NCBI GenBank assembly: GCA_001782235.1
Contig: MFOC01000007.1
Location: 86,799-150,798, forward strand
DNA length: 64,000 nt
Reading direction: 5' to 3'
DNA from: Candidatus Levybacteria bacterium RIFCSPHIGHO2_02_FULL_40_18
Lineage (GTDB): Bacteria; Patescibacteriota; Microgenomatia; Levybacterales; GWA1-39-11
Shown here: positions 1 through 64,000 of the stretch, piece after piece
How the letters are laid out: each line of letters begins with the position of its first letter
Position numbering within the stretch: the stretch's first letter is position 1
Program-made: the position numbers and the translations under genes
Notes under the pieces: model-generated
What the model saw: the letters and a program-made list of their open reading frames with translations, nothing else
The model's database searches: none
What the model was told of the DNA's origin: nothing

Positions 1-1501
1 AAACCATCTTTCGGCCCAATTCTATAACTATCTTCTCCTCTCGCATCCTGCTGGAAAACGCGCTCTCAAATATTTAATAGACGAAAGAAAATTGTCCATT
101 CCTTTGATCAAAACTTTCAATTTAGGATATGCACCCGAAAAAGACGCGCTTGTTAGGTATCTGATCGGTAAAAAGAAATACAAAGAAGACGATTTGCTCG
201 TGTCTGGATTAGCGTATCGCACGGGCCGGAATGCCTCCGGCCCTGGAGGGCCTCCGGCCCGGGGGGTTTCGGATTTCTTCCGCGATCGAATTATCTTCCC
301 AATAATTGATCAGAGAGGGAATATAATAGCCTTCTCCGGTAGGTTGCTCGAACCTACCGGCCCTGAGCTTGTCGAACGGGCAGGTGGGAAATACGTTAAT
401 ACCCGTGAAACCCCGGTTTATATTAAAGGCGACACTGTCTATGGATTGAATTTAGCGCGCGACGGGATAAAAAAAGAAGGAAAAGTAATTATTGTTGAAG
501 GGGAATTTGATGTTATAACTGCGCATAAGCAAGGCATTCCAAATATTGTTGCGGTAAAAGGGACCGCACTGACAGAAAATCAGATTAAGCTTCTTAAAAG
601 ATTTGCTCCCAAATTCGCCCTTTGCTTTGATACAGACCCTGCGGGAACCGAGGCACAGAGAAGATCAATTAAAATGATTGAGCGAGAAGGCATTACGGCA
701 ACTGTTATCAGTCTCCAGGGGACTCGTGGTGAGTCTGTCAAACCAAAAGACCCGGACGAACTACTAAATGAAAATCCGATTGCATTTAAAAAGGCGCTTG
801 TAAACGATATTAATATTTATGATTTTATAATTGATACGGCGCTTGGCGAATCGGACTCAAAAACCGCTGAGGGCAAAAAGAGAATACTTGATAGAACCCT
901 TCCTTATTTATCGAATATAGAAAATGATGTGATAAAAGAACACTATCTTAAGAAACTAGCAAATGCCATTGACGCAACTTTGGAAGCAATAATGAAACAG
1001 GCTGATAAAGCTGTGAGGCCTCGATCCGAGACTCCCAAAGCTTCCCCTCGCACGCAGCTGCCGCGCGAGGAACTCGCAGAGATCTATCTTATTTCTTTGA
1101 TTTTCCAATCGGAAAATCCTAAGCAATCTTTAAATTTTGCAAGAACGCTATTGTCAGGGGTCAAACTTTCAACGCCATCAATAGAGAAGCTTCTTTCTTT
1201 TCTTGACACCTATGCTCAAACAGGTGACTTTAATGCGCAAGATTTCTCAAAGTATTTGCCGCACGAATTGCATCTGCCTTTTGATACTTCTTATCTTGCG
1301 TCTATTCCAGAGTTTTTGGACAAAGACCATTTTTATCGCGAACTTGAAAAAGCGGCAAAACAAGTAAGAATTTTGGCAATTAAAAAAACACTTTCAAAAT
1401 TAACAACGCTTATTTCCCAAGCAGAGCAGGAACAGAATAAGGAAAATCTAAAAACTTATCAGGAAAAATTCTCAGAACTCTCAAAACTCCTAGCATCTTG
1501 A
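1..1501 (+). CDS. dnaG: DNA primase DnaG (5' end runs off window start)
   Basis: The reading frame is open from nt 2 upstream of the listed Met. Motifs ...YLIDERKLSIPLIKTFNLGYAP (DnaG linker motif) and Toprim EGEFDVITAHKQGIPNIVAVKGTAL...CFDTDPAG. It is followed by rpoD, the classic dnaG-rpoD arrangement. Confidence 0.9.
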   Translation, partial: NHLSAQFYNYLLLSHPAGKRALKYLIDERKLSIPLIKTFNLGYAPEKDALVRYLIGKKKYKEDDLLVSGLAYRTGRNASGPGGPPARGVSDFFRDRIIFPIIDQRGNIIAFSGRLLEPTGPELVERAGGKYVNTRETPVYIKGDTVYGLNLARDGIKKEGKVIIVEGEFDVITAHKQGIPNIVAVKGTALTENQIKLLKRFAPKFALCFDTDPAGTEAQRRSIKMIEREGITATVISLQGTRGESVKPKDPDELLNENPIAFKKALVNDINIYDFIIDTALGESDSKTAEGKKRILDRTLPYLSNIENDVIKEHYLKKLANAIDATLEAIMKQADKAVRPRSETPKASPRTQLPREELAEIYLISLIFQSENPKQSLNFARTLLSGVKLSTPSIEKLLSFLDTYAQTGDFNAQDFSKYLPHELHLPFDTSYLASIPEFLDKDHFYRELEKAAKQVRILAIKKTLSKLTTLISQAEQEQNKENLKTYQEKFSELSKLLAS

Positions 1502-1609
1502 AGGGTATCACGGGGTGACGCGAAGCAACTTTCAACGTGCGGAAACTGCGGAGCGGCAGGATCCCATGTGGCTTGCGTTCAGGCAGGCTTGAGAGTAAAA
1601 TAATCTCAC

Positions 1610-2716
1610 ATGATAAAAGTTGTAAAATCTAAAAAAATAAAAGTGGCCGGCTCAAAAACTGAAGAAGTGATTGCGATGGCCAAAAAACGCGGCTATATTT
1701 CTCAGGATGAAATTTTGGCCGCATTTCCAAAACCAGAGGATCACATATTAGAGCTTGATCTTCTTTACGATCAGCTACTAAAAAAGGGTGTTGATATATT
1801 TGAGACGGTTGAGGAGGAGAAGGAATCGCAAAAATCAATTGAAGATTTAGAAAGAGAACTTGAGGCCCTCAATATTATTCAAGGCGGTGCAGTAACAGAT
1901 CCTGTAAGGATGTACCTCAAGGAAATAGGCCGCATTCCGCTATTAACTTTTCCTGAAGAGGTGGATCTTGCAAAAAGAATTGAGAAAGGAGATCAAAAAG
2001 CTCGCAAGAAACTAGTCGAATCTAATCTTCGATTGGTAGTTTCAATCGCCAAAAAATATGTAGGGCGTGGAATGACGCTCCTTGATTTAATTCAAGAAGG
2101 CAACCAAGGATTAATTCGCGCGGTTGAAAAGTATGACTGGAAAAAAGGATTTAAGTTCTCGACCTATGCTACTTGGTGGATTCGCCAGGCTATAACCCGG
2201 GCAATTGCCGATCAAGCCAGAACAATTAGAATTCCTGTTCACATGGTTGAAAACATCAATCGCTTTATGAGAGTTCAAAGAAAACTCATGCAGGAATTGG
2301 GGCGCCAGCCAACGCCTGAGGAGATCTCGGAAATTTTGGAAATCGAACCCGATAAGGCTCGTGAAATTATCAAAATTTCCCAACAGCCGGCATCTTTGGA
2401 TACGCCGGTTGGGGATGAGGAGGACTCATATCTTGGCGATTTTATATACGATATCACGGCGCCAACTTTGTTTGATACTGCCGGCAGAACCATGCTTAAA
2501 GACCAACTACATCAAGTTTTGACGACTTTATCGGATCGTGAGAAAAGGGTGCTTGAAGAAAGGTTTGGTCTCCGCGACGGGAAACCAAAAACACTTGAAG
2601 AAGTAGGCCGCATGTTTGCGGTAACCCGCGAAAGAATCCGCCAAATCGAAGCCAAAGCATTAAGAAAACTCCGCCACCCCTCACGAGGCAACAAACTCCG
2701 CGATTATTTAGAATGA
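1610..2716 (+). CDS. rpoD: RNA polymerase primary sigma factor (sigma-70 family, short form)
   Basis: Region 2 ([40 protein letters not shown]), region 3 and region 4 ([15 protein letters not shown]...[30 protein letters not shown]) are all recognisable. Confidence 0.9.
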
Positions 2717-2943
2717 ACCCTCCCCTTACTCCCTCTGTACGTAACGTCGCAGAAGTATTAAGTGGACTAGAGGGAAAAGAGGGATTAGAGGCAAGTGTAA
2801 ACTACATGATTGATCTCCTAACGCGCAGCGGCTATTTGCTTGATCGTCAGATGAACGCGGTTGAGGAAAAACATAGACGTGAAGGTGGATACAATGAAAA
2901 ATTACTCAAAAAGCGTTTAGATTATAAAAATTCTAGACACTAG
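2713..2943 (+). CDS. small hypothetical protein (start overlaps rpoD stop, ATGA)
   Basis: The ORF is translationally coupled to rpoD. No recognisable domain. Confidence 0.3.
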
Positions 2944-2947
2944 TCGG

Positions 2948-2990
2948 GTTGGGAGCATGATATAACAAATGTGGCTGATTTACAAGCGAA
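2948..2990 (-). promoter_or_regulatory. conserved promoter-like element copy A (TTGTAA-17-TATCAT-GCTCCCAACC)
   Basis: One of three copies of the same 45-bp element (see findings). Read on the minus strand. Confidence 0.4.
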
Positions 2991-3004
2991 GTTTGCTTTC
3001 TGGG

Positions 3005-3628
3005 TTAGTCATTTGTCTTTGCAATTACCCTTACCGGAGCAGCGTCAGCTTGGAATTTTGCAGGAAGAGCTATCACTTCAAACTCCCCGGCATTTAATAA
3101 CTGATCAAGATTTGTTAAGTTTTCAAGAATGGTAATGTTATGTCCCAGCAGGATTTTATGAGTAAGCCAGGGCTTATCATAATCCGGCCCGAGCATATCC
3201 ATTCCAACCATTTTTACTTCTAACTCACCCATTCTCGTTGCAAAATCTTCTTTGAGTTCTGGGTAATCCTTAAAGTAATCGCTTGTTCGGTATTTGCTTC
3301 CAAAGCCTGTGAATAAAAGAACTACTGATCCCTTCTCAATTTCAATACCTTCTAATACTGACTCATCAATATTCATTTTCCCCCTAACATCAATTAGCAC
3401 GCCTTTGCCAAAAAAACGCTCTGGGGATATTTCGTCCATTTTCTTACCGCCTTCAATCATATGCAAAGGTGCGTCCATATGCGTCCCTACGTGCATTACG
3501 GAGGTAATTTTATGGTCGTTAAAGGTATCCTTCTCGATATGTGCGACTTGTTCAAGAGTTGCTTTGGGGTCTCCCGGATAAACCGGCATATCAGATGTGA
3601 ATGTGTGTGTAAGATCAATATACTTCAT
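3005..3628 (-). CDS. cyclase-family protein (kynurenine formamidase-like)
   Basis: The HxGTHxDAPxH metal motif (VMHVGTHMDAPLHM) and overall length fit the arylformamidase/cyclase family. Confidence 0.7.
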   Translation of the reverse strand: MKYIDLTHTFTSDMPVYPGDPKATLEQVAHIEKDTFNDHKITSVMHVGTHMDAPLHMIEGGKKMDEISPERFFGKGVLIDVRGKMNIDESVLEGIEIEKGSVVLLFTGFGSKYRTSDYFKDYPELKEDFATRMGELEVKMVGMDMLGPDYDKPWLTHKILLGHNITILENLTNLDQLLNAGEFEVIALPAKFQADAAPVRVIAKTND

Positions 3629-3662
3629 GGGGTAATTATATCAAAAGCAATTTATTTATAAG

Positions 3663-3971
3663 CTATAAGCTAATTTTCATTTTGCCTTCGGTGTAATTGT
3701 TAATAAGTAAATTTATGAGGGTTTGATATGGAATTTTGTTTCTCGCTGCTTTTGCTTTAAGTCTTATCAAGTCCTTTTTCTTAATTCTCAAAGTTATACT
3801 TTTACTATTTTCGAGATCAATGTGGCGTCTGGCTGCCTCTTCAAACATCTTTTTATTTTCCGCAAAATTCGGATCACTTACAAATTCGCCCCTTTCCAAA
3901 GCGTCTTCTATATCTTGCTCGTACTCATCAAGTACTAAATTTTCGAATGGATCAAATTTTTTCTTTTTCAT
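3663..3971 (-). CDS. brnA: BrnA-like antitoxin (CopG/RHH-type)
   Basis: The C-terminal ...SITLRIKKKDLIRLKAKAARNKIPYQTLINLLI matches the BrnA pattern. It overlaps the upstream BrnT-like gene by 20 nt. Confidence 0.55.
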   Translation of the reverse strand: MKKKKFDPFENLVLDEYEQDIEDALERGEFVSDPNFAENKKMFEEAARRHIDLENSKSITLRIKKKDLIRLKAKAARNKIPYQTLINLLINNYTEGKMKISL

Positions 3972-4257
3972 AAGTTTTTAAATATTTCTTTGTAAGTTTT
4001 CTGCTCGGATAGAGCGTTTTTAAAAATAACACCTGTCTTTTGCGATCGATAATATATGGCACTACGTATAAATATGTTTTTATCTTTACAACAAGCAATT
4101 TTTGCCCGCGATATTTCTTTTGATTTGGATTCTTCTTATCTTCAATTAAATTCCCAGACTTAATTGCTTGTATGATATCTTCAAAATCAACACCTCTTAT
4201 TTGTCTTAAAATTTGATTCTTTTCGACAGAGAAATCAAATTTATACTTCACTGACAT
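3952..4257 (-). CDS. brnT: BrnT-like toxin (DUF497 ribonuclease toxin)
   Basis: About 100 aa. FDFSVEKNQILRQIRGVDFEDI...LLVVKIK...YIIDRKRQ matches the DUF497/BrnT consensus (FEWD..K...HGVSFEEA...LLVV...R..IRIISAR). It is encoded immediately 5' of the antitoxin. Confidence 0.55.
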   Translation of the reverse strand: MSVKYKFDFSVEKNQILRQIRGVDFEDIIQAIKSGNLIEDKKNPNQKKYRGQKLLVVKIKTYLYVVPYIIDRKRQVLFLKTLYPSRKLTKKYLKTYEKEKI

Positions 4258-4295
4258 ATTATACTACTTGTACATACTTTGTCAATACAATTTAG

Positions 4296-4340
4296 GTTGG
4301 GAGCATGATATAACAATTGAGGCTGATTTGCAAGGTTATT
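4296..4340 (-). promoter_or_regulatory. conserved promoter-like element copy B (TTGCAA-17-TATCAT-GCTCCCAACC) upstream of brnT-brnA
   Basis: -35 at 4328-4333, -10 at 4305-4310 (minus sense). Confidence 0.5.
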
Positions 4341-4665
4341 GTTTTTCTGCTTCTTCTTGAGGAACTATTTCTGCTTCATCAAGACCAAATGTCAAAGAAG
4401 GCATACCCTCGGGCAGCGCAAGCCTAAACCATCCAGCAGCGACAGGAGAACTTTGCTCTAGGGCGTCAAGCGCTTCTTTTGTAGGGACAAGATATCCTCC
4501 TCTATTTTGAATTGGCCGACCAGAAACAAAATCAACTTCATTTATCCTAGGTGGCATTTTATAAGCTGAGAACTCTAATCCTACCCATGCATTCCTTACA
4601 TCTTCGGGGGCTGGTCCTTCAGGAGTTTTTGTAATTCTTATTCTAAATTGTTCGGGATTCGCCAT
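4336..4665 (-). CDS. hypothetical protein
   Basis: Clean ORF with a promoter-like element 8 nt upstream of the ATG. No recognisable domain. Confidence 0.5.
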   Translation of the reverse strand: MANPEQFRIRITKTPEGPAPEDVRNAWVGLEFSAYKMPPRINEVDFVSGRPIQNRGGYLVPTKEALDALEQSSPVAAGWFRLALPEGMPSLTFGLDEAEIVPQEEAEKQ

Positions 4666-4708
4666 TTGGGAGCATGATACACCCGCAGTAATTGATTTTC
4701 AAGTCAGA
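4664..4708 (-). promoter_or_regulatory. conserved promoter-like element copy C (TTGAAA-17-TATCAT-GCTCCCAA-ATG) driving ORF 4336..4665 as a leaderless mRNA
   Basis: -35 at 4697-4702, -10 at 4674-4679. The ATG is 8 nt after the -10. Confidence 0.5.
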
Positions 4709-5033
4709 AGAGTTTTCCGCCAATGGGAACGTCTTTTTGGGGGACTACGAGGATTGCTTTCCCGTCCTCATCAGGAAAGCCAAGAGTTAGTGTTTCCGAA
4801 ACTTCCGAGCCCATCCGGAATAGAGGCAAATTAACAACTCCCGCCACTAACCTTCCTTCAAGTTCTTCCTTTTTATAATGTGTAAACTGACCAATTGATT
4901 GTTTAGCGCCAATTTCAGGCCCGAAATCTATTTTCATTTTGTAGGAAGGTTTGCGTGCTTCAGGATAATCCTCAACTTTAAGAATCTTGCCTACCCTGAT
5001 ATCAAGTTTGTGAAAATCATCAATTGTCGCCAT
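4704..5033 (-). CDS. tRNA-binding protein (CsaA/Trbp111, EMAP-type OB fold)
   Basis: About 110 aa. DIRVGKILKVEDYPEARKPSYKMKIDFG...AGVVNLP is typical of the MetRS C-terminal-like tRNA-binding domain. Confidence 0.75.
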   Translation of the reverse strand: MATIDDFHKLDIRVGKILKVEDYPEARKPSYKMKIDFGPEIGAKQSIGQFTHYKKEELEGRLVAGVVNLPLFRMGSEVSETLTLGFPDEDGKAILVVPQKDVPIGGKLF

Positions 5034-5692
5034 TTGGCAATTATAATTGCAAAAGCACTAATATAAACATTAGTGCAAGACCCAAAAAAAATACGCCCAT
5101 TATTCTTAATAACCATACGTAGATTCTTGATCTATATATTGCTAAAACCCATTTCGTAATCACTCCAATGATAGGAAAGTTCCCAAAATATTTTACTTGC
5201 ACTTTTGAGACCTCGACCATATACCCTTGCCAAAATTTAGGTTTTGCTAGGAGGCTTAGACCTAAGGCGGTGAGAATCAGGATATTAATAATAAACGGAA
5301 TATATCTCGTATTAATTGTATTGTATCAAACTCTTTAGGATATTTTTCACGGACAGTTTTAAAAGGCCCCAATTCCCGGAATGTCGAGTGATTTTCCCAT
5401 GTAATGACATTATCTCAAAACTTTTACGGATACGCCGAATTACAAACCGGCTTAACTACTGCTTTTGGGATGTGGCTTGGATTTGTGATGCCGGTCCAGA
5501 CAACAGCAACCATCTTTGGCGATAAAAAATGGGGGTTATTGGGAATTGATACAGGGTATCAACTGGTTTCGTTATTAGTGATGGCCGTTGTTATTGCCCT
5601 TTTGTAACTTGATTGTCGATTATTTCTTGAAGTTTTGGGGGGATAGGCCGACAAGCACATTTTTGGGCATCACATTCTTGCGATGCCACTCT

Positions 5693-6067
5693 TCATTTAT
5701 CTTCATTGATGCGTCGGGATTTTAACAAGCCTACGGCGAGAGGGAGTATAAAAGTCAGACTGTAATAGAGATATATATCGAATTTGTAATATCCGTTTTC
5801 GGGATTAAATGCTTTAACAATAAAAAGATAGTCGCCGATTATAGCAACTAAGGTCCATGTAATTCCTATCAATAAATAATATTTTGGGGACGTGCTTTTA
5901 ATTTTTTTGATCAAAACAAAAAGAGTAATTGCTACGCCGATTGGCGTGACAAACCAGCCTATTTGCGAAGGCGGGACAAGAGTAAAAAGCATTATCCCAA
6001 GGCCGTAGCCGATCAACCAGAGTAAGAAACCCCATCCTAGTAAATCTATAAAGAGTTTTTTATTCAT
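5693..6067 (-). CDS. integral membrane protein (4 predicted TM)
   Basis: Hydrophobic helices throughout. No conserved motif. Confidence 0.5.
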   Translation of the reverse strand: MNKKLFIDLLGWGFLLWLIGYGLGIMLFTLVPPSQIGWFVTPIGVAITLFVLIKKIKSTSPKYYLLIGITWTLVAIIGDYLFIVKAFNPENGYYKFDIYLYYSLTFILPLAVGLLKSRRINEDK

Positions 6068-6078
6068 ATAAGCGCCAA

Positions 6079-6384
6079 CTATCTGACGGCTCCTGAAAAA
6101 AGCAAAACAAGAATAATTGCTGTAATTATAGCGAAAGCAGCTATTGTCTTAAGAGCAAGATCTAGGGCTTGCTTTTTCTTTCCATCAAAATAAAGCTGGA
6201 AAGGTTCATAACCAAAGACATATGCCATCACGGCAGCGGAAAGAGTAAAAAGAGATATAGCGGCAATTGGGCCAATAATGGAATCGACAGGACCGGAAAT
6301 TTTTGTCCCGTAAAACATGACCGACGCAACAACCGCAATATACAATATTGCGCCAATAGCATTCAAAAACGGATTTTTAGTCAC
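6079..6384 (-). CDS. small integral membrane protein
   Basis: Three hydrophobic helices. It ends 4 nt before tRNA-Asn. Confidence 0.5.
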   Translation of the reverse strand: MTKNPFLNAIGAILYIAVVASVMFYGTKISGPVDSIIGPIAAISLFTLSAAVMAYVFGYEPFQLYFDGKKKQALDLALKTIAAFAIITAIILVLLFSGAVR

Positions 6385-6388
6385 GCTG

Positions 6389-6460
6389 CTCCTCCGGGAG
6401 GATTCGAACCTCCGACCAATCGCTTAACAGGCGAGTGCTCTACCACTGAGCTACAGAGGA
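6389..6460 (-). tRNA. tRNA-Asn (anticodon GTT)
   Basis: Folded by hand. Acceptor TCCTCTG/CGGAGGA, D-arm GCTC-AGTGGTA-GAGC, anticodon stem with loop CTGTTAA, T-arm GGAGG-TTCGAAT-CCTCC, discriminator G. Length 72 nt. Confidence 0.85.
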
Positions 6461-6544
6461 ATGTATGTGAATTATATAAAATGAGCCTCTACTTGTAAAC
6501 TCCCCCGCTTGTCCTGAGTCATATCGAAGGACTATAATTGCCTC

Positions 6545-7201
6545 ATGAAGTTGCTTTTGACCTCATCAGGGAAGACGAACAAGTCTATAGAGAATGCGCT
6601 GTTGGAGCTTCTTGGGAAACCTTTTGAGAAGGCGAACTTAACTTTTATTCCGACTGCCGCAAACGTAGATGAGGGAAATAAAGCTTGGTTAGTCGACGAC
6701 ATGAATAACTTTAGGAAATTGAACTTTGCACTTTTCGACAGCATCGATATTTCTGCTGTACCAAAAGGAATTTGGCTTCCAAGTTTTAAAAAAGCAGATG
6801 TTTTGGTTTTTGGAGGAGGAGATACTTATTATCTTTTGAATTGGATAAAGAACTCCGGATTGGCAAAAATTCTTCCTGAATTATTAAAGACAAAAGTTTA
6901 TGTCGGAATAAGCGCAGGAAGCATGGTTACCGCCAAAAACATATCTCTTGCGACAGCTGGTATTTTATATTATGAAAAATATGGAAAATTTAAAGATAGA
7001 AAGGGTCTTTCTTTGGTTGATTTTGAAGTACGACCTCACTTAAACTCGGAATGGTTCCCAAAAGTAAGGCTGCCATATCTTAAAAAACTTGCAGAAAAGA
7101 TCCCATACAGTTTTTATGCCATTGATGACAACACCGCTATAAAAGTCGTGGACAATAAGGTTACAGTAATATCCGAAGGCGAATGGAAAAAGTTTAACTA
7201 G
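6545..7201 (+). CDS. peptidase E / S51-family (type-1 glutamine amidotransferase-like) protein
   Basis: ...ADVLVFGGGDTYYLL...VYVGISAGSMV... matches the S51 catalytic Ser/His region. Confidence 0.7.
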   Translation: MKLLLTSSGKTNKSIENALLELLGKPFEKANLTFIPTAANVDEGNKAWLVDDMNNFRKLNFALFDSIDISAVPKGIWLPSFKKADVLVFGGGDTYYLLNWIKNSGLAKILPELLKTKVYVGISAGSMVTAKNISLATAGILYYEKYGKFKDRKGLSLVDFEVRPHLNSEWFPKVRLPYLKKLAEKIPYSFYAIDDNTAIKVVDNKVTVISEGEWKKFN

Positions 7202-7221
7202 GCCTCTGCTATAATTGCCGC

Positions 7222-7268
7222 TTGACAAAACCTCTATTTCTGTTACAATTTACGCATAGATTGTAACA
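7222..7268 (+). promoter_or_regulatory. promoter TTGACA-16-TACAAT with palindromic operator TGTTACAAT-N10-ATTGTAACA abutting the ATG of the HTH/His-Pro gene
   Basis: Hexamers at 7222-7227 and 7244-7249. The inverted repeat spans 7241-7249 and 7260-7268. The ATG is at 7271. Confidence 0.5.
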
Positions 7269-7270
7269 AT

Positions 7271-7810
7271 ATGGATGCAAAAAGCCTTTTTACCGCACAG
7301 GAGCTTGAAGAGCTTTTGGGGAAAATGTACTTCTACAGACAGCGTATTTACAGAATGGCAGAGGACGGAAAAATATCCCCTTATCAAGTTGATGGCAAGT
7401 TTTATTTTTCAAAAGATGAGCTAATAATGGCAACCCTGAATCGATTATCCGCAAGGATAAGGCTAAGGTTCTCAAGGCTCGCCCCCTTTCTAAGGATAAG
7501 TTTTGATGAAAACAAAAATAAAGCCATAACTGTTTACGGATTCCCGGATAAAAGCATCATTACTGCAAATACTGAAAACGAAACAGAAGAAGAACTTTTA
7601 AAAAAAGTAGAAAACAAGGGGAGGGAGGTGAAAAACATGCCAGACATTCCTGTTGGACCAGGTAATCACGATCACGATCATCCACATCCACCTCACCACC
7701 CGCCACATCATCCGCCTCATGGGCATGATAATCCTCCACACGAAGAGATTTTGGAAGTTTTAAGACGGATAGAAGATAGGTTGGTAAGAATTGAGGAAAA
7801 ATTAGGATAG
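7271..7810 (+). CDS. excisionase-family HTH DNA-binding protein with His/Pro-rich C-terminal repeat
   Basis: N-terminal LFTAQELEELLGKMYFYRQRIYRMAEDGKISPYQVDGKFYF matches the MerR/excisionase-type HTH. C-terminal HDHDHPHPPHHPPHHPPHGHDNPPH. A consensus promoter and palindromic operator sit just upstream. Confidence 0.6.
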   Translation: MDAKSLFTAQELEELLGKMYFYRQRIYRMAEDGKISPYQVDGKFYFSKDELIMATLNRLSARIRLRFSRLAPFLRISFDENKNKAITVYGFPDKSIITANTENETEEELLKKVENKGREVKNMPDIPVGPGNHDHDHPHPPHHPPHHPPHGHDNPPHEEILEVLRRIEDRLVRIEEKLG

Positions 7811-7999
7811 GGTGGAAAATATATAGAATAGCAGTCGAGTCAAAATCGGCTGCTATTCCACGTTGGCTCAGTTTGTACTAGTTTACTCCGTTTTGTCCTA
7901 GTTGACTTTTGAATCCATTTTTACTATTCTATTTTGTTTTCTTCAAAAACTTGAAATTTAGATTTGGGAAGACATAAAAGGGAAAGGGGGTGAAGAGTT

Positions 8000-8233
8000 A
8001 TGACACGCGGTAAGAGTATTACGAATAAGATAAGTTCCTCGCACGTAAGATTCGGAAGACGTACTTATTTCTTTGACGTTAATGAGAAAAACGACAGGAA
8101 ATATTTAAAGATCACTGAATCAAGATTCAACGGAGAAGGAAAAGATCGAACCTACAATTCTTTGGTTCTTTTTCCGGAAGATCTTGAAGGATTCCAACAG
8201 AATCTTTCTGAAGTTGCAGGTTATCTTGCCTAG
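8000..8233 (+). CDS. DUF3276 (bacterial PUR-alpha-like) nucleic-acid-binding protein
   Basis: GRRTYFFDVNEKNDRKYLKITESRF...DRTYNSLVLFPEDLEGFQQNL matches the PurA-like repeat. A strong SD (AAGGGGGTGA) precedes the ATG. Confidence 0.6.
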   Translation: MTRGKSITNKISSSHVRFGRRTYFFDVNEKNDRKYLKITESRFNGEGKDRTYNSLVLFPEDLEGFQQNLSEVAGYLA

Positions 8234-8267
8234 AGTAAGATACGAGATGCCGGGCCCGGCAACAAGA

Positions 8268-8543
8268 TTATCTTCCAAATAGTTTTCTAAGCTCCGCTTT
8301 TGCTTGTTCGAGAGTTTGTTTTCTCTCCCGTTTCAAGTTTTTCCCAGCGCGGTTAATATAAAAGTTAAGCATGGACATTGCCGACTGGAATGGGGCTGCT
8401 TTTCTTCTCGTACTTTCTTCGGCCGACCGCTTAAGACTTTCGGCGATCCTTTTGGGGTCGCGCCATGTGAATACTCCTTCCTCAAGGTCAAGCGCAATAC
8501 TGTGCTTTGTAACCTCCCCCGACCAGTACTTTTTTCTTGTCAC
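8268..8543 (-). CDS. DUF3175-family protein
   Basis: ALDLEEGVFTWRDPKRIAESLKRSAE...SAMSMLNFYINRAGKNL matches the DUF3175 pattern as I recall it. Confidence 0.5.
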   Translation of the reverse strand: MTRKKYWSGEVTKHSIALDLEEGVFTWRDPKRIAESLKRSAEESTRRKAAPFQSAMSMLNFYINRAGKNLKRERKQTLEQAKAELRKLFGR

Positions 8544-8761
8544 TATTTATTTTACTTCATTTTAAAAGTTTTCGAAGGGAACTATTTCAGTAACAATTTT
8601 ATTTTGATAGATATGCTCATCTTCCATTTTGTTTCGAATTTTCTCAGCGGTTTCTTTTTGGGCGGGCGAATGATAAAAAATAACCGTTCGACTCAGTCAA
8701 GCAATACTTGACTTCGGATAGGAGCAGGCTTAATACTTATTTATAAGGGGGTGAGAAAAAC

Positions 8762-8950
8762 TTGAAACAAAATGATTACATAAGAGTAACCGGAATAATA
8801 TTTCTTGTAATCGCGGTTCTTCATGTTTTAAGAATTTTTACAGGGTTTGATGTAGAAATTAATGATTACGAACTTCCGGTCTGGGTAAGCATTGTAGGCG
8901 CAGCTATTGCCGGATACCTAGCTTACAGCTCGCAAAAACTTAAAAAGTAA
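8762..8950 (+). CDS. small membrane protein (2 TM)
   Basis: Short hydrophobic ORF, weakly supported. Confidence 0.3.
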   Translation: MKQNDYIRVTGIIFLVIAVLHVLRIFTGFDVEINDYELPVWVSIVGAAIAGYLAYSSQKLKK

Positions 8951-8961
8951 GTTTCATTAAA

Positions 8962-9999
8962 TTACAGAAGGTTTTGCTGATTTTGTTTTTTCGACAACCT
9001 CGAACCAAGATGTTTATACGCTTCTCCTGTTGCGACGCGGCCGCTTTTTGTCCTTTTGAGAAACCCGATCTGAAGTAGATATGGTTCGACAATCTCTTCA
9101 ATTGTGCCGACGTCTTCTGCTAAAGATGCTGCGATTGTTTCAACTCCAACCGGTCCTCCGCCGTGCTTTTCAATAATGCTTTTAAGATAGCGCTTATCAA
9201 GCGCATCTAATCCTCGCGAATCTACCTCAATTAGCCCAAGTGCTTTTTCGACAAGGTCCAAAGTGATCTCGCCTTTTCCGTGAACCTGCGCATAGTCGCG
9301 GGCGCGTTTTAAAAGTCGAAGAGCGATTCGAGGAGTTCCACGAGCTCTCTTTGCGATTTCAGAAATTGATTTTTTATCGATTTTAACTTTAAGTTTTTTT
9401 GCAGCTTTCACAATAATTTCCTCAAGATCGGAAGGATTATAAAAAACCATCCGATGTACAACACCAAAGCGATCGCGAAGTGGACCTGAGAGCATACCGG
9501 CGCGGGTTGTTGCGCCAACAATCGTGAAGCGTGGCAGATCAAGACGAACAGTCCGAGCTGATGGTCCCTTGCCAAGAACAATATCGAGCGCATATTCTTC
9601 CATCGCTGGATAGAGCGTTTCTTCAACAACTTTATTTAACCTGTGAATTTCGTCTATAAACAGGACGTCTCCGGACTCAAGGTTCGTTAATATAGAAGCA
9701 AGGTCCCCAGCGCGCTCAATTGCGGGGCCTGATGTCACGCGAATATTTGATCCCATTTCTTTTGCAATTAGGTGAGAGAGAGTAGTTTTCCCTAAACCGG
9801 GCGGCCCATATAGTAAAATATGTTCGAGCGCCTCATTTCTTTTTTGAGCAGCATTTATGGCAATTTGAATTGACTTTTTAACAGACTCCTGCCCCACAAA
9901 ATCTCGCCATTCAGAGACCCTAAGAGATGTAAAAATTATTTCTTCTTCAGGTGTTGTTTCTTTCTCAACAATCGAGCCCTTTTGTTTAGATTTGGCCAT
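8962..9999 (-). CDS. ruvB: Holliday junction branch-migration ATPase RuvB
   Basis: Walker [10 protein letters not shown], sensor motifs, and full-length collinearity with RuvB. Confidence 0.95.
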
Positions 10000-10002
10000 A
10001 TT

Positions 10003-10123
10003 TAATAAGATATTAGTTGTTAGAAATTAGAAAATGGTTATGGAAATTAGATGTTGGAAATTGGTTTTGGTTCAACTATTTTCCATTTCCCACTTTCTAT
10101 TACTATTTTCTATTCTCTAGTGG
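10003..10123. repeat. palindromic purine-word/pyrimidine-word intergenic element (family copy 1) between ruvA and ruvB
   Basis: Left arm TAGAAATTAGAAAATGGTTATGGAAATTAG..., right arm ...CTATTTTCCATTTCCCACTTTCTATTACTATTTTCTATTCTC. Confidence 0.6.
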
Positions 10124-10693
10124 CTATTTTCCTAAATATTTAAGTGCTGCCTTTATTTGCTCTTCAACGCTTGTAGCGCGATCAGTATTCCTTATTGCTT
10201 CATTTATTTCTTTTGTAGTAAATCCAAATGCTTTAAGGGCAGATACGAGTTCGTTTCTTTCTCCATTTGAAACTCCTGCCAAATCAAGTTCTCTACCGCC
10301 CACTTTATTTTTAAGTTCGATTATTATTTTTTGTGCATTTTTTGTCCCGAGTCTTGGAATTCCTGAGAAGAAAGTAACGTCAGCATCTATTATTGCCTTA
10401 GTAATTTCATCGCCTGTACCATTTGAAAAAATTGCAATCGCGGTCCTTGGGCCAACTCCCGGAACAGTGATAATTAATTCGAACAATTTAAGATCTGAAT
10501 ATTTTGAAAACCCGTAAAGCTCCAAGACATCCTCTCGAACATGAGTATATATGAATAATTTCAAATTCGAACCAATCGAAATAGAGGAGAGAACATCCGA
10601 GGCCGCATGAGTTTTATATCCAACTCCATTAACATCAATTATTAAATATGGATCATCCCGAATTATTGCAGAACCAGAAAGGTAACCTATCAT
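10124..10693 (-). CDS. ruvA: Holliday junction DNA helicase subunit RuvA
   Basis: MIGYLSGSAI...DVNGVGYKTH N-terminal OB domain, then HhH domains (GVGPRTA...GIPRLGTKNAQ). Confidence 0.9.
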   Translation of the reverse strand: MIGYLSGSAIIRDDPYLIIDVNGVGYKTHAASDVLSSISIGSNLKLFIYTHVREDVLELYGFSKYSDLKLFELIITVPGVGPRTAIAIFSNGTGDEITKAIIDADVTFFSGIPRLGTKNAQKIIIELKNKVGGRELDLAGVSNGERNELVSALKAFGFTTKEINEAIRNTDRATSVEEQIKAALKYLGK

Positions 10694-10729
10694 GAAGCAA
10701 CTCGATTATACCACAGGATTTTTGTATGT

Positions 10730-11215
10730 TTATGCTGAGCGAAGTCGAAGCGAAAATGCGCAGGTAATGGCGCAGGCGAGAGCATCGACTGTATCGTCTG
10801 GTTTTGGTATCGAAGGCAAATTCAAAAGCATTTTTACCATTTTCCCCATCTGATCTTTTTGCGCCCTACCATATCCTGTTATTGCTGTTTTTACCTGGAG
10901 CGGGGTATAGGAAAAAACTTCCAGTCCCAAATCGGCTGCCGTTACTATTACAACTCCTCTTGCTTGCCCAACGATTAATGCTGTCTTTGCGTTCGTATTA
11001 AAAAACAATTCCTCAACCGAAAGCGCTTGAGGTTTGTGTTCTTTGATAATTCGAACAAGCTCCTCGCGAATTATTTGCAAACGACGCTCAATAGGTAAAT
11101 CGGCTCTTGTCTCAATACAACCAAAGCTTTTGGCTGTTAGCTTTTGGCTGTTATCTTTTTCGACGATGCCCCATCCGGTACGGGCAATCCCCGGATCCAC
11201 CCCCAAAATTATCAT
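10730..11215 (-). CDS. ruvC: crossover junction endodeoxyribonuclease RuvC
   Basis: ILGVDPGIARTGWGIVE... RNase-H-like fold with the catalytic Asp pattern. Same strand as ruvA-ruvB. Confidence 0.9.
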   Translation of the reverse strand: MIILGVDPGIARTGWGIVEKDNSQKLTAKSFGCIETRADLPIERRLQIIREELVRIIKEHKPQALSVEELFFNTNAKTALIVGQARGVVIVTAADLGLEVFSYTPLQVKTAITGYGRAQKDQMGKMVKMLLNLPSIPKPDDTVDALACAITCAFSLRLRSA

Positions 11216-11249
11216 ATTGGTTATAAGATTATATACGATTGTAGATTAT

Positions 11250-11714
11250 TTAAAGTGTGTTGATTGTAATTTTTCCGATTTTTTTAGGAAGCCGCCGATC
11301 TAGAGTGATAAAAATGCCCGCACCGGATTCAAGCGCTGAAGCAAGATGAATAGCATCAGGAGTTCGAACACTTGGAAAATTTGCTCTTATCCAGGCGGCT
11401 CGGCGAGCAACGTTTCTGTCAATATCTTTAACCGTGAATAATCCTCCCCCAGTAATAAATTCTTCATAATAACCAATATCTTTTGAAAAATCATCTTTAT
11501 AAAAGTAGACCAAAAATTCCTCAAAAACCAGCGCTGAGATAAAAACCTGGGGGCTTGCCTGCTTAATTTCTTCTAAAATTCTTTGCGCTTTTTCCCCCAG
11601 TGGATTAGGTTTGGTGTATGCGTTGAATGCGGAAATAAATATATTACTATCAAGTGCTAAAATTTGCGAGGGCAAAATTCGATTACTCATCCCATGAACT
11701 TCTTTCTTCTTCAA
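11250..11714 (-). CDS. vapC: PIN-domain toxin VapC
   Basis: LDSNIFISA...(D) and DAIHLASALESGAGIFITLD match PIN acidic residues. The likely true start is the internal Met at about 11690 (MSNRIL), giving an 8-nt overlap with vapB. Confidence 0.7.
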   Translation of the reverse strand: MKKKEVHGMSNRILPSQILALDSNIFISAFNAYTKPNPLGEKAQRILEEIKQASPQVFISALVFEEFLVYFYKDDFSKDIGYYEEFITGGGLFTVKDIDRNVARRAAWIRANFPSVRTPDAIHLASALESGAGIFITLDRRLPKKIGKITINTL

Positions 11715-11964
11715 GATATTTTAGAGGATCTACCCCTTTCCAGGGGTTTTTTAGCTTCTTATAGTAATCCTGGGGCCAGTTGAGTTTTTCTTCAAGGGTA
11801 GGGCGGGTTAATATAATCTGCTCTCCTGCCACGTGAACATTCATCTTCTGGCCGGGTTTAATATTGGCTTTCTTCCGTATCTCTTTTGGAATTACTATTT
11901 GATATTTTGTACTAACAAGTGTTTGATTCATAATCGTATTACATTTTACATAATCGTAAAACAA
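11683..11964 (-). CDS. vapB: AbrB/MazE/SpoVT-family antitoxin VapB
   Basis: STKYQIVIPKEIRKKANIKPGQKMNV matches the swapped-hairpin SpoVT/AbrB domain. The gene sits upstream of the PIN gene and overlaps it. Confidence 0.6.
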   Translation of the reverse strand: MFYDYVKCNTIMNQTLVSTKYQIVIPKEIRKKANIKPGQKMNVHVAGEQIILTRPTLEEKLNWPQDYYKKLKNPWKGVDPLKYLEEERSSWDE

Positions 11965-12261
11965 AAGTCAACCCCAAAAATTATCATGCAGACTATTATC
12001 GCAACTAGTGACTAGACACTAGCTACTAGAATTTCTTACGGCCTAAAACCTTCGCCAATTGGAGCGGAGTGCATGAGAAATGAACGAGCGTAGAGGGGGA
12101 CCCCTCACGAACTTGATGAGGAGGGGGAATGGTATCCCCCGCTAGTGAGTGAAATTTCGAAAGCACGAGTACCACTGGCGAGAGCTTTTGGTTCTTTTGT
12201 CGGCACAAAAGAATAAGAGATAAATTGACACTAAAGTATGCTATTGTATAATACTGTATAA

Positions 12262-13359
12262 ATGGAAAGACCGATACTTACGATAGCTCAGGCAGCAAAA
12301 TTATTGCAAGTTGATCCGAATACTATTTATCGCTGGGCCAGAGCGGGTAAATTTCCGGCGTCAAAGATCGGAAAAGAGTGGCGAGTACTTCGCTCTGACG
12401 TTATCAAGTTTGTAGAAAGTAAAAAATCGCGAGATCAGTTCCTGACAGAAAATCAAGAGGCTGAGCTTATTACAGCCTTAGTAGGAAGACGCGAAATTCC
12501 ATTAAAGTTCGAATATCTAGGAGAAGGGGCAGATAAATATGTTGCCATATCAGCACCAGAAATTGGGGGAGGTTCTGAAACAGAAATAATTTCAAACTAC
12601 AAAGGCCGTTTTTCAGATTTTTTAAAGAGTAAAAAATTTAACTTAGTGGACATTGGTTCAGGAGACGGGAAAAAAGCAGCGTTTGTTATTTCTCATGTTG
12701 CTAAAACCGTTTCCTCATATTCAGGGCTTGATATTTCAAAGCGGATGCTTGATCTTGCAGGGCAAACGATGCAGATTTCACACCCCGACTTAATGTATGA
12801 GAGATTCATTGAGGATTTTGAACATGGTAGTATTTCTAATGCTACCTATTATCTCAATCGGAGATATCAGAATAATAATTTAATTCTATTCTTAGGTAAT
12901 ACTATTGGAAATGTCTCCGATGCGCATCGTATTCTCATTAATCTTAGAGACGGAATGAGCGATCAGGATCTTTTATTGGTTGGGTTAGCATTCTATAACC
13001 CTCGAAATATTCCGCTTTCGACATATAACAGGAAGGTTGTCATCGATATGTTTTGGACTATTCCTGAAAAAATAGGCATAGAACGGGGAGATGCAAAAAT
13101 ATCGTGGATTTATAATGAGCATTTAAGGCAGGTAGAGTGCCAGCTTGAATTTGTACGCGGTTGGAGCAAGATTTTCGGGGGAAATCTGATTCGGTTTGGT
13201 AAAGGACAAAAGATAAGACTCGCCATCTCAAGAAGATTTACTAAAGATAATATTTTTGAACTTTTTGCCAAAGCTGGTTTTAAAATTGAGATCTTTGTTC
13301 ATGATAAAGATAATGCTTTAGTTTTATGCCGACCTCATGACTGGGAGAAAAGAATCTAA
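12262..13359 (+). CDS. fusion: N-terminal excisionase-type HTH + EgtD-like (Methyltransf_33) SAM-dependent histidine-type N-methyltransferase domain
   Basis: HTH: ILTIAQAAKLLQVDPNTIYRWARAGKFPASKIGKEWRV. Methyltransferase motif I LVDIGSGDGKK. EgtD-family signatures FLGNTIGNVSD...LLLVGLAFYNP and C-terminal IEIFVHDKDNALVLCRP. Confidence 0.6.
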   Translation: MERPILTIAQAAKLLQVDPNTIYRWARAGKFPASKIGKEWRVLRSDVIKFVESKKSRDQFLTENQEAELITALVGRREIPLKFEYLGEGADKYVAISAPEIGGGSETEIISNYKGRFSDFLKSKKFNLVDIGSGDGKKAAFVISHVAKTVSSYSGLDISKRMLDLAGQTMQISHPDLMYERFIEDFEHGSISNATYYLNRRYQNNNLILFLGNTIGNVSDAHRILINLRDGMSDQDLLLVGLAFYNPRNIPLSTYNRKVVIDMFWTIPEKIGIERGDAKISWIYNEHLRQVECQLEFVRGWSKIFGGNLIRFGKGQKIRLAISRRFTKDNIFELFAKAGFKIEIFVHDKDNALVLCRPHDWEKRI

Positions 13360-13988
13360 TCTGTTAGTTCGGCGAGGGAGTGGATTGTTTTTATCTTAGG
13401 ATCTGATTCGTCTGATTTCCTATTGATCCAAATAACGTCTACGAATTTTTGAAGAACCTCTACAACATCGTGTTTGTTATCTATGAACGTTGCCTCGCGA
13501 GGCAACAGTTCTATTGCCTCATCCGAAAGTTTTCTTTTGTGTATAAAAATATATTCGGGAGAAAAGTAGTCTCGTAATTCTGCCGCGTCAAGCTTTCTAT
13601 TTTGCAAATCGCGATTTCCCTGAGAAAAAATTCCAAGAATTTTTTCTCCTTTTAGTTTTTCCAGAACTTCCCGAGCCTCAGGGTAGAGTGAATTTTTATA
13701 TATATCGGTATCCTCCCAAAAAACCCGATCAAGAGGCGCCACATCTTTTCCGAATCTATCTGAAAGGTAGGCTGTTATCCCACGCGGATCAAAGTCGGTT
13801 CTTTCTGAAAGTTTCGAATAATAATCCGCATTTGCACTAATTAATTCTTCTTCAGAAATCCCCAAGATTTTTACAAATTTTGTGCGAATTAGCTTGCCGA
13901 ATTTTTCAGGATCAAAAATGACGCCATCTATGTCAAACAAAATTAACCCCGTTACAAGTTCGTTCCTAGAAGCGTAGGAGCTATCCAT
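13356..13988 (-). CDS. HAD-superfamily hydrolase
   Basis: Motif I LILFDIDGVIFD (DxD), later Ser/Thr and Lys/Asp motifs. Confidence 0.65.
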   Translation of the reverse strand: MDSSYASRNELVTGLILFDIDGVIFDPEKFGKLIRTKFVKILGISEEELISANADYYSKLSERTDFDPRGITAYLSDRFGKDVAPLDRVFWEDTDIYKNSLYPEAREVLEKLKGEKILGIFSQGNRDLQNRKLDAAELRDYFSPEYIFIHKRKLSDEAIELLPREATFIDNKHDVVEVLQKFVDVIWINRKSDESDPKIKTIHSLAELTD

Positions 13989-14124
13989 GGCTATATACTA
14001 TTAAAATATATTACAAACAATAAGCATATTTGTAACGGGGTTAAATTATGCATCCGAATTCATTATACTATAAGGGGAGAAGATTGCTTTAAGACGGCAA
14101 ATTATTTATAATAAACACTATAAG

Positions 14125-15102
14125 ATGAAAAGTTCTGTACTTTCCTTTTTTACGCAGAATCAAATATTAACCGCGCTTCTTATTATAGGCATAGGATGGA
14201 TAATTATTGAAATTCGAGGAGTTTTAATAGCTCTCTTTGTTTCATATATTCTTATGGCAGCAATCGCCCCTTATTCTGAGGCTTTAAAGCGTGCGAAAGC
14301 CCCTAGCGCGCTTGCGGTAATTATTCCATATTTTGTAGCCGTTATCTTTCTTATCCTAATTTTGGTTTCTCTTGTTCCGTTCCTTGTTTCGCAAGTTCAG
14401 GTTTTGCTATCGCGCTTTCCATCTTATCTTAACTCTGACGTAAGAGTGCTCGGCGTTCCACTTGGAGCAATAAAATTAGATGAGATTGCTACAAAAGAAT
14501 TTAGCAATATTGGACAAAACGCCATAGCCTTCACAAGCCAGATTCTAGGTGGAATTATATCTGCTATCAGCATATTTGCTGTATCTTTTTATCTTCTCCT
14601 TTATAGAAATACAGTGAGAGAGAATTTTGTTTCACTTTTCTCAAAGTCTTCCCAGAATAAGGTGCGAAAAATTACTTTGCTAATTGAAGAGAGGCTAGGG
14701 GGGTGGCTCCGGGGGCAACTAGTTTTGTCAGGTTTTATTGGTGTTATAACTTGGGTTGTTTTGACAATTCTTGGAATTGAATTTGCATTACCTCTTGCTG
14801 TAATTGCGGGACTACTTGAGATTGTTCCTACAATTGGACCAATAATTGCAGCTATTCCTGCAATAATAGTTGCCTTAAACATCTCTTTTCCAATGGCTAT
14901 TGTCGTTGGCGTTGCTTACTTTTTAATACAGCTTTTAGAGAATAATATTTTGGTCCCAAGAATAATGCAAAGAGCAGTCGGACTTAATCCAATTGTTATA
15001 ATCATAGGAATTATAATTGGAGGAAAACTTCTTGGTATAGCGGGTGCTCTTCTTGCGATTCCCTTTATATCGCTTCTTGTCGTTGTTTATAGAAAAATCT
15101 AA
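14125..15102 (+). CDS. AI-2E family transporter (PerM/UPF0118)
   Basis: 8 TM. The conserved ...GLLEIVPTIGPIIAAIPAIIVAL... segment is typical of PF01594. Confidence 0.75.
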   Translation: MKSSVLSFFTQNQILTALLIIGIGWIIIEIRGVLIALFVSYILMAAIAPYSEALKRAKAPSALAVIIPYFVAVIFLILILVSLVPFLVSQVQVLLSRFPSYLNSDVRVLGVPLGAIKLDEIATKEFSNIGQNAIAFTSQILGGIISAISIFAVSFYLLLYRNTVRENFVSLFSKSSQNKVRKITLLIEERLGGWLRGQLVLSGFIGVITWVVLTILGIEFALPLAVIAGLLEIVPTIGPIIAAIPAIIVALNISFPMAIVVGVAYFLIQLLENNILVPRIMQRAVGLNPIVIIIGIIIGGKLLGIAGALLAIPFISLLVVVYRKI

Positions 15103-17492
15103 CGAGGGGAGTTTGAAATTATAAATAGTAAGAAGATTGCTCCAAAAACAAAAGCCAGGGGCAAGAAAGCAAGACTCCCGGACATTTTTTCCGTTCTAAT
15201 TGTTGGAAAATTTAAAAATTTATCTTTATGAAGAAAAACTCTTGCAAAATAGGACGGGGCGTAGGTCAAAATTCCCAGTAGCAATCCATTTCTGTATCTC
15301 CTCCCTGAAACAAATACCAGAAAATTTATATCTACCAAAACCTTCCCGATCTCTCTTAATCTTTTTGCCAAGTCTATATCTTCACCTAGGGTTAGGGCAG
15401 TATTAAAACCTCCTATTTTTAAAAACGCAGATCTACGAACCGCCATATTAAAACCATTAAGATTCCATCCGCCCGAAAGAATTTTATCCAAAACCCAAAA
15501 TGCTTTAAAGAAGTATCTTCCTGCTGCTCGTGCCGTAACCGGTCCTGAATAGAGATTAGATAATCCACCAAACGCAGTAAGAGATTTATCGCGATCAAAT
15601 TCGGAGACTATTCTTGCAAGCCAATTCTCGGGAACTATTGTGTCTGAATCCGTTGATGCAATAATTTCTCCTTTTGCCTCAAAAAAGCCTGCTTGTCTTG
15701 CCTGTGCTACTCCCTTTTGTTTTTCAAGTATCACACGAGCTCCATATTTTTGTGCAATCTCAGAGGTTTTATCTTGCGAATTATTATCAACAACTATCAG
15801 TTCAAAATTCTTGTATGTTTGATTAACAAGACTCTTAAGAGTTGCGGGAATAAATTGCTCTTCATTGTATGCCGGAATAACAACAGTAACGCGAGGATTT
15901 GAAGGATTTATATGTTTCTGTTCCCTAAGACCTATATAAAATTGGGGAGGAATTTTCTTTTGAAATCTTGTAAATAAATAAGACATAAAGCCAAAAAGGG
16001 CGAGGAGCAATATGAGATTTGGCAGTGACCAATAGTCTTTTATATTAAGGTGCGAAGTGTTAATAAGAGCCCATGCCTCATCTACTATCCACCCAATCCC
16101 TGCTCCTACCAATACTACAGAGGCAAGTCCGATTCTTTTACTTTTAATAAACCCTGAAAGGACGAGGAGGAGGAAAGCAAGAGCAACTTGCGAATGATAA
16201 AACTCAATGCCTCCTATCATAAACTTGGGATAAAGGGATGAAGGGAACAAAAAAATTAAAAGTCTTGTTAAGAGAATGGTTATCAAAAACGACAGAAAAC
16301 CAACATAAAGTTGTTCTCCTCGTTCATTACGGCTCATTATTCTAAAAATGCTCTCCTTGTTATATTTATCTAAAAGACCGTAGTAAATAGACTCAAGTGC
16401 GTCAACGGTTTTGCCTACAGAAAAGCTTTCGGATAATTCTACAGCTTTCTCTGAAAGGCTCTTTCTAAGTTCTTTGTTTTCAAGAATTGATAAAATTTTA
16501 AGAGCAAATTCCCGTTTATCTTTGGGGACTAAAAATCCATTTTCGCCGTTTTTAATACACTCAAAAGCAGGATCATCAATTGCTACTACGGGGACTCCGG
16601 ATGCCAAAGCCTCAGGGACCACCATACCTTGGGTCTCGGTAGTTGAAGAGAATACAAAAACATCAGCGTCTTTATAAACATTTGGCATCTCGTCATTTTT
16701 TACTTCTCCTAAAAAATGTGTTTTTTTAGATACCCCAAGTCTTCTTGAGAGAGACTCCAATTTCCTTTTCTCCGGCCCGTCTCCTATTATGACAAGCTGG
16801 GATGCGCGGTTATCTTTGAGCACAAGCGCGAAGCTTCTGATTATAAAATCAACCGATTTTTCTTTCCCAAGCCTTCCGACAAAAAGAAGAATAGGATCTT
16901 TTTTAATTCCTGTGATCTTTCTTAATAAACCGCTTTTGGCATTGTAGAATTTTTCTACATCAATACCACTTGGAATAACGGTTATTGGTTTTTTAACCCC
17001 ATATGATTTAAGTTCTGCAAGAACTCGCTCTGCCGGAGCAATTAAATGATCAATCCTATTCCCAAATATTTTTGTAGCGCGTTCAATCATTTTGGGCGTG
17101 ACTTTCCCTTTCAAAAAGTAGTGAGTATATCTATTCCAAAGAGTATGATAAGTAACAACAAAGGGAATGCCTTTGAGTCTTGCTGTTTCCCATCCAATGA
17201 GCGTTATCGTTCCTCCTCCATGACCATGGATAATATCAAAGTCCATTCCAAGAACTCTCCTTAAAGATTTGTCAGGAAGATGAAGCGCCATCCGAATTTC
17301 CGGCCGTGAAAGAACTTTGAGCGAAGTGAGTCTAACAACATTGAGATCAGAATCTACATACCCCGGGTATTTTGGCGCAACAATAATAACTTCGTGCCCG
17401 CGCCGCTCAAGTTCTTTTGCTGACTCAAAAACGCTCGTCGCAACACCATTAGGCTGTGGCAAAAATCCGTCAGTAAAGAAGCCAATCCTCAT
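15099..17492 (-). CDS. bifunctional glycosyltransferase: N-terminal GT4 (group 1) + membrane linker (about 4 TM) + C-terminal GT2
   Basis: N-terminal MRIGFFTDGFLPQPNGVATSV...EX7E-like region matches GT4. C-terminal VTVVIPAYNEEQFI...LIVVDNNSQD...DSDTIVPENW matches GT2 (DxD). Confidence 0.8.
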   Translation of the reverse strand: MRIGFFTDGFLPQPNGVATSVFESAKELERRGHEVIIVAPKYPGYVDSDLNVVRLTSLKVLSRPEIRMALHLPDKSLRRVLGMDFDIIHGHGGGTITLIGWETARLKGIPFVVTYHTLWNRYTHYFLKGKVTPKMIERATKIFGNRIDHLIAPAERVLAELKSYGVKKPITVIPSGIDVEKFYNAKSGLLRKITGIKKDPILLFVGRLGKEKSVDFIIRSFALVLKDNRASQLVIIGDGPEKRKLESLSRRLGVSKKTHFLGEVKNDEMPNVYKDADVFVFSSTTETQGMVVPEALASGVPVVAIDDPAFECIKNGENGFLVPKDKREFALKILSILENKELRKSLSEKAVELSESFSVGKTVDALESIYYGLLDKYNKESIFRIMSRNERGEQLYVGFLSFLITILLTRLLIFLFPSSLYPKFMIGGIEFYHSQVALAFLLLVLSGFIKSKRIGLASVVLVGAGIGWIVDEAWALINTSHLNIKDYWSLPNLILLLALFGFMSYLFTRFQKKIPPQFYIGLREQKHINPSNPRVTVVIPAYNEEQFIPATLKSLVNQTYKNFELIVVDNNSQDKTSEIAQKYGARVILEKQKGVAQARQAGFFEAKGEIIASTDSDTIVPENWLARIVSEFDRDKSLTAFGGLSNLYSGPVTARAAGRYFFKAFWVLDKILSGGWNLNGFNMAVRRSAFLKIGGFNTALTLGEDIDLAKRLREIGKVLVDINFLVFVSGRRYRNGLLLGILTYAPSYFARVFLHKDKFLNFPTIRTEKMSGSLAFLPLAFVFGAIFLLFIISNSPR

Positions 17493-17553
17493 ATGATTGT
17501 ATTATAGACAACCTAGTGACTAGTTACTAGCCACTAGTGACTAGTTTGATGTC

Positions 17554-17583
17554 TTGACAAAAAGTTATCCACATCTTTATACT
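17554..17583 (+). promoter_or_regulatory. dnaA promoter (TTGACA-18-TATACT) with consensus DnaA box TTATCCACA in the spacer
   Basis: TTGACA at 17554-17559, TTATCCACA at 17565-17573, TATACT at 17578-17583. About 50 nt upstream of the dnaA ATG. Confidence 0.6.
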
Positions 17584-17631
17584 CAAACCCCGCGAGAATT
17601 ATTTCGCATCTTTGGGGCAACCCTATTTTTT

Positions 17632-18966
17632 ATGGAAAAGCTCTGGAAGCAAGTTTTAGAAGAAATAGAACTCGAAGTATCAAAACCAATATTTCTCACT
17701 TTTTTCAAACCTACCGTTCTTGTTTCGCTTGAAAACTCCGTAGCAACCATTAATTCTCCAACACATATAACAGCGGAGTACATTGAAAAAAGATATTATT
17801 CTTTAATAAAAAAAGCTCTAGATAAAAAAACAGGACAAAATATAAGTATTATCTTTGCTGCAGGCGGATCCTCTCAGATAAATTTTAAAAGCAATAAGGG
17901 AGTAGGCCCTCTTTTTGTTAGCGACATAGAAAAAGATTCTAAAAAAATGCGGCCTGCAAGAATTAGGCCGGATTATACTTTTGAATCTCTGGCAGTATCA
18001 GACAGCAACCAGCTCGCCTATACGGCGGCTATGACTGTTGCCTCGTCTCCTGGAACAAAATACAATCCTCTTTTTCTTTATGGAACTGTCGGAGTGGGTA
18101 AAACTCATCTTATGAATGCTATAGCGAATAAAATTTTTGACGATAAAAAGAGCTTTAAACCCCTCTATTTAACGACGGAGGAATTCACGAACGAGGTTGT
18201 AGAGGCAATAAGAGATAAAACTACGGCAAATTTGAGAAGAAAATTTAGAAATGTTGATATACTTCTTTTGGATGATATCCAGTTTCTTGCCGGAAAAGAA
18301 AAAGTACAGGAAGAACTTTTTCATACATTTAACACTCTTATTGATAAGGGAAATCAAGTAGTTTTATCTTCCGATAGCCCCCCCCAAGAGCTTAAAAAAA
18401 TAGAAAAAAGATTAGCCTCCCGGTTTGAAGGAGGGCTCTTGGTTGACATAGAACCTCCTGACTTTGAGCTAAGATGCGCTATTTTATTAATAAAAAGCAG
18501 AAAATACGGCTTAAACCTAAGTCTTGAAGCTGCAAAAATTATTGCTGAGAAAATTGAGGACACGCGCGCACTCGAGGGGTTTTTGCTAAGACTTTCCTCT
18601 GTTTCTCAAGAAACTGACGATATCGATTTTGACCATGTTCTCTCTATTCTTAAGAAGAATAAAACATCCCCAGTTGTCTTTCATCCAGACACGATTGTTT
18701 CTACCGTCTGTTCTTTTTATAATATAAAACCAACACAGTTAAAAGGGGCAAAAAGAGATTCTTTTTTGGTAAGGCCAAGACATATTTGCATGTATCTTCT
18801 TAAAGAGGAGGCGGGCCTCACTTATGTTGAGATTGGAAATCTTCTTGGGGGTCGCGACCATTCAACCGTAATACATGCTGTGGAAAAGATTGGGAAACTT
18901 GCCTCTTCGTCTGATAAGACCCGTGAGGAAATTATGTTTATAAAAGGAAAAATAAAAGAATTTTAA
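17632..18966 (+). CDS. dnaA: chromosomal replication initiator DnaA
   Basis: AAA+ Walker A GTVGVGKTHL, box VII, and C-terminal DnaA-box-binding domain (ICMYLLKEE...LGGRDHSTVIHA). The ORF track starts at TTG 17554, which is the -35 hexamer. ATG 17632 (MEKLWKQVLEEIE) is the plausible start. Confidence 0.9.
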   Translation: MEKLWKQVLEEIELEVSKPIFLTFFKPTVLVSLENSVATINSPTHITAEYIEKRYYSLIKKALDKKTGQNISIIFAAGGSSQINFKSNKGVGPLFVSDIEKDSKKMRPARIRPDYTFESLAVSDSNQLAYTAAMTVASSPGTKYNPLFLYGTVGVGKTHLMNAIANKIFDDKKSFKPLYLTTEEFTNEVVEAIRDKTTANLRRKFRNVDILLLDDIQFLAGKEKVQEELFHTFNTLIDKGNQVVLSSDSPPQELKKIEKRLASRFEGGLLVDIEPPDFELRCAILLIKSRKYGLNLSLEAAKIIAEKIEDTRALEGFLLRLSSVSQETDDIDFDHVLSILKKNKTSPVVFHPDTIVSTVCSFYNIKPTQLKGAKRDSFLVRPRHICMYLLKEEAGLTYVEIGNLLGGRDHSTVIHAVEKIGKLASSSDKTREEIMFIKGKIKEF

Positions 18967-19151
18967 TTTTATTAACAAAACATGCACATGTTTATCTACA
19001 AAATATGCACAAAAAAATACGCATTGCCTTGTGGTTTTTTCCAGATATCAACACCCCCTACTACTAATACTAATATAATTATATTGCTGCATTGTTCAAT
19101 TGTTTTTATTGTTATACATATATTAATAAAGCCGTATAATAATATAATTTT
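18967..19151. other. candidate oriC / DNA-unwinding region in the dnaA-dnaN spacer
   Basis: 185-nt strongly AT-rich spacer with DnaA-box-like 9-mers (TTATCTACA, TGTGGTTTT). This is the canonical origin position. Confidence 0.45.
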
Positions 19152-20249
19152 ATGAAAGTCGAATTTTTAATAGAAAATATTGAAAAATTTTTACCCCTAG
19201 TTTCTAAAATTATTCCTATTCATTCACAAATTCCTATTCTTTCAAATATTCTTCTTGAGGCAACAAAGCAAGGATTTTATATAAGCGTTACAAACCTAGA
19301 AATAGGAGCAAGAATTAAAATACCGGCAAAAATTGAAGAGATGGGAGCAACAACAGTTCCAGGAAGACAGTTCGTTGAAACACTCTCATCATTACCGAAA
19401 GACAAAGCATTATTGTTTCTAGAAAAAGATGCTTTAAAAATAAAATGCAGAGGCAATAATATTACTTTTCAAACAATTACAAGAGACGAGTTCCCAAATG
19501 TTCTTGATGAGAAGGGAGAAAAAAAACGTACCTTTTCAGAAGAAGAGATGAGGAGTATATTTGAAAAGTTAATAATAGCAGTCTCGCAAGATGACTCAAG
19601 GCCAGAGCTTACGGGAATATTGTTTTCTCAAAGAGATGGAAAAACAGATTTTGTTGCAACTGACGGATTTCGTCTCTCGTTAAAGAAGATGAAGAAAGAG
19701 AAAATGCTTTTAGGTCAGGAGTCAATAATTCTCCCCGCAAGATTAATTCTGGAGGCTATGGGCCTTCCTGGAGAAACATCTTTATATATTTACAAAAAAG
19801 GCAACCAGGTAGTTTTGGAAAACGATGAAACCCTTCTTATCGGGAGACTAATAAATGGCGAGTTCCCAAACTATGAAAGGGTAATTCCAACGTCTTTTAA
19901 AACAAGTATAACTTTAGATGTCCAAGAGCTTTTGCAAAAGTTAAGACTCGCATCCGTTTTTGCAAGAGACGCGGCAAATATTATCAGGTTAATAATATCA
20001 GAGGGTAAAGTGAAAATAACAGCCCGGGCAAGTGGTATAGGTGAGGGCGAGGCAATTATTGAGGGAGAACAGGAAGGAGAAGATAATGAAATAGCCTTTA
20101 ATATAAAGTTTTTAATAGATCTTTTGAAAAACACTCAGGAAAAGACATTGGTGATGGAACTTTCAAGCCCTGTTGAGCCGGCGACATTCAAGATCCCCGA
20201 GGACCCCGACTTTTTGCACATTATAATGCCCGTGCGTGTCCAAGAATAA
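19152..20249 (+). CDS. dnaN: DNA polymerase III beta sliding clamp DnaN
   Basis: Three-domain clamp collinearity, immediately downstream of dnaA. Confidence 0.9.
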   Translation: MKVEFLIENIEKFLPLVSKIIPIHSQIPILSNILLEATKQGFYISVTNLEIGARIKIPAKIEEMGATTVPGRQFVETLSSLPKDKALLFLEKDALKIKCRGNNITFQTITRDEFPNVLDEKGEKKRTFSEEEMRSIFEKLIIAVSQDDSRPELTGILFSQRDGKTDFVATDGFRLSLKKMKKEKMLLGQESIILPARLILEAMGLPGETSLYIYKKGNQVVLENDETLLIGRLINGEFPNYERVIPTSFKTSITLDVQELLQKLRLASVFARDAANIIRLIISEGKVKITARASGIGEGEAIIEGEQEGEDNEIAFNIKFLIDLLKNTQEKTLVMELSSPVEPATFKIPEDPDFLHIIMPVRVQE

Positions 20250-20251
20250 AT

Positions 20252-20755
20252 TTAATAAGTTTCCCCCTCTTCAGCGTCAGGAATAGGGGGGGAAGATGTA
20301 TTAAGCTCATAAATAAATGGAGGATATAGGGCTGATCCTTCTGTTGATTTTGTTTCTTGCGTAACTGTGATTTTTGTCCTTCCTTCCGCCCAAGAGATAG
20401 CAGGGGTGATTATCAATGAGTTTGGAACAGTGCCTTGCCGGACAGATGTTTTAACAAAAGGTTCAACAGTGTACTTTAAGTTTTCTGGGATTACAACACC
20501 ACTAAACAAAAATTCTACTGGTTGAAAAGTTAAGTAGAAAAGATCAGAGGATTGACGAGGTGAAGATCTAATAACTTGAAAAGTTTTTACCTGCGGCCCA
20601 AGTGTTGGGGAAGAGGTTATTTCTCTGGTTGGTTCGGGTGTGGTTTCGGTCCGGGGCACATAGGGTCTCAAAATTAAAGACAAAAGCAGGAAAAAAACGG
20701 GTATTACGATAATAAATAAAACAATGAATAAGTATATGGTTTTTATTTTTTTCAT
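20252..20755 (-). CDS. hypothetical membrane-anchored secreted protein
   Basis: N-terminal TM/signal anchor and a Thr/Pro-rich linker. Last gene of the T4SS-like operon. Confidence 0.5.
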   Translation of the reverse strand: MKKIKTIYLFIVLFIIVIPVFFLLLSLILRPYVPRTETTPEPTREITSSPTLGPQVKTFQVIRSSPRQSSDLFYLTFQPVEFLFSGVVIPENLKYTVEPFVKTSVRQGTVPNSLIITPAISWAEGRTKITVTQETKSTEGSALYPPFIYELNTSSPPIPDAEEGETY

Positions 20756-20764
20756 TTTATAAAT

Positions 20765-22981
20765 TTATAAACAAAAATTTGCCGCAGTATCAATAGGTTT
20801 TCTTCCTCCTGTTCCGAGAGAGGCAAACTCAAAATGAACATGATTACAATTGGGATTGTTTGTACAAATTTTGGCCCCAACATCCCCTGATTTTCCCTCT
20901 GAAGTGCCGCTTCCCTGGTCTACATGATGGAATCTAAGCCAGTAGAGCTTACTGGAAGGGCTTGTTCCTCTATACTCTATTATATAACCGACGCCGCTAT
21001 TAGTCCTATCTTCGGAAAGTAGTATCCAGTCAAGAATCTCCCCATCAATTTTTGGAAAATACACATTTTGCCCAGGAGGGCCGGGTATGTCTTCTGCGTA
21101 GTGTATATCTTCATATATGCATAGTTCGGGCGCAGGATAGTTGAGGCCGCAATGCCCGCATTCGCTTCTTGGTGTGAACTCGCTTCCGCAGGAAACAGTA
21201 GATGCAGTTGCTCCCGGAATCGGGCATGTAGCTGAAAACAATGGCCCTGAGGGTGGTGCAACTTCGATCAGCGCGCCATAAGACCCTGCCGGAACAAGTT
21301 TTTCATACCAAAATCTTATATTCGGAGGGAAGTTTGGATTTTGTGCGAATGTACAAGGCGCATCATGCCCGTCACTGTACCTACACATAAAATCAGCAAA
21401 TCTATCATTTGATAAAAAACCGAAACTAATAAAAACACAAGCGAGGCTTTTATTAATATCATCATTTTGCTGACCCGGTGCGCACCCAAGTGGGTCTGCG
21501 GCAGGCACCCCTTGCGCCCCCGACTCCTCAATCCATAGAGCAAGAAGAAACGCAGGATTCCATCCGTTTGCAACTGCCTGCGACACAATGGTATCCCAAT
21601 TGCCAATCTTTGCATCGGGCCAGTTAGCAGTGATTTGTCCGCGAATATCTTGCGGGATTACGTTTGGGTCACGAAAGGGTATAGAGTAGTTAAGTCCTGC
21701 CGCCTGTTGTCCTCCATCTCCAGGGCCGGTCCCCTGACCCCCTCCTCCCCCGCCTCCAAGACCAAGGCTGGGAGCAAAATTGCCTGGGTTAAATATAATA
21801 ATGAATAATGCAAGAGCAAAAATTACAAGAAGACCAATTCCTGCCCATCCGATAGGCGTGAGTTTTGCGAAAAAGCCAAGCGGCTGTGTTGCTGTTTGTT
21901 CAACTATTCGTCCCGCTGTTTGGACATTGCTTAACAAAGATGGGAGTTTGTTAATCCGATCCACTAAGCCCCTTCCAAGCCTTGATCCCGGAGCGCTTCT
22001 TATAGGCGTAGTGCCTATAGGTTTCTCAAGCGGAATATATAATTTATGGGGAGGGACAGCAGGTTTTATGGCTTCAAGTCTTTTTGTTGCTTCCGAAACC
22101 GATATTTTTGGAGCCTCGCGCTTAGCCTTTTCTACGTACTTTATTTCTTTCCCCGTGCTCTCTTGGAAAGACCGAAGACTTCTTTGAATACTCTCTCTTT
22201 CGACGGTTCTCCGTATATCATTATTGCTTGCTTGGTAAGCGCTAGATTTAGTAGGGTATTGCTTTGCAAACCTATCCCACTCCCGACTCTTGATCTTCTT
22301 TTCAATCTCGTCCCAATTCTCTTCGAGCTTTCCCGCTTCAAAAAGAGCTTTTCTTGCCTTAATGTGCTCGTCTATATTGCTCTTCGCTCGATTAACAGCG
22401 GGATCTTCATCAAGGGTTTTATAAATCTTTTTTGCGCGCTCGTCATAATATGCTGCCCGGCTTTTGTTTTTTTCGCGAAATTGTCTCTCGGCATCGCTAC
22501 GAAGCGTTGGAGCATCTGGGTTGTCCAAATTGCCATAGCGATAATCTAACCATTCGTGGCTCTCAGAGGTCTTCCCGGGATTATTTTTCTGCCACTCTTT
22601 TGCTAAATTCTCCTCTATTTTTTTAAACTTAGGGTCATCCTCCAATAGATCTGGCCGCCGCCGGATAAAGAAAAGAGGAGACGCTAGAAGTCCTGCAAAA
22701 TTTGCAAAACCCCCCTGCCCTCGAGCGGTTTCTTGTGGAGCTTCAGGTTCTTGCGTGGGTATTGTTGAAATAGCCTCAAGGATTTGACTTCCTATCCAAA
22801 TACGTTCTAGTTTGTTTGGATCAACGCTCAGGTCATTTGCGCGAAGATATGCCGCCAGTTCTGCGCGAGTTTTAAAAGGAGGTACGCGGTTTTCTTTTAG
22901 ATACTCATTTGTTTCTATTGCATAGCTTTGAGCGCGCTCACGGTTATTCTTTATAAATTTTGAAATATTGTCCATTGGCAA
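20765..22981 (-). CDS. membrane-anchored cell-wall hydrolase (SLT-like + M23-like motifs), VirB1-analogue candidate
   Basis: About 360-aa cytoplasmic charged N-terminal region, one TM (GWAGIGLLVIFALALFIIIF), a Gly-rich linker, then NGWNPAFLLALWIEESGAQG (lytic-transglycosylase-like E-S), then ...LRFHHVDQGSG...NCNHVHFEFAS (M23 HxxxD / HxH-like). Confidence 0.5.
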   Translation of the reverse strand: MPMDNISKFIKNNRERAQSYAIETNEYLKENRVPPFKTRAELAAYLRANDLSVDPNKLERIWIGSQILEAISTIPTQEPEAPQETARGQGGFANFAGLLASPLFFIRRRPDLLEDDPKFKKIEENLAKEWQKNNPGKTSESHEWLDYRYGNLDNPDAPTLRSDAERQFREKNKSRAAYYDERAKKIYKTLDEDPAVNRAKSNIDEHIKARKALFEAGKLEENWDEIEKKIKSREWDRFAKQYPTKSSAYQASNNDIRRTVERESIQRSLRSFQESTGKEIKYVEKAKREAPKISVSEATKRLEAIKPAVPPHKLYIPLEKPIGTTPIRSAPGSRLGRGLVDRINKLPSLLSNVQTAGRIVEQTATQPLGFFAKLTPIGWAGIGLLVIFALALFIIIFNPGNFAPSLGLGGGGGGGQGTGPGDGGQQAAGLNYSIPFRDPNVIPQDIRGQITANWPDAKIGNWDTIVSQAVANGWNPAFLLALWIEESGAQGVPAADPLGCAPGQQNDDINKSLACVFISFGFLSNDRFADFMCRYSDGHDAPCTFAQNPNFPPNIRFWYEKLVPAGSYGALIEVAPPSGPLFSATCPIPGATASTVSCGSEFTPRSECGHCGLNYPAPELCIYEDIHYAEDIPGPPGQNVYFPKIDGEILDWILLSEDRTNSGVGYIIEYRGTSPSSKLYWLRFHHVDQGSGTSEGKSGDVGAKICTNNPNCNHVHFEFASLGTGGRKPIDTAANFCL

Positions 22982-22991
22982 GACAAGCTAT

Positions 22992-25049
22992 CTATGAAGA
23001 AACTATTTTTATTCCTTGAGAGCTTTCATCTAGGTTGGCTTGCGAAATTTTTTCTTGCTCTTGAACGGGAGACGTGTTAGCAGGGGGGGCTGTCATATCT
23101 TGCGCCTGTGTCTCTGGTTGCTCTCCGGGAGCGGATTGAGCGTCAGCGATGGAGGCATCCTCGCTGACAGGCGTGGGCGACGTAGCGGTGGCTGCCTCTT
23201 CTTCATGGGCAAGAATATCTTGAGGTTTTGAGGTGATCAGATCATATTCATATTGTGACGCTATGAACTGCGCGGTTACATGGTTTTGTCCTGCAAAAAG
23301 AAGTCCTTCCCCAACCTGGGCGGTTACTAAAAATTGTTTCTCTCCTTCTGATAAAAATAACGTTTTTGCCAAAACTTCAACTTCTGACGAGTTCTGTTTC
23401 AAGAGAATTTGGACTGAGGAGTTTGAAAGAATAGACTTTCCATAGTCGCTTGACAGGAAATCTTCAATATCCTGAGTAAGGGTTGTCACGCCAAGAAAAT
23501 ATTTTCTTGCGCGCTTTGCTATCCCTTGCAAAAAGGAGGCAGAATCAGGATGCTTCATAAGATACCATGCCTCATCAACCACCAAAATTCTTTTCTTAAG
23601 TTTTGTTCTGACGCGATTCCAAATAAAATCTAAAACCACGTGCATTGCAATTGGACGCAAAACATCCTCGAGCTGTTTAAGAGAAAAGACGGTTAATTGA
23701 TTTTTTATGTTGTAATTCGTCTGCTGATTAAATAGCCCAGAGAATCCACCTTTTACATATTTTTCAAGACGGAAAGAGAGATCCCTTGCCTCCGGCTCCT
23801 CCATATTAAGTAAGGTTTTATAAAGGTCCTCCAAGATCGGCGGCTCGTTTTTGTAGGTTGCAGGATCCGGCGTTATTCCCTTTTGCTTGTAACAAAGAAC
23901 AATCGCTCTATCTAAAATTGCCTCTTGTGTTGGAGACATCTCCCCAAGCATTGTTTTTAGGAGTCCGTGAAGAGATAATATTTTTATTCCAAGCTGGGCA
24001 TCTGTCATGTCTTCTTGGAGAAGGGCAAACGGGTTAATTTTTACCTCAGAACTTTTTGAGAAGTTTATATATTCGCCATCCAAAGCATGACATAAGGTTT
24101 TGTATTCATCTTCGGGATCTATTATTAAAATCTCGGCGTCAAACATCATTTGCCGCAAAATTTCAAGCTTTACCAAAAAAGATTTTCCGGCGCCCGATTT
24201 TCCAAAGACCACTTCATTTGCATTCTCAAAAGAAAAGCGGTCAACAATCGCAAGCGAATTATTTATGGTATTCACGCCATATAGAATTCCGTTTGGATGG
24301 GAAATTTCATAAGACGTAAATGGAAAAGTTGAAGCCAAAGACGTTGTGTCCATATTGCGGGTTATAAATAGCTTGTCGATTCCTGCTGGAAGACAGGTTT
24401 TGAATCCGTCTTCCATCTGAAGCGTTGCGGGTTTTACAACCAAAAGGTTTGAGGAAAGCAAAGACTGAAGTTCTTTGGTTTTTATATCTAAATTCTCAAC
24501 TGAATCTGCTGCCAGGGTTATATATAGACCAAATTGGAAAAACCGTTCAAGACCTCGCGCTAGCTCTTCTCGGAGCGCTATAGCATCTTCAAGCCCCGCC
24601 TGAATTTTAGGATCCGGCTCAAGCCCCTGTTCCGCATCTGACTGAAGTGTTGCCTCCATCTCGGAGATTTTCCTTCGCAGGTTTCCCAAAACATCCTTGC
24701 TTTCAACCGGATATACAAACATTGATATGTTCATTGTTTCTTTATAGTCAATAAGAATTGAGAGCCAGTTTGGAGAAACCTGACGAGGGTAATCTACAAC
24801 AAAAAACGTTCTGAAAAACTTATCGCCAACTCTTATATTTTTAAAATCTACCTCAACTGAGGAGGGGGATATAAGGTCAACAACAGAAACCGAGCCTGAC
24901 TTGAGAGCATTATATCCTTGCGAGGAGGCGCGTTTTTGAGCAGGCCCCGCACCGTCCCGGTGCGGGGCAGGGACTTTCTGGATCTGAGCGTTAGCGGCGG
25001 TTGGATCCGATATAGCCTGTGTCTGTTGTTTTTTATCTTCATCAAACAT
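22992..25049 (-). CDS. VirB4/TrbE/CagE-family type IV secretion ATPase (ATPase body)
   Basis: Walker A FGKSGAGKSF, Walker B ILVVDEAWYLM, and N-terminal FFVVDYPRQVSPNWLSIL CagE_TrbE_VirB-like segment. Confidence 0.75.
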   Translation of the reverse strand: MFDEDKKQQTQAISDPTAANAQIQKVPAPHRDGAGPAQKRASSQGYNALKSGSVSVVDLISPSSVEVDFKNIRVGDKFFRTFFVVDYPRQVSPNWLSILIDYKETMNISMFVYPVESKDVLGNLRRKISEMEATLQSDAEQGLEPDPKIQAGLEDAIALREELARGLERFFQFGLYITLAADSVENLDIKTKELQSLLSSNLLVVKPATLQMEDGFKTCLPAGIDKLFITRNMDTTSLASTFPFTSYEISHPNGILYGVNTINNSLAIVDRFSFENANEVVFGKSGAGKSFLVKLEILRQMMFDAEILIIDPEDEYKTLCHALDGEYINFSKSSEVKINPFALLQEDMTDAQLGIKILSLHGLLKTMLGEMSPTQEAILDRAIVLCYKQKGITPDPATYKNEPPILEDLYKTLLNMEEPEARDLSFRLEKYVKGGFSGLFNQQTNYNIKNQLTVFSLKQLEDVLRPIAMHVVLDFIWNRVRTKLKKRILVVDEAWYLMKHPDSASFLQGIAKRARKYFLGVTTLTQDIEDFLSSDYGKSILSNSSVQILLKQNSSEVEVLAKTLFLSEGEKQFLVTAQVGEGLLFAGQNHVTAQFIASQYEYDLITSKPQDILAHEEEAATATSPTPVSEDASIADAQSAPGEQPETQAQDMTAPPANTSPVQEQEKISQANLDESSQGIKIVSS

Positions 25050-25170
25050 AATTTATTTAATTCAAAACTCAAAAGTCAAAAGTTAAAAATTAAAGTTAAA
25101 ATTTAAAAGTGTTTTTAATACTTTTTACTTTTGAATTGCAATTTTGAATTTTGCATTTTGACTTTTAACT

Positions 25171-25845
25171 TTACAATATTACATTCTTAATATCATTCGA
25201 ATCAAAATCCAAAGTAATAAACTCCTGATTGAATAGTTCATAGTAAAGCTTTATAAGCTCATTAGTTGAAAGTGGTCGAGCAGAGAGTCCCATTCTCTCA
25301 ACTTGCGTAGTAACATTGTTTCTTTTTGAAATAAGCGCTGATTTTACCCTCTCATTTAATGCCAGGTTTTTTTTGTCCGTTGTTTTCGCTTGTGCAGCAG
25401 AGGCTACCCCAAGCTCCAGTTGAGAAAACGGGATTACAATATAAATCTTTTTGTCTAAAAGTCCCTCACCCTTTATCAGATCTTTTATAAAATCTCTATA
25501 TAATGTTAATTGTTCCTTGACCTTAGGGTTTTGGATTCCTGCTATTTTATCCTCGATTAGTTTTATGTAACTGACAAGATCTACGCGCCGTGAGACAATC
25601 AATATTTGAATAGATGAAGAGAGAGAATTAAGAAGAGACATGTAGCCATAGATTCTTGCGTTTTGTTCATCTTGTGAGAGAAGGAAAAAATTAACGGACG
25701 AAACTTCCATAATCATACAAGCATTGCCGCCTTTTAAGAAGACAATATCGTCCTGGATGTCAACAATCTCAGTAAAATCTTGCGTGCTTGAGTGAATCTT
25801 TGACTTAGCCATAATCGATATAGAAATTGGTTGTAGGATTTCCAT
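25171..25845 (-). CDS. VirB4 N-terminal-domain protein (separate ORF)
   Basis: LKGGNACMIMEVSSVNFFLLSQDEQNARIYGYMSLLNSL..IQILIVSRRVD aligns with the VirB4 N-terminal region (LEDGSIMSIARIDGVAFELEE..NARCRAFNTLLRNIAD.HVSIYAHLVRH). It is out of frame with the downstream ATPase ORF. Confidence 0.5.
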   Translation of the reverse strand: MEILQPISISIMAKSKIHSSTQDFTEIVDIQDDIVFLKGGNACMIMEVSSVNFFLLSQDEQNARIYGYMSLLNSLSSSIQILIVSRRVDLVSYIKLIEDKIAGIQNPKVKEQLTLYRDFIKDLIKGEGLLDKKIYIVIPFSQLELGVASAAQAKTTDKKNLALNERVKSALISKRNNVTTQVERMGLSARPLSTNELIKLYYELFNQEFITLDFDSNDIKNVIL

Positions 25846-25880
25846 TACTAATTTCCATTTTCCAATAACTATTTTCTAGT

Positions 25881-26954
25881 CTATGCTGTTGCTTGGACTC
25901 CGCCGAATAGTTCGCGTCTTAGTTTCTCACGTGCGTCGATTGACGTAGTTTCTAGTGGATTAAAAATCTCGCCGTTCAAAGTAATTTCCGTTGCTTCAAA
26001 TTCATGATTTTTCTGTGGGTCCTCAAAATAGATTTTATAGGTGCCGTTTTGAAGCTGAGTAGCAGAGGCAAATTGTCCAAGAGCATTTGTTTTAAAGGCC
26101 CTAACCGGAATGCCGTTTGAGTCAATTACCTCAACTAAAATATTAGGCAAGGTTTTACCTCGTGCATCACGGATAATTCCAAGCACTACATTGGGGACAT
26201 CGGGTAGAGTTGGAAAGCCTCCGGTAAGGCTTGGATTTGCACGCACAGGGGTTGGCTGTGGCAGAGTTGTTTCTTTTGGAATTTCATGCCGAGTTTCCTT
26301 CATTGAAAATTCAGCGTCCCCAGCCTCTTTTTTGGGGACAGGCGGGGGGCGTTGAGCTTCCTTTGCGATTTCATCAAGTCTTTTTTTGTTCAGCTCCGAA
26401 GCCGTGTTTTCTTGATTTACCACCATAGGACTTCCTAAAACCGGCGGAGTAGAGACCGCACTTGATCCGTTTGTAAAATAGCTATTGATGGTGTCCAATA
26501 TGCGAGTTTCTGATTGATCCGGACGGAAAGGAGAATTTCTGAGTCTGCTTAATAAAACTGCTCTTTTTTCATCTTGTGGATTCGCAACCTTTGCTATCCC
26601 GCCTTGGCGGGGGGCACCTTGCTTTTTGGGAAGCTCGCCAAACACTTGAAACGTTGCCAGATTTGCACCCCTTTTTCTATATAGATAGCGATTTTCAGAA
26701 GGAATTGCTTTTGCAAAGTTGACGAGCATTACATCCATTGGTCTTCCTTCAATTGGAACAAATGCAAGAGCAACTCCTACAAGCGCAAAAGCCGCCATAG
26801 TTGGAGCTTTAATTAAAATATTGATTGGAAGTACAAAAGCAACAGTTGTTAAAATTCCAAATCCGAGAAGATATAAAAATTGCTTTACAGTAATGCTTCC
26901 AATGAGTTTAAACTTGAAACCCGTAACATCTTGCGGAATAGGGTGATTTTCCAT
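25881..26954 (-). CDS. VirB3/PrgI-like membrane protein with Pro-rich linker and C-terminal Ig-/transthyretin-like domain
   Basis: Two N-terminal TM helices immediately upstream of VirB4, which is the VirB3 position. The C-terminal domain (TLPNILVEVIDSNGIPVRAFKTNALGQFA..) looks CarboxypepD_reg-like. Confidence 0.4.
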   Translation of the reverse strand: MENHPIPQDVTGFKFKLIGSITVKQFLYLLGFGILTTVAFVLPINILIKAPTMAAFALVGVALAFVPIEGRPMDVMLVNFAKAIPSENRYLYRKRGANLATFQVFGELPKKQGAPRQGGIAKVANPQDEKRAVLLSRLRNSPFRPDQSETRILDTINSYFTNGSSAVSTPPVLGSPMVVNQENTASELNKKRLDEIAKEAQRPPPVPKKEAGDAEFSMKETRHEIPKETTLPQPTPVRANPSLTGGFPTLPDVPNVVLGIIRDARGKTLPNILVEVIDSNGIPVRAFKTNALGQFASATQLQNGTYKIYFEDPQKNHEFEATEITLNGEIFNPLETTSIDAREKLRRELFGGVQATA

Positions 26955-27134
26955 AATAACGATTTTCGCTGATTTTTTAGCTGATTTACGCCGATCTGCG
27001 GCAATCCGCCATTAATCCGCGAGAATCCTATAGCTGATAGATCAAAATGACCAATAGGTCTATCTATTAGTTATTAAGACTCTTCCGTATAAACAGGTTA
27101 CTATGTGAAAATTCTGAATGCAAGATTATCAAAA

Positions 27135-27170
27135 TATGTCAGAACCGCGTCAGACGCGGTCAGACTAGAG
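27135..27170 (-). terminator. intrinsic terminator after ORF 27196..28539
   Basis: Minus-sense hairpin GACCGCGTCTGACGCGGTTC followed by a U-rich tract. Confidence 0.4.
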
Positions 27171-27195
27171 GAAAATTAAAGCTTTCTCGTGAAAA

Positions 27196-28539
27196 CTATT
27201 TCTGAGAGGCCATGTCCATACCCATATCCGCCACAGCCATAAGAAGAAACAGAAGACCTAGCAGTCCTATCCCGCCAATTGTTTTTGCCTTTTTGATGGC
27301 GGCTTCTCTCTTTAATTTTTTTTCAGCTTTTTGTTCCGGAGAATCTTTAGGATCATCCTGCAATTCATGAAAAATAGCATTTACAGCTGTTTCAAGATTA
27401 CCGCTTTTTAATGCATTTTTTACTTCTCTTGCGGTTTTAGTGTCTACTTGTGCAGTGCGGACCTTTTCAAGATAAATTTGCATGCCCTGGTCCTGCCTTA
27501 GGTAGTCTGAAGCTTTTTCATAAAAAGATACATATTCTCTTTCCAATGCAAGCTCTCGTTCTAACTGTTTTCTCGTTTCTCCATCAAGATTTCCACTATT
27601 TAAGCTCTTCTGAATTTCTTGTACTCTACTTGAAGCTCTTGTAGAGAGCGTATCAAGATCCAAGTTCTGCATAATTTTTGCAGCGGTTTCTGGGTCAAGC
27701 AAATTTCTACCTGCGAGCGAATCTAAAAACTCTTGTTTTTGAGCTGGATCTTCAATAGTGCGTTCAGCAAACCCCCGCATGTCTTCTGTGGTTATAATTT
27801 CTGTTTCATCCGCAGCTTTTTTGCTGAGAGCATTTATATTATTTGAGTCTTTTCCTTCAAGCGCTTGTTCTCCTCCTTGGAGCACATCTATATGCAACTG
27901 GAGTAGCTCCCTTTGCCCGGGGGGCATGCGTGCCATTATTACAGAAGCAGCATCCGGGTTAGAAGTTAAAATTGATTGTTGGATTTGCTCTCGCGTTAAA
28001 GTTTCTGGGACTTGTACATTTTCATTTTCAGGATCCTGCAAGAAACAGGAAAATTTTCCATCTGCAGTTACCTCAAGGCTTTTTACAGTCATTACCTTAC
28101 CGTCTTTTGTATATTTCAAAGGGTCACTGGATTTAAATGTTAGTGCCTCACCTGTATGAGTGCCATCGCTCAAGGTTTCTATTTGCCACATTCCAAAGAG
28201 TAGATTTTTACCCTTATCAGTTTCGAGCAAATTGATTCTTTCCTGCTCTGTCAAGCCCTCGACTTCTTGAGCTGCTTGCCTCATTTCCCTGTAGACCGAG
28301 CGGCTTCCCACAGTCCCTATCTCTCTTATTTGAGTTTGCCTGGAGACTTCTCTTTCTGAAGTTCTTGATTCCTCTTGTTCAAGAGATGAGTCCTGGCGAG
28401 AAGGAGTATCTCGCTGCACTGGTGGCGGCACTACAGCTGTTGCTTCAGGGGTCGCACCTTCTATTGCGTCTGGTCCCATAAACTTATCATACTTGAAAAA
28501 ACAAGCTGCTTCAAGTAATAATAGTGATATATGGTTCAA
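27196..28539 (-). CDS. hypothetical charged/coiled-coil protein with C-terminal TM anchor
   Basis: Glu/Gln-rich, C-terminal IGGIGLLGLLFLLMAV. A hairpin terminator follows at about 27135-27165. Confidence 0.5.
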   Translation of the reverse strand: MNHISLLLLEAACFFKYDKFMGPDAIEGATPEATAVVPPPVQRDTPSRQDSSLEQEESRTSEREVSRQTQIREIGTVGSRSVYREMRQAAQEVEGLTEQERINLLETDKGKNLLFGMWQIETLSDGTHTGEALTFKSSDPLKYTKDGKVMTVKSLEVTADGKFSCFLQDPENENVQVPETLTREQIQQSILTSNPDAASVIMARMPPGQRELLQLHIDVLQGGEQALEGKDSNNINALSKKAADETEIITTEDMRGFAERTIEDPAQKQEFLDSLAGRNLLDPETAAKIMQNLDLDTLSTRASSRVQEIQKSLNSGNLDGETRKQLERELALEREYVSFYEKASDYLRQDQGMQIYLEKVRTAQVDTKTAREVKNALKSGNLETAVNAIFHELQDDPKDSPEQKAEKKLKREAAIKKAKTIGGIGLLGLLFLLMAVADMGMDMASQK

Positions 28540-31500
28540 TTCAATTCACATGAATTGGCAGTAGCAGGTCCTGCCACAAGACAACCGCGACAAGGGCGGA
28601 AAGAAGAGCAAGCACCCCCAGGATCGGAAACTGTTTTAAAAGTTCGGAAAAGCGCATTCTTAAGAGAAGAAACATCAGGTACTCGTGTAAGAAGCATTAG
28701 AGGACGAGAACGCGGAATCCAGTCAGAGTGGGTTTCTTTAGATGAACATATAAAAGAAGAGTATCGAATTTTTCTAAAAGACCATGCTGAAGGTTTATTA
28801 AGGCTTTACAACAACCACCAAGAAATCCTCCAAAGCGAACCTCACAGACACGATGAGGAATTATTCAACATGTTTACATCTGAGAGAAGAAACGCAGACG
28901 GTACCATTAAGAAAATAATAGATGAACAAAAAATTGAGGGCTTCTTAAAAAAACCGGAAGGATGGATGGTAACAACGCAATTACTTGAGCATCAAACCGC
29001 AATGCAATTGTTTGCGTTAGGGTTGCACGCAGCTGCTAATCCTCAGGGAGAAAGAAATGCTTTGGGTGGTAAGGTAACTATTCCACTTGGAATAGATCAG
29101 GGTATTTTAAACAGGCTTGGGAGGGAAGTGGTAGAAGGTTTAAGACTTAATGAGTTTGCTGCTACCTTTGGAGGAAGAAGAGGGGAGGCAAGAATTTTGG
29201 GCTTAATTAGGGCTCCCTGGGCAGATAATTTAAGGCGATGGCATGTAGCAGGAATAACGGGCGGTGCATCCGCTTTGGGAATAGCAGGCACCGCAATGCT
29301 TGGACCGGAGGCAATGATTGGAGCAGGTATTGCCCCATGGGCATTTCAATGGCTCCAAGCCTCAATTGGCACTGGTGTTCAGGTTGACATGAGGCAGTGT
29401 AGCGCAGCTTTTCAGGCAATAAGAACGAATCCCACAGAGGTTGAATATGTAAAAGAAGTTTTTGGAGTAGATATGCGAGATTTTGTCGATCTTGGCTATA
29501 ATCAAATCGGCCTAGCACCACATAGAGCGGTGGGAGGCAATCTTGAAACCTATACAGACGTAAACAATCTGAGAAATAATGCCGTAGGAAATATAATTAC
29601 GCGCATGGAATTCTACACCAAAATTGGTGTTCCGCTTGAGAAGCTTGATGCCTTACCCGAGCAATTTCTATATTTATATACTAACCAACAGGAGCAAACC
29701 GGAACCGAATGGCAGAGAAGAATTCAAGAAGTCTTCCTTCCGAATGCCGGAGGCATCAGAGACATAAATGGTAATAACATTGAAACTGCTCCCGGAGTTC
29801 CCAATCCGGCTTTTGACGCCAACAATTTGGATTTTGCCGGAAACATCTCAAGATACATGGATGCAAGAAGACAGATAATGGTAGGAATGGTACGGGATAT
29901 GATTCAAGAAGAAAGAAGTGCGGCGGCTTCTTTAGATCAATCAAAGCAAGCAATTACCCAAATGATAACAGAGAGAAGATCTGAAGGTTATAGACAAAGA
30001 AGAACAGAAAGACTGGGTCAAGAAAGAACAAGACTCGAAGCCTATAGAAATATTTTAGATGGGCAGACAGGTGCATTCACTATATATAACCAAACAATAA
30101 CGGAGCTTAATGAAGAGAGAACAAATCTTGCGACCGAACTTTCAAGGACTTTTGCAGGAGCATTTGGAGGAGATGTTGATGCTGCTTTAACCTCGGCCAG
30201 AAGTATTTTATCGACGCCTGGAACTACCATAACTATTAATGGAAATGTAATTGCTTCTACTCGTCAGAGATTTACAGATCTTGATGCCTGGAGGTCAACA
30301 GAGATAGCCGATATAAAAAATCACAGACCAGCACATTTAGACCCGACAGACGATGAGTATCCAGTATGGGTTCAATCAGAGAGAGAAAGAATACTTAGCG
30401 ATTATCAGAACCAGAAAGCTGATATTCAAGCAGATGTAAATATAATCAACCAGCAGATTGAAAATCTTGAGGGGTTTAGAACTAGAGTTACAGTAGCTGA
30501 AAGGCGGCTTGAGAACAACGAAGAGGGACAGCCATCAAGGATTCTCATTCAACAACTCGAGGGTTGGGAGAGGGATCGCGCTCAAATTACTGGTTGGGGC
30601 ACGCCTGCTAATGTTTTGGATAATGCGTTTTTAGCTAGCGGCGATATAGATGCGATTATGGCAAGAATTAACACTGCTAATGCTGCTACTCCCGCAAACG
30701 GTTGGCCGGAGGCAAGAAATAATGATCCGGCTTATAGAACTCGAGTTTTTCAAGCAGTTCTTGAGTCAAGAGCTCAAGTAGCAGAAGCAGCTGACACAAC
30801 AAGAGCAGCAAGACTTCCTGATTATGTCATTATAACTAACCCTGCAGTATGGAATATTAGTCAGAATGAGTTAAGACACATGACTCCTGCCGATTTAACA
30901 GCCGCACTAACAGCAAGGGCCCCGGCATTAGGGGGAATACCAATTCCAAATCCAGCTCAAATTGAAAACGCTATTCGTGAAGCACAAAATAGAATTCAAG
31001 TTAGATTAGGAGCTATCACAGAGCAAACAAGAATTACTGACGAAGCGATAGAAAACAGAAGGTTCCAAATAGAAGGCGTTAACTTTGATGATGAGATCAG
31101 ACAACTTGAAACAGCATTAACTTTGCTTAATCGACAGCCGGATATTATTGCAGGACGCCCGACTCGTGAGAATCGTGCTACATTTACCGACAGGACTGTT
31201 ATGGCAGGAGATACAACATATTCACAATCTGAAAGAGACGTAGGTTCTGTCAGGGGCTATTATGAATTTATGAATCTCCTCTTTAATTATAGAGAAAGAG
31301 GCGTAGTTGAGGGAGTGGACCGCGACGAATATTTTAGAAGAATTTCTCAAGTTTTACCACCAGCAAGATTAGGGCAATTACTAAATGAAGCTTTGGGATT
31401 GGGAGGTTCCGGAATAAATCTCAATACTGTCTTAGCAAGACTTGATGCAAGACTTGCCTCAGGACAAATAAACGACAGAGATATGGTAAGGGTTTTATTC

Positions 31501-31545
31501 AATGTAATAGAAAGAAATAGACTTGAGGCTCTTGCCCTAAGTTAA
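28531..31545 (+). CDS. giant hypothetical protein (1004 aa), island-specific
   Basis: One central hydrophobic Gly/Ala-rich stretch (AGITGGASALGIAGTAMLGPEAMIGAGIAPWAF) and extensive coiled-coil-like Gln/Asn/Arg-rich regions. No recognisable catalytic motif. Confidence 0.6.
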   Translation: MVQFNSHELAVAGPATRQPRQGRKEEQAPPGSETVLKVRKSAFLREETSGTRVRSIRGRERGIQSEWVSLDEHIKEEYRIFLKDHAEGLLRLYNNHQEILQSEPHRHDEELFNMFTSERRNADGTIKKIIDEQKIEGFLKKPEGWMVTTQLLEHQTAMQLFALGLHAAANPQGERNALGGKVTIPLGIDQGILNRLGREVVEGLRLNEFAATFGGRRGEARILGLIRAPWADNLRRWHVAGITGGASALGIAGTAMLGPEAMIGAGIAPWAFQWLQASIGTGVQVDMRQCSAAFQAIRTNPTEVEYVKEVFGVDMRDFVDLGYNQIGLAPHRAVGGNLETYTDVNNLRNNAVGNIITRMEFYTKIGVPLEKLDALPEQFLYLYTNQQEQTGTEWQRRIQEVFLPNAGGIRDINGNNIETAPGVPNPAFDANNLDFAGNISRYMDARRQIMVGMVRDMIQEERSAAASLDQSKQAITQMITERRSEGYRQRRTERLGQERTRLEAYRNILDGQTGAFTIYNQTITELNEERTNLATELSRTFAGAFGGDVDAALTSARSILSTPGTTITINGNVIASTRQRFTDLDAWRSTEIADIKNHRPAHLDPTDDEYPVWVQSERERILSDYQNQKADIQADVNIINQQIENLEGFRTRVTVAERRLENNEEGQPSRILIQQLEGWERDRAQITGWGTPANVLDNAFLASGDIDAIMARINTANAATPANGWPEARNNDPAYRTRVFQAVLESRAQVAEAADTTRAARLPDYVIITNPAVWNISQNELRHMTPADLTAALTARAPALGGIPIPNPAQIENAIREAQNRIQVRLGAITEQTRITDEAIENRRFQIEGVNFDDEIRQLETALTLLNRQPDIIAGRPTRENRATFTDRTVMAGDTTYSQSERDVGSVRGYYEFMNLLFNYRERGVVEGVDRDEYFRRISQVLPPARLGQLLNEALGLGGSGINLNTVLARLDARLASGQINDRDMVRVLFNVIERNRLEALALS

Positions 31546-31553
31546 AGTATTAT

Positions 31554-31901
31554 ATGAGTCTACAGACTAAAGATTTAATAAAAATATTACCCTTTGACGA
31601 GGCTTTTAAGAAAGAGCTTGGTGATTCCTTCGATAGCTTAGACACTGACAAAAGAAATAGTATTGAAAAGCTGCTTTGGGGAACATATTTTGCTCTTTAT
31701 GACTTTAAATTAAATGAGAACCTTTCAATTGCTCTTGCGGAAGCAAAAAAAAACAGAGAAAAGCTAGATGAGAATTTTTATTGGAGAGTGAAAGAATTGA
31801 CGGATCGGGAGATAGAACATGTAAGCGCTGAAGATATAAAAACAGCCGATTTAGAAGAAGCAAGAGATAAACTCGCAGAAATTGTAAGCCCTGATAAATG
31901 A
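31554..31901 (+). CDS. hypothetical acidic protein
   Basis: Tightly follows the giant ORF. No motif. Confidence 0.45.
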   Translation: MSLQTKDLIKILPFDEAFKKELGDSFDSLDTDKRNSIEKLLWGTYFALYDFKLNENLSIALAEAKKNREKLDENFYWRVKELTDREIEHVSAEDIKTADLEEARDKLAEIVSPDK

Positions 31902-32210
31902 CTATCTTGGGGCGAGCTGCCCTACGCCCGTGATTTGGGATATGGCGTTAAGGAAGAAAAATGAGAGAAAGATAAATATCAGACCAGCAAGCGCATAGAC
32001 TAAAGTTTTCCTAGCGCTTGATATCTTTTCAGGATCCCCTTCTGACATAACATATTTATATCCTGCATAAATTATCATAAAAACCGATACAATACCCGCA
32101 ATTACAATAAGGGCATTGATGATATTTTGAAGAACCACAGGGATACACGAAAGAGTTGCGACGCCCTCAGGGCTAACACAACTTCCCCAATCAGAAATAA
32201 TATCAAACAT
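31902..32210 (-). CDS. T4SS pilin-like protein (VirB2/TrbC-like, paralog 1)
   Basis: Two hydrophobic helices flanking the conserved YAGYKYVMSEGDPEKISSARKTLVYALAGL motif shared by four paralogs. Confidence 0.55.
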   Translation of the reverse strand: MFDIISDWGSCVSPEGVATLSCIPVVLQNIINALIVIAGIVSVFMIIYAGYKYVMSEGDPEKISSARKTLVYALAGLIFIFLSFFFLNAISQITGVGQLAPR

Positions 32211-32260
32211 ATATATATTTTATAGATAACCTAATCTTAAAATCAATAAAGAAGGTTTTG

Positions 32261-32659
32261 TTATTTGAATTCAGGGAGGGTGAGGATCTTGAGATTTCTT
32301 AGGTCTCCAAGTCCAAGAGCCTGAAGCACAACATTTATAATGACAAAAGAAAGAGCTATTATAATAAGACCTATTACTGCGGCAATTATATGATTTCTTG
32401 CATCTGCAACTTTTTGTTTGTCTCCGCCTGATGTGATCCACTGAAATGCCCCAATGACTATAAAAAGAAGTGCCGCCAAAAAGGCTATAACTATTATAAA
32501 GGCAACCAAAAACCCTACCACTTGGCCAATGGTTGTTTCAGGAGGAATAACAGTTGCGCCCGCGGGAGTTTTGACTCCGGCATCTATCGCGGCAAAAGCA
32601 GGTGCGGCAAGTGAGGAATAAGAAATTAGAGCGAAGGCACCTGATAATATCTTTCTCAT
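32261..32659 (-). CDS. T4SS pilin-like protein (paralog 2, with signal peptide)
   Basis: Signal peptide ...AAPAFAA, then ...GAFQWITSGGDKQKVADARNHIIAAVIGLIII. Confidence 0.55.
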   Translation of the reverse strand: MRKILSGAFALISYSSLAAPAFAAIDAGVKTPAGATVIPPETTIGQVVGFLVAFIIVIAFLAALLFIVIGAFQWITSGGDKQKVADARNHIIAAVIGLIIIALSFVIINVVLQALGLGDLRNLKILTLPEFK

Positions 32660-32698
32660 AAATTAATTAGAGCATGTTTCAAACCCTTTGTCAATAGT

Positions 32699-33034
32699 CT
32701 ATGGATTAACAACTGTTTTAACACCAAACGCGCCTGCTACGAGATTTACAAAGACAAGCGCCAATGACATAACTATTAATCCAAATATCGCATAGATAAC
32801 TATTCTTCTTGCTTTATCCCATTTTTGCTTGTCCCCGGACGCTTGTAGCCAATAAAAACCCCCATAAACAATATAGAATAGAGAAAGAAAAATTCCAATA
32901 ATTAGCGCTAGTTGAATGAAAAAAGATGCAATATTGCCTATTGTAAATTGAGGTCCGGTAGGAATACCGGGAGGCGCCTCAATATCAACTTGGCCTCCGC
33001 CTGAACCCGGTACTTTTAATGATAAATATCTCAT
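32699..33034 (-). CDS. T4SS pilin-like protein (paralog 3)
   Basis: ...YGGFYWLQASGDKQKWDKARRIVIYAIFGLIVM. Confidence 0.55.
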   Translation of the reverse strand: MRYLSLKVPGSGGGQVDIEAPPGIPTGPQFTIGNIASFFIQLALIIGIFLSLFYIVYGGFYWLQASGDKQKWDKARRIVIYAIFGLIVMSLALVFVNLVAGAFGVKTVVNP

Positions 33035-33171
33035 ATTAGAAATTGGTTATTAATAATTAGAAAATAGTTCAGAAATTAGAAATTAGAAATTGGTTCTTGA
33101 TTTTTAACTATTTTCTATTCTCTATTTTCCATTACCATTTTCCATTCTCCTATAACTATTTTCTAATATAT
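33035..33171. repeat. palindromic intergenic element (family copy 2)
   Basis: TAGAAATTGGTTCTTGATTTTTAACTATTTTCTATTCTCTATTTTCCATTACCATTTTCC is nearly the exact reverse complement of copy 3. Confidence 0.65.
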
Positions 33172-34569
33172 TTAGCGGGTGATTCCTGGTATTTTCAAAA
33201 TATCAACTCCTATTATCTCAAGTATAACAATTGAGAAAATGATGAACAACAATCCTACGACTGCAGAAGTTATCGTTTCCCTTGCTCCTGCGATTTTCTC
33301 TTTATCCCCTCCTGACGTTATTAATATATAGCCTGAGTAGATTATTATTATGATTGCCCCAAATCCCGCAATTGTTAATATAAATCTAAAAATTGTCTCA
33401 ATGAATCCTTTTGGAGTGACATTAATTGGTCCGATTGCCGAATTTATGGTTTTACAGTCACCAGGGCGAAGATTAATATCACCTTCCCCACTTCCACAAG
33501 GCAGTATTGCACCGGGAGCAACCTTATTTAACGCCGCAAGGTCTTTAAGAAAGGTACGATACTCCTCGCCTTTGGGATCTTGTCTATAATGCAGGGGATC
33601 ATCACATGTTCCACCTTCCTTATTATTAGCTGATGTGATTATGCATGTTGCTTCATAATATGTAAATCCACCTTTACAACCAGGTGGGTTTGGAACTGAA
33701 GGAAATACGCTGACGCTTACCCAAGCCCATGCGGTTGGGTTATCATCATCAACCTGTTCTCTTACAGTTATTGTGTATTTTCCAGCGGAAAGTTTTTGAA
33801 ACTCAATTCTTTTTCCACTCTCATTCTCGCTCGTAAAGGCAAGACATCCTCCCTGTCGGTAACCATTGTTTCCAATCATCAAAATTTGGTAGTTATTCCT
33901 TCTCCACCCTCCAGGCCTGAACGAATTATTAATGGCATTGCCTAGATTTACGGTGATTGTTGCGCCAGGTCTCAAGTCTGTACCAGGATAGATTGATAGA
34001 GAAGGATAAGTTCTATGAACATAAAAACCTCCTATTTTAATTGGTTTGTAATAGGCATCTTTTATTAGGGTTCCGATACTCAGCGCATAGACATTCCCAC
34101 CATGAAAATAGACAGTGCCACCACAGTCAGTTTTGACCTTGCTACTTCCTGCTCCGCATACCCCCTTAACAGTTACATTGCCTTTGCTATCTGATTTTAG
34201 CCCTAAGATAAAATTGTCCAATATATCTGGGCCGTTTATCCCAGGTACAAATCCTTCTTCTCTAAGACATGCGCTGTCTCCCGTACAAATTATATAACCA
34301 GACTTATCACTCTCAAGTCCATAAAAAGTAATATCAATTATTTTATCTGCTTCATCAAGACATTCAGGTCGCTCGCTTGTTGAAAATTCAACGTCTGTTC
34401 CCTCAAGAATTGTCTCAGTGGGAGAAGGACTTGTCTGACATGGATCAAGCTGGGCAAAAGCAGGAGTTTTGAAAAGTAAAAATATCGCGGCGAAGAGGAA
34501 GGACGCGGTTAATATAAGAAGCTTCTTCATATATTTATGATAGGCAGAAGGAGTAGGGGAAGTCAACAT
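33172..34569 (-). CDS. extended pilin: secreted Cys-rich ectodomain (about 380 aa) fused to C-terminal pilin-like domain (paralog 4)
   Basis: Signal peptide, more than 20 Cys in the ectodomain, C-terminal ...YSGYILITSGGDKEKIAGARETITSAVVGLLFII. Flanked by near-identical inverted repeats. Confidence 0.6.
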   Translation of the reverse strand: MLTSPTPSAYHKYMKKLLILTASFLFAAIFLLFKTPAFAQLDPCQTSPSPTETILEGTDVEFSTSERPECLDEADKIIDITFYGLESDKSGYIICTGDSACLREEGFVPGINGPDILDNFILGLKSDSKGNVTVKGVCGAGSSKVKTDCGGTVYFHGGNVYALSIGTLIKDAYYKPIKIGGFYVHRTYPSLSIYPGTDLRPGATITVNLGNAINNSFRPGGWRRNNYQILMIGNNGYRQGGCLAFTSENESGKRIEFQKLSAGKYTITVREQVDDDNPTAWAWVSVSVFPSVPNPPGCKGGFTYYEATCIITSANNKEGGTCDDPLHYRQDPKGEEYRTFLKDLAALNKVAPGAILPCGSGEGDINLRPGDCKTINSAIGPINVTPKGFIETIFRFILTIAGFGAIIIIIYSGYILITSGGDKEKIAGARETITSAVVGLLFIIFSIVILEIIGVDILKIPGITR

Positions 34570-34572
34570 CCG

Positions 34573-34723
34573 CTAGAAATTAGTTATTAATAATTAGAAA
34601 ATAGTTGTTGGAAAATGGAAATTAGTAATGGAAAATAGAGAATAGAAAATAGTTAAAAATCAAGAACCAATTTCTAGTTTCTAATTTCCGAACCATTCTC
34701 TAATTTCCCATAACTACTTTCTG
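34573..34723. repeat. palindromic intergenic element (family copy 3)
   Basis: GGAAAATGGAAATTAGTAATGGAAAATAGAGAATAGAAAATAGTTAAAAATCAAGAACCAATTTCTA, inverted relative to copy 2. Confidence 0.65.
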
Positions 34724-36040
34724 CTACTCTGTGAGTTTGTAGCCGCGGCCTTTTATGGTTTGGATAGAATTAGGATTATTGGGATCATCTTCTATTTTCT
34801 TTCGTAAGCGATAAATTATTTGATCAAGGGCTTGGTCTGTTACACCTTCTTGAGTTTTAGTGTCTTTCCAGACATTTGAGATTATTTCGTCTTTTTCACA
34901 TACCCGCCCTTGGTTTTGAAGCAAAAATCTAAGTAGTCTAAACTCCTGCGGAGAAAGAATTTCGGTTAAGTTTTGATCTCCCTTGAGGATCTCATTGCGC
35001 TCCTGATCATAAGACAATCTTGGGGAGGTGGGGGTTAAAGTTTTTAGGTATGTGTCGAACAATGGAATAACGAGTTTGCCATCACGGGTTAGTCCTGCCT
35101 TTTCTAAAAATTCATTTTTATTATTTGCTTTTATATCCTTCTTTTCTTCCGGTGTCAGGAAATTCCATATCTCTGAAAGCGCGCTCCTAACCTGTGGTTT
35201 TAACAGTAAGACTTCGGATAATCGGCTGTTGGCTGTTGGCTGTTGGCTATTGGCCAGGGTAGCTTCATAACAAATTCGTGCGAGTTTTCCGTGGCCGCCG
35301 GTCAGTTTTATAATTTCACTTTTAATTCTTTCATCAGCCGACTTTCCCGAAATTTCTTCAAGATGCTTGAATCGAAATTCTAGTCCCACCTTATCATAAA
35401 GCGAAAGATATACTATGTTACCGATTAAAAACTCAGAGAATTCGGCATAAATAGAAGATTCTAAAACCTCCTCGATTGGACGCGTTATGCCAAAAACAGC
35501 AGTAAATCTATACTTTGCGCGGTTTCGAAGAATCTTTAAGTTAAGAAAAAAGGAAGAGTCAATATTTTGTACATATTCCTCAAAACGGTCCAGCAGAAAA
35601 ACAATATTTAATTCGCATTCATTTGCAAGATAGTCTATAGCTTTTTTTAAGTTTTGAGAAAAGACCATCTCATCGGAGAATTTAAGAGCGTCTGAGAGAA
35701 ATTTATTAACAACCGACTCTTCTTCTTTTAATCTTCTTTCGCCAAAAGAGGAAGCAATAGAGATTAAGATAAATTTTAATATGTCGGAAAGGGACCTTTT
35801 GGCTACTTCTGAGAAGTCCATATAAACAAAATGATAAGAAGATTCCCTTTTACCTAAGTGGAGCTCCCGGACCGTTCTATTATAAGGAAGTAAACGAAGC
35901 GCGTTGCTTTTCCCTGTGCCCGGTAGCCCAATTACCTGACAGGATTTGCCCGATGATACGAATTCGATAATTTTGGCGATCTCAGCCTTTCTTGTTTCTT
36001 TTGGGTATAGGCTCTCAAAATGAGAAGGCTCGATAATCAT
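34724..36040 (-). CDS. AAA-type ATPase fused to C-terminal OmpR/PhoB-type winged-helix DNA-binding domain (candidate island regulator)
   Basis: Walker A GLPGTGKSNAL near the N-terminus. The C-terminal LSPQEFRLLRFLLQNQGRVCEKDEIISNVW...ALDQIIYRLRKKIEDDPNNPNSIQTIKGRGYKL matches trans_reg_C. Confidence 0.6.
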   Translation of the reverse strand: MIIEPSHFESLYPKETRKAEIAKIIEFVSSGKSCQVIGLPGTGKSNALRLLPYNRTVRELHLGKRESSYHFVYMDFSEVAKRSLSDILKFILISIASSFGERRLKEEESVVNKFLSDALKFSDEMVFSQNLKKAIDYLANECELNIVFLLDRFEEYVQNIDSSFFLNLKILRNRAKYRFTAVFGITRPIEEVLESSIYAEFSEFLIGNIVYLSLYDKVGLEFRFKHLEEISGKSADERIKSEIIKLTGGHGKLARICYEATLANSQQPTANSRLSEVLLLKPQVRSALSEIWNFLTPEEKKDIKANNKNEFLEKAGLTRDGKLVIPLFDTYLKTLTPTSPRLSYDQERNEILKGDQNLTEILSPQEFRLLRFLLQNQGRVCEKDEIISNVWKDTKTQEGVTDQALDQIIYRLRKKIEDDPNNPNSIQTIKGRGYKLTE

Positions 36041-36103
36041 AGAAAATAGAAAATAGTTATTAGAAAATAGACAATGGTTCGGAAATTAGAAAATAGAAAT
36101 TGG
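36041..36103. repeat. purine-word half-element (family copy 4, left arm)
   Basis: AGAAAATAGAAAATAGTTATTAGAAAATAGACAATGGTTCGGAAATTAGAAAATAGAAATTGG. Confidence 0.55.
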
Positions 36104-36532
36104 TTAACGATCATGGTAATTCTTCCAAGATTTCTTAAGATTCGTTAGTTGCTTACAGGAGATTATATATAAATTTATGACTTCGTTGCAAAGTTTAGGA
36201 TCGACGTATTTACTATAAACATCTATGCATACTGATAAATGATTTATCATTTCGTAACATTCACCTATCGTATCATCTATATATTTACTCCATGCTTTTT
36301 TCTGATATCTTTTGGCAAACCCCTCAGCAAGTATGGCTGGTCCTGCTTTGCAACTACGTCTCATTTGATCAACAAGATCAAACTTCTCTTCCTTCGGTAG
36401 ATTAGTAATTATTTCCTTCAATACTGTGACCATTGCCTTATATAAATTTTGGTACACCTCAAGATCTTGAAAAGTTCTGATTGGCTTTTTCTTTCTATTT
36501 TCCATTTTCAAATATCTATTACCATTTTCCAC
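36104..36532 (-). CDS. four-helix-bundle protein (23S rRNA intervening-sequence protein family)
   Basis: FQDLEVYQNLYKAMVTVLKEIITNLPKEEKFDLVDQMRRSCKAGPAILAEGFAKR matches the TIGR02436-type pattern. The first about 12 codons are read from repeat-element sequence, so the true start is probably internal. Confidence 0.55.
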   Translation of the reverse strand: MENGNRYLKMENRKKKPIRTFQDLEVYQNLYKAMVTVLKEIITNLPKEEKFDLVDQMRRSCKAGPAILAEGFAKRYQKKAWSKYIDDTIGECYEMINHLSVCIDVYSKYVDPKLCNEVINLYIISCKQLTNLKKSWKNYHDR

Positions 36533-36560
36533 TTTCCTACAACCATTTACAATTATCAGA
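36485..36560. repeat. pyrimidine-word half-element (family copy 5, right arm)
   Basis: TTTCTTTCTATTTTCCATTTTCAAATATCTATTACCATTTTCCACTTTCC, the inverted partner of copy 4 across the four-helix-bundle gene. Confidence 0.55.
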
Positions 36561-36627
36561 CTTCTGTTACGCTGCTGTTAGGTTAATATCAAGTATCCTA
36601 AGCTATATTCTTGTAAACTTGCGCCAT

Positions 36628-39600
36628 ATGACACACGAAAATTTGACACCAAGAGACGCTATCAACTATTCTATAAATAGAATGCCAGAACCCATAATAG
36701 ATGGCCTACGAGGCGGCTCTGCCTCAAGTCGTTCAGTTCCGGGATATGATTCTTCCAGAACCGTAGATGAAATACAGGCTCAAAGAATTGTTGATGAGGT
36801 CAAATCCAAATCTTATTCTGCTAAAAGCAAATGGAGCAAAGAACAGGTTGATAAAAATGCCGGGCTTTCTGATGAGGAACGTCTTAGTCAAGCAGCTAAA
36901 ATTTTAAATCGGGAGCTTTCTCAAGAACAAAAAGACGCAGTCATTGGAACACATAAAATTAGCGAAGGCGAGATGGGAAAAGATGATAAACCTGTCAAAA
37001 TAGGAGAATACACACAGGCTCAAATTAAAAGAAAAGCCAATTCATTGAAAAAAGCAGGGTTTAATCTTGAAGAAAGGCGTGCTTTGCTTGAAAGCGGCAT
37101 TGCCGGCCTTCCTCTGGAAAGATTCGCCGCTATTAATCCTGACACATATACAGATCCTGAGATTAAAAATAAAACGGGGTTTGTAAAAACTATGGGGACA
37201 GAAGGAAACGCTGATTCGGAATTCTTACAGAATCAACTCTTTGAACTCAACTCTAGAATCGATAGGGGAACTGGGGACCTCAGAGAAGCAAGAACATTTC
37301 GGGATCAAATACAAGATCTTTTGACAGAGGCTCGTAGGCAAGAAACTGCAGAATTAGAAGAGAGAAGGCGTGCCGCGGAGGCAAGGTCTCCTACAGAGAG
37401 AAGGGGAGGCTATGAGCATCTTGAACGAACAGAGGAACAATTAAGAGCTATGACTCCTGAGGAACGTCAGAATTGGAGGGATCAAATTAAGCAGGCAATC
37501 AGAGAAGCGCCAGCCATCGATGCCTCTCGCTTCCCTGAACAACTTTTAGTAATAGCATTGAGCGATAAGGAACTTCGTGAGATGCTTCTCAATAGAATTC
37601 TTTTTAAACCCTATGAAGATACAACTGAGGCAAATATGTATAGGCTTAACTTTTACGCTGAGGGGAATCGCGACGATATTCTTGGGAAATTAGCCGAAAT
37701 AACTGATGGGAAATATGATTATTTTAAAAAACTTCAGACCGCGGTAGAGTTATTTCATGCAATGAATGTATCAACTGTCTCAGGAGACATAGAGCATTTA
37801 CTTGACTATGCTCGGCGAATAAATTTTGAACATTTTTCCTTAATGCAAGAGCTTCCAGGTCTCCCAGATGTCATGAGGCTTTATGAAGAGAAATACCAGG
37901 AGATTTTAGCAAGAGAAGGTAGAATAGCAACAGAGGGTTACAAAACATTAAAAAAAGAAGTAGAGAGAGCCTTCAATGAGATGAATGAAAAAGGGATTGT
38001 CAGAAGCGAATATGAAACGGAAAGGACTGGTGACAGGCCATGGATAATGGAAGACTGGGAAAGAACTAGGGCTATTAATGCGGGAAGAGCATTTTTTAAT
38101 ATTACCATTCGCGCAGCAGAACATATAGCAAATGGACAACTTGAGTCTGGAGGTAGAAAATGGACAGGATTTCCTCAGGAAGACGCTGTAAGACTTATGA
38201 ACTGGCCAAAATGGCTCGTTGAGAGATTTGAGGTTGCTATCCCTCGTGGAGGGCGTGCGTTTCTTGACAGAACAAGTAGAAACTACTTTGAATTTCTTGT
38301 TGAGCGCAAGCGAAAACTGGGGATAAATAGAATAGCCCAGCTTGGAGGAATGAGGGTTGATGAGCTTGAACTTGGGGCAATGTTTGGCGTAAGCGGAGTT
38401 TATAGCTCCTGGAGACTTGAGGCAATGCTATTTCCAAAGATCAAACTTGCCAATGGCCAGACACTTAGAGACTGGCTTGATGAGGAAGTCGGATATATAT
38501 CGCCGGACGGCAAGACAATTATGGCAAGAGGGAAAGACAGGCAGAGTCACTGGGTTGATAAAGGTATCTCCTTGCAGAAGCGGGCTGACTGGTTAGACCA
38601 GATTCAAGGAGATATTAAAAGCCAAGACCAGTTGCTCAAGTTTTTATCTCCTGTCATAGAAAATACAGACATTGCACTTGGTGTATTACTTAAGCAAGGT
38701 CTTACCTCAGGAGAGGTAGGATATAAGGTGAGAGAGAGAATTTGGCAAAGAGTTGCTGAAACAAATCTGCCTCTGATGATAAATTATCTTTCAAGCATTA
38801 GTGAAATGGATGATCCAATAGAGGTTGGTATAGGAGAACCTTTAAAAGGCGCACCAAAAGCTCAAAATCGCATAAGGCCAGATGACTGGACGTGCGGCGA
38901 AGAAGGGAGCGAGGAACGAAAGGAGGGAGATAGGAAGTGGAATGAGTTTAAAGAAAATGTTTTACTGCATCATGCCTGGGAAGTTAAACGCGCGGCGGGA
39001 GCAAATGTGTCAGAGGAGTCGCCTGTCCGTGATTATATTCGTGATCACCAAGATTTGATAGATAAAATTAAGCAAGAGGGGAGAGCACTTGCACCGCAAC
39101 TTGCAGATATTGTTTTTCCTTACGTTCCTTTTATGAATGACGTGCCATTTGAACTTATCGATTATGCAGGCCCGGGAGAAACATTCTACAAGAGGAGATT
39201 AGGCTCTGACCTTCCGAGCTTTAGCGCTGCAGAGCGCGCGTTTACAACCATTGTTAATAATCCGGGTGGGATAGGAGCAGAGAATGCACTTAAGGCATTT
39301 GATGAGATTGTAAAAGGAATTGAGAGTCCACAAGGGACACCGGATGCGCAGGAAAGGGTCTATCCAATGCTTTCTGCCTGGGGAGAATTTGTCCTGGCGC
39401 GTCCCGGGCATAGACAGATGATAATAAAGGCAGTTACAGAGATACTAAGAAAACCCACTTCCATTGCTCAGGAGTTTGCAGGAATGGATGCGGAATCTCT
39501 CGATGAAAATCAAATGCTGGCTGTTTTAGGAAATGCTACGAAAGCTGGAATTATAAGCCATGACCTTTACAATGAGATGAAGAAAAAAAAGCATCTGGGC

Positions 39601-39702
39601 ATTCTTTTTATCTTGTGGGCGCTTTTCCGTGATATTATTATAATGGCTCCGGCAATCGCAGCTTGGGAGATGGGTAAAGATACGATGAAGAAAGCGGCAT
39701 GA
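36628..39702 (+). CDS. giant hypothetical protein (about 1024 aa) with C-terminal TM anchor, island-specific
   Basis: The ORF track begins at 36481 inside the repeat element. The first ATG is 36628 (MTHENLTPRD). C-terminal hydrophobic HLGILFILWALFRDIIIMAPAIAAW. No known catalytic motif. Confidence 0.55.
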   Translation: MTHENLTPRDAINYSINRMPEPIIDGLRGGSASSRSVPGYDSSRTVDEIQAQRIVDEVKSKSYSAKSKWSKEQVDKNAGLSDEERLSQAAKILNRELSQEQKDAVIGTHKISEGEMGKDDKPVKIGEYTQAQIKRKANSLKKAGFNLEERRALLESGIAGLPLERFAAINPDTYTDPEIKNKTGFVKTMGTEGNADSEFLQNQLFELNSRIDRGTGDLREARTFRDQIQDLLTEARRQETAELEERRRAAEARSPTERRGGYEHLERTEEQLRAMTPEERQNWRDQIKQAIREAPAIDASRFPEQLLVIALSDKELREMLLNRILFKPYEDTTEANMYRLNFYAEGNRDDILGKLAEITDGKYDYFKKLQTAVELFHAMNVSTVSGDIEHLLDYARRINFEHFSLMQELPGLPDVMRLYEEKYQEILAREGRIATEGYKTLKKEVERAFNEMNEKGIVRSEYETERTGDRPWIMEDWERTRAINAGRAFFNITIRAAEHIANGQLESGGRKWTGFPQEDAVRLMNWPKWLVERFEVAIPRGGRAFLDRTSRNYFEFLVERKRKLGINRIAQLGGMRVDELELGAMFGVSGVYSSWRLEAMLFPKIKLANGQTLRDWLDEEVGYISPDGKTIMARGKDRQSHWVDKGISLQKRADWLDQIQGDIKSQDQLLKFLSPVIENTDIALGVLLKQGLTSGEVGYKVRERIWQRVAETNLPLMINYLSSISEMDDPIEVGIGEPLKGAPKAQNRIRPDDWTCGEEGSEERKEGDRKWNEFKENVLLHHAWEVKRAAGANVSEESPVRDYIRDHQDLIDKIKQEGRALAPQLADIVFPYVPFMNDVPFELIDYAGPGETFYKRRLGSDLPSFSAAERAFTTIVNNPGGIGAENALKAFDEIVKGIESPQGTPDAQERVYPMLSAWGEFVLARPGHRQMIIKAVTEILRKPTSIAQEFAGMDAESLDENQMLAVLGNATKAGIISHDLYNEMKKKKHLGILFILWALFRDIIIMAPAIAAWEMGKDTMKKAA

Positions 39703-39721
39703 AGCTTTTCTTGCTGTTCTT

Positions 39722-41335
39722 TTATCTAAAGACCCGTCTGAGAACAGCAGTAAGCCCTTTCTCACCCGCCAGTGGCATAGCGCCTTTTAGAGCTGCAAAA
39801 CCACCTCCAGCAGTTCCCCTAACAGTTCCTGTTATGACACCCAGTCCTCCTGCAACCGATCTTCCTATTGCTGCGGTGTACTTAAATTCGGGCGCTTTTA
39901 GAGCGTCCCTGACAATATTGACAACTTCAGGGGTCAAGAGAATTATTCCAAGACCAATTATTGACGCAAAGTTTGCTGGATCCAAAAAGTCTCCGGTAAG
40001 TGGTGGAACAAAAGGCGTTGTGCTTGGATCTTGTTTAGTAAAGCCACTCATAAAAGCCTTTCCAAAAAGAAACATGGCAATTGTTACCGGAAATACCGAG
40101 AGGTTTGATAATATTGATCTTATCCACGTTCCAAAACCAGATCTTCCCGGGATTAGCCCCGAGGCAATATAAAAGGGGGCAAGGACTACATTTATGAGGA
40201 CGTAGATATAGGATTTAATAAGTTGAAACCAAAGACGCAGGAGCGCTGCAAAAATTGCGATTATTATAATAAGGTACGTAACTGCACCTGCAAAAAATCC
40301 CAGAATTCTATTTCCAGACAGTTCATTCACCCCAAAACCTATTGCAAAACCTGCTACCGCCCCAGGGATCCCTCCGAAACTGCCAGCAGCCTTAGCTACT
40401 TTACCTAGCACTGAAGGTAGTCCACCTCCTGCGCCGCCCAACACGGTTCCAAAGATTCCGCCGACAATTCCTGCTAAAACATTCCCAAGAGTACCATCAA
40501 ATATAGATCGCACAATCCCTGAGATACTTTTAGCAACGCCTTCTGCAATTCCAGATATCCCCATGTCCTTTCCGGTGAGCGGGGCGCTGCCAAATCCTCC
40601 GGCTGCCGCAAAGGGGTTACTTGCCAACATACTTGTTGGGTCAATTCCTTGCTCGGCGAATATTGTCATAATTAAGTAGATTGAGACATACATAAGGTCC
40701 ACTAAAAACCCTGCGATTGCATAAGAGAAGGTAATCAAAACTAGAGCAATCACAATTTTTGGAATTTGATTTTGCATTGTCATAACGGTTCTGGGGTCAA
40801 TTTTTATTCTAAACATTATTCCAAGACCCACAATTATAAAAACAATTACAAAGAGAAGATAAGTCAAATTTCTAAAAGCCTGCCAGAGCTTAAGAGTGGG
40901 CGTAAGGGAATTAAAACCTAGGCTTCCCTCAGGTCCTTGCGCATATGTTTTTTTAACTATGCCAAAATTTGAAGCAACATAGCTTCCGTAATCATGAGTT
41001 GAGACAGGAATGTAAAAAGTTGCCGACATAAGATTTCCCAACATTCCAAGCGCTCCGCCTCCTCCCTCAACAAATCCTATTTTTCCAGTATTTGGATCTA
41101 TTCCAAGACACTTATTACCAGGATTGGCGGGATCAATTCCTGAGAGTTGACAAGAAGTTGCGGCGATAATTTCAATAAAGACGCTTTGGGTGTATGTATG
41201 GAAATTCTGCGGGACGTCCGGATTTGTGTTGAGGTAATTTGCATTAGGGTTTGGGAATTGAGCATTCGCGTTTGGTACAAAAATAAGGAACAATGAATAA
41301 AGAATAACGAATAAAGAGAGCAGTTTAAATATCAT
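39722..41335 (-). CDS. polytopic Gly-rich membrane protein, VirB6/TrbL-like candidate
   Basis: Signal/TM N-terminus, more than 6 TM helices, and Gly-rich loops (GGGGLPSVLGKVAKAAGSFGGIPGAVAGFAIGFG) as in TrbL/VirB6-type pore components. Assigned by topology only. Confidence 0.4.
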   Translation of the reverse strand: MIFKLLSLFVILYSLFLIFVPNANAQFPNPNANYLNTNPDVPQNFHTYTQSVFIEIIAATSCQLSGIDPANPGNKCLGIDPNTGKIGFVEGGGGALGMLGNLMSATFYIPVSTHDYGSYVASNFGIVKKTYAQGPEGSLGFNSLTPTLKLWQAFRNLTYLLFVIVFIIVGLGIMFRIKIDPRTVMTMQNQIPKIVIALVLITFSYAIAGFLVDLMYVSIYLIMTIFAEQGIDPTSMLASNPFAAAGGFGSAPLTGKDMGISGIAEGVAKSISGIVRSIFDGTLGNVLAGIVGGIFGTVLGGAGGGLPSVLGKVAKAAGSFGGIPGAVAGFAIGFGVNELSGNRILGFFAGAVTYLIIIIAIFAALLRLWFQLIKSYIYVLINVVLAPFYIASGLIPGRSGFGTWIRSILSNLSVFPVTIAMFLFGKAFMSGFTKQDPSTTPFVPPLTGDFLDPANFASIIGLGIILLTPEVVNIVRDALKAPEFKYTAAIGRSVAGGLGVITGTVRGTAGGGFAALKGAMPLAGEKGLTAVLRRVFR

Positions 41336-41344
41336 AATTGATTT

Positions 41345-41495
41345 TAGTATTTAGAAATTGGTTTTTGGACAATAGAAATTAGTAATAGAAAATAGAGAAT
41401 AGAAAATAGAAACAAATACTATTCTCCAAGTTCAAATTTCCATAACCATTTTCCAATTTCTTACAACTATTTTCTAATAAGTCTATTTTTAGTAT
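41345..41495. repeat. palindromic intergenic element (family copy 6)
   Basis: AGAAATTAGTAATAGAAAATAGAGAATAGAAAATAG is near-identical to the copy 3 core. Right arm ...CCATAACCATTTTCCAATTTCTTACAACTATTTTCTAAT. Confidence 0.6.
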
Positions 41496-41719
41496 GGGCT
41501 AAAAATATCGTAAATGTCAAATAGTTGGCTTGACCCCGCTAATCTTACCGTTCGCCTTTTTCCCGCCGATATTTTTCGGTCGGGATCCCGCACGAATGTA
41601 ATTCGTCGGGACAGTACTATTCGTACACGGCTCACGGAGCGATTTTAGAGGTGTCTTCTGTCGCTACGCTTCTTGACAATTGGTGTGGTTGGGGTTATTA
41701 TTATCAAAATCTTCATTAA

Positions 41720-42334
41720 ATGAAAAAAGTTGTCTTGGGATTACTGCTCCTGGCCCTCTTTTATTTAAGTACTCCTTCAAAAACACTTGCCCAAACTAAG
41801 CCTATACTTTCTCCTTCGCCCACGGAAGCCCTCATGTCAGAAGATAAACAAATGGAGAAAGAAAAAGAAGCCACGCAAAGTTCGCAGCCTGAGATAGATG
41901 AGTACCCGTTGCCCTATCCTGGAATCTTACCTGACAATCCGTTGCATTTTCTAAAGGCTCTCCGAGACAGGATAATTTTAATGCTAATGTCAGATCCTGT
42001 AAAAGAAGCGGAGTTTAATCTTTTAACATCGGACAAAAGAATTTATGCGGCACAACTTTTAGCAGACAAGGGAAAAGGACAACTTTCAATTTCAACTCTT
42101 TCAAAAAGCAATAACTATTTCCATAATGCAGTATCAAGCGCCGGGGAAGCCAAAAAGATGGGGAAAGATATTGATACAGTTTTACATAATATGAAAAAGT
42201 CTATTGTTAAACACCAACTGGTGCTGCCTATGATGGAGAATGTGCTCTCAAAAGACTTTGCAAGCCAGCTTCGGGCAGAGGGTGCGAGAATGGTAGAATT
42301 TGAAAGATCCGTAGATAGCCTTATCCTGCAGTAA
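41720..42334 (+). CDS. hypothetical secreted protein
   Basis: Signal peptide MKKVVLGLLLLALFYLSTPSKTLAQ. A consensus promoter TTGACA-17-TATTAT lies about 35 nt upstream. Confidence 0.5.
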   Translation: MKKVVLGLLLLALFYLSTPSKTLAQTKPILSPSPTEALMSEDKQMEKEKEATQSSQPEIDEYPLPYPGILPDNPLHFLKALRDRIILMLMSDPVKEAEFNLLTSDKRIYAAQLLADKGKGQLSISTLSKSNNYFHNAVSSAGEAKKMGKDIDTVLHNMKKSIVKHQLVLPMMENVLSKDFASQLRAEGARMVEFERSVDSLILQ

Positions 42335-42483
42335 CAATCTAATTCCCTAGTTAGATCATTTTTTTTACACACAAAAACAAAGTGCCCAACTAATTTTTTC
42401 GTCCCATCCGCCAACCGGCGGACTATTACCGCAAAACGAGGCTAAAACATCGATTGCCATAGTTTGATATACAACTTGATAGT

Positions 42484-42535
42484 TGACACGGCTGATATAG
42501 TGTTCTACTATTTTAGTTGACACTATATCTAGTAG
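42484..42535 (+). promoter_or_regulatory. nrdR-nrdJ promoter (TTGACA-17-TACTAT) with NrdR-box-like palindromes
   Basis: ACACTATATCTAGTAG (42520-42535) matches the NrdR box consensus acaCwAtATaTwGtgt. A half-box ...GATATAGTGT lies at 42494-42503. The repeat TAGTTGACAC appears twice. Confidence 0.45.
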
Positions 42536-42565
42536 TTTGCACCTTGAACAACCAGCCCAATTAAG

Positions 42566-42700
42566 CAGAAAATAGTTAATAGATAATAGAAAATAGTAAT
42601 GGAAGTTGGAAAATAGAAAATAGATTAAATACCAATTTCTAATATCTAATTTCCATAACTAATATCTAATTTCTAACAACTAATTTCTGTAATTTAGAAT
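42566..42700. repeat. palindromic intergenic element (family copy 7) forming the nrdR 5' leader
   Basis: GAAAATAGTTAATAGATAATAGAAAATAGTAATGGAAGTTGGAAAATAGAAAATAG ... CCAATTTCTAATATCTAATTTCCATAACTAATATCTAATTTCTAACAACTAATTTC. Confidence 0.6.
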
Positions 42701-42706
42701 TTAATT

Positions 42707-43156
42707 ATGCAGTGTCCTTATTGTAAAAGTGAAGATTCTGAAGTTGTTGAAACAAGGGTCTCGGATGATGGAACAAATATAAGGCGCAGAAGAAATTGCC
42801 TTTCATGCGGCAAGCGTTATACAACTTACGAGCGGATAGAAAACATCACTCTTATTGTCAAGAAAAAGGACGGAAGGCGCGAGCAATTTGATCGAGAGAA
42901 ACTTCGGCAAGGACTCATGAAAGCCTGCGAGAAGACAACGGTGTCACTTGATGCGATTAATAATATAGTAGACGAGGTTGAAAGAGAGTTAATATCTGGC
43001 GAGTCGGTTGAAATAGAAGCAAAGAAAATTGGTCAGATGGTTGCTCAAAAACTTAAGAAGCTTGACAAAGTAGCATACATAAGGTTTTCAAGCGTCTTCA
43101 AGAGATTCGTAGATCTTGAGGACTTTGAGAAAGAATTAAAAAAACTTATCAAATAA
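42707..43156 (+). CDS. nrdR: transcriptional repressor NrdR
   Basis: MQCPYCKSEDSEVVETRVSDDGTNIRRRRNCLSCGKRYTTYE zinc ribbon plus ATP-cone. Confidence 0.9.
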   Translation: MQCPYCKSEDSEVVETRVSDDGTNIRRRRNCLSCGKRYTTYERIENITLIVKKKDGRREQFDREKLRQGLMKACEKTTVSLDAINNIVDEVERELISGESVEIEAKKIGQMVAQKLKKLDKVAYIRFSSVFKRFVDLEDFEKELKKLIK

Positions 43157-43168
43157 CCAAATTCTATT

Positions 43169-45673
43169 ATGAAATTACAAGGACTTTCGCAAAAAGTATT
43201 TTTGGATCGCTATTCTTTAAAAGATAAGAAGGGGAAGGCTCTCGAAAAAACCCCTGACCGCATGTGGAGGAGAGTGGCCGCGGCTGTTGCCGGTGTTGAG
43301 ACAACTTCCCAAAATAAGAAGCGCTGGGAAAAGGAATTTTATTCTGCGATGCAGGATTTTAAATATGTTCCCGGAGGAAGAATTTTGGCAGGCGCTGGGA
43401 CCGGTTTTGAAGTTACCTACTATAATTGCTTTGTAATTCCATCCCCCAAAGACTCACGTGAAGGGATTCTTGAAACCCTCAAGCAAATGGTAGAGATTAT
43501 GGCTCGCGGTGGGGGAGTCGGAATAAATCTTTCTTCCTTGCGACCGCGCGGGTTTCGCGTTGAAAAAGTAAACGGCTTCTCTTCAGGTCCCTGCAATTGG
43601 GCAGAACTTTTCTCCGTTGCAACAAAAGACATTATTCAACAGGGAGGTAGTCGCCGAGGGGCATTAATGCTTATGCTCTGGGATTGGCATCCTGATATTG
43701 AAGAATTTATTACTGTTAAACAAGATCTTTCCCGTATAAATGGCGCAAACCTTTCTGTCTGTGTTTCAGATTCTTTCATGGAGCAGGTTGAGCGCGATGG
43801 AGATTGGGACCTTGTCTTTCCGGACAGAAGAGATCCCGAGTATGATACAAAATGGGACGGAGATATATACACATGGCGTGCAATGGGCAAAAAGGTTGTA
43901 AAACATAAGACTATCAAAGCGCGCTACATGTGGGATCTAATTGCCGAGGCCGCCTGGAGATCTGCAGAGCCGGGAGTTGTCTTCATGGAACGATACAATA
44001 AACTGCACAATAATTGGTATTGGAACCGAATTAACTGCGTAAATCCATGCGGAGAGGAGGGCTTGCCGCCGTGGGGAGTTTGCAATCTTGGATCAATTAA
44101 TCTTTCAGCTCTTGTTCACGGCGATAATATTGACAAGAAGGGAAAGTTTGATTTTTCTCTACTTAAGAAAGTCACTCGGGCCGCTGTCCGATTTCAAGAC
44201 AATGTTATTGAAATGGATCCTTATATTTTTGATGGGATCAAAAAGACCCAATATGAAGGAGAAAGAAGAATAGGTCTTGGGACAATGGGTCTTGGAGATG
44301 CTTTGATTAAGCTTCATTTAAGATATGGGTCACCTGAATCCCTTCAGTTTATCGATCGCGTTTATAGAATTATAAGAGACGAGGCGTATAGGACCTCAGT
44401 TGAAATTGGCGCTGAGAAAGGATCTTTTGGAAAGTTTGACAAAAAACTTTATCCTCAGGGCAAGTTCATACAACTGTTGCCTGCTGATATTCAGAATGGA
44501 ATTAAGAAAAAAGGCATTAGAAATTCCATACTTCTTATGCAAGCGCCAACCGGGTCAACATCTCTTCTTGTTAATACAACCTCTGGAATTGAGCCGGTTT
44601 TTGAATTCGAATTTGTGAGGCGCGATAGAATAGGCGAGCATGTTGTCCGCCACTACTTATATGAACAATGGTATAAAAAACACGGCAAGGATATTGAGGC
44701 AGGCAAAATTGAGCGGCCCGATTTCTTTGTGTCGGCGAATGATCTGACGCCAGAAGATCATGTCAGGGCTCAGGCAATAATTCAAAAATATGTTGATGCA
44801 TCTATTTCAAAAACAGTTAATGCGCCTAATGCCCACACAGTTGAAGAAGTAAAAAAGCTTTACAACATGGCATACAAACTTGGTTGCAAAGGCGTTACAT
44901 ATATGAGAGAAGGATCCCGCGCAGGGGTCTTGGAACGCATAGATGATAAGAAGAAGGAAGAAGCTCCAAAGGTTGAAGTAAAAGCCCCACCGGTTACAAA
45001 GAGGCCGCCTGTTATGTATGGCTTGACTTACAAAACCCAAACGCCACTTGGAGACGCATTCATTACTATCAATAAAGATGAAGGAGGAAATCCCTTTGAA
45101 GCCTTTATAACCATTGGCAAATCAGGTTCTGATGTTGCTGCCATGACTGATGCTTTGGGCCGAATGATTTCCCTGACTCTTCGCCTTCAGAGTCCTATAC
45201 CGGCACGAGAACGCGTCAGACAGATTGTCGCACAGCTTTCGGGAATCGGCGGCATGAGAACAATCGGATTTGGAGAAAACAGGGTTCGGTCTGTGCCTGA
45301 TGCTGTAGCAAAAGTTTTAGCAGAGGAATTTGGATTTTCAGTCAACGGGATAGTTCGTGATCTAAAGACTTCGGAAAATACCGTAACAAACGGCCAGGTA
45401 GTTTCGGTATCGAATGGCGCAAACGGAAACGGAATTGTGGCAAAAACAAATGGCATCGTCACAAGTGCCAATGGTATAGCAAGTCCTGCGACTGCGCTAA
45501 ATGAATCGCAAAGCGAGGCGGCAGAGCAGACAGTTGTTATGGAACAATTAAGTATTGGGAGTGAGACCTCGACGCATAGCGCATTTGATTTTTGTCCCTC
45601 ATGCGGAGCAGCAACGCTCGCGCATGAAGAGGGATGCAAAAAATGCTATAGCTGCGGCTATAGTGAATGTTAA
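43169..45673 (+). CDS. nrdJ: class II (adenosylcobalamin-dependent) ribonucleotide reductase NrdJ
   Basis: About 830 aa, N-terminal KVFLDRYSLKD..., active-site Cys/Asn/Glu region (NPCGEEGLPPWGVCNLGSINL), and C-terminal Zn ribbon CPSCGA...CKKCYSCG. It follows nrdR. Confidence 0.9.
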   Translation: MKLQGLSQKVFLDRYSLKDKKGKALEKTPDRMWRRVAAAVAGVETTSQNKKRWEKEFYSAMQDFKYVPGGRILAGAGTGFEVTYYNCFVIPSPKDSREGILETLKQMVEIMARGGGVGINLSSLRPRGFRVEKVNGFSSGPCNWAELFSVATKDIIQQGGSRRGALMLMLWDWHPDIEEFITVKQDLSRINGANLSVCVSDSFMEQVERDGDWDLVFPDRRDPEYDTKWDGDIYTWRAMGKKVVKHKTIKARYMWDLIAEAAWRSAEPGVVFMERYNKLHNNWYWNRINCVNPCGEEGLPPWGVCNLGSINLSALVHGDNIDKKGKFDFSLLKKVTRAAVRFQDNVIEMDPYIFDGIKKTQYEGERRIGLGTMGLGDALIKLHLRYGSPESLQFIDRVYRIIRDEAYRTSVEIGAEKGSFGKFDKKLYPQGKFIQLLPADIQNGIKKKGIRNSILLMQAPTGSTSLLVNTTSGIEPVFEFEFVRRDRIGEHVVRHYLYEQWYKKHGKDIEAGKIERPDFFVSANDLTPEDHVRAQAIIQKYVDASISKTVNAPNAHTVEEVKKLYNMAYKLGCKGVTYMREGSRAGVLERIDDKKKEEAPKVEVKAPPVTKRPPVMYGLTYKTQTPLGDAFITINKDEGGNPFEAFITIGKSGSDVAAMTDALGRMISLTLRLQSPIPARERVRQIVAQLSGIGGMRTIGFGENRVRSVPDAVAKVLAEEFGFSVNGIVRDLKTSENTVTNGQVVSVSNGANGNGIVAKTNGIVTSANGIASPATALNESQSEAAEQTVVMEQLSIGSETSTHSAFDFCPSCGAATLAHEEGCKKCYSCGYSEC

Positions 45674-45689
45674 GTTAGCAATTAGCAAT

Positions 45690-45840
45690 TAGTTTCAAAT
45701 AAGAGTATATATTTGGTAATCGCCGTGAAAGTCGGCGGAACTGCCGGTACTGTAATATCCAGAAAACAATATATACTTTCATCCCCGAGCAGGGTTAAGC
45801 GAAGAAGAATTCCTCTCGGGTTATCGAGAGGTTTTTTTGT
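45690..45840 (+). promoter_or_regulatory. cobalamin-riboswitch-like leader plus intrinsic terminator upstream of the PduO adenosyltransferase gene
   Basis: GGTAATCGCCGTGAAAGTCGGCGGAACTGCCGGTACTGTAAT resembles the AdoCbl aptamer core (GGGAAGCCGGTGAAAATCCGGCGCGGTCCCGCCACTGTAA, from memory). It is followed by the hairpin CCTCTCGGGTTATCGAGAGG plus T7. Confidence 0.45.
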
Positions 45841-45856
45841 GAGCAATAGTTGAACT

Positions 45857-46408
45857 ATGCCTATATATACAAAGACAGGGGATCGCGGAAAAACATCGCT
45901 CTTTTCAGGAAAAAGAGTCTGGAAGCATGATCTCCGTGTCGAAGCATACGGAACCGTTGACGAGCTAAATACTATTTTGGGGCTAGCGCTTGCAGCGCTT
46001 CCTCACAAGAAAAATAAACAAATAGCATATCTTCGTGACTTAATTTTAGAGGTCCAAAAATCCCTTTTTTACATTGGTTCTTATTTTGCCGACCTTCCTG
46101 ACACTCTCGAAGAGATAGATTTGATAGGTAAAACTAATCGGTTCGAAAAAGAAATCGATCTAATGACGAACAAGATGCCAAAGCTTGCGAACTTTATTTT
46201 TCTTGATGGCGGATTGGCCGGGAGTTTTCTCCAGAATGCCCGGGCAATTGCCAGACGGGCAGAAAGGCAAATTGTGAAACTTTCTAAAAAAGAGAAGATA
46301 GATGTGAGACTACTTAAATATATAAACAGGCTCTCCGATTTGTTTTTCACTATGGCGCGTTACGCAAATCATATTGAAGGGAAAAAAGAAAGGATTTGGG
46401 AAAGATAA
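45857..46408 (+). CDS. PduO-type ATP:cob(I)alamin adenosyltransferase
   Basis: MPIYTKTGDRGKTSLFSGKRVWKHDLRVEAYGTVDELN matches the canonical PduO N-terminus. Confidence 0.85.
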   Translation: MPIYTKTGDRGKTSLFSGKRVWKHDLRVEAYGTVDELNTILGLALAALPHKKNKQIAYLRDLILEVQKSLFYIGSYFADLPDTLEEIDLIGKTNRFEKEIDLMTNKMPKLANFIFLDGGLAGSFLQNARAIARRAERQIVKLSKKEKIDVRLLKYINRLSDLFFTMARYANHIEGKKERIWER

Positions 46409-47471
46409 TATGCCAGCAGTTGCCGAAAGAGAAAGGTACGAAATAGTTGGATCTAATGCTTTTAATTTAGAGTACCAAGAAGGTTTACATTCAGAGTCCT
46501 CGATTAAAGAAGATATAATTTCATACTTAGGTGAATATCGTTTTGAAATTCCTAAATACGAATATAGCTTGTTTTTCTCAAGGAATCATAGTGGGACTTC
46601 AATCTTCACCTCTGATGGCGAGACGATGCTTGAAAAATCTCGCAGGGCAATAGCAAAGAAAAAATTACGGCAAGACCCAACGCATCGGGAAGAAAACGAA
46701 ACATTAGGATTAGTAAACCTTGAGAGTCAATTAAAACAGGCAAAAGAAGGCGATACTATTTTCTGGGGGAGTCCGCCTGGGCCAGAAGATGAGGGATATG
46801 GAAACTATGGATTTATTTATAAAGGAAGAATACAGAGTGGGAAAATTCTGATGGCGGCATTGAGAGTCGATAATCCAACAATAGAACAATATAATCGGGC
46901 AATGACCACTTTGACCGGAGCAAGATTTGATCTTCAACATGCCGATGATTTTTTAAGATCCCCGCGCGTTGTAAATAGAGAAGTCTCTGATTCATATATA
47001 GAGCACGTTCTAAAGCAAGGGTTCTCTTATTCTCCAAATCCTGAAAAACAGAAGGATTTTGAGGGGGCCATAAGAATACTTGGGCCTCTTATTGATCGTA
47101 CTATTTTTGCAATACAAAATGGAACCCGCGAAGAAAAACAAAGAACTTTTTATGCTCTTGAAAATTCTGCAATAGAGCTTTGCAACAGTGGTCATGGAAC
47201 TCTTCTTCGCGGGGGATTAGATTATATTATTTTAACACGCAGTTTCGAGCCACCAGTAGCCCGGGGTAGCTGCGGTTCAACCGCAAGTAACATGCTCTTT
47301 TCAGGAGAATCGAGTATAAACGGTATATTAATGCCTGATAAATATGGAGATCGCGAGTTTGAATGTCCTAATTGTCACCAGATAAATGTTCGTCCTATGG
47401 ATCAGCTTCTTGAAAAGTGCCAGCATTGTGGGAGCAGCGCAGTTAGCTGTGAGAGCGATGAATCTTCTTGA
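46374..47471 (+). CDS. hypothetical protein with C-terminal CxxC...CxxC zinc ribbon
   Basis: The likely start is ATG 46410 (MPAVAERERYEIV). C-terminal FECPNCHQINV...KCQHCGSS. No family recognised. Confidence 0.5.
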   Translation: MKGKKKGFGKDNMPAVAERERYEIVGSNAFNLEYQEGLHSESSIKEDIISYLGEYRFEIPKYEYSLFFSRNHSGTSIFTSDGETMLEKSRRAIAKKKLRQDPTHREENETLGLVNLESQLKQAKEGDTIFWGSPPGPEDEGYGNYGFIYKGRIQSGKILMAALRVDNPTIEQYNRAMTTLTGARFDLQHADDFLRSPRVVNREVSDSYIEHVLKQGFSYSPNPEKQKDFEGAIRILGPLIDRTIFAIQNGTREEKQRTFYALENSAIELCNSGHGTLLRGGLDYIILTRSFEPPVARGSCGSTASNMLFSGESSINGILMPDKYGDREFECPNCHQINVRPMDQLLEKCQHCGSSAVSCESDESS

Positions 47472-48141
47472 TATTCTTTTTCCTAAGAAATGTATAAATT
47501 GTAAAAAATTTGGGGATTTTTTGTGTGCGGACTGTTTTGCCAAGATTAAATACAATGAATCATTTGAGCCAGTTTCAGGCGAATTAGATGGTGTGATATC
47601 GGCAGTTATTTATAATTCGATAATTCGAAAGTTAATCCGCCAATTCAAGTATAAACCGTACGTCTCAAAGCTTGCAGAAATAATTTCCGAGATTATGAAT
47701 GAGGGACTAGCACAAAATGAAGCTTTTTATAATTTCATCGAACAATTCGAGTCGGTTATTATCCCGATTCCATTAAGCCCAAGGCGCCTGCGCGAGCGCG
47801 GGTATAATCATGCGGAAATCCTAGCATCTTTTGTCGCAAAGTATTTCGATTTAAAAATAGAGCCTAAGATTTTAGTTCGCATTAAAGAAACAAAACCTCA
47901 GTTTAGATTAAATAAAGAGGAACGGAAGAAAAACGTCGAAGATGCGTTCTCGGTTCGCAAAGATCCTAAAACCCCCCTTCTGGGCCAGAGGCCCACCGGT
48001 CCGGCGGCAAACATCCCTAAAGCCGTAGTAATCATAGACGATCTTGCAACAAGTCTTGCGACTCTCAAAGAAGCCGCAAAAGTATTAAAAAGCGCAGGGG
48101 CAAAAAAAGTCCTCGGTGTCACCTTCGCGAGAGAGGTTTAA
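47458..48141 (+). CDS. comFC: ComF family protein (ComFC, phosphoribosyltransferase-like competence protein)
   Basis: N-terminal CINCKKFGDFLCADC zinc finger and PRTase motif VVIIDDLATSLATLKEAAKVLK. The ORF track start 47386 overlaps the upstream gene. ATG 47458 (MNLLDILFPKKC) is preferred. Confidence 0.75.
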   Translation: MNLLDILFPKKCINCKKFGDFLCADCFAKIKYNESFEPVSGELDGVISAVIYNSIIRKLIRQFKYKPYVSKLAEIISEIMNEGLAQNEAFYNFIEQFESVIIPIPLSPRRLRERGYNHAEILASFVAKYFDLKIEPKILVRIKETKPQFRLNKEERKKNVEDAFSVRKDPKTPLLGQRPTGPAANIPKAVVIIDDLATSLATLKEAAKVLKSAGAKKVLGVTFAREV

Positions 48142-48461
48142 AGCATCGATAATGTCCTTTTTAAAGCTTCTTTAAATTGTCTTCTTCCAAAGCCGCTTTT
48201 GAGAAATTCTTCGCGGGCTTTAGCATCCTCTTCATTTATAAAATATTCGTAATAAATGAGCTTTACAGGTAGCCTGAATTTTGTAGCTTTAATTTCTCCT
48301 CTTGCATGTTTTGTTAATCTATTCTTTAGACTTGTCGTAAAGCCAATATATAAACCTTTATCTTTAAGGCTATGGAGGATATATACGTAGTATCTTTTTG
48401 AAACGTCAAACGTTTCTGACATAAAAATATATCTTTTGAGTGTCGCGTCCAACGCGATCAC
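48138..48461 (-). CDS. GIY-YIG nuclease-family protein (UPF0213-like)
   Basis: YYVYILHSLKDKGLYIGFTTSLKNRLTKH matches GIY-YIG. It sits immediately 3' of the tmRNA gene. Confidence 0.7.
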   Translation of the reverse strand: MIALDATLKRYIFMSETFDVSKRYYVYILHSLKDKGLYIGFTTSLKNRLTKHARGEIKATKFRLPVKLIYYEYFINEEDAKAREEFLKSGFGRRQFKEALKRTLSML

Positions 48462-48499
48462 CTTACAAACGCTGCTTCGTGCGAAGCCGCGTTTGACGC

Positions 48500-48854
48500 G
48501 GTGGAGATGGGGGGCTTTGAGCCCCCGTCCAAAAAAGCATCTATAAAAACATCTACAAGCTTATTCAATTATTTATTGTCATCATGCAAACTCCAATTGA
48601 AAGGATTGAACATGACTAAGATTTAAATTGTTCGAACAAAATCTAAATCGGAACTTTGTCTATATCCAAACTTTGTTTATGCCCATATCTGATCGTTTGG
48701 AAAAATCTAGATATGAACACCAGTTTAAGCTACTGCGTAGCTGTAGGCCGGACTAACATTTCTGTTAGCATTTATTTTTGATACATTTTTACGATTAGTA
48801 TCATTATCGGCTTGCAGTTTTTAAAGAGCAATTCTGTCGATGCAATGCATCCCC
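48500..48854 (-). ncRNA. ssrA: tmRNA (ssrA)
   Basis: Minus-strand 5' GGGGATG... pairs with 3' ...CATCTCC-A-CC (tRNA-like acceptor, one G·U). T-arm GGGGG-CTCAAAG-CCCCC. Internal tag ORF with resume codon GCT: A-NRNVSPAYSYAVA-stop(TAA). Located directly downstream of smpB on the same strand. Confidence 0.75.
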
Positions 48855-48874
48855 AATGAGGCTATTATAGCACA

Positions 48875-49315
48875 CTAGAGGATGGTTTTCAACTCGCGCT
48901 CCTGTTCGCGCTCGATGGCCTCTCGACGCTTGTCGCGGCGCTTCTCGCGCTTGTTTTTGCTCTCAACTAAGGCCAGTTCAAGCTTAAAATTGCCGTCCTT
49001 AAGATATATTGACAAAGGAACAATCGTGAATTTTCCCTGGTCGAGCTTTGATTTTAAGGCCAGAATTTCCTTTTTGTGAAGCAAAAGTTTTCGTGTTCGG
49101 TCTTCTTGATAACCTTCAATCCGAGAAAATTCATAAGGGAAAATTTTTGCATTGATTAAGTTTGCTTCGCTTCCTGAAATTCGAACATAAGCCCCAGTGA
49201 TGTCGGCATGGCTAGCGCGAAGTGCTTTTACTTCGCTCCCGAGCAAAACAATCCCAGCCTCAATCTTTTCAAGAGGTTTATATGATTTTATAAAACGATT
49301 AACAATTCTCATCAA
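48875..49315 (-). CDS. smpB: SsrA-binding protein SmpB
   Basis: Full-length SmpB collinearity (IEAGIVLLGSEVKALR...GKFTIVPLSIY) with a basic C-terminal tail. Confidence 0.9.
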   Translation of the reverse strand: MMRIVNRFIKSYKPLEKIEAGIVLLGSEVKALRASHADITGAYVRISGSEANLINAKIFPYEFSRIEGYQEDRTRKLLLHKKEILALKSKLDQGKFTIVPLSIYLKDGNFKLELALVESKNKREKRRDKRREAIEREQERELKTIL

Positions 49316-49525
49316 TCCATTATATCATCGGGTCCTGCCGCTTCGTGATTTTCGCACGTTGAAAGTGACGCTCAGCTTCCTTTAGTTGAAATATTCCATA
49401 TCGTTATCTCGTTCTTCGCTATGTGAACGCAAGTATATGTAAGTTTTATGTAGTTCGAAAATATATTTAAACTTGCATTCGAATCACTTTCAAGTGAAAA
49501 ATCACTTCGCGTCACCCAATGGAGT

Positions 49526-51295
49526 TTATAAATCGAAGGAGTAAAGCTTGTTTCCGGTCACGACGTAGGCTGTTTCGCTCTCCTCATCAATTGCAAGAGA
49601 GGAGGCTTTCGACAGATCTTTCCATGAATACTGATTTTTGAGTTCGCCAGTCTTTGAAATAGAAATAATTCTTGCGTTTGTGCGATCCAGAATATAAATA
49701 TTGTCATAATCAACGTCTGTAAAGATCAGCGAATCGGACGATAGATTTTTTGCCAGGCCCGAAATTGTAAACGTGTCTTCCTTTCCTCTTGTGAACTTTC
49801 TTACCTTGCCGCCATCGATAATCCAAATAGAAGCATCAATACTCATGCTTGCGGGATTGCTAAGCGTTATGTCTTCGGTAAAATAATCCGATCTTGCAAA
49901 AGAGGACCCGGAATATTTATCTACAGTTTTGTTAGATGTGCTAAGCCCATACAGGCTTGATCCAAATGTATCAAGGGCAACTGTTGTATCAGGATCTTCT
50001 ACAATTGTTTGAGTTTGTCCCGAGCTTTTTGTTGTTCTTGTAATGCCTTCTGTCCCAAGCAAAAATACAGAATCTTTATTGGCGGCAATTGCCTTAACAT
50101 CTTTATTCTCAGAGTCGATTTCTTTCTCCGATTCCCCATCTTTTGAAAGAAGAGCAATTTTGCCATCTTCGCGAGTTGCAACAAGAGCGCCATCGCGAAC
50201 TATTACCAAATCAACATTTTCAAAAACTACTTTCTGATTAGCAATTGTTGCGCCCGCTCCTAGTTCGCCTATTTTACTTTCTACCTTTCCTATAAACTCA
50301 TCAAGTTTCTTTCTCTCAGAAGTGTTGGACGCAAATTTGTCCCGCGATTCTTCTAGAGTGGTTTTTAATGTGTCAAATTCTTCAAGCGCAAGCCCTTTAT
50401 TTAAACTGATTAGAGCCTCTGCTTCGTCAAATTTTTCTTGCGCGGGTGTCAAAATCTCGGCTAGAAGCTCTCGCCGGCTTGCACTTTCTTGCCTTTGTCT
50501 TTCAAACAAAACGCTTACTATCAACAACAAGCTTAGGAGAATTATTCCCAGTATTATTAATCTTTTTTTACCCACATTGAAAAGATCCAAGCTTATTGTT
50601 GGAATTTTGATTTGGGGAAGCCTGATTTTCCCGCCTTCGCGTTCATGTCCAAGTTCTTCAATGGATTCGTCTTCTTGCGGCGCAGGACCCTGCGTTTCGC
50701 GAGAGGCAGGTTCCTCAATGCCTTTGTACGTAAGAACAATTGCCGCTTCTGACCCTTCCGATTTTTCATGAATTAGGGGGGCCAGGTGTTCTGAGATTTC
50801 CGAGACTTCCCGGTCATCCAAAATACCTGATAATTTGTTAAGAGGGACCTTTTTTGAAAATCCTCCTGTCTCAAGCACAACAATATCATCAGATTTTATA
50901 TTCCCAGAGTAGGCTACAATATTGTCCGCATCACCCCTTGCGATCACGCCAATTTTCCCGTCTCTTTTAAGAATTATCTCTCCCTCGTTTGCAATAACAA
51001 GATAAAGAACATTATCCTTCACTGTTGCAAGGACAATAGAGATAGAATTTTTGTTAATACCTTCAAGTGATTTGTCTAATGCCCCTTTTATATTTGTGAT
51101 GTTTTTGTCATCAAGCGAGAAATATTCTCGCTGAATTTTTTCAAGCAATTCTTTACCTGACGTTACTATGCCAGCCTCGGCATCTTCGGACCTTATGGAA
51201 AGAACTATGTAGAGATTTAAGGTGGAATAAGCCTGAGCCCATGTTGTATCAGTAGGATTTGCAACGACTTTTGATAAGAGAATATTTTGATCCAT
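49526..51295 (-). CDS. hypothetical membrane protein (N-terminal cytoplasmic domain, 1 TM, C-terminal repeat-rich ectodomain)
   Basis: The N-terminal region has a weak PP2C-fold-like pattern (VLATVKDNVLYLVIANEGEIIL) but lacks the metal-binding motifs. Central TM LIILGIILLSLLLIVSVLF. Confidence 0.45.
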   Translation of the reverse strand: MDQNILLSKVVANPTDTTWAQAYSTLNLYIVLSIRSEDAEAGIVTSGKELLEKIQREYFSLDDKNITNIKGALDKSLEGINKNSISIVLATVKDNVLYLVIANEGEIILKRDGKIGVIARGDADNIVAYSGNIKSDDIVVLETGGFSKKVPLNKLSGILDDREVSEISEHLAPLIHEKSEGSEAAIVLTYKGIEEPASRETQGPAPQEDESIEELGHEREGGKIRLPQIKIPTISLDLFNVGKKRLIILGIILLSLLLIVSVLFERQRQESASRRELLAEILTPAQEKFDEAEALISLNKGLALEEFDTLKTTLEESRDKFASNTSERKKLDEFIGKVESKIGELGAGATIANQKVVFENVDLVIVRDGALVATREDGKIALLSKDGESEKEIDSENKDVKAIAANKDSVFLLGTEGITRTTKSSGQTQTIVEDPDTTVALDTFGSSLYGLSTSNKTVDKYSGSSFARSDYFTEDITLSNPASMSIDASIWIIDGGKVRKFTRGKEDTFTISGLAKNLSSDSLIFTDVDYDNIYILDRTNARIISISKTGELKNQYSWKDLSKASSLAIDEESETAYVVTGNKLYSFDL

Positions 51296-51298
51296 GCT

Positions 51299-51535
51299 CT
51301 ATAAGAATAGCACCGCAAAGAATAATAACGCAACTGTTGCCAGAAGATGTACGAGCGTAAAAACAATAAAGATGGGTGAGAATGTTATTTGATTTATAAT
51401 TCTGTTTAAATTCCTAATCTGTAAAAAAAGAATTAGTGCAAAAAGGCCGTATATAGAGATCAATATAATCAGAATGATTCTGAAAAGAGCATCCTGATTG
51501 GAAAAGATCTTAAGAAAAAAATTAAATATTTCCAT
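51299..51535 (-). CDS. small membrane protein
   Basis: Two hydrophobic helices, weak. Confidence 0.3.
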   Translation of the reverse strand: MEIFNFFLKIFSNQDALFRIILIILISIYGLFALILFLQIRNLNRIINQITFSPIFIVFTLVHLLATVALLFFAVLFL

Positions 51536-51581
51536 AAATTAGAGATCCCGATTTTCATCGGGGTGATCTCATTTCGCCCGG

Positions 51582-52217
51582 TTACTTTAGTGGCTTTCTT
51601 CCTATCATCTCGGCAATAATTTGAACAATTCTGGCCGGTTCCGGCGCGCGGTCAAACTCAAAGTTTGCTTGAGTCGCCGCGGTTTGTACTAACACGTCCC
51701 CATAATTAAATACTGATCTTACAGCTCCGACTTGTGAGTAAGAAACGTCCTCGATAAGATTAATTTTTGTTTCACTGGCGTGCTTAAAAAGAATACCTGA
51801 AACATCAAGATCAATGATTCTTTTGTTAGTTACAAGACCTACATTAAAATACCAAATAGTAAACTCAACCAAAATGAATCCGGCCACAACAAGATAATAA
51901 AAAAGGACCGAAACTACTTGAGTTTGTATGGCAATCTGGAAAAAGGGAGAAAACAAATCGTTGAAAAGAAAAAGGAGCGGAGGAATAAAGATTAATATCA
52001 GAGCGGTAAGAATCCAAGGGACATTGGTTATGAGATCTCGTCTTACGAGAAGCATTATTTCTTCATCTCCCTCCTGATTTTCAAACACTACATTATCGGG
52101 ATTGATTCCAAGCGAGGAATAAAAGTGGACGGATTTTTTGTGGGAAGGTTCTGGTGTACCTTGCGGTATCCGTTCTGAAATAACGAATTCACCACTAAGA
52201 CCATTTTCCCCTGGCAT
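51582..52217 (-). CDS. bacterial PH-domain (bPH_2/YdbT-like) membrane protein
   Basis: Two TM helices, then ...VGLVTNKRIIDLDVSGILFKH... matches the bPH_2 signature. Confidence 0.6.
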   Translation of the reverse strand: MPGENGLSGEFVISERIPQGTPEPSHKKSVHFYSSLGINPDNVVFENQEGDEEIMLLVRRDLITNVPWILTALILIFIPPLLFLFNDLFSPFFQIAIQTQVVSVLFYYLVVAGFILVEFTIWYFNVGLVTNKRIIDLDVSGILFKHASETKINLIEDVSYSQVGAVRSVFNYGDVLVQTAATQANFEFDRAPEPARIVQIIAEMIGRKPLK

Positions 52218-52328
52218 AATGAGATTATTATATCAGAAATAGAATAGCTAAATGGCTATAATGGTTAAAATAGTTCTGGCTCGAAAAACTATTCTAGCTT
52301 ATTCTAACTATTCAACTATTTGATCTTT

Positions 52329-54053
52329 TTATTGGCGTTCTACATTGAATAGTGGACCGACGATTTGAATATTTGCCGGGGCTCTGAGATTAAACCAGTT
52401 TTTAAATTCATCACCTGAAAAACTTTGTGATCCGCCGTCCCCCAAGATACCTACAGAAGTTGTTCGGCCAGCCGAAAAATCTGCTCCAATAGAAACGTCT
52501 GAGATATTTGAAAAAGGAGTTACTCCTCGATTTGAGAGCTCTTGCCGAACGCGAGCTTCATCCCATGTATCGGTACCCGCAGGATTTGGCTTATCAGTTT
52601 GATAAAGATGCTCTCCAGCGGATGAGTCAGCTTTTGCAAGCAAGATCACATTCATAATGTCTGCTACTTCAGAAGATTTAAGCCAGGCGGTTTTATTATA
52701 CTCTGATCGAGACCCCCAATCGCAATAAAACCACGGAGATTCGCGATCATAGGCATTTGAAAAAAGATCAGAGAATCCCGAGGCCGCGCCTGTTGTTGTA
52801 TCTATTGCATGTTTTGTCCAAGAGGTCGCGCTCCAGCCTGGAAGTTCTGACGTCGATAAAATATATCCGCCGTGAGTTGAAGAGTACCAAGCCTTAATTG
52901 GCGATCCGCCCTGAACCATGACCCAGCCGCGCGTGCTGTTCACTGCCTCTTCCCATGCGCCGCCTTTAGGTTCGGGTTTAAAGACCTGACAGGATTGAGT
53001 GGTGCAAATAGATCCCGCTCCATTGTTTGTATAAGAAAGAGCATAGGAGCGAGCGGCCACAGCCTGAGCTTTTAAGGCTTCCATTGCAAATGATGAAGGC
53101 ATTTCATAAATTCTTTTTACGTACTCCTCGATATTATAAGAGCCGTATCCCTCAACATTAATATTTATATCTTGGGAGTAATCTTTTTTCAGTTCGTAAT
53201 TTACATAATATGCTTCAAGGATTTGTTCTGCAGACTGTCCGGCGCGGGCTCTTCCGTCCGCTCCATATTGATTAAGACCGGTTCTGTTTGGGACGCCGTA
53301 GGTGAAGAAGGCGATTCTGGGAGAAAATCCCGGATCGCGGGTTCTATCATCAACACAGGCAGGAGCCGCGGTCGCGGCAGATCTTGGAATGTTTAATGCG
53401 GCAAGCCTTTGACCTAAAATTTCTTTTTGGCGGGCAGATAACTTTGCAATTTCACTTGACAATGTTGCTTGATATGCTTTTGCGCCCTTTACAACTTTTT
53501 CGATTTCTCCCTTTTCCTGTGCAAGCCTTTCTTTAATGCTCGCAAATTTTATTTCTTCCTCTTCAAGTTTTGCTTTTCGCGTTTCAAGATCAACAATCTT
53601 TAATGCAATGGAGGTTATCGTTTCTTTATCGCGGTCAGCATCTCTTTTTTGATAAATAATGATTCGAGTCATTTCAGCAGCATCTGCCTGGGAAATAAAG
53701 ACGAGAAGAGGGGAGAGAAAATAGCTTTTTATGTAGTAGTCGCGGACGGTTTTATTAAAAATAATTTTACTCTCTTCAAGCTCTTGATAGCCTTGTTCAA
53801 TGAATTTCTTCTTTTCTGCCAAATCGCGCTCAATTGCGGCAACCTGATTTTCTATACCTGTAAGTTGTTTTTGCAAGCTATTAAGTTGTGATTCAAGGGG
53901 TGCCGTTGCTTTTTGAGAGGCAGAAAGCGCTGCCTGAAGTTCGGTCAGTTTTTTATTGATATCGTCAAGCTCATCAGAGAAAACTTGAGGAACAACAAAA
54001 AGTTTGAACGCGAACAAAATACCCACAAGGAGGAGCAAGAAAAATCTTCCCAT
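52329..54053 (-). CDS. SpoIID/LytB-domain protein with N-terminal coiled-coil (EnvC-like) region
   Basis: Signal/TM N-terminus and a long Gln/Glu/Leu coiled coil. The C-terminal ...AWYSSTHGGYILSTSE... resembles the SpoIID YHSxxGG motif. Confidence 0.5.
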   Translation of the reverse strand: MGRFFLLLLVGILFAFKLFVVPQVFSDELDDINKKLTELQAALSASQKATAPLESQLNSLQKQLTGIENQVAAIERDLAEKKKFIEQGYQELEESKIIFNKTVRDYYIKSYFLSPLLVFISQADAAEMTRIIIYQKRDADRDKETITSIALKIVDLETRKAKLEEEEIKFASIKERLAQEKGEIEKVVKGAKAYQATLSSEIAKLSARQKEILGQRLAALNIPRSAATAAPACVDDRTRDPGFSPRIAFFTYGVPNRTGLNQYGADGRARAGQSAEQILEAYYVNYELKKDYSQDININVEGYGSYNIEEYVKRIYEMPSSFAMEALKAQAVAARSYALSYTNNGAGSICTTQSCQVFKPEPKGGAWEEAVNSTRGWVMVQGGSPIKAWYSSTHGGYILSTSELPGWSATSWTKHAIDTTTGAASGFSDLFSNAYDRESPWFYCDWGSRSEYNKTAWLKSSEVADIMNVILLAKADSSAGEHLYQTDKPNPAGTDTWDEARVRQELSNRGVTPFSNISDVSIGADFSAGRTTSVGILGDGGSQSFSGDEFKNWFNLRAPANIQIVGPLFNVERQ

Positions 54054-54198
54054 CGGAAATTCTATTATAGCAGATGTTATAGGTGCGAGAGAATTATGGG
54101 TGCGCTTGGATTCGAACCCCGTACAAAACTTACTTGTTCCCGAGGCTTACAGCCTCGCGTCACAAGAGCGTTTCTACGGGGCAAGCCAAAGACATCTG

Positions 54199-54269
54199 TA
54201 GGCCCGGAAGGAGTCGGACCTTCGTGTCGACTTTATAAGAGTCGTGTCCTACCGTTGAACGACGGGCCT
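54199..54269 (-). tRNA. probable tRNA-Ile (anticodon TAT); atypical T-loop TCCGACT (C55)
   Basis: Hand fold. Acceptor AGGCCCG/CGGGCCT (7/7), D-arm GTTC-AACGGTA-GGAC, anticodon stem CGACT/AGTCG with loop CTTATAA, variable ACAC, T-arm GAAGG-TCCGACT-CCTTC, discriminator A. Length 71 nt. Confidence 0.5.
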
Positions 54270-54371
54270 AAAAATTTCTAAAACGCTTGCTTATTATACC
54301 AATACTGGGGTTAAACTTGAAGCCGACAAGTGGTTATACCTTAATACTTTATACTTGATACTGAATACTTA

Positions 54372-56789
54372 CTAAATGGAGCCGCCAGGTCCGAGCCTTC
54401 CTTCTGGGCCTTTGTCAACGCTTGATTGAATATCGCCAAGCACTTCGTATAATCGCGATCTCTTAGCAATTTCTGCCTCAACCAATTCTTTTTGTTTTCC
54501 GTATTTGAGTCTTGATAATTCTCTAATTAATTCTGCGACTCTTGGATTTTCAAGCTTTTTCTCGGCAACCAAATCTCGAGTTAAGTCCAATGAAAATGGC
54601 GTGGTAGGCTCAGAATTAATCAGAGTTTTTACGTATGCATGGAATCTTTCAACATTAATTAAATCCGCTTCGTTAAACACCGGTTGAAATTCATGTTGCA
54701 GGTAATTTGCATCAGAAACTCCTACCCGAAATGAAATTAATGTTCCGACATTTCCAAAGATTGCGTTTTTAACATCCTCCTCAATTTGACCGATAAACTG
54801 GTTCGCAACCGTTAGGTTTAATCTATATTTTCGGGCCTCTGACAAAATTTGTCCAAAATCGGGAGTCGCAAAATTCTGAAACTCATCAACGTAAAGATAG
54901 AAATCCCTACGTTGGTCTTGCGGCACATCTTGCCTTGACATTGCTGCGGCAAGAATTTTTGGAACCAAAATTAAACCCAAGAAGGAGGAATTATCTTCTC
55001 CAATTTTTCCTTTGGCAAGAGAGATAAGTAAAATCTTTCCCTGGTCCATAACTTCTCGCAGTGAAAATGCGCTTTTTGATTGCCCTATGATATTTCTCAT
55101 CATGCGGTTTGTGACAAAGCGGCCGAATTTTGAAACTATATAATCCAACACCTCAGACTTATGAAAATCTGAGGTTTGCGCAATCTGATCAGTCCAGTAG
55201 CGGCGAACAATTGGATCTTGAACTTTCGGCAAGAGCTCCTGCACAAAGGAAGAATCGGTTAGGACTCGGACAACCTCAACAAAAGTATTCCCCGGCTCTG
55301 ACATAACAGTGTACATGGCATTTCTTATAGCATGCTCAAAACGCGGTCCAATAATGCCAGTTTTATTAGGATCATATAATTTGTACATAAGTCCTATTAT
55401 TGACGTAATTATTAGGTCTTTTTGCTCTTCGGTTTGAACGTCCAACATGTTTAGTCCCATTGGGCGTTCCGTGTCTCCCGGATCAAAAAGAATTACGTCT
55501 TCTGCGCGCTCCGGAGGAATGAGAGGCAAGAGCATATCGATTGTGTCATGAGGATCAATAAAACAAACTCCATATCCAGCGCGAATGTCTTGTAAGATCA
55601 TGTCTTTTAAAAATTCTGATTTTCCTACGCCTGTCTTACCTATAATATACATATGACGGCGTCTGTCATCCTCCCCGATATAAACAGGCCGCGAGATCCC
55701 GCGATAAATGCTTTTCCCAGTGTATAATCCGGCGGAAGGAATATTTGCGGGTGCAGGCGCGACTCGGGCACCTAGCCAATGGATAGCAGGTGTCTCAACC
55801 GTTTTATTTGGAAAATGAAAAATTGTTGCAAGTTCATCTGTTGTTAAAACTCCGGGGTTGTTTGGCACAAGCGGAAGTTGACGATAGATAAAATCAATCA
55901 TTGCCATTCCCTTAAACAATCTATGCTTCACTTTTTCAAAGGAGTTAAAAGAAGAGAACTGTGAGAATGAGCCCACAATATTTGTAAGATGTGCTTCTGC
56001 GGATTCCTTTGTTGAAGAAGCAGTAAGGATTCTAACATGCGTTTCAAATCCGGGCTTTGTAATCTTTTGCTCAATTGCCTCAAGTTCTTTTTGATCAACC
56101 GAGTATTTTGCAGTTTCAGGATTCGCCTCTCTCTTTTTAGTGGTTGTAATGTATGATCGGCCGCTTTTTTTCCAAGCGTCGCCGGTAAGGGTTATCAAAA
56201 TTTGTAAAGCCGCAGCTTCTCCTTCCTGCATTTTTCCTAATGTGCTTGTAATTGATGAAAGAGGATCAACCGGAAGATCCTTATAGGTTTTTATTGGAAG
56301 ATAATGAGCTTTTGAGAGCTTTAGTTGTGCGTAGGCGATTTTACCTGGATTTTCAAAAAGATTATATTCTTCAACCTGAAGAATCTGCGCGTCTGGATAG
56401 CTTCCATGAATCTGCTTTTCAACCATGTCGCGAAGCCTATTTGGCACGCCAACATAAAATCTTATATCTTGAGGTTTTGCGACTATTTCAAAAGATATAA
56501 TGTCGGGAACTTTAAGAAATCCAAAAATTCCCTTAGTTCCTGCGATTGAAGTAAGACCTGAGAATAATTGATCTGCAGCGTCTATTTTTATCTCGTTTTC
56601 GCGTGGGAGTGATACCTCAAGAAGAGATGAGTCAAGAGCCTTCTCGTGTCTTTCTTGGGATTTTCGCCAAAACCCTAATGCCAAAAAAATCCCTAACAGG
56701 CACGCAATAACTACGGATGCCATTAAAAAGGCTAGGAGAAAAACAAAGACTAGATTAATAATGGCTTGCGAAAAAGCATCAAGCTGCAC
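54372..56789 (-). CDS. VirD4/TraG/TraD-like type IV coupling protein (FtsK/HerA-fold ATPase)
   Basis: N-terminal TM helices, Walker A MYIIGKTGVGKSEF and Walker B FYLYVDEFQNFATP. About 800 aa, typical of T4CPs. Confidence 0.65.
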   Translation of the reverse strand: MQLDAFSQAIINLVFVFLLAFLMASVVIACLLGIFLALGFWRKSQERHEKALDSSLLEVSLPRENEIKIDAADQLFSGLTSIAGTKGIFGFLKVPDIISFEIVAKPQDIRFYVGVPNRLRDMVEKQIHGSYPDAQILQVEEYNLFENPGKIAYAQLKLSKAHYLPIKTYKDLPVDPLSSITSTLGKMQEGEAAALQILITLTGDAWKKSGRSYITTTKKREANPETAKYSVDQKELEAIEQKITKPGFETHVRILTASSTKESAEAHLTNIVGSFSQFSSFNSFEKVKHRLFKGMAMIDFIYRQLPLVPNNPGVLTTDELATIFHFPNKTVETPAIHWLGARVAPAPANIPSAGLYTGKSIYRGISRPVYIGEDDRRRHMYIIGKTGVGKSEFLKDMILQDIRAGYGVCFIDPHDTIDMLLPLIPPERAEDVILFDPGDTERPMGLNMLDVQTEEQKDLIITSIIGLMYKLYDPNKTGIIGPRFEHAIRNAMYTVMSEPGNTFVEVVRVLTDSSFVQELLPKVQDPIVRRYWTDQIAQTSDFHKSEVLDYIVSKFGRFVTNRMMRNIIGQSKSAFSLREVMDQGKILLISLAKGKIGEDNSSFLGLILVPKILAAAMSRQDVPQDQRRDFYLYVDEFQNFATPDFGQILSEARKYRLNLTVANQFIGQIEEDVKNAIFGNVGTLISFRVGVSDANYLQHEFQPVFNEADLINVERFHAYVKTLINSEPTTPFSLDLTRDLVAEKKLENPRVAELIRELSRLKYGKQKELVEAEIAKRSRLYEVLGDIQSSVDKGPEGRLGPGGSI

Positions 56790-57114
56790 GTTCTCTCCTT
56801 TCCTGTTGTTTTCTCATAAATATTGAGCCCCAAAAAGAAGGATCATCAAATTTCCCAGGTCCCTGTGCTCTAGGGGGTTTAACTGTAGCCTCTGATTTTA
56901 TTTCGAACTGTGAGGAATCAAGAGCTTGAGGCTCTGTTGAAACTTGCGTAAGTTCTCCCCTTGTCTCCACACCGTGCGATGAAAGCTCTGAATGAATTCT
57001 TGCTAAATGTTCCATATCGCTTACTGTTTCGACATGAGGCGAAACTTCAGGAGGAACAAAAGGCGTAACCGCTTCAGCGCTTGGTTTTACAATTTCTTTT
57101 GTGCTGTCTGGCAT
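56779..57114 (-). CDS. hypothetical protein
   Basis: The ORF as listed (start 57222) would overlap tRNA-Ser. The internal Met at 57114 (MPDSTKEIVKP) avoids this. Confidence 0.35.
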   Translation of the reverse strand: MPDSTKEIVKPSAEAVTPFVPPEVSPHVETVSDMEHLARIHSELSSHGVETRGELTQVSTEPQALDSSQFEIKSEATVKPPRAQGPGKFDDPSFWGSIFMRKQQERRERAA

Positions 57115-57197
57115 GGATACATGATAGCACAAGAGCCGTTCGGCGGCAACCAAACCAGCCTCATAAAAAGGTAACAAAAAGGCAACAAAAATGAGGG

Positions 57198-57281
57198 CGG
57201 AGGGTGTGGGAGTCGAACCCACTAGCCCCTTGCGGGGCGTGGTTTAGCAAACCACTCTCGTGACCGTCTGAGTCACCCTCC
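57198..57281 (-). tRNA. tRNA-Ser (anticodon GCT)
   Basis: Acceptor GGAGGGT/ACCCTCC, anticodon stem GTGGT/ACCAC with loop TTGCTAA, long variable arm GCCCCGCAAGGGGCT, T-arm GTGGG-TTCGACT-CCCAC. Length 84 nt. Confidence 0.85.
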
Positions 57282-57300
57282 AAAACTAGAACGGAGTGTG

Positions 57301-57385
57301 CGGAGGGTACAGGATTCGAACCTGTGAAGGGATTGCTCCCTCGAGTTTTCAAGACTCGCGCAATTGGCCTCTATGCGAACCCTCC
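57301..57385 (-). tRNA. tRNA-Ser (anticodon TGA)
   Basis: Acceptor GGAGGGT/ACCCTCC, anticodon stem CGAGT/ACTCG with loop CTTGAAA, long variable arm AGGGAGCAATCCCTT, T-arm ACAGG-TTCGAAT-CCTGT. Length 85 nt. Confidence 0.85.
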
Positions 57386-57473
57386 ATTTGACCTCAATAT
57401 TATATCCGATTACGCTCTACCGAACAAGCTCGCGGGGCTTGACCAAGAATTAATATATTGATACGATGACTTT

Positions 57474-57956
57474 ATGGACGTATTCGGTTTTCTTTTAAGT
57501 AAGCCTGTTTTAATAGGTCTTCATCTTGGGTTTGCGATTGTTGGAATTGATGCATTTTTATGGCTTTTTGGTGAGCTGAAAAACAGAACTTGGAACACAA
57601 GACACATTCGCATAACCGCAGTTATCGGCGTTGTGGGATTTGTTTTAAGTTGGATCTTTGGAGGATACTACTATGTGGCATATTACGGCTCTTTGGTTAA
57701 GCCTGTGATTAAAAGCGGTCTTGCGCCTTGGGCACACAACATCATTATGGAAACAAAAGAGCATATCTTCCTCTTCATCGTACCCCTTGCTATAACTGCT
57801 ATTACAATTGCTTTTCTTAATCAGGATGAATTTCAAAAGTTAAATATTCGTCGTTCAACATTCTTATTGGTAGGTTTTGTTGCCGTTTTGGGACTTACAG
57901 TCGGTCTTATGGGCTTTATTATCTCATCGGCCGCACGCTGGGGAGCGCTGCAATAA
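57474..57956 (+). CDS. integral membrane protein (4 TM)
   Basis: Hydrophobic profile only. Confidence 0.45.
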   Translation: MDVFGFLLSKPVLIGLHLGFAIVGIDAFLWLFGELKNRTWNTRHIRITAVIGVVGFVLSWIFGGYYYVAYYGSLVKPVIKSGLAPWAHNIIMETKEHIFLFIVPLAITAITIAFLNQDEFQKLNIRRSTFLLVGFVAVLGLTVGLMGFIISSAARWGALQ

Positions 57957-57958
57957 AA

Positions 57959-58279
57959 ATGAAAAAATCTCGTGTTATTTATGCTTCATCAATTGCTGCT
58001 TTTATAAATGCTGTTTTTGTGACGGCAATTACCATATCTGCAGAGCTTAGCGTGGCATTTAAGAGTTGGCTACAAGAGATATCGGGCCATCACTGGGTCT
58101 CAAAAAGCATACTCGCGATGGCGCTTTACACAATAATATTGCTTCTCGTATATACGATTTCCCAAGATGTAAGTTCAAAAAAAGTAAGAAATGCAGTATA
58201 TTTTGCTACCTGGTCAGCCTTCGCCGGGGCAATTGTGATTTTTGCCTTCTTCGCTGGTCATCACCTCAAGTTGTATTAA
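57959..58279 (+). CDS. integral membrane protein (3 TM)
   Basis: Tightly follows the previous gene. Hydrophobic profile only. Confidence 0.45.
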   Translation: MKKSRVIYASSIAAFINAVFVTAITISAELSVAFKSWLQEISGHHWVSKSILAMALYTIILLLVYTISQDVSSKKVRNAVYFATWSAFAGAIVIFAFFAGHHLKLY

Positions 58280-58290
58280 AAATATTACGG

Positions 58291-58851
58291 TTAGAGTTTT
58301 ATGAATCGAGAGGCCAGGAGTACAAGAATTACACCTGAGACATTTAGAATAAATGAAAGAAGTAAAAAGGTTCTGGTCTTCATTTTTGAGATTCCCATGA
58401 GCGTCACGCCCACCTCATCGGGAAGTGGCGATGCAATCACTATTGCCCCAAAAACCGGAAACATCCAGCGGAAATGTTTTGTATGAAGAAGTTTTATTAA
58501 GTGGTGGTTGTGATCCATGCTGTCATAAATAGGTTTTATTTCAGTGACGAGCCTATCCTTAACAAATCGAAATAGCATAAAATCTCCAAAAACTCCACCG
58601 GCGCCTGCAATTATTCCTATCAGTGGAAGACTCAATTTTTCTGCTAAAATCAAAAGAGTTACGACACCCGTAGAAAAACCAAAAGTTGACACAAAGAGCA
58701 TTCCGGCAAAGAAGGCTCCTGCATATCCGTAATTGCCTAGATTTAGGAGAAGTTGATGGAACGGTTCAAATCTTCCTAAGAAAAAGGCAAAGGTTAGAGA
58801 AACAAAAAGAAAAGTAAGGTTTTTATATTTCCAGGATTGCCAAAAGCTCAT
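58291..58851 (-). CDS. DedA/TVP38-like membrane protein
   Basis: About 185 aa, 4-5 TM, ...GYAGAFFAGML... and ...GVFGDFMLFRFVKDRL... resemble DedA-family re-entrant motifs. Confidence 0.4.
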   Translation of the reverse strand: MSFWQSWKYKNLTFLFVSLTFAFFLGRFEPFHQLLLNLGNYGYAGAFFAGMLFVSTFGFSTGVVTLLILAEKLSLPLIGIIAGAGGVFGDFMLFRFVKDRLVTEIKPIYDSMDHNHHLIKLLHTKHFRWMFPVFGAIVIASPLPDEVGVTLMGISKMKTRTFLLLSFILNVSGVILVLLASRFIKL

Positions 58852-59152
58852 TTTATTCTTAAGTATAACAAAAAGGAAGTATAGTCAATTTGTCTTTCGA
58901 CAAATTAACCAAACGAAGACGATTACAGGATGGCCGGAATTCTTATAGATGCAAGCGTATTTGCGAGCACTAGCGCTATTATGACCGCTACGGTAAATGC
59001 AATTAATACATTTATTTCAAGCGCTCTTTTTAAAAATCGAGGCATGCTAAATCCCAGCCTGTAATTTGCGCTGTATATCCTAAAAGAATAGAGAACATTA
59101 AACATTACCAAGAATACGGCAGTCGCAAAAAACAGAGAATACACGATAAGTT

Positions 59153-59938
59153 TCACAAATTCCAAATTGTTTCACCTCCCTCCGGGCCAGAGGTCCTCAA
59201 GGGCGGGTGGCTTTTCTGTCCGTTAAAACCCTGATTCTTAATTTCTTCTACGTATTTCCATTTCCCCTCTTGATCCTTATCTTTTAAATACCAAGCATTA
59301 GCATCTTTTACCTGGCTATTTACATAAGGGTTAGTGGGGCTCAAAGTTCTATGTAGATGGGATTCTATTTTTTTGGGATTGGGAATAGAGGTAAAGACGA
59401 ATTCCACTTGGTGGGTGGGTCTATCGAAAGTTATTATTACGTCTCCAACGTCCAATAACTCATTAATAATCCCCTCAATCCTCGTATCAATTTCCGTGCA
59501 TCTGACTTGGTCAAGAAGGACCTCATTAACATGGCGAGCCGAAAGAGGCCTGTAGGCTACCTCGGTGATTTTTCTGTTTGTTACAATATACAAATTGAAG
59601 TACCAATCTACTATGGATTTGAGCACCATGGTGAATGTAAATATGAATATCAATGAGAACGCGATGATAATAAGCGGCAGAAGACTTGGGAAAAAGGGAT
59701 ATAGAACAAGGAATATAATGAAGGAAAGAAGTACAATAGCAACTGCGAATAGGGAGGGGAATACAAATATTGACCAATGCTTTCTCTGGACAAGAATGAG
59801 TTCTTCTCCTGGGAGGGTAAGGAATTTTGATTTAATCGCTCTGGCAGCGCGAATTTCTTTTTCAGGCATATCTTTCCTCCTTTCTTTCGAAATGCCTATT
59901 CTAGTTGTTATCCTCCGTCCATAAGTTTGAAAAAGCAC
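59153..59938 (-). CDS. bacterial PH-domain (bPH_2) membrane protein, paralog of 51582..52217
   Basis: Two TM helices, then LYIVTNRKITEVAYRPLSARHVNEVLLDQVR. Confidence 0.55.
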   Translation of the reverse strand: MLFQTYGRRITTRIGISKERRKDMPEKEIRAARAIKSKFLTLPGEELILVQRKHWSIFVFPSLFAVAIVLLSFIIFLVLYPFFPSLLPLIIIAFSLIFIFTFTMVLKSIVDWYFNLYIVTNRKITEVAYRPLSARHVNEVLLDQVRCTEIDTRIEGIINELLDVGDVIITFDRPTHQVEFVFTSIPNPKKIESHLHRTLSPTNPYVNSQVKDANAWYLKDKDQEGKWKYVEEIKNQGFNGQKSHPPLRTSGPEGGETIWNL

Positions 59939-60034
59939 CTTGTTTATACTCTATGAAAAATATTCATTCAGTAAACAACATTACCCATAAATTGTAATCT
60001 TACTTACATTTTAGGCATGTGATATAATTGCTTT

Positions 60035-60688
60035 ATGGAAGAAGGGGAACAAAAGCTTTTAAAGTTTTTTTCAAAATTTCGGAAGCTCGATTATAAAAAA
60101 CATGAGGTTATTATTCGCGCAGACGAAATCCCACAAGGAGTTTACTATCTTAAAAAAGGATATGTAAGATTATACTCTATATCAGAAGCTGGCCAAGAAT
60201 TAACCCTCATCATATTTAAACCTAATGATGTGTTCCCAATAAGATGGGCGATAACAGACGCCTCTCCATACTATTTTGATACTTTGACGCCCATTGAGGT
60301 GATGAGAGCTCCAAGAGAACAATTTTTAGAGTTCCTTCAGCAAGATCCTGAGGTGCTATATAAAGTGTTAAGTAATATTTTAATAAGACTTGGAGGTCTT
60401 CTTGAGCGAATGGAGTATCTTATTTTTGGGGATGCGCATCAGAAAGTTGCCTCAATTCTTGTAATATGCGCAGAAAGATTTGGCATAACAAGCATTAGAG
60501 GAATTATTATTAGAGTCCCTCTAACTCATAAAGACATAGCAAATCTGATAGGACTAACGCGGGAGACTACAAGCATTGAAATTAAGAAGCTTGAGAAACT
60601 CAGGGTTCTTAAGAAAGAAAGCGGAAGATTTTTGATTAAAAATGTCACGAAATTAAAACAAGAGGCAAACTGGTACAAATTCGGATAA
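60035..60688 (+). CDS. Crp/Fnr-family transcriptional regulator
   Basis: cNMP-binding-like beta-barrel, then C-terminal HTH VPLTHKDIANLIGLTRETTSIEIKKLEKLRVL. Confidence 0.8.
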   Translation: MEEGEQKLLKFFSKFRKLDYKKHEVIIRADEIPQGVYYLKKGYVRLYSISEAGQELTLIIFKPNDVFPIRWAITDASPYYFDTLTPIEVMRAPREQFLEFLQQDPEVLYKVLSNILIRLGGLLERMEYLIFGDAHQKVASILVICAERFGITSIRGIIIRVPLTHKDIANLIGLTRETTSIEIKKLEKLRVLKKESGRFLIKNVTKLKQEANWYKFG

Positions 60689-60750
60689 GTTATTGACAAA
60701 CATCAAGTCGCCTGCTAGTATTACCTTGCTTCTGCCCGAACAATAATCAT

Positions 60751-62283
60751 ATGTCGTTCCGAGGCATTGAAGGAGATCCGCGACAAAGAGGAGCACAGGA
60801 ACCCCAACGCCCCCAGATTGGCACTGAGTTTGATTTCGGAGGCGTAAAAGAGAGCGTTGTTACACGTGATGATTTTCCCCTCGAACAGGCAAGACAGGTT
60901 TTAGGGAAGGAAACGATAGCAGTTGTTGGCTATGGAGTACAGGGGCCGGCCCAAAGCTTAAATCTCCGCGATAATGGTTTCAATGTTATAATTGGACAAA
61001 GGGAAGGTAGGACATATGACAAGGCGCTAGAAGACGGATGGATCCCTGGAGTTAGTCTTTTTTCGATTGAAGAAGCAATAAAACGGTCTACGCAACCGGA
61101 AAGGCCGTTAAAACCCGGACAGATACAGTATTTACTTTCAGATGCTGGACAAAAAGACCAATGGCCAAATATAAGAGACCTACTTTCATCTGGTGCTAGC
61201 CTTTATTTTTCTCACGGATTTGGATTCACTTTTCGAGAACAAACAGGGATTAACCCTCCGGAAGAAATTGACGTTATACTAGTTGCTCCAAAAGGAGCAG
61301 GGAGAAGTGTCCGCGAACATTTCCAAGCAGGGCGCGGAATAAATTCAAGCTATGCCGTTGGGCAAGACGCAACAGGCAGGGCACTTGAGAGAACTCTTGC
61401 AACGGGAATGGCAATCGGCTCTGGATTTTTATTCGAGACGACTTTTGAAGATGAAGTATTTTCTGACTTAACAGGAGAACGGGGGGTATTACTCGGAGCT
61501 GTCTATGGGCTTTGGCAGGGCGCCTACAATGTTTTGCGCCAAAACAATTTATCACCTCACGATGCAGTGCTTCATACGGTCGAGATTTCTACTCAAACAA
61601 TATCGAAAATTATCGGAGAAAAAGGCGGAGACGGTTTATTAAAAGATTTGCCGCCCAATTTAGTTCCTTACTTTTTAGGCGGGCTTAGAAGTGCGTTTGA
61701 AAGAAGCAGGTCGGTCTTTGAAGATCTATATGGAAAAGTCGCGACAGGAGTTGAGGTAACAAGAGTGCTTGAAGCAAACAGCAAGCCTGATTACCGTGAG
61801 ACATTAAATAGAGAGCTTGCCGAAATAGCCGGCTCAGAATTCGGACGCGCTGCAACAAACATAAGAGAAAGAAGAAAGGATGGCCCTACTGTTGCGGAGA
61901 AAATTGAAAACAGATTCGACGCGGTTATGGCAGGAGCACTTATTGGAATAATGCACGCGCAGTATGACCTTTTTAGGGAAAAAGGTCATAAACCAAGCGA
62001 AGCATTTAATGAGACGGTTGAAGAGGCAACGCAAAGTTTGTACCCTTTGGTTGACAGAAACGGAATTGACTGGATGTATGCGAACTGCTCAACTACAGCG
62101 CAACGAGGCGCGCTTGACTGGAACGGCCGCTTTAGAAGTGTTCTTGAGAGAGGATTTGTTGATGCATATCAAGAGCGCGTTGTATCTCAAAGTCTTCTGG
62201 ATTATATTATGGATTCTGAAATGTGGAAGGCCGGAGAAACCGTCCGCTATCTTAGGCCTGAGAACCAGAGACTTGTTCGTTGA
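60751..62283 (+). CDS. ilvC: ketol-acid reductoisomerase (class II, long form) IlvC
   Basis: Rossmann motif IAVVGYGVQGPAQSLNLRDNGFNVIIGQREG and about 500-aa length with a duplicated knotted domain. Confidence 0.75.
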   Translation: MSFRGIEGDPRQRGAQEPQRPQIGTEFDFGGVKESVVTRDDFPLEQARQVLGKETIAVVGYGVQGPAQSLNLRDNGFNVIIGQREGRTYDKALEDGWIPGVSLFSIEEAIKRSTQPERPLKPGQIQYLLSDAGQKDQWPNIRDLLSSGASLYFSHGFGFTFREQTGINPPEEIDVILVAPKGAGRSVREHFQAGRGINSSYAVGQDATGRALERTLATGMAIGSGFLFETTFEDEVFSDLTGERGVLLGAVYGLWQGAYNVLRQNNLSPHDAVLHTVEISTQTISKIIGEKGGDGLLKDLPPNLVPYFLGGLRSAFERSRSVFEDLYGKVATGVEVTRVLEANSKPDYRETLNRELAEIAGSEFGRAATNIRERRKDGPTVAEKIENRFDAVMAGALIGIMHAQYDLFREKGHKPSEAFNETVEEATQSLYPLVDRNGIDWMYANCSTTAQRGALDWNGRFRSVLERGFVDAYQERVVSQSLLDYIMDSEMWKAGETVRYLRPENQRLVR

Positions 62284-62683
62284 CCTCTTCGATTTCGTCG
62301 TATCCTGTAAAGCCGGGAATCATTCTTGATGTTAAAAACAAAGGTCTCAAGCCATGATTTTTGATACCAAAAACTTCATAAGGCTCGATTGTAATAGTTA
62401 AAAGTTCGTTTAAAATCCTCTGCGAATTATTCGCTCGTAAAATTTCAAAATCTCCTGGTTCTTGAAAATTTATTTGTTCCCGCCATTCGGGTTCTCTCTT
62501 GTGGAGGTGTCTTGGAATTTGAGAATTCGGATTTACTTTTAACGCAAAGACGGAGAAAAAGGGCATATCAGGGTTTTCTGGATTAATTTCCTCAGCCAGC
62601 TTAAAAAGAAAAACTCCCGGGTATGGAGTTTCCTTCCAGTCAAGTTCCTCCCAATCAGGCACCCCAACCGCTTCCTGTTTCAT
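62252..62683 (-). CDS. hypothetical protein (possible cupin-like)
   Basis: H-x-H...E pattern (IPRHLHKREPEW). Weak. Confidence 0.35.
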   Translation of the reverse strand: MKQEAVGVPDWEELDWKETPYPGVFLFKLAEEINPENPDMPFFSVFALKVNPNSQIPRHLHKREPEWREQINFQEPGDFEILRANNSQRILNELLTITIEPYEVFGIKNHGLRPLFLTSRMIPGFTGYDEIEEVNEQVSGSQA

Positions 62684-62822
62684 ACACCGCGAGTATACTA
62701 CTTCCTCGCCACAATCACAATATTACTCCCTCTTCCACCTAAGCTTTTGCTATACTGGAAATATAGAACCAACAACTCGAGAAAATATAACAAGCACACC
62801 TTCTTCTGAGATTCAGTCTCAA

Positions 62823-63512
62823 ATGCCACCTCAGCCCGAAAAGCCAGCTTTTAATAAGCGAATAGTTGTTGTCTCTATAGCAGTTATCGCGCTTGTCATA
62901 ATCGCCGGAATTATAGGTTATATTTTCAAGGATTATCTTTTGGGAAATGCAGAACGAGAGAATCCGACCACAACAGTAGTTAACTTAGCTACGCCAACAC
63001 CAACCCCAGCGGATAATTTACCTAAGTCGACATTGTACAAAAATGAACAATTTCAATATGAATTGGAATATCCCACAAACTGGGAGGTTACTGAGGCTAA
63101 ACCGAGAATAGGAAATAAAGTAGAATGGGCAGGGGATATTCTTCTAGAGGGAGAGTTGCAAAAAGTAACATTTACAGAGGAGGAGAAAAAAGATTGGCCA
63201 GGAGAATTTCAAATTAGAGTTATGGAAAATTCCAATAATGACACAGTTGAAACCTGGATCGAAAATAATAAACCAAAGGCGGCTGGTGGGGCCAATTTAT
63301 TAAGAGGTACAGTTGATACGGTTTTAGACAACTCGGAAGCGAAAAGGCTGTCTATTTTTGGATTCGATAGGGAGATTACTGAACTAGTGGCTCTAAAAAA
63401 TGGCTACATTTATAAATTGATTTTTGATGGAGAGAATCCAAATGATCCTGATCGCGAGAAACATCAGAAGATTTATGAAAAAATGGTATCAAGCTTTAAA
63501 TTTACAAAATAG
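62823..63512 (+). CDS. hypothetical membrane-anchored secreted protein
   Basis: N-terminal TM VVVSIAVIALVIIAGIIGYIF, Thr/Pro linker, globular C-terminal domain. Confidence 0.5.
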   Translation: MPPQPEKPAFNKRIVVVSIAVIALVIIAGIIGYIFKDYLLGNAERENPTTTVVNLATPTPTPADNLPKSTLYKNEQFQYELEYPTNWEVTEAKPRIGNKVEWAGDILLEGELQKVTFTEEEKKDWPGEFQIRVMENSNNDTVETWIENNKPKAAGGANLLRGTVDTVLDNSEAKRLSIFGFDREITELVALKNGYIYKLIFDGENPNDPDREKHQKIYEKMVSSFKFTK

Positions 63513-63514
63513 AC

Positions 63515-64000
63515 CTAGGCTTTCACAGCCTTAATCACGATGTTGTTTGGCTTCCACCTTCCTCCCCACAACAAAGATATCACCCTTTTTATTCGATAGA
63601 AATTTTTAAATGCAAAAAAACATCTCTTTTCAAGCACTCTGAATCCTGAAAGTTTAAGTTCTGTAAAGACTATCGACTCAGTATATTCTCGTACATGTGA
63701 ACTCGGATTTTCTTTCATAAATTTTAGCCCCTCATTTAAAGGAGTAGATAAAATGAATATACCAGTTGGTTTTAAGAGGCTTCGAATATCTTTATAAAGT
63801 TTAAAAATCTTTCGAGGAGATATGTGTTCAATTAATTCTATTGCAACAACTGCATCGAAATAATTTTTTTTATAATAATTTCTAATTTGTAAAACGTTAC
63901 CTATATTAAATTTGCCCCTGATCCTTTTCTTTAATCGGGCGATCGATCTCTTCGATACGTCTATTCCATAAAGTTCATAATTTTTCCCAAGTTCTTGTAA
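63515..64000 (-). CDS. class I SAM-dependent methyltransferase (N-terminus beyond window end)
   Basis: The minus-strand frame is open from 64000 down to the stop at 63515. The track's 67-aa ORF is only its tail. Motifs YELYGIDVS, FDAVVAIELIEH, LKPTGIFILSTP. Confidence 0.65.
   Translation of the reverse strand, partial: LQELGKNYELYGIDVSKRSIARLKKRIRGKFNIGNVLQIRNYYKKNYFDAVVAIELIEHISPRKIFKLYKDIRSLLKPTGIFILSTPLNEGLKFMKENPSSHVREYTESIVFTELKLSGFRVLEKRCFFAFKNFYRIKRVISLLWGGRWKPNNIVIKAVKA

Follow-up and report, generated by a model that had tools for sequence, protein, structure and literature searches.

Results

A winged helix-turn-helix domain is fused to an EgtD-like methyltransferase domain

The analysed window, a stretch of 64 kb of DNA from an ultra-small bacterium of the Levybacteria (CPR), contains at 12262..13359 a single, complete open reading frame that joins a winged helix-turn-helix (HTH) domain to a methyltransferase domain (Table 1). 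The N-terminal part of the protein matched the Pfam family HTH_17 (PF12728; aa 6-54, 65.1 bits, E = 6.7e-18, cutoff 27) and the larger C-terminal part matched Methyltransf_33 (PF10017; aa 104-353, 100.5 bits, E = 1.3e-28, cutoff 23). The protein also matched the NCBIfam model of the 'excise' domain, TIGR01764 (42.5 bits, cutoff 28.8). An AF2 model, based on an input alignment of 82 sequences and with a mean pLDDT of 90.4, displayed the winged HTH (aa 5-58) and, after a short low-confidence linker (about aa 59-62), a Rossmann-type methyltransferase. When this model was compared to the PDB by Foldseek, the top 15 matches were all EgtD (TM 0.76-0.83), which shares the same two-lobe fold; the best of them reached an E-value of 7e-22 and a TM of 0.77-0.83 on the target. 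An HTH fused to an EgtD-like domain was what an earlier note on this DNA had proposed, and the domain scores and the predicted fold confirm it; the match to PF10017 is there and the SAM-binding motifs are intact. The start codon is backed by the N-terminal sequence M-E-[RK]-x-I-L-T, which is kept in homologues. An assembly artefact as source of the fusion could be ruled out, as the identical protein occurs on 26 contigs and the architecture in about 80 protein clusters.

Table 1 Positions of the fusion gene, its domains and motifs, and its upstream elements within the window
Feature	Position	Strand	Details
HTH_17–Methyltransf_33 fusion ORF	12262..13359	+	complete, single ORF, 365 aa, ATG start
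Sigma-70-type promoter	12225..12252	+	TTGACA 12225-12230, 16-nt spacer, TATAAT 12247-12252; 12/12 consensus match
Candidate operator, three head-to-tail 10-bp units AAAGTATGCT / ATTGTATAAT / ACTGTATAAA	12233..12262	+	
Winged HTH, HTH_17/excisionase/BldC-like, aa 1-58	12262..12435	+	Pfam 65 bits, BldC alignment, DSSP topology
EgtD-like methyltransferase domain, aa 63-360	12448..13341	+	Pfam 100.5 bits; EgtD profile E 5e-17; Foldseek TM 0.77-0.83
SAM-binding motif I, D130-x-G132-x-G134-x-G136	12649..12669	+	conserved in alignment
F210-LGNTIGN217, equivalent of EgtD FLGSTIGN	12889..12912	+	Gly161, Thr163, Asn166 of EgtD: alpha-amino site

The fusion gene has a stable chromosomal setting

The genes around the fusion encode DnaG, RpoD, RuvABC, VapBC, a HAD protein, an AI-2E transporter, a glycosyltransferase, DnaA and DnaN. 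The gene order is of a stable chromosomal kind, with two lineage-specific arrangements of housekeeping genes. No biosynthetic or pathway partner was universally conserved among the related loci compared for synteny, and hence none points to a substrate or to how the product is used. In some lineages, genes for class-I methyltransferases adjoin the fusion; these come from two families that are related weakly to each other, neither of which is present in the window.

This setting bears on the possibility that the HTH is the excisionase, i.e. the recombination directionality factor, of a mobile element that became fused by chance to a cargo enzyme. The match to TIGR01764 points in this direction, as does the sole phage match, an HTH-only protein annotated as 'excisionase and transcriptional regulator'. 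However, no integrase or recombinase gene was found within about 12 kb of the fusion gene, the neighbours are of the replication and housekeeping kind in stable synteny, and about 80 clusters have kept the fusion, so that we assign this explanation almost no probability. An origin from phages or plasmids was likewise rejected: no relatives were found in IMG/VR, the one phage match covered the HTH only, and nothing was found in plasmids for P0142. We also considered a MADS defence system. Here, only the HTH matched MAD1 (48 bits with PADLOC mad1; 40.5 bits with NF047737, under the cutoff of 80), and neither mad2-mad8 or other mad genes nor restriction or defence genes occurred near the fusion gene; this candidate was dropped.

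The methyltransferase domain departs from EgtD at histidine-selecting positions

The domain has its fold and SAM motifs in common with EgtD of Mycobacterium (PDB 4PIM, 4PIO, 4UY6 and 7SCF; TM 0.77-0.83), in which roles have been assigned to the substrate- and SAM-site residues, including the imidazole-selecting Glu282 and Thr213 with its bound water (PMC8593015). Conservation of the corresponding positions was determined in 82 family sequences, comprising 65 fusions and 17 stand-alone relatives. Invariant throughout (82/82) are the motif I glycines G132, G134 and G136, D157, D185-F186, the alpha-amino-site residues G212, T214 and N217 (EgtD Gly161, Thr163 and Asn166) and Y85 (EgtD Tyr39). The carboxylate-binding residues Y255 (EgtD Tyr206) and S323 (EgtD Ser284) are each present in 81 of the 82 sequences, and D130 in 80, i.e. 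in all 65 fusions and 15 of the 17 stand-alone relatives. In contrast, Glu282 of EgtD is replaced by Ala321 in the protein studied here and by Ala in 60 of the 65 fusions, and the segment around Thr213 is, by profile alignment, deleted in the family. Met252 is Cys here and Cys, Tyr or another residue across the family. Tyr56, a carboxylate contact in EgtD, corresponds to Ile101; members of the close clade have Val or Ile at this position, and 39 of the 65 fusions have Tyr. By its PDB title, entry 4PIP is an engineered M252V/E282A variant of EgtD crystallised with tryptophan.

The earlier note had described the domain as EgtD-like and histidine-type. Its domain call stands, while the histidine-type detail does not: Glu282 is replaced, and the egtD equivalog model TIGR03438 gave 86.7 bits, far under its cutoff of 290.9. 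That the protein is nevertheless a genuine EgtD, an L-histidine N-alpha-methyltransferase making hercynine or ergothioneine, might be concluded from its closest PDB and NCBIfam relative, which is EgtD, and from the name, which several sources give and NCBI uses for several homologues. Against this stand, besides the score and the changes at Glu282 and Thr213, a sequence identity to EgtD of about 19% and a gene context unrelated to ergothioneine, with no egtB, egtC or egtE (or ovoA or eanB) within about 6-12 kb in the window and 14 related loci. A genuine EgtD is therefore scarcely credible. The additional N-terminal HTH and the CPR host are further differences from EgtD. Judged by its sequence, the methyltransferase is not EgtD and not histidine-specific, and the protein is probably misannotated as an ergothioneine enzyme. 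The domain is apparently an intact methyltransferase of the amino-acid type. A sensor devoid of catalysis would be expected to conserve its ligand-site residues just as well.

The same residues weigh on the suggestion, made in the earlier note, of a DNA-tethered methyltransferase. In the form considered here, the HTH would target the enzyme to specific DNA, where its substrate would be either this DNA or a bound protein, methylated at its N-terminus. Such a role would agree with the architecture and with the match of the HTH to the MAD1 models, and class-I methyltransferases can evolve macromolecular substrates. Beyond the architecture this suggestion gained no support, because the active site keeps the residues by which EgtD binds a free alpha-amino acid; conservation of the Tyr206 and Ser284 equivalents and of the closed amino-acid pocket argues for a free amino acid as substrate. 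The sub-cutoff MAD1 score without mad, restriction or defence genes nearby, the lack of relatives in viral collections and the occurrence of one candidate site only per 64 kb (see below) also speak against it, and we regard a DNA-tethered enzyme as very improbable.

The HTH resembles the direct-repeat binder BldC

Among solved structures in the PDB, BldC was the best match to the HTH, with 17 of 34 residues identical in the alignment with 6AMK/6AMA; the BldC subfamily model NF033787 scored 29.2 bits, under its cutoff of 77. BldC binds as a head-to-tail oligomer to direct repeats of 9 bp, where its Arg30 reads a YpG step (PMC5859096). Arg30 aligns with the conserved Arg24 of the fusion protein, whose recognition helix reads N20-T-I-Y-R24-W-A-R27. 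Conservation within the protein is highest in the HTH, with a mean pairwise identity among the 65 fusions of 80% versus 59% for the methyltransferase part. The earlier note had further ascribed an HTH of the same type to the neighbouring His/Pro-repeat protein (7271..7810). This is only weakly true: HTH_17 reached 21.8 bits there, which falls short of the cutoff of 27, and a BLASTP comparison with the fusion HTH gave an E-value of 0.028.

Conserved direct repeats overlap the promoter and start codon of the fusion gene

The ATG of the fusion gene follows the -10 box of a perfect sigma-70-type promoter by 9 nt, and its mRNA is therefore effectively leaderless. Superimposed on this promoter is a candidate operator of three direct repeat units with a period of 10 bp and the consensus AyTGTATrAy. 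The -10 box falls within unit 2, and unit 3 takes in the transcription start together with the first base of the start codon. The core, ATTGTATGAT ACTGTATAAT, is shared by 27 distinct upstream regions of fusion genes, whose proteins are 50-90% identical. There, the repeats overlap the -10 box and the start codon, the core is usually positioned 7 nt ahead of the ATG or GTG, and each unit has an invariant TpG. At most loci, unit 2 sits in the promoter spacer and is conserved to the same degree as the -10 box. In the clade of the window, the promoter has shifted by one unit upstream and unit 2 has become the -10 box, with the repeats being retained. Unit 3 itself includes a -10 box (TATAAT), and unit 1 resembles a -35 box (TTGCAT, at -35 distance) in one clade; part of the conservation is therefore promoter conservation.

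Further upstream, a scan of positions 11950-12270 for known RNA families yielded none (E ≤ 1), and a GC-richer block at 12020-12222 corresponds to no known RNA but to a long, imperfect hairpin, which is unique. A SAM or SAH riboswitch in the long leaders of three related loci (L008, L009 and L058) was discarded, as these had no match in Rfam. By inspection, these leaders appear to represent an insertion of 97-125 nt that has inverted ends (TCAGC/GCTGA) as well as a TA duplication and resembles a MITE.

The repeats track the recognition helix across lineages

We scanned 911 kb with a 20-nt position weight matrix and took 20 bits or more as a strong match. Of the 45 matches obtained, 40 were located immediately upstream of the fusion gene, three (L073, L074 and L083) upstream of a two-gene operon ending in the fusion gene, and the remaining two, which overlap each other, upstream of a Chloroflexi gene encoding an HTH_17-MEDS protein (L045). 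Within the window, the site at the fusion gene's own promoter was the only one. Neither TGTATAAT nor the double TGTAT was enriched elsewhere, and promoters of this DNA do not in general contain TGTATAAT as a word. A second operator-like site, upstream of another methyltransferase gene in L010, scored 18 bits, too weak compared to chance to be retained. In addition to L045, the repeats precede the homologue from an archaeon of the Diapherotrites (L051), and both proteins have the same NT[IV]YRW recognition helix. The repeats are absent at L049 (NTIYGW) and L012 (DTVCRW), in both of which the helix is altered.

The upstream block could instead be merely a strong lineage-specific promoter, serving RNA polymerase or another factor, with the HTH binding elsewhere or mediating something other than autoregulation. 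The resemblance of units 1 and 3 to promoter boxes, the perfect TTGACA-16-TATAAT and the RpoD with region 4 encoded in the window would agree with this. Yet a unit located in the spacer is as conserved as the -10 box, the repeats persist although the promoter moves, and their sequence is not enriched elsewhere. Moreover, the motif accompanies the HTH into an archaeon, whose transcription machinery differs, also occurs at a gene whose product has another C-terminal domain, and is gone where the recognition helix is altered. We thus consider a promoter without such an operator improbable. The transcription factor that the earlier note had offered as its second option gains real support from these conserved repeats, which follow the recognition helix across lineages.

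Related Methyltransf_33 domains are fused to other N-terminal domains

The earlier note had asked for the same fusion in other genomes, and it is indeed found there: about 80 clusters at 90% identity, with protein identities of 50-90% and nearly all from Patescibacteria, have the HTH_17–Methyltransf_33 architecture. Its statement that EgtD-family enzymes are normally stand-alone is only partly true, as a different HTH is found at the N-terminus in about one third of the 150 closest cluster representatives. HTH-Methyltransf_33 proteins of about 400 aa exist, e.g. BAY87845.1 on a plasmid of Calothrix parasitica NIES-267, and Micrarchaeota possess MarR-like-MT33 proteins of the same MT33 subfamily. 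Both groups share with the fusion a GxxE[IV]PxK[FY]xY..G[GA] N-terminal motif, the LGxT..N loop and an N-terminal domain of the DNA-binding type, but this domain is not homologous to that of the fusion (sub-threshold matches to HTH_23, HTH_3 and MarR). Their hosts and contexts also differ, one context being phage-like and the other lying beside a tRNA-synthetase-like/Peptidase_S66 cluster. In the searchable literature we found no description of either group. An extra N-terminal domain in relatives from Woese-, Pace- and Nanoarchaeota was not upheld; by inspection, their N-terminus appears to be a normal MT33 lid with an insertion, so that these relatives seem to be stand-alone enzymes.

Discussion

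Taken together, we favour, with a probability of roughly 55%, an enzyme and regulator in one polypeptide, in which the HTH would repress its own gene through the repeats and the methyltransferase domain would act on an amino acid other than histidine. Two or three head-to-tail AyTGTATrAy repeats are the most likely binding site of the HTH_17 winged helix. By analogy to BldC and Xis, one protomer would occupy each repeat, with Arg24 reading the invariant TpG step. As this predicted binding covers the -10 box and the transcription start of the leaderless promoter, the protein would repress its own synthesis. Steric crowding may be a difficulty, as protomers of 365 aa would have to line up along one DNA face at intervals of 10 bp. 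Since the SAM site and the alpha-amino and carboxylate residues are kept and Glu282 is missing, the C-terminal domain probably N-methylates a non-histidine amino acid in a SAM-dependent manner, which may be larger and hydrophobic or aromatic, and would not provide hercynine for ergothioneine. Only about four residues separate the HTH from the N-terminal methyltransferase lid, and SAM, SAH or substrate occupancy could therefore plausibly modulate DNA binding, which would, speculatively, tie expression to ligand availability. In EgtD, the N-terminal lid carries substrate-contacting residues.

The protein might also be a transcription factor only, whose EgtD-like domain is non-catalytic and senses SAM, SAH or an amino acid in a SahR-like manner, controlling its own gene and perhaps a small regulon. 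The evidence for the candidate operator counts for this reading as it does for an enzyme-regulator. The HTH being the most conserved part, the missing biosynthetic partner gene and the association of the operator or the gene with other class-I SAM methyltransferase genes in some lineages are in line with such a role, and so is the fusion of the MT33 subfamily to at least two or three other N-termini of the DNA-binding type, as is typical of one-component sensor modules. On the other hand, nearly all EgtD residues for methyl donor and acceptor amine are invariant, including Asn166 and the FLGNTIGN loop, the sequence bears no sign of lost catalysis, and within 64 kb the motif is restricted to the own promoter. 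We therefore regard a purely regulatory protein as rather unlikely and continue to favour the enzyme-regulator.

Several known systems resemble parts of this arrangement. BldC of Streptomyces is a direct-repeat binder like the predicted one here, with Arg24 and the TpG-containing repeats as counterparts of Arg30 and its sites; however, BldC is a stand-alone domain of 68 aa with a large regulon, whereas the fusion HTH is attached to an enzyme of 300 aa, and the repeats differ in period (10 versus 9 bp) and core (TGTAT versus AATT-N4-C). Enzymes with a DNA-binding domain of their own that repress their own gene or operon are known in BirA, PutA and NadR, and the SsoII-type DNA methyltransferases have an autoregulatory N-terminal HTH and methylate DNA. 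Their enzyme classes and HTH types are unrelated to those of the fusion, and, unlike the SsoII type, the fusion has an active site that looks built for a free amino acid. Alike in concept are SahR and SamR; SahR, as Novichkov et al. reportedly described in 2014, joins a winged HTH to a SAM-methyltransferase-type domain as effector module. SahR is SAH-responsive and autoregulated (PMC4239095). The likeness is functional only: the HTH of SahR/SamR belongs to the ArsR family instead of HTH_17, the methyltransferase families differ as well, the SahR operator is a 20-bp palindrome and not a set of direct repeats, and SahR controls methionine and SAM-cycle genes, while the only target seen for the fusion is its own gene.

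It is also conceivable, though less likely than not, that one-component transcription regulators of a widespread and so far undescribed class use EgtD-like (Methyltransf_33) domains as their ligand-binding or catalytic module. The MT33 subfamily would have been joined independently to HTH_17 in CPR Microgenomates and one Diapherotrites archaeon, to a MarR-like winged HTH and another N-terminal module in Micrarchaeota, and to a third HTH in the ~400-aa proteins of a cyanobacterial plasmid and phage-like contigs. Such regulators would couple SAM and amino-acid status, or methylation itself, to transcription, and the HTH_17 version with its TGTAT operator would have crossed the boundary between bacteria and archaea among ultra-small symbionts.

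Dozens of CPR and DPANN proteins are now named 'L-histidine N(alpha)-methyltransferase', which wrongly implies synthesis of ergothioneine or hercynine in organisms of minimal metabolism. To our knowledge, almost no transcription factors have been characterised in Patescibacteria. The fusion offers a concrete and testable circuit in this group, consisting of a protein, a candidate operator of 20-30 bp, a leaderless promoter and the predicted contact residue Arg24. The HTH-operator pair, which recurs in a Diapherotrites archaeon, cleanly marks a transfer of genes between the two groups of ultra-small symbionts. If the MT33 domain is a sensor or an enzyme-switch, it would represent a new one-component signalling module alongside SahR.

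The HTH_17-MT33 fusion is a conserved family

The earlier note had described an excisionase-type HTH fused to an EgtD-like methyltransferase at 12262-13359, and this was borne out at the same coordinates, since HMM domains, AlphaFold2 model and structural matches agree. In Pfam, HTH_17 scores 65.1 bits (aa 6-54; cutoff 27) and Methyltransf_33 (MT33) 100.5 bits (aa 104-353; cutoff 23); the protein is a member of both families. The excisionase-family domain TIGR01764 also exceeds its NCBIfam cutoff. The AlphaFold2 model, built on an alignment of 82 sequences (mean pLDDT 90.4), comprises a strand-helix-turn-helix-wing-helix module at aa 5-58 and a Rossmann-type methyltransferase further on, with a drop in confidence around aa 51-60 between them. 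Its top 15 PDB matches are all EgtD (15/15; E about 1e-21, TM 0.76-0.83 normalised to target). A Candidatus Levybacteria MAG (RIFCSPHIGHO2_02_FULL) encodes the identical protein, labelled 'hypothetical protein'. The HTH was also said to be shared with a neighbouring 179-aa protein, where an HTH_17-like N-terminus IYRMAEDGKISPYQVDGKFYF is indeed present but remains sub-threshold. This neighbour may bind metal through its His/Pro-rich tract HDHDHPHPPHHPPHHPPHGHD, and it has no TGTAT repeats upstream.

The same architecture was found elsewhere as well, in about 80 clusters at 50-90% identity among 5.8 billion clustered proteins; all named clusters belong to Patescibacteria (Levy-, Woesebacteria). 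One scan of species-representative genomes gave 12 full-length fusion loci, Curtissbacteria and one MAG labelled Micrarchaeota among them, and a metagenome scan gave 299 relatives, with fusions making up 34 of the best 80. The viral collections searched contained no relatives, and open-access literature text gave no description of this or the other HTH-MT33 fusions. Across 65 fusion proteins, pairwise identity averages 80% in the HTH and 59% in the enzyme part, the HTH being the better conserved of the two. The HTH_17-MT33 fusion is thus a conserved family and no accident.

Features of the window and of related loci
Feature	Sequence	Position	Strand	Remark
179-aa His/Pro-rich protein	window	7271-7810
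VapBC-type pair	window	11250-11964	-	AbrB/MazE-like antitoxin and PIN toxin, overlapping; immediately upstream of fusion gene
GC-richer intergenic block	window	12020-12222		between vapB and fusion promoter
Sigma promoter TTGACA-16-TATAAT	window	12225-12252		perfect; upstream of fusion gene
Unit 3, ACTGTATAAA	window	12253-12262		window clade; spans transcription start and A of ATG
Fusion gene	window	12262-13359	+	single ORF, 365 aa
dnaA and dnaN	window	17554-20249	+	4 kb downstream of fusion gene
AdoCbl-II (cobalamin) riboswitch aptamer	window	45704-45777	+	Rfam 39.8 bits, just above gathering score 36.5
tRNA-Ile, anticodon TAT (UAU)	window	54198-54269	-	ARAGORN
Operator insertions	L008; L009; L058	2054-2160; 5135-5269; 2886-3001		between unit 3 and start codon
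Diapherotrites fusion gene	L051	4971-6551		581-kb contig
HTH_17-MEDS gene, Chloroflexia MAG	L045	5804-6735
Two-methyltransferase locus	L074	591-2437		also L073, L083
About 400-aa HTH-MT33 genes	L132; L133; L134	1328-2515; 3990-5177; 6001-7206		separate family from HTH_17 fusion

The methyltransferase domain differs from EgtD in its side-chain pocket

EgtD residue equivalents were obtained by mapping the family profile onto EgtD, and conservation was counted across 82 sequences; residue roles are those of M. tuberculosis EgtD (PMC8593015). SAM motif I (D130, G132, G134, G136) is kept, with the three glycines in 82/82 and D130 in 80/82 sequences. D157, D185-F186, the FLGNTIGN loop (EgtD G161, T163, N166) and Y85 (EgtD Y39) are invariant or almost so, and Y255 (EgtD Y206) and S323 (EgtD S284) each occur in 81/82. 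Unlike these SAM and amino-acid-backbone residues, the side-chain pocket is, judging from the alignment, altered: Glu282 is replaced by Ala in 60/65 fusions, Met252 has given way to Cys, Tyr or others, the segment with Thr213 is missing, and Tyr56 corresponds to Ile101 in the window protein. According to the title of 4PIP, an EgtD engineered to carry M252V/E282A was crystallised together with tryptophan; a small residue at position 282 thus hints at compatibility with a bulkier side chain other than imidazole.

With TIGR03438, the EgtD equivalog model, the protein reaches 86.7 bits where the cutoff is 290.9, and no egtB/C/E-type genes lie near the fusion in the window and 14 related loci. Together with the replaced Glu282 this argues strongly against EgtD proper; the domain is EgtD-like, as had been claimed, but very probably not of the histidine type. 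On account of score, pocket and gene context, the name 'L-histidine N(alpha)-methyltransferase', given by NCBI to several homologues, is probably an over-annotation.

That the geometry for methyl transfer is invariant favours an active N-methyltransferase whose substrate is a free amino acid. Alternatively, MT33 may serve as a ligand-sensing domain, whose pocket would be conserved just as in an enzyme. Gene context in the loci compared indicated no substrate. About four residues link the HTH to the N-terminal lid of MT33, which bears the equivalents of EgtD Tyr39/Phe47/Tyr56; as EgtD closes upon its substrates (PMC8593015), control of DNA binding by a ligand is structurally plausible in the model.

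Direct repeats precede the fusion gene

Upstream regions of 36 distinct loci were compared, and 27 distinct regions have in common head-to-tail units of 10-bp period with the consensus AyTGTATrAy. The proximal two units (ATTGTATGAT ACTGTATAAT) are nearly invariant, even where the proteins share just 50-65% identity. In most loci unit 3 forms the -10 box, 7 nt ahead of the start codon, so that the mRNA would be leaderless, and unit 2 falls within the promoter spacer, where sequence conservation is not required for promoter function. In the window's clade the promoter is displaced one unit upstream, the -10 box being unit 2, and the repeats are retained; in the window itself the ATG sits 9 nt past the promoter, leaving practically no leader.

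A 20-nt weight matrix scanned across 911 kb (window and 131 loci) gave 45 matches of at least 20 bits. Forty of these lie directly upstream of the fusion gene, among them the one in the Diapherotrites locus L051 and those in loci whose motif is now separated from the start codon by an insertion of 97-125 nt. Three (L073, L074, L083) lie upstream of a class-I methyltransferase gene preceding the fusion gene, and two, overlapping each other, upstream of the Chloroflexi gene L045. The 64-kb window holds one motif (chance expectation about 0.03-0.06). TGTATAAT by itself was not over-represented.

In several lineages a class-I SAM methyltransferase gene, from one of two families, adjoins the fusion gene or shares its operator; none does in the window. 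In L073, L074 and L083 the operator motif stands 27 nt upstream of such a gene (227 aa in L074), and the HTH-MT33 gene begins 5 nt past its stop, so that both appear to form one operon under the repeats. L050, L058, L063 and L008 have a gene of the other family immediately ahead of the fusion.

The insertion between unit 3 and start codon belongs to a Curtissbacteria-type lineage (L008, L009, L058, also L059 and L071), its length being read from the junctions. It is structured and contains two variable hairpins, its ends are inverted (TCAGC...GCTGA), and TA appears to be duplicated. Its 3' junction restores a TATAAT box, and Rfam gave no match. It looks like a MITE; alternatively, it may be a cis-regulatory leader.

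Sequence comparison links the repeats to the HTH

The 516-aa archaeal protein of L051 carries an HTH_17 65% identical to that of the fusion, a middle insert of ~200 aa that matches nothing in Pfam, and an MT33 domain of divergent sequence. Its ATG is abutted by three TGTAT units (AAAGTATTGT TGTGTATTAC ACTGTATAAT). The joint presence of HTH and units suggests that the pair has crossed between CPR bacteria and DPANN archaea. In L045, a 249-aa protein with a related HTH_17 (recognition helix NTVYRW) has MEDS in place of MT33, and four tandem 10-bp TGTAT-type units stand about 145-180 nt upstream of its start; by sequence, HTH and operator are of the same kind and the sensor domain is a different one. 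Divergent fusions with an altered recognition helix, L049 (NTIYGW) and L012 (DTVCRW), have no such repeats. Taken together, the three cases link the repeats with this HTH more than with RNA polymerase.

The closest solved structure for the HTH is BldC (6AMK/6AMA; 17/34 identical), which forms head-to-tail multimers on 9-bp direct repeats, with Arg30 contacting 5'-YpG-3' (PMC5859096). Arg30 aligns with Arg24 of the fusion, which is at least 90% conserved in a 22-sequence alignment, kept in the repeat-bearing loci compared and replaced by Gly in the repeat-less L049 (P0079). TpG is invariant and present in every repeat unit. Because the repeats track the HTH, Arg24 matches Arg30 and TpG is invariant, we infer as the best-supported mechanism that the protein would bind head-to-tail over the -10 box and start site of its own gene and thereby regulate it.

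Surroundings of the fusion gene

The fusion gene lies in core chromosome, next to genes for DnaG, RpoD, RuvB/A/C, the VapBC pair, a HAD hydrolase, an AI-2E transporter, a glycosyltransferase, DnaA and DnaN; the nearby dnaA and dnaN place it near the probable replication origin. Two lineage-specific syntenies around the fusion consist of housekeeping genes. The GC-richer block folds into a single hairpin, long and imperfect (z -4.2 for the + strand and -4.8 for the - strand), with no Rfam match and no second copy within the window. Its 3' part (about 58 nt), and no other, recurs twice in Levybacteria locus L001; the block is possibly a palindrome of MITE type or else a small RNA. Elsewhere in the window, the AdoCbl-II aptamer is notable for a reduced CPR genome. 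Bacteria usually decode AUA with a lysidine-modified CAU anticodon; the UAU found here represents a minority way.

Probable repeated fusion of MT33 to DNA-binding-type domains

When 1.84 billion cluster representatives were searched exhaustively with HMMER, 2398 relatives emerged, the HTH_17 version appearing in just two full-length representatives and in fragments. About 50 of the best 150 are roughly 390-415 aa long; their N-terminal domains (about 95 aa) are homologous to one another, differ from that of the fusion and bear the classic HTH signature [VI][ST]xxTVxxW[IV]. A Calothrix parasitica plasmid protein falls into one of the clusters. The gene of one representative has phage-like surroundings (RecT, exonuclease and KilA-N), and that of another runs divergently from a cluster in which a methyltransferase gene is accompanied by two tRNA-synthetase-like genes and one for a Peptidase_S66 (MccF-like) protein. 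Micrarchaeota relatives have a MarR-like N-terminus (P0106) or another ~55-aa extension (P0083/87/90). The earlier view of the EgtD family as normally stand-alone fits many Woese-, Pace- and Nanoarchaeota relatives, which by inspection look like such enzymes, but not these recurrent fusions.

Tested for membership, the fusion protein belonged to none of BldC, MADS MAD1, excisionase or SahR. By analogy, its DNA-binding mode is probably that of BldC and Xis, and it probably works similarly to the bifunctional enzyme-repressors BirA and PutA. SahR consists of a wHTH and a methyltransferase-type effector domain, and the fusion protein may well work likewise. According to PMC4239095, SahR is SAH-responsive and autoregulated.

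By itself, the HTH-MT33 fusion is a modest surprise. The main additions are a concrete candidate operator that covaries with the recognition helix, the occurrence across domains, and the evidence for recurrent fusions. Judging by its sequences, this MT33 subfamily appears to have acquired DNA-binding-type domains on several occasions, which makes it likely that the combination has a regulatory role.

Follow-up and report, generated by a model that had tools for sequence, protein, structure and literature searches.

A chromosomal, origin-proximal type IV secretion/pilus cluster with fast-evolving giant proteins in variable slots of a Levybacteria genome

We analyzed a 64-kb stretch of a Levybacteria genome (the window), within which positions 20252-41335 hold a chromosomal, origin-proximal type IV secretion/pilus cluster of the type typical of ultrasmall Patescibacteria. 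The ORFs listed in an initial annotation lie where it had placed them (Table 1).

Table 1. Genes of the cluster, the adjoining origin region and the remote coupling ATPase
Feature	Position	Strand	Basis or context
dnaA	17554-18966	+	Putative origin region, chromosomal context; Pfam
dnaN	19152-20249	+	Putative origin region, chromosomal context; Pfam
167-aa bitopic protein, N-terminal TM and small beta-rich ectodomain	20252..20755	-	Last gene of VirB4 operon
738-aa putative cell-wall hydrolase, VirB1/PrgK analog	20765..22981	-	Predicted fold
VirB4 ATPase, CD1110 (MPF_FATA) family, without extreme N-terminal domain	22992..25049	-	NF045971, Pfam
TrsD-like protein, 224 aa, stand-alone VirB4 N-terminal domain	25171..25845	-	NCBIfam profiles
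PrgI/VirB3-like membrane protein, long Pro-rich linker, C-terminal beta-sandwich-like domain	25881..26954	-	PF12666
447-aa tail-anchored coiled-coil protein	27196..28539	-	First gene of accessory cassette A
Giant 1, 1004 aa	28531..31545	+	Core of accessory cassette A
115-aa acidic helical protein	31554..31901	+	Directly downstream of giant 1
Three VirB2-type pilins	31902-32210, 32261-32659, 32699-33034	-	PF18895
Extended pilin, 465 aa: signal/TM segment, Cys-rich ectodomain of ~350 aa, C-terminal VirB2-type pilin domain	33172..34569	-
P-loop NTPase + OmpR/PhoB-type winged-helix regulator	34724..36040	-	Upstream of pilin array
Four-helix-bundle protein, 23S rRNA IVP/TIGR02436 family	36104..36532	-	PF05635, 3e-15; TIGR02436, 48.5 bits (cut-off 24)
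Giant 2, about 1010-1024 aa, all-alpha, tail-anchored	36628..39702	+	Slot between regulator and polytopic protein
537-aa polytopic membrane protein	39722..41335	-	Signal-like N-terminus and ~8 TM segments
Putative divergent T4CP (VirD4/TraD-like) ATPase	54372..56789	-	13 kb from cluster, between tRNA-Ile(TAT) and tRNA-Ser

The cluster had been described as lying next to the replication origin, and dnaA and dnaN indeed abut it (Pfam: Bac_DnaA at 9e-64; three DNA_pol3_beta domains in dnaN). One perfect DnaA box was found at 17565, with no enrichment of boxes in the window. Other flanking genes are housekeeping genes (dnaG, rpoD, ruvB, nrdR/RNR and smpB). Searching GTDB species genomes gave 261 relatives. 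Gene order is conserved in the best 80 of these 261, with TrsD encoded by its own ORF ahead of the VirB4 gene in 73, PrgI homologs of 320-525 aa in 70, dnaN in 67 and dnaA in 63. The order adjoining dnaN-dnaA recurs in 67 of the best 80, which include Levybacteria, Gottesmanbacteria and other Microgenomates. GC3 is 0.27-0.39 both within the cluster and in its flanks. The term 'island', used in the initial annotation, is therefore unsupported; the locus is chromosomal and vertically conserved.

The energising module (PrgI/VirB3, TrsD and VirB4) is identified by profile matches. VirB4 matches NF045971 (conju_CD1110) with 410 bits (cut-off 325) over profile positions 177-732 of 752, and Pfam P-loop_TraG at 7e-34; it is 54-88% identical to VirB4 of the 80 Microgenomates genomes (best 80 of 261). 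The N-terminal CD1110 part missing from it is matched by the 224-aa ORF (positions 18-181), showing that the split VirB4 noticed earlier is real. This ORF also matches VirB4_plasma (NF045975, positions 100-278, 2.4e-9) and TrsD/TraD (NF041427, 6e-8). The protein called VirB3-like exceeds the gathering threshold of PF12666, PrgI (30.5 bits versus 27), with its TM hairpin at residues 17-64; a CarboxypepD_reg-like match at 8e-5 is below threshold. The predicted hydrolase starts with ~378 cytoplasmic residues and one TM; lysozyme-like and M23/LytM-like domains follow, in that order. The SLT-like and M23-like parts proposed for it have no sequence match in Pfam, NCBIfam or PDB; it is the AF2 model of the ectodomain (pLDDT 72.8), resembling lysozyme-like glycosidases and M23/LytM domains, that suggests a lysozyme-like plus M23/LytM fold. 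The 167-aa protein (TM at residues 11-29) has no Pfam match. Its homologs occupy the equivalent position, directly ahead of dnaN, in 26 loci (best 80 of 261).

Four paralogous pilins had been proposed, and the comparisons bear this out. The three short ones, each with two TM helices, match PF18895 above threshold (1.7e-10, 4.4e-9 and 5.3e-8) and one another by BLASTP (5e-20 to 1e-7); they also weakly match the Mycoplasma ICE pilin-like family NF045849. The extended pilin falls slightly below the PF18895 threshold (24.7 bits versus 26.6), yet BLASTP against the short forms (9e-13 to 5e-6) marks it as a clear paralog. The motif first given for the family, Y-G-x-x-W-x-x-SGGD-x-x-K, is approximate: G-D-x-x-K-x-x-x-A-R is invariant in the four, whereas 'SGGD' occurs in two. 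With 12 Cys and an N-domain kept in 18 relatives, always as the array's first gene after the regulator, the extended pilin is a candidate minor or tip pilin. Pilin arrays are present in 49 related loci, and in 30 loci the regulator is the gene immediately upstream of the extended pilin (best 80 of 261 for both counts). The winged-helix half of this regulator is secure (Trans_reg_C at 9.5e-23, residues 362-436), whereas the match of its NTPase half, annotated as an AAA-ATPase, is weak. Because the DNA-binding domain alone matches response regulators, we take the protein to be without a receiver domain. The four-helix-bundle assignment was correct; copies of this gene sit at varying positions within relatives' loci, and it is probably a passenger.

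Two further assignments, a VirB6/TrbL-like protein and a VirD4/TraG-like coupling ATPase, held in part. The 537-aa protein is polytopic and has homologs in 15 loci, the distant L001 among them. Pfam TrbL matched 1 of 10 orthologs, at E 0.11, PDB gave no match, and hhalign against CD1112 VirB6 returned a probability of 0.3%. It is thus an unproven, positional and topological analog of VirB6, with homology undetectable. The remote ATPase, with an N-terminal TM, has the position and tRNA neighbors described for it and narrowly passes two Pfam thresholds (TraG-D_C, 25.4 bits versus 22; TrwB_AAD_bind, 24 versus 20.5), but it failed every NCBIfam cut-off, its matches to TraD (9e-14) and CD1115 (4e-7) lying far under them, and phmmer found no PDB match. 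The T4CP assignment is weakly supported, and the ATPase may have another role. In Southlakia the T4CP homolog is not essential (PMC12102498).

The two giants carry no known domain, as first reported: neither giant 1 nor giant 2 matches Pfam or NCBIfam. Both terminal regions of giant 1 are conserved, a hydrophobic hairpin rich in Gly lies at ~residues 230-290, and the central part is a coiled coil; PDB profile matches of giant 1 are to coiled-coil proteins only. Its family comprises 283 representatives of 50%-identity clusters (194 at E<=1e-30), mostly of 900-1100 aa. No credible Pfam domain was found in the 39 members scanned; an FBF1 match in one of them (5.5e-05) was treated as chance. A search of 72,556 plasmids gave no match to giant 1. 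The neighboring 447-aa protein probably starts at an ATG at about 28479; it has a C-terminal TM (421-439), 2 Cys, no signal peptide and no family match in Pfam or NCBIfam, and accompanies giant 1 in L001, L010, L026, L042 and L084. The 115-aa protein, also without a credible family match, does so in L001, L010, L026, L042, L045 and L085 and is a candidate partner of giant 1, as a chaperone or immunity protein. Identity to the L010 counterparts is 86% for VirB4, 72% for DnaA, 51% for the 115-aa protein, 28% for the 447-aa protein and 26% for giant 1. The genes for the 447-aa protein, giant 1 and the 115-aa protein together make up an accessory cassette, which occupies a variable slot with the pilins on one side and prgI on the other. 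Across 47 loci this slot holds a BC cassette (17), a 6-TM protein only (10), nothing (10), the G1 cassette (4) or other content (6). The closest relative, L004, is among those with an empty slot, so giant 1 is not a core structural component. Singling out the giants as structural or effector candidates was reasonable, but for giant 1 a core role does not stand.

Giant 2 occupies a second variable slot. It has a C-terminal TM (992-1010) and 1 Cys, and its homologs in Levybacteria are 44-59% identical; L002 shares the syntenic order giant 2 - polytopic protein - NrdR - RNR. Structure prediction, run for giant 2, gave a poor AF2 model (pLDDT 46.8), for which a fold search is meaningless. In other genomes this slot is filled by unrelated giants. 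Proteins of both slots contain few Cys and no signal peptide, most have a tail anchor, and their sequences change far faster than that of VirB4. The fast divergence of the giants may stem from relaxed constraint on coiled coils rather than from host-driven selection. Most likely, the giants are strain-specific membrane-associated adaptors or translocated T4SS substrates rather than core parts; this is the least supported step of our interpretation.

Two other accounts of the giants deserve consideration, each of which we judge unlikely. They might be unrelated passengers (selfish, defence or toxin-immunity genes) in permissive intergenic slots, with no secretion role. The pilin-prgI slot does accept at least two unrelated cassettes besides being empty in the closest relative, the four-helix-bundle gene shows that insertions are tolerated in the locus, and the pairing of a large with a small protein (giant 1 with 115 aa; ~650-700 aa with ~117 aa) is like that of toxin-immunity pairs. 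Yet 8 of the 9 contexts sampled place giant 1 family members inside T4SS loci, even at 28-31% identity, the tail-anchored, Cys-poor architecture is repeated across unrelated slot families, and no enzymatic or toxin domain was seen among the 39 members scanned. About equally improbable is a role of the giants as core scaffold subunits, in the cytoplasm or membrane, that functionally replace the missing VirB8/VirB10-type parts and have become unrecognizable between lineages through divergence. The locus yielded no VirB8-like protein, and most Patescibacteria lack a detectable VirB8 homolog (PMC12102498). Moreover, the slot upstream of the regulator is always filled by an opposite-strand giant ORF, and tail anchoring would bring giants to the face of the membrane that VirB4 docks on. 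However, hhalign found no relation among giant 1, giant 2 and the alternative families, and giant 1 cannot be essential, since 10 of the 47 loci have nothing in the pilin-prgI slot.

For the locus as a whole, we favor, at roughly 80% probability, a vertically inherited origin-proximal T4SS that descends from monoderm MPF_FATA conjugation systems and has been repurposed non-conjugatively at the cell surface, most likely for contact and exchange with a host cell. Patescibacteria lack nucleotide synthesis, and one alternative is a machine for DNA uptake, comparable to H. pylori ComB or archaeal Ced, that would bring in host DNA as a source of nucleotides. VirB4 and the T4CP do give weak matches to CedB and CedD, the DNA-import ATPases of Ced, but at 40 and 27 bits these matches are far weaker than the 410 bits to CD1110. 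T4SS loci of class ABY1 adjoin competence genes (PMC12102498), whereas none were found in the window, and competence of S. epibionticum needs ComEC and type IV pili, with the comEC deletion viable and the T4SS essential (PMC12857230); we regard uptake as very improbable. Least plausible is an integrated conjugative element, or its remnant, still transferring DNA: the VirB4, TrsD, PrgI, hydrolase and T4CP families are all named for conjugative elements and the gene order is like that of a Firmicutes plasmid, but the scanned ORFs of the 64-kb window (all but ~15 small ones) contain no relaxase, as noted earlier, and no integrase or recombinase domain, Patescibacteria seldom carry relaxases (109 in 103 genomes; PMC12102498), no repeats flank the accessory cassette in the stretch searched, and both the GC3 values and the recurrent position beside dnaN-dnaA speak against it.

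Under the favored reading, a repurposed surface T4SS, the genes suggest a working model. The regulator would switch on the pilin operon, and VirB4, with PrgI as its anchor and help from TrsD, would pull pilins from the membrane and polymerise a pilus-like conduit. For this structure, the hydrolase would open the wall of its own cell and possibly that of the host; the extended pilin would decorate or cap the pilus as an adhesin, and the polytopic protein would act as the membrane channel. The giants, helical or coiled-coil proteins with 1-2 Cys, no signal peptide and a C-terminal TM or internal hairpin, would be made in the cytoplasm. Function is extrapolated here from Saccharibacteria, because the T4SS of Microgenomates is known from genes alone.

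Clusters of this type were described in Patescibacteria in 2023-2025, with MPF_FATA ancestry, TrsD, pilin arrays, a remote T4CP, absence of relaxase and origin proximity already published (PMC12102498, PMC10633639). The core architecture of the Levybacteria locus is thus not new: the literature already describes it, and Southlakia epibionticum requires the T4SS to grow as an epibiont (PMC12102498, PMC10633639, PMC12857230). The only new lead is the fast-evolving giant membrane-anchored proteins in variable slots within the cluster. The split VirB4, pilin array and remote coupling ATPase agree with the minimal monoderm-type apparatus first proposed. Monoderm ancestry is argued by the best annotated plasmid relatives of VirB4, which are CD1110 VirB4 proteins of Firmicutes/Actinobacteria (30-37% identity), and by Clostridium botulinum plasmid pCDC3875, whose genes are likewise arranged as PrgI - x - VirB4 - x - SLT hydrolase. 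In Firmicutes elements, a membrane-anchored peptidoglycan hydrolase likewise follows the energising module (PrgI/VirB3, TrsD and VirB4).

Gene identities and conserved synteny place a type IV secretion (T4SS) locus at 20252–41335, as the initial annotation had proposed, and the ORF coordinates given there were borne out by our ORF map of the window. Five minus-strand genes, read from 26954 down to 20252, encode a 357-aa PrgI-family protein, a 224-aa protein, a 685-aa VirB4, a 738-aa predicted hydrolase and a 167-aa bitopic protein. The VirB4 is of the FATA clade (CD1110/PrgJ/TrsE type), scoring 410.5 bits against NF045971 (curated cut-off, 325). It covers only positions 177–732 of the 752-position CD1110 profile, and the 224-aa protein covers positions 18–181. 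Because the two match different stretches of one profile, the split VirB4 noted initially is real. TrsD of pGO1/pSK41 is a named precedent for such a split; further matches of the 224-aa protein are to the TrsD/TraD family and to the Mycoplasma ICE VirB4 model, in its N-terminal part. The VirB3 homolog (PrgI/TrsC type; PF12666, 30.5 bits versus a threshold of 27), encoded two genes upstream of virB4, has a CarboxypepD_reg-like extension at its C-terminus. In homologous systems, VirB4 energizes assembly and pilin extraction, and VirB3 anchors VirB4.

Positions of the main features in the window
Feature	Position	Strand	Length
GT4 + GT2 glycosyltransferase fusion	15099–17492	-	797 aa
Predicted wall hydrolase	20765–22981	-	738 aa
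PrgI-family protein (VirB3 homolog)	25881–26954	-	357 aa
447-aa partner of giant 1	27196–28539	-	447 aa
Giant 1	28531–31545	+	1004 aa
115-aa protein	31554–31901	+	115 aa
Four-helix-bundle protein	36104–36532	-	
Giant 2	36628–39702	+	~1010–1024 aa
Polytopic protein	39722–41335	-	537 aa
Class II-type ribonucleotide reductase	43169–45673		
AdoCbl-II riboswitch aptamer	45704–45777	+	
Cob(I)alamin adenosyltransferase	45857–46408		
tmRNA	48499–48854	-	
smpB	48875–49315		
SpoIID-domain protein	52329–54053	-	574 aa
tRNA-Ile (anticodon TAT)	54198–54269	-	
Coupling ATPase (T4CP) candidate	54372–56789	-	805 aa

Scanning GTDB at one genome per species yielded 261 VirB4 relatives. We analyzed the best 80 (54–88% identity), which come from Levybacteria, Gottesmanbacteria, Chisholmbacteria and Shapirobacteria. 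The closest annotated relatives outside Patescibacteria are VirB4s of Firmicutes and Actinobacteria plasmids, at 30–37% identity. Iterated profiles recovered, among these best 80 loci, TrsD adjoining VirB4 in 73, PrgI in 70, dnaN in 67, dnaA in 63, pilins in 49 and the regulator in 30. The consensus order is polytopic protein, giant (opposite strand), regulator, extended pilin, about three more pilins and a variable slot, followed by PrgI, TrsD, VirB4, a hydrolase-type protein with small ORFs, a 167-aa-type protein, dnaN and dnaA. A near-identical contig exists (DAIPBS010000025.1 of GCA_036774305.1), and Candidatus Levybacteria/Levyibacteriota MAGs supply both the relatives of giant 2 and the best matches to VirB4. 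Many GTDB representative MAGs with such loci are titled ‘uncultured Gammaproteobacteria’ or ‘Pseudomonadales’ (loci L005, L007, L010–L016 and others in our numbering), evidently a submission-level mislabel. The PrgI/VirB3 homologs of the 70 loci are 320–525 aa long, versus 132 aa for PrgI of Firmicutes plasmid pCDC3875; in the window protein and its homologs, the extra length consists of a linker rich in Pro plus a CarboxypepD_reg/Ig-like domain at the C-terminus.

These comparisons also bear on the description of the locus as an island, which we rejected. GC3 is 0.27–0.39 in the cluster genes and 0.27–0.39 in the flanks (the window is ~40% GC), dnaA and dnaN abut the cluster, and the gene order recurs next to dnaN/dnaA in other genomes. 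The flanks hold housekeeping genes, namely dnaG, rpoD, ruvB, nrdR with a class II RNR, and smpB. Because GC3 equals that of the flanks, gene order is conserved across relatives and the flanks are housekeeping, the locus is, as judged from sequence, chromosomal and vertically inherited and not a horizontally acquired island. Of the window ORFs scanned (all but ~15 small ones), none carried a relaxase or integrase domain. DnaA-box counts were uninformative (15 found, 14.3 expected), and scans for promoters and terminators gave signals at shuffle level.

The T4CP candidate is encoded 13 kb from the cluster, between tRNA-Ile(TAT) and tRNA-Ser. It barely exceeded the Pfam thresholds for TraG-D_C and TrwB_AAD_bind; TraD and CD1115 VirD4-like matches were sub-threshold, and every NCBIfam T4CP model scored far below its cut-off. 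Isoleucine tRNAs with a TAT anticodon are uncommon in bacteria, where AUA is usually decoded by a lysidine-modified CAT tRNA. Adjoining this segment is a gene for a peptidoglycan-remodelling protein that has a SpoIID domain and, at its N-terminus, a coiled coil. Other features of the surroundings include a full-length tmRNA adjoining smpB (Rfam RF00023, 130 bits), which ARAGORN did not report, and an AdoCbl-II aptamer (39.8 bits; gathering score, 36.5) between the class II-type ribonucleotide reductase gene, itself preceded by nrdR, and the cob(I)alamin adenosyltransferase gene. Directly upstream of dnaA is the fused glycosyltransferase, which contains internal TM segments and has homologs in 16 related loci.

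Downstream of VirB4 is a predicted cell-wall hydrolase of the kind expected for a VirB1 analog (PrgK/TrsG/CD419). It comprises a cytoplasmic N-terminal region of ~378 aa, one TM segment and an ectodomain of 340 aa, to which all 12 cysteines belong. Judged from the orthologs, the ectodomain divides into two modules, the first with an invariant LWIEESGAQG and the second with an invariant Asp, a His and HxH. The second occurs as a separate ~200-aa gene in seven relatives, and in some relatives the first is joined to a genuine Pfam M23 domain. Aligned by hhalign, those M23 domains and the second module of the window protein gave E = 9e-5 and a probability of 59%, with the Asp, His and HxH positions in register; Pfam M23 matched weakly in 4 of 13 orthologs. 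An AF2 model of the ectodomain from 15 sequences reached pLDDT 72.8 (80–95 in both modules), and its top Foldseek matches were nearly all M23 enzymes, together with the two-domain phi29 gp13. The SLT/M23 assignment made initially is thus supported at the level of fold, by model, orthologs and hhalign, and by no sequence model: the protein fails the Pfam M23 and SLT thresholds, and its isolated segments had no Pfam or NCBIfam match at E ≤ 10. On this fold-level support, the protein is a predicted PrgK-like wall hydrolase. PrgK-type hydrolases open peptidoglycan. In contrast to bacteriophage phi29 gp13 and the PrgK-type bifunctional enzymes, the window protein is membrane-anchored with a long cytoplasmic region, and its first zinc-ligand His is off the canonical HxxxD spacing.

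The polytopic protein had been called VirB6/TrbL-like, and for this we found no homology. It gave no Pfam match even at E ≤ 10 and no PDB profile match, Pfam TrbL appeared in one of 10 orthologs (E = 0.11), and hhalign against the CD1112 VirB6 returned a probability of 0.3%. Homology to VirB6 (PrgH/CD1112/TrbL) is not supported, position and polytopic topology alone being in agreement; from these two properties it may act as a VirB6 analog. A conserved ~237-aa 6-TM protein, absent from the window, is encoded directly upstream of prgI in 19 related loci (including L010, L014, L021, L022, L026, L034, L040 and L043) and could be an alternative membrane-channel component.

Three pilins exceeded the PF18895 threshold (VirB2-type, a small two-helix membrane hairpin). 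A fourth pilin domain forms the C-terminal 70 residues of a 465-aa protein (24.7 versus 26.6 bits), which is a paralog of the others by BLASTP (9e-13 to 5e-6). The four paralogs share 26–49% pairwise identity in BLAST local alignments, with up to 53% over a 36-residue segment. Of the shared motif reported at first, the G-D-x-x-K core stands, within an invariant G-D-x-x-K-x-x-x-A-R common to all four, and SGGD is confined to two. The pilins also match, weakly, the Mycoplasma ICE ‘pilin-like’ Mbov_0395 family (2.7e-9, below the family cut-off). The extended pilin has 12 cysteines. Since its gene heads the array and 18 close relatives keep its N-domain, it may serve as a minor pilin, or one at the tip, that presents an adhesin-like domain rich in Cys. 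In known conjugative pili, the VirB2 termini are exposed on the outside.

Upstream of the pilins, the regulator joins a P-loop NTPase to a winged helix of the OmpR type (Trans_reg_C, 1e-22). Its position is conserved in 30 loci, on which ground it would be expected to regulate the pilin operon. Beside it, upstream, lies the four-helix-bundle gene (23S-rRNA-IVP/TIGR02436). Such genes, weakly Avd-like, are scattered among T4SS genes at varying positions in L038, L053, L067 and L076, with up to four copies in some loci, which suggests that they are small mobile or passenger genes. The 115-aa gene and pilin 1 are convergent and end on adjacent bases (31901/31902), leaving no intergenic spacer.

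The two giants were less easily placed. Pfam and NCBIfam gave no match for giant 1, giant 2, or the 447-aa, 167-aa and polytopic proteins. A word-indexed search found three relatives of giant 1, and a metagenome scan just two loci, because that method depends on conserved peptide words. Exhaustive profile search of 1.84 billion representatives recovered 283 giant 1 clusters (194 at E ≤ 1e-30), mostly of 900–1100 aa. When 39 family members, some of them 1400–2000 aa long, were scanned with Pfam, no credible domain emerged; the one match, to FBF1 in a single member (5.5e-05), was not taken as such. PDB profile matches of giant 1, all to coiled-coil proteins (SMC6, RipA coiled coil), were read as compositional likeness and not as homology. 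For giant 2, a PDB profile search gave no match, and an AF2 model from a 6-sequence alignment (pLDDT 46.8) was discarded, its Foldseek PDB matches being noise (E > 1). Neither giant matched any of 72,556 plasmids by tblastn. By BLAST, HMM and hhalign (probabilities all <4%), the giants are paralogous neither to one another nor to the alternative slot families.

Giant 1 sits amid T4SS genes in eight of the nine contexts read: beside prgI in the window and in L003, L010, L026, L042, L045 and L084, and beside pilins and the polytopic protein in L001 (the remaining context, L085, is ambiguous). Its usual companions are a divergently transcribed, tail-anchored protein of ~420–460 aa and a downstream acidic protein of ~115 aa; here, giant 1 and the 447-aa ORF point away from a shared region no longer than ~50 bp. 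We counted the contents of the gap between pilins and prgI, the slot this cassette occupies, in the 47 loci having both. An unrelated cassette (a ~650–700-aa protein plus a ~117-aa protein) filled 17, the 6-TM protein alone 10, the giant 1 cassette 4 and other genes 6. Ten slots were empty; one of these belongs to the closest relative, L004 (88% identical in VirB4 and 78% in DnaA), which has a gap of 146 bp. The cassette of giant 1 is accessory, and no flanking repeats were found around it. The 650–700-aa cassette occurs in two orientations that are mutually homologous (hhalign 97.7% and 98.7%) and unrelated to giant 1. Compared with L010, identity is 72% for DnaA, 86% for VirB4 and 76% for TrsD; it is 26% for giant 1 and 28% for the 447-aa partner.

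The second slot, between regulator and polytopic protein, holds giant 2, which is more stable than giant 1 (44–59% identity among Levybacteria). The block of giant 2, polytopic protein, DUF5667, NrdR and RNR recurs in L002, and unrelated giants of 700–1400 aa take this position in other genomes. Giant 2, the 447-aa protein and the 650–700-aa family have 0–4 cysteines and no signal peptide, and in most full-length members of these three families one TM segment lies close to the C-terminus, in place of which giant 1 carries a hydrophobic, Gly-rich hairpin. The extracellular domains of the locus differ, with 12 cysteines each in the hydrolase ectodomain and the extended pilin. Because the slot proteins are Cys-poor, lack a signal peptide and have a TM or hairpin, whereas extracellular domains are Cys-rich, they are predicted to be made in the cytoplasm, probably folded there, and attached to a membrane.

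What the slot proteins do can be read in several ways. They may be strain-specific adaptors or translocated substrates, a reading drawn from their linkage to the T4SS, their presence/absence variation, their extreme divergence and their apparent cytoplasmic synthesis with membrane anchors; we put its probability at roughly 0.2–0.3. Competing with it are the views that the giants are unrelated passenger modules, or else divergent subunits of the scaffold. A broader form of the adaptor or substrate reading, which we hold to be unlikely, is that two hypervariable slots swap unrelated families of large, Cys-poor, signal-less and mostly tail-anchored proteins between close genomes, often with a small partner, and that the essential Patescibacteria T4SS translocates these occupants as substrates or owes its host specificity to them. 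By analogy with many transmembrane T4SS effectors of pathogens, slot proteins might insert into a host membrane via the C-terminal TM segment; a recent review (PMC12981334) puts at about a third the share of pathogen T4SS effectors with TM domains.

The initial interpretation was essentially right, with the island and the VirB6 assignment as exceptions. What is gained is a well-resolved Levybacteria example of a system that is widespread in Patescibacteria and essential in Saccharibacteria; no concept is changed. Cargo is the main question for Patescibacteria T4SS, and the variable slots, whose giant, tail-anchored proteins include a family of ~280 clusters lacking any known domain, offer a genuine though unproven clue to what these systems handle. 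The extended Cys-rich pilin and the fold-level identification of a PrgK-like hydrolase are further leads. Together they supply, for this lineage, candidate substrates and adhesins as well as enzymes that may breach the wall.

Among known systems, the Firmicutes MPF_FATA elements (CTn2/CD1110-type, as in C. botulinum pCDC3875; pCF10 Prg; pGO1/pSK41 Trs) are related to the window locus at just 30–37% VirB4 identity. The order in pCDC3875 is VirD4 – VirB6 – PrgI – x – VirB4 – x – SLT protein. In contrast to these elements, the window locus is chromosomal and vertically inherited and has pilins, which Gram-positive systems lack; its scanned ORFs include no relaxase or PrgB-type adhesin, and the window has no oriT and no detectable CD1112/PrgH VirB6. 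The Mycoplasma ICE module (Mbov_0395 pilin-like, Mbov_0396 TM protein, Mbov_0397 VirB4), a wall-less or monoderm MPF_FATA relative, likewise has a small pilin-like protein. The window pilins match the Mbov_0395 family, and TrsD and VirB4 match the Mbov_0397 model, with all scores below family cut-offs. Unlike the window locus, Mycoplasma ICEs are mobile, carry a DDE recombinase and have no pilin array.

The closest likeness is to the T4SS of the Patescibacteria themselves. Their VirB4 clade is sister to MPF_FATA, with TrsD the most frequent VirB4 partner alongside PrgI/VirB3, arrays of 2–11 divergent VirB2-like pilins (commonest in Microgenomatia and Saccharimonadia), a usually distant T4CP, relaxases nearly absent and the locus often beside dnaA/dnaN (PMC12102498, Quinonero-Coronel et al. 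2025). In Southlakia epibionticum, the homologous cluster SEML1_0006-0019, which includes a pilin array, is essential for epibiotic growth, and protein export or another non-DNA role has been proposed for it (PMC10633639, Wang et al. 2023); competence via ComEC is dispensable there (PMC12857230). The window locus shares with these systems VirB4 with adjacent TrsD and PrgI/VirB3, tandem divergent VirB2-like pilins, a predicted peptidoglycan hydrolase encoded downstream of virB4, a distant T4CP candidate with no relaxase nearby, dnaA/dnaN adjacency and monoderm (MPF_FATA) ancestry. Because a Patescibacteria T4SS with the same features has already been published (PMC12102498, PMC10633639), the core system is known, and the window is a Levybacteria (Microgenomates) example of it, whereas the species studied experimentally, S. 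epibionticum, is a Saccharibacterium. The published survey found VirB6 scarce in Microgenomatia and VirB3 less often linked to VirB4 there (PMC12102498); in our set, PrgI is adjacent in 70 of the 80 loci, and VirB6 is represented only by a positional analog. Beyond that survey's description, the loci analyzed here have an extended Cys-rich pilin, an NTPase-wHTH regulator, and variable slots with giant, tail-anchored proteins.

What the first reader, a model, noticed from the sequence alone, without database searches (positions are those of the whole stretch)
25050..25170. VirB4 encoded as two out-of-frame ORFs separated by a 121-nt AT-rich imperfect palindrome
The VirB4 N-terminal signature region is in ORF 25171..25845 and the ATPase body in 22992..25049 (frames differ). 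The spacer CAAAAGTCAAAAGTTAAAAATTAAAGTTAAAATTTAAAAGT...ACTTTTGAATTGCAATTTTGAATTTTGCATTTTGACTTTTAACTTT is made of short A/T-rich units and their inverse. It forms a long hairpin with no SD or promoter hexamers. This could be a genuine two-subunit VirB4, the remnant of an inserted element splitting the gene, or a site of programmed recoding or slippage.
Basis: partly seen in the sequence, partly recalled or inferred. Interest (0 to 1): 0.55.

Follow-up and report, generated by a model that had tools for sequence, protein, structure and literature searches.

The report
Split VirB4 (TrsD + ATPase) with spacer
The secretion-system ATPase VirB4 really is encoded as two genes here, but this is the normal, already published arrangement in this group of ultra-small bacteria (a TrsD-like protein plus the ATPase), and the odd AT-rich stretch between them is a later-inserted copy of a dispersed repeat built from 7-base units, not a recoding site or an error.

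Summary
ORF1 (25171..25845, minus strand) and ORF2 (22992..25049, minus strand) are in different frames and 121 nt apart. The spacer is 83.5% A+T and dyad-symmetric.

Together the two ORFs cover a VirB4 profile once, without overlap: NF045971 positions 18-181, then 177-732. A 787-aa Patescibacteria homolog carries both parts in one chain. The ORF1 model matches only TrwK/VirB4 among solved structures.

The split is not a lesion. All 39 related Levybacteria loci have the same stop and the same downstream ATG. The gap ranges from 1 to 123 nt, with every relative frame. It is the TrsD + VirB4 pair already described for Patescibacteria (PMC12102498) and present on plasmid pSK41. Recoding, pseudogene and assembly artefact are rejected.

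The spacer is an insertion into an ancestrally tight junction. It consists of opposed arrays of degenerate heptamers. It is no more stable as a hairpin than shuffled sequence. Related elements lie between other genes in this window and in many metagenome contigs. Its function is unknown. The genome almost entirely lacks Shine-Dalgarno sites, so their absence here means nothing. The repeat class is the only potentially new part.

The parts
25171..25845 (-). trsD-like gene. It encodes the first ~200 residues of the VirB4 N-terminal domain as a separate protein. The ORF is 224 aa, but the real start is probably Met12 at 25812 (213 aa).
   Evidence: NCBIfam: NF045971 (CD1110-family VirB4) profile positions 18-181, NF045975 positions 100-278, and NF041427 TrsD positions 11-200 of 201. 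The precomputed Pfam family is PF26593 TraC-like. There are 514 homologs, and the best 120 are about 180-235 aa stand-alone proteins. AlphaFold2 model pLDDT is 81.6, and the top 14 Foldseek hits in PDB are all TrwK/VirB4. Homologs start at MAKSK.
25050..25170 (.). 121-nt intergenic spacer, 83.5% A+T. In coding orientation it holds about 7 A-rich heptamers (TCAAAAT, GCAAAAT, TCAAAAG), a short centre, then about 7 inverse T-rich heptamers (ACTTTTG, AGTTTTG).
   Evidence: A homologous spacer occupies the same junction in L001 (121 nt) and L009 (111 nt). 19 of 39 related loci have only 1-9 nt at this junction and so lack any such spacer. The sequence is identical in 3 independent assemblies, and a fourth differs at 2 of 3675 bases of the locus.
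25050..25079 (-). Sigma-70-like promoter match inside the T-rich arm: TTGACT (25079..25074), 18 nt, TAAATT (25055..25050), directly abutting the virB4 ATG.
   Evidence: Consensus scan, 9 of 12 matches. L001 has the equivalent TTGACT-N17-TTAAGT-ATG (read). This is a consensus match only. The -10 lies closer to the ATG than the 6-8 nt typical of this genome.
22992..25049 (-). virB4 (TrsE-like) gene, 685 aa. It has a disordered N-terminus (~aa 1-45), the second half of the VirB4 N-terminal domain, the RecA-like ATPase with Walker A GKSGAGKS and Walker B ILVVDEAW, and a low-complexity C-terminal tail.
   Evidence: NF045971 profile positions 177-732, E 1.4e-122, above the curated cut-off. Pfam P-loop_TraG, AAA_10 and CagE_TrbE_VirB. 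PDB 4AG5 VirB4 C-terminal domain, E 1.3e-46. The ATG and the first codons (MF/LG..KK) are conserved in 39 loci.
25813..25880 (.). Spacer upstream of the trsD start. It holds a second, partial heptamer array of the genome's other unit type (TAGAAAA, TGGAAAA, TGGAAAT ... CCAATTTCTA).
   Evidence: Read directly. The same units occur in the elements at 10021..10119, 33058..33117, 34630..34689, 41351..41477 and 42566..42689.
25881..26954 (-). PrgI (VirB3-like) family gene immediately upstream of trsD. It is part of the same T4SS gene string.
   Evidence: Pfam PF12666 PrgI, 30.5 bits against a cut-off of 27. The same gene order is seen in 5 independent contigs.

Best explanation
This is the ordinary T4SS ATPase locus of a Levybacteria (Patescibacteria/CPR) chromosome, next to dnaA-dnaN. 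VirB4 is naturally encoded as two proteins.

The two proteins:
- A ~213-aa TrsD-like protein carries the first half of the VirB4 N-terminal domain. In single-chain VirB4 (TrwK), that domain contacts VirB3 and the membrane complex.
- A 685-aa TrsE-like protein carries the rest of the N-terminal domain plus the ATPase.
- The two presumably assemble non-covalently into a VirB4-equivalent unit. This step is inferred.

The spacer:
- Ancestrally the two genes were separated by only 1-6 nt (TAA-n-ATG), as in about half of the relatives. That arrangement allows co-transcription and translational coupling.
- In the lineage of this window, a 121-nt AT-rich element was inserted exactly between the stop and the start. 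It is made of opposed arrays of degenerate heptamers.
- The element belongs to a dispersed class of intergenic repeats. Other copies lie between unrelated genes in this genome and in many other genomes, usually ending within a few bases of a start codon.

Likely function (inferred, not shown):
- The genome works almost without Shine-Dalgarno sites, and most genes have a -10 box 6-8 nt before the ATG, so transcripts are leaderless or nearly so.
- The element therefore most likely supplies or preserves the initiation signals for virB4. Candidates are the TTGACT-N18-TAAATT promoter-like site and a U-rich, unstructured leader.
- It more likely works as a DNA or single-strand RNA array than as one defined hairpin.
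- No recoding joins the two ORFs.
For: Split and homology:
- ORF1 and ORF2 match NF045971 at positions 18-181 and 177-732, and NF045975 at positions 100-278 and 292-890.
- The fused homolog P0144 (787 aa) aligns with ORF1 at aa 6-200 and with ORF2 at aa 210-775. It covers NF045971 positions 3-735 in one chain.
- The ORF1 model hits only TrwK/VirB4 in PDB at E <= 3e-3.
- The ORF2 ATPase matches 4AG5 at E 1.3e-46.

Conservation:
- 39 of 39 related genome loci keep the stop after ..D(I/V)KN(V/I)xx and the ATG of MF/LG..KK.
- Gaps range from 1 to 123 nt: 19 loci have 9 nt or less, 7 have 19-39 nt, and 13 have 71 nt or more.
- All three relative frames occur, and the stop is TAA, TAG or TGA.
- ORF1 homologs are 57-87% identical, with 67 invariant columns among 20 sequences.

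Precedent:
- pSK41 carries trsD (227 aa), a 14-nt gap and TrsE (672 aa). TrsE starts at NF045971 position 183.
- hhalign of the ORF1 family against pSK41 TrsD gives 95.4% probability.
- PMC12102498 reports TrsD as a remote homolog of the VirB4 N-terminal portion. It found 2,272 copies in Patescibacteria, 1,664 of them next to virB4, and the copy in Southlakia epibionticum ML1 is essential.

The spacer is real and inserted:
- It is identical in at least 4 independent assemblies.
- Related elements with the same left-arm core lie between other genes (L040, L072, L117, L126).
- Six elements of the same architecture occur in this window.

Genome context:
- SD-like motifs occur at 3 of 55 genes.
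- -10-like boxes peak 6 and 8 nt upstream of the ATG: 10 and 6 genes, against 0.38 expected per bin.
Against: - No direct evidence shows that TrsD and the ATPase bind each other. No complex model or experiment was available.
- The promoter-like site is only a 9-of-12 consensus match. Its -10 abuts the ATG, whereas the genome's own -10 boxes sit 6-8 nt upstream. L009 lacks the -35 at the aligned position.
- Folding gives no strand preference that would support a sense-RNA role. The antisense strand folds better for the window, L001 and L009.
- Whether the shared spacer of the window, L001 and L009 reflects common descent or repeated insertion of the same element was not resolved. Closer relatives (L002-L005) carry different spacers.
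Confidence: 0.87

Rival explanations
1. The spacer functions as a sense-strand RNA hairpin between the two cistrons. It could be a partial terminator or attenuator, an RNase III processing site, or a 3' stabiliser of the trsD message. Its effect would be to set the TrsD:VirB4 expression ratio.
For: The dyad symmetry is significant. Several unrelated spacers at the same junction in relatives are also dyad-symmetric and fold better than shuffles: L001 z -3.75, L005 -5.4, L013 -4.3, L002 -4.6. All five high-scoring elements in the window lie between co-directional genes; a sixth, lower-scoring one (41351..41477) lies between divergent genes. From general knowledge, long imperfect double-stranded RNA is the usual RNase III substrate, as in the Correia/NEMIS elements and the phage T7 intercistronic sites.
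Against: In this window the fold is not better than shuffles (z -1.24 RNA). The antisense strand folds better than the sense strand (-26.5 against -17.7 kcal/mol), and likewise in L001 and L009. Registers shifted by 7 or 14 nt pair almost as well. No terminator-like site lies in the spacer. No Rfam family matches. About half of the relatives do without any spacer.
Confidence: 0.2
2. The spacer is a neutral, decaying copy of a small mobile palindromic element (MITE- or REP-like). It landed in a permissive intergenic site and has no function for virB4.
For: Orthologous junctions show presence/absence and replacement polymorphism. Related copies lie between unrelated genes in other genomes. Each genome seems to have its own unit type; for example, L037 has CAAATTG-type elements at two sites. 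Arm complementarity here is only 72-75%.
Against: No target-site duplication or consistent termini were seen, and no transposase association was found (read). The window and L001 spacers are at least as similar as the flanking coding DNA: the left arm differs at 1 of about 51 positions, while the proteins are 87% identical. In a genome without SD sites, a 121-nt insertion between formerly coupled genes should be harmful unless it carries initiation signals. The elements end within 0-10 nt of start codons far too regularly.
Confidence: 0.3
3. The two ORFs are joined by programmed recoding (frameshift, bypass or readthrough) across the spacer into one VirB4 polypeptide.
For: The two parts together equal one VirB4, and a single-chain form exists in other Patescibacteria. 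The dyad-symmetric spacer superficially recalls the take-off and landing structure of a translational bypass.
Against: The spacer has several stops in all three frames. In relatives the gap is 1-123 nt, with frame offsets 0, +1 and +2 and three different stop codons, while the ORF2 ATG is invariant. No slippery site is conserved. pSK41 and thousands of Patescibacteria annotate two proteins.
Confidence: 0.01
4. The locus is a virB4 pseudogene disrupted by an insertion, or an assembly artefact.
For: The ORFs are out of frame and separated by a low-complexity stretch. That is how a disrupted gene or a mis-assembly would look in a single sequence.
Against: The same split occurs in 39 of 39 relatives with strong protein conservation. 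The Walker motifs are intact. 3675 nt including the spacer are identical in contigs from different samples and assemblers. The TrsD homolog is essential in Southlakia.
Confidence: 0.01

Closest known systems
TrsD/TraD + TrsE/TraE of staphylococcal conjugative plasmids pSK41 and pGO1 (MPF-FATA type IV secretion)
   Same: A ~210-230-aa protein homologous to the first part of the VirB4 N-terminal domain is encoded immediately upstream of a ~670-690-aa VirB4-like ATPase. That ATPase begins at the same profile position: NF045971 position ~180, with TrsE at 183-730 and ORF2 at 177-732. hhalign gives 95.4% probability between the ORF1 family and pSK41 TrsD.
   Different: pSK41 is a plasmid conjugation system with a 14-nt gap between the genes. 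Here the system is chromosomal, next to dnaA-dnaN, and the gap is 121 nt filled by a repeat element. ORF1 scores 32.7 bits on NF041427, against a curated cut-off of 200. It is therefore a remote homolog and not a member of that subfamily model.
The Patescibacteria T4SS described in PMC12102498 (Microb Genom 2025)
   Same: The gene set is the same (TrsD, VirB4, PrgI/VirB3, VirB2-like pilin arrays), and so is the location near dnaA/dnaN in Microgenomatia. The paper reports TrsD as the most abundant T4SS component, usually adjacent to virB4.
   Different: The passages I read do not discuss the trsD-virB4 junction, its variable spacer or the heptamer elements. I searched the paper for specific terms and did not read it in full.
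Single-chain VirB4: TrwK of R388 (PDB 7O41, 8RTB), CD1110-family VirB4, and the fused Patescibacteria protein P0144
   Same: The fold and domain order are the same: N-terminal domain, then RecA-like ATPase. The ORF1 model matches TrwK, and ORF2 matches 4AG5 and TrwK. P0144 aligns end to end with ORF1 + ORF2.
   Different: These are one polypeptide. Here there are two, cut within the N-terminal domain at about residue 200-210 of P0144.
TAACTGA heptamer direct repeats of Beggiatoaceae, Cyanobacteria and Bacteroidetes (MacGregor 2015, PMC4679880)
   Same: Both are tandem 7-nt units in intergenic DNA that end within a few nucleotides of start codons. [quoted passage not shown] S1, Csp and CsrA were proposed as binders.
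   Different: The unit sequence differs (AAAAGTC/AAAATGC and TAGAAAA here). Here the arrays come as opposed, inverted pairs that form an imperfect palindrome; the TAACTGA repeats are almost all direct.
Small dispersed palindromic intergenic repeats such as REP/REPIN, ERIC, Correia/NEMIS and other MITE-like elements (from general knowledge)
   Same: They are 100-150 nt long, dyad-symmetric and intergenic. They are present or absent at orthologous sites, occur in several copies per genome, and sometimes carry promoter-like ends.
   Different: No terminal inverted repeats with target-site duplication were recognised, and no cognate transposase was found. The internal 7-nt periodicity with degenerate units is not a feature of those families.

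Membership tests
VirB4/TraC/CagE type IV secretion ATPase | C-terminal RecA-like P-loop ATPase domain with Walker A and Walker B motifs | tested here: met
   ORF2 aa 254-606 matches 4AG5 at E 1.3e-46. Pfam P-loop_TraG E 7.4e-34. NF045971 scores 410.5 bits against a cut-off of 325. GKSGAGKS and ILVVDEAW are visible.
VirB4/TraC/CagE type IV secretion ATPase | VirB4 N-terminal domain present once, upstream of the ATPase | tested here: met
   ORF1 covers NF045971 positions 18-181 and ORF2 covers 177-732, with no overlap or duplication. The fused homolog P0144 is collinear with both. Foldseek matches ORF1 to TrwK.
VirB4/TraC/CagE type IV secretion ATPase | Both domains in one polypeptide (canonical architecture) | tested here: not met
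   There are two ORFs in different frames, 121 nt apart, with stops in all frames. The split is conserved in 39 of 39 relatives.
VirB4/TraC/CagE type IV secretion ATPase | Encoded among other T4SS genes (VirB3/PrgI, pilins, VirB6-like) | tested here: met
   A PrgI-family gene is adjacent. T4SS_pilin domains occur in 32699..33034 and 33172..34569. VirB6 was not identified: the 738-aa neighbour has no family hit.
VirB4/TraC/CagE type IV secretion ATPase | ATP hydrolysis, hexamer formation and interaction of the two halves | not testable with these tools
   This needs biochemistry or a complex structure prediction.
TrsD/TraD family (NCBIfam NF041427) | Score at or above the curated cut-off of the family model | tested here: not met
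   ORF1 scores 32.7 bits (E 6.3e-8) against a cut-off of 200, although the match spans profile positions 11-200 of 201. pSK41 TrsD scores 227.6.
TrsD/TraD family (NCBIfam NF041427) | Homology to TrsD over the full length, and a position directly upstream of a VirB4-like ATPase that lacks this segment | tested here: met
   hhalign gives 95.4% probability over 174 columns. The split point on NF045971 is the same. The sizes are 213-224 aa against 227 aa.
Pfam PF26593 TraC-like domain | Significant match to the Pfam model | tested here: inconclusive
   Precomputed annotation assigns PF26593 to the identical protein P0001 and to most homologs. The local Pfam scan returned no such hit, only TraC_F_IV at E 0.17.
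Programmed ribosomal frameshift or translational bypass site | Fixed frame relation, conserved slippery or take-off sequence, and no independent start for the downstream part | tested here: not met
   Frame offsets of 0, 1 and 2 occur, gaps are 1-123 nt, the stop codon varies, and the ATG is conserved. The spacer has stops in all frames.
Intrinsic (Rho-independent) terminator | Short G+C-rich stem followed by a U tract | tested here: not met
   No terminator-like site lies in 25050..25170. The stem is AT-rich, and only 20 of the 121 bases are G or C.
MITE- or REP-like dispersed palindromic repeat | Multiple related copies in unrelated intergenic contexts, and presence/absence at orthologous sites | tested here: met
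   The left-arm 21-mer has at least 119 exact hits in metagenome contigs. CPR-type copies share the core beyond the 21-mer. The orthologous junction is empty in 19 of 39 loci. Six elements of the same architecture occur in the window.
MITE- or REP-like dispersed palindromic repeat | Defined terminal inverted repeats with target-site duplication, or an associated transposase or RAYT | tested here: inconclusive
   Many high-GC copies read GTAATTC...GAATTAC, but others lack the flanking TA. No transposase gene was looked for beyond the loci held.
Heptamer arrays upstream of start codons (TAACTGA type) | Tandem 7-nt units ending within a few nt of a start codon in regions without a canonical RBS | tested here: met
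   The period-7 signal is specific. The arrays end 0-10 nt from the ATG. SD-like motifs occur at 3 of 55 genes.
Heptamer arrays upstream of start codons (TAACTGA type) | Unit TAACTGA, in direct orientation only | tested here: not met
   The units here are AAAAGTC/AAAATGC/AAAATTC and TAGAAAA/TGGAAAT, arranged as inverted array pairs.

The most novel reading that the evidence does not exclude
The spacer may be one copy of an undescribed class of intergenic cis-element. The class consists of paired, opposed arrays of degenerate heptamers, 100-150 nt long, that sit flush against start codons.

What supports this:
- The elements turn over rapidly at orthologous sites.
- They use genome-specific unit sequences.
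- Nearly the same units (TCAAAAT/GCAAAAT) occur in AT-rich Patescibacteria and in 60-65% G+C Vicinamibacterales (Acidobacteriota). There they flank a conserved GC-rich central hairpin.

What it would mean: in genomes that lack Shine-Dalgarno sites, such arrays could be binding platforms for a single-strand-binding factor with a ~7-nt footprint (S1- or Csp-like). That factor would enable or tune initiation at internal cistrons such as virB4.
Probability: 0.25. Interest if true: 0.6.

Novelty: new member of a known kind. Interest (0 to 1): 0.27.

Why it matters
For the finding as written, little changes. The locus should be annotated as trsD + virB4, not as a broken or recoded virB4. This is the standard, already published arrangement in Patescibacteria, where these genes are essential for the epibiotic lifestyle in the one system tested.

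Three points are useful for annotation pipelines:
- The split point is the same as in pSK41.
- The ancestral junction is 1-6 nt.
- Fused forms are rare: 2 of the 150 best family representatives.

The spacer is the more open part. It shows that formerly coupled genes in a genome without SD sites can tolerate, or exploit, the insertion of heptamer-array elements. That repeat class is widespread and unannotated. If it proves functional, it would bear on how translation and transcription start sites are specified in CPR bacteria.

Tried and rejected
- **Rfam.** The whole window and 16 related loci at gathering score, plus the spacer and an acidobacterial copy at E <= 1, gave nothing relevant.
- **Hairpin stability.** RNA and DNA folds are not better than shuffles in this window.
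- **Strand test.** I compared sense and antisense folding and G-U content across 18 spacers to tell RNA-level from DNA-level function. There was no consistent bias.
- **Terminator scan.** None lies in the spacer.
- **First structure model.** The model of ORF1 from a shallow alignment (pLDDT 60) was discarded and redone with 63 diverse sequences.
- **Direct searches with ORF1.** Pfam and phmmer against PDB were uninformative. NCBIfam, profile and fold comparisons were needed.
- **Partner-arm detection.** My ungapped detection on the metagenome hits failed because registers differ. Those counts are not used.
- **Gene-orientation census.** The census around metagenome copies is unreliable in high-GC contigs because of spurious ORFs. 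It is used only qualitatively.
- **Literature.** I searched for the heptamer sequence and for inverted heptamer arrays. Only analogies turned up: TAACTGA repeats and G-rich heptamers.
- **Considered and rejected.**
  - An intein or intron: 121 nt is too short and there is no ORF.
  - A code-25 stop reassignment: the stop is TAA.
  - An Frpo-like single-strand promoter of transferred DNA: the element class is not T4SS-specific.
Full report
**1. The observation**

On the minus strand the window carries an ORF at 25171..25845 (224 aa) and an ORF at 22992..25049 (685 aa). They are separated by exactly 121 nt, 25050..25170. ORF2 is in the +1 frame relative to ORF1.

The spacer is 83.5% A+T and has several stop codons in all three frames. 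Read in coding orientation, it consists of about seven A-rich heptamers (TCAAAAT, GCAAAAT, TCAAAAG ...), a short centre, and about seven inverse T-rich heptamers (ACTTTTG, AGTTTTG ...).

- The dyad symmetry exceeds chance. The best palindrome scores 17.5, against 9.8 +/- 1.6 in 500 dinucleotide shuffles (none reach it). When the two halves are shuffled separately, 1 of 500 reaches it.
- Period 7 is the only tandem period between 3 and 12 that is detectable anywhere in the 64-kb window. The two spacer arms are the strongest such arrays.
- The 'long hairpin' is not thermodynamically special. The RNA fold has z = -1.24, with 25 of 200 shuffles folding as well. The DNA fold has z = -1.67.
- Pairing registers shifted by 7 or 14 nt keep 60-66% complementarity, against 72% for the best register.
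- 'Opposed arrays of a degenerate heptamer' therefore describes the spacer better than 'one defined hairpin'.

**2. What the two ORFs are**

ORF2 is a VirB4-type ATPase.
- Its residues 254-606 match the crystallised VirB4 C-terminal domain 4AG5 at E 1.3e-46.
- It passes the curated cut-off of the CD1110-family VirB4 model NF045971 (410.5 bits against 325).
- Walker A (GKSGAGKS) and Walker B (ILVVDEAW) are intact.

ORF1 has no hit in the local Pfam scan. Three independent lines tie it to the VirB4 N-terminal domain.
- **Profiles.** On NF045971 (752 positions), ORF1 covers 18-181 and ORF2 covers 177-732. On NF045975, ORF1 covers 100-278 and ORF2 covers 292-890. ORF1 also spans the whole TrsD/TraD model NF041427 (positions 11-200 of 201, E 6e-8).
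- **A fused relative.** The 787-aa Patescibacteria protein P0144 aligns with ORF1 at residues 6-200 (41.5% identity) and with ORF2 residues 57-620 at residues 210-775 (57%). It covers NF045971 positions 3-735 in one chain. Four independent 787-aa copies are on record.
- **Structure.** An AlphaFold2 model of ORF1 from a 63-sequence alignment (pLDDT 81.6, pTM 0.70) finds only TrwK/VirB4 of the R388 system among solved structures at E <= 3e-3. These are the top 14 hits, with probability 1.00 and 168-203 aligned columns. The next hit has E 0.04.

**3. Is the split a lesion, a recoding site or an artefact?**

It is none of these. A scan of one genome per species returned 39 loci from Levybacteria and Microgenomatia MAGs that encode a relative of ORF1, at 57-87% identity.

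- In all 39, ORF1 ends at the same place (..D-I/V-K-N-V/I-x-x-stop). A separate ORF2 follows with its own ATG and a conserved beginning (ATG TTx GGx = MF/LG..KK).
- The gap is 1-9 nt in 19 loci, 19-39 nt in 7 loci and 71-123 nt in 13 loci.
- The frame offset takes all three values, and the stop is TAA, TAG or TGA.
- The split is therefore old and maintained, and the ancestral junction was tight (for example TAA-t-ATG). No fixed frame relation or slippery site exists that recoding could use.
- ORF1 is under strong constraint, with 67 invariant columns among 20 homologs.
- The 514 homologs found by the word-indexed search are led by 120 stand-alone proteins of about 180-235 aa.
- Among the 150 best representatives of the exhaustive profile search, only two are fused to the ATPase (P0144 and the truncated P0136). 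Of the 150, 92 exceed 300 aa, and nearly all of these (P0144 excepted) carry a long low-complexity C-terminal tail instead of an ATPase.
- The exact ORF1 protein lies on 24 contigs that were read. The 3675 nt around it, spacer included, are identical in contigs from ENA, JGI and NCBI assemblies of different samples (0, 0, 0 and 2 mismatches). This excludes an assembly artefact at the consensus level.

**4. Comparison with what is known**

The arrangement is known.
- PMC12102498 (Microb Genom 2025) describes the Patescibacteria T4SS. [quoted passage not shown]
- In that study TrsD was the most abundant T4SS component recovered: 2,272 homologs, 1,664 of them associated with VirB4. The copy in Ca. 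Southlakia epibionticum ML1 is listed as essential.
- The same paper notes that in Microgenomatia the system lies near dnaA/dnaN. Here dnaA (17554..18966) and dnaN (19152..20249) directly precede the cluster. PrgI-like and T4SS-pilin genes are present.
- The prototype is on staphylococcal plasmids. In pSK41, trsD (227 aa) is followed after 14 nt by the TrsE ATPase (672 aa). TrsE starts at NF045971 position 183, the same split point as ORF2.
- hhalign of the ORF1 family against pSK41 TrsD gives 95.4% probability.
- ORF1 does not reach the curated cut-off of NF041427 (32.7 bits against 200). I call it TrsD-like and not a member of that subfamily model.

**5. What the spacer is**

It is an insertion into the tight junction.

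- A clearly homologous spacer lies at the same junction in L001 (121 nt) and L009 (111 nt).
- Other close relatives carry unrelated spacers at this site. Several of those are built on the same plan from different units: TTCGAAA in L005, ATGGTTA/AACCAT in L013, TTATTGC/AACAAT in L004, AAAATAT in L003 and CAAATTG in L037. Some fold well beyond shuffles: L001 z -3.75, L005 -5.4, L013 -4.3, L002 -4.6.
- A palindrome scan of the window finds the same architecture in five other intergenic regions: 10021..10119 upstream of ruvB, 33058..33117 and 34630..34689 among pilin-like genes, 41351..41477, and 42566..42689 upstream of nrdR. These are built from TAGAAAA/TGGAAAT units. A partial array of that type lies directly upstream of the likely trsD start.
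Only one of those contigs even carries trsD/virB4.
- AT-rich, CPR-like copies (L040, L072, L117, L126 and others) share the left-arm core well beyond the 21-mer. They lie between other genes and typically end within 0-10 nt of an ATG.
- About half of the hits are in 55-70% G+C contigs. One of them (L115) is from Vicinamibacterales, Acidobacteriota. There the same heptamer arms flank a variable centre, often a conserved ~70-nt GC-rich centre. The elements sit between co-directional genes such as tamB and tamA.
- Rfam has no family for any of these.

**6. How the spacer most likely works (inference)**

The window shows an unusual expression architecture.
- Only 3 of 55 genes have an SD-like motif.
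- TATAAT-like boxes pile up 6 and 8 nt upstream of start codons: 10 and 6 genes, against 0.38 expected per bin.
- Most transcripts should therefore be leaderless or nearly so. The absence of an SD site before virB4 is the genome's norm and says nothing about whether ORF2 is translated independently.

Where trsD and virB4 are 1-6 nt apart they can be co-translated by coupling. A 121-nt insertion breaks that, so virB4 needs its own signals.
- The T-rich arm provides a promoter-like TTGACT-N18-TAAATT that abuts the ATG. L001 has TTGACT-N17-TTAAGT.
- The T-rich arm also provides a U-rich stretch immediately 5' of the start codon.
- I consider it most likely that the element supplies or preserves initiation for virB4, but this is not shown. 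The -10 match is weak and lies closer to the ATG than in the genome's other genes. L009 lacks the aligned -35.

An RNA-hairpin role (attenuation, RNase III processing or stabilisation) remains possible. The weak fold, the better antisense fold and the multiple pairing registers do not favour it. A neutral, decaying mobile element is the other serious rival.

The nearest published analogy for heptamer arrays flush with start codons, in regions that lack ribosome-binding sites, is the TAACTGA repeat system of Beggiatoaceae. S1, Csp or CsrA binding was proposed there. Those repeats are direct, not inverted.

**7. Verdict**

The finding is real and was correctly read as a split VirB4. But it is the standard, published TrsD + VirB4 arrangement of Patescibacteria, with a plasmid prototype. 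It is neither a recoding site nor a disrupted gene.

The only part that may be new is the spacer. It is a member of an unannotated, apparently widespread class of inverted heptamer-array intergenic elements, and I could characterise its function only by inference. I score overall interest as low to moderate, and I state the repeat class separately as the most novel reading.

Noticed in passing
window 10021..10119, 33058..33117, 34630..34689, 41351..41477, 42566..42689; also 25813..25880 and 36041..36103: A family of 60-150-nt AT-rich intergenic elements built from TAGAAAA/TGGAAAT heptamers followed by their inverse (CCAATTTC, CTAATTTC). Most lie between co-directional genes and end 0-20 nt before an ATG (ruvB, pilin-like genes, nrdR). 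Several share a terminal motif AAC(C/T)AATTTCTA.
   Followed up: partly
whole window (55 ORFs of at least 100 aa): Shine-Dalgarno-like motifs occur at only 3 of 55 genes. TATAAT-like -10 boxes peak exactly 6 and 8 nt upstream of the ATG (10 and 6 genes, against 0.38 expected per bin). This points to predominantly leaderless or near-leaderless mRNAs in this Levybacteria genome.
   Followed up: partly
L040-L158 (metagenome contigs), e.g. L115:3159-3330 and L115:7403-7500: The heptamer arms TCAAAATGCAAAATTCAAAATGCAAAC ... GTTTGCATTTTGCATTTTGAATT also occur in 55-70% G+C soil contigs. L115 is from Vicinamibacterales, Acidobacteriota. The arms flank a variable centre, and in about a dozen copies that centre is a conserved ~70-nt GC-rich module with a hairpin (GGGGTGAA...TTCACCCC, with GGGATGAA...TTCATCCC as an apparent compensatory variant). 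There is no Rfam match and no explanation.
   Followed up: partly
window 35217..35261 and 41282..41317: Period-7 tandem repeats lie inside apparent coding regions. GGCTGTT x4 is within the 438-aa protein with an OmpR-type C-terminal DNA-binding domain. GAATAAG-like x5 is near the 5' end of ORF 39722..41335. Heptamer copy-number change there would shift the reading frame.
   Followed up: no
proteins P0130-P0269 (representatives of the ORF1 family): In other Patescibacteria the stand-alone TrsD-like domain is often followed by a 100-500-aa low-complexity tail rich in Q, P, N, S and T (for example P0238 at 715 aa and P0215 at 679 aa). 92 of the 150 best representatives exceed 300 aa. The ORF2 N-terminus and C-terminus are also low-complexity.
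   Followed up: partly
window 54198..54269 (-): A tRNA-Ile with anticodon UAU (tat). Most bacteria read AUA with a lysidine-modified CAU tRNA, so this is uncommon.
   Followed up: no
window 45704..45777 (+): An AdoCbl-II (cobalamin) riboswitch aptamer, 39.8 bits against a gathering score of 36.5. It lies upstream of ORF 45857..46408 and directly after the 834-aa ORF that follows nrdR, which may be a B12-dependent ribonucleotide reductase (not checked).
   Followed up: no
L002:4631-4701: At the same trsD-virB4 junction this relative has a 71-nt, G+C-richer spacer. Its overlapping inverted repeats (CGCGGAT / GATCCGCG and CCACGGATC / GATCCGTGG) could form alternative hairpins (z -4.55).
   Followed up: no
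L160:393-1465 (GCA_001782635.1): In one otherwise near-identical assembly the PrgI-like gene is called as two ORFs (217 + 140 aa) instead of one 357-aa ORF. That suggests an indel or frameshift in that assembly or strain.
   Followed up: no
window 20765..22981, 27196..28539, 28531..31545: Large genes flanking the T4SS core (738, 447 and 1004 aa) have no Pfam or NCBIfam family. The 738-aa gene starts about 10 nt after virB4 and could be the missing VirB6-like component.
   Followed up: no
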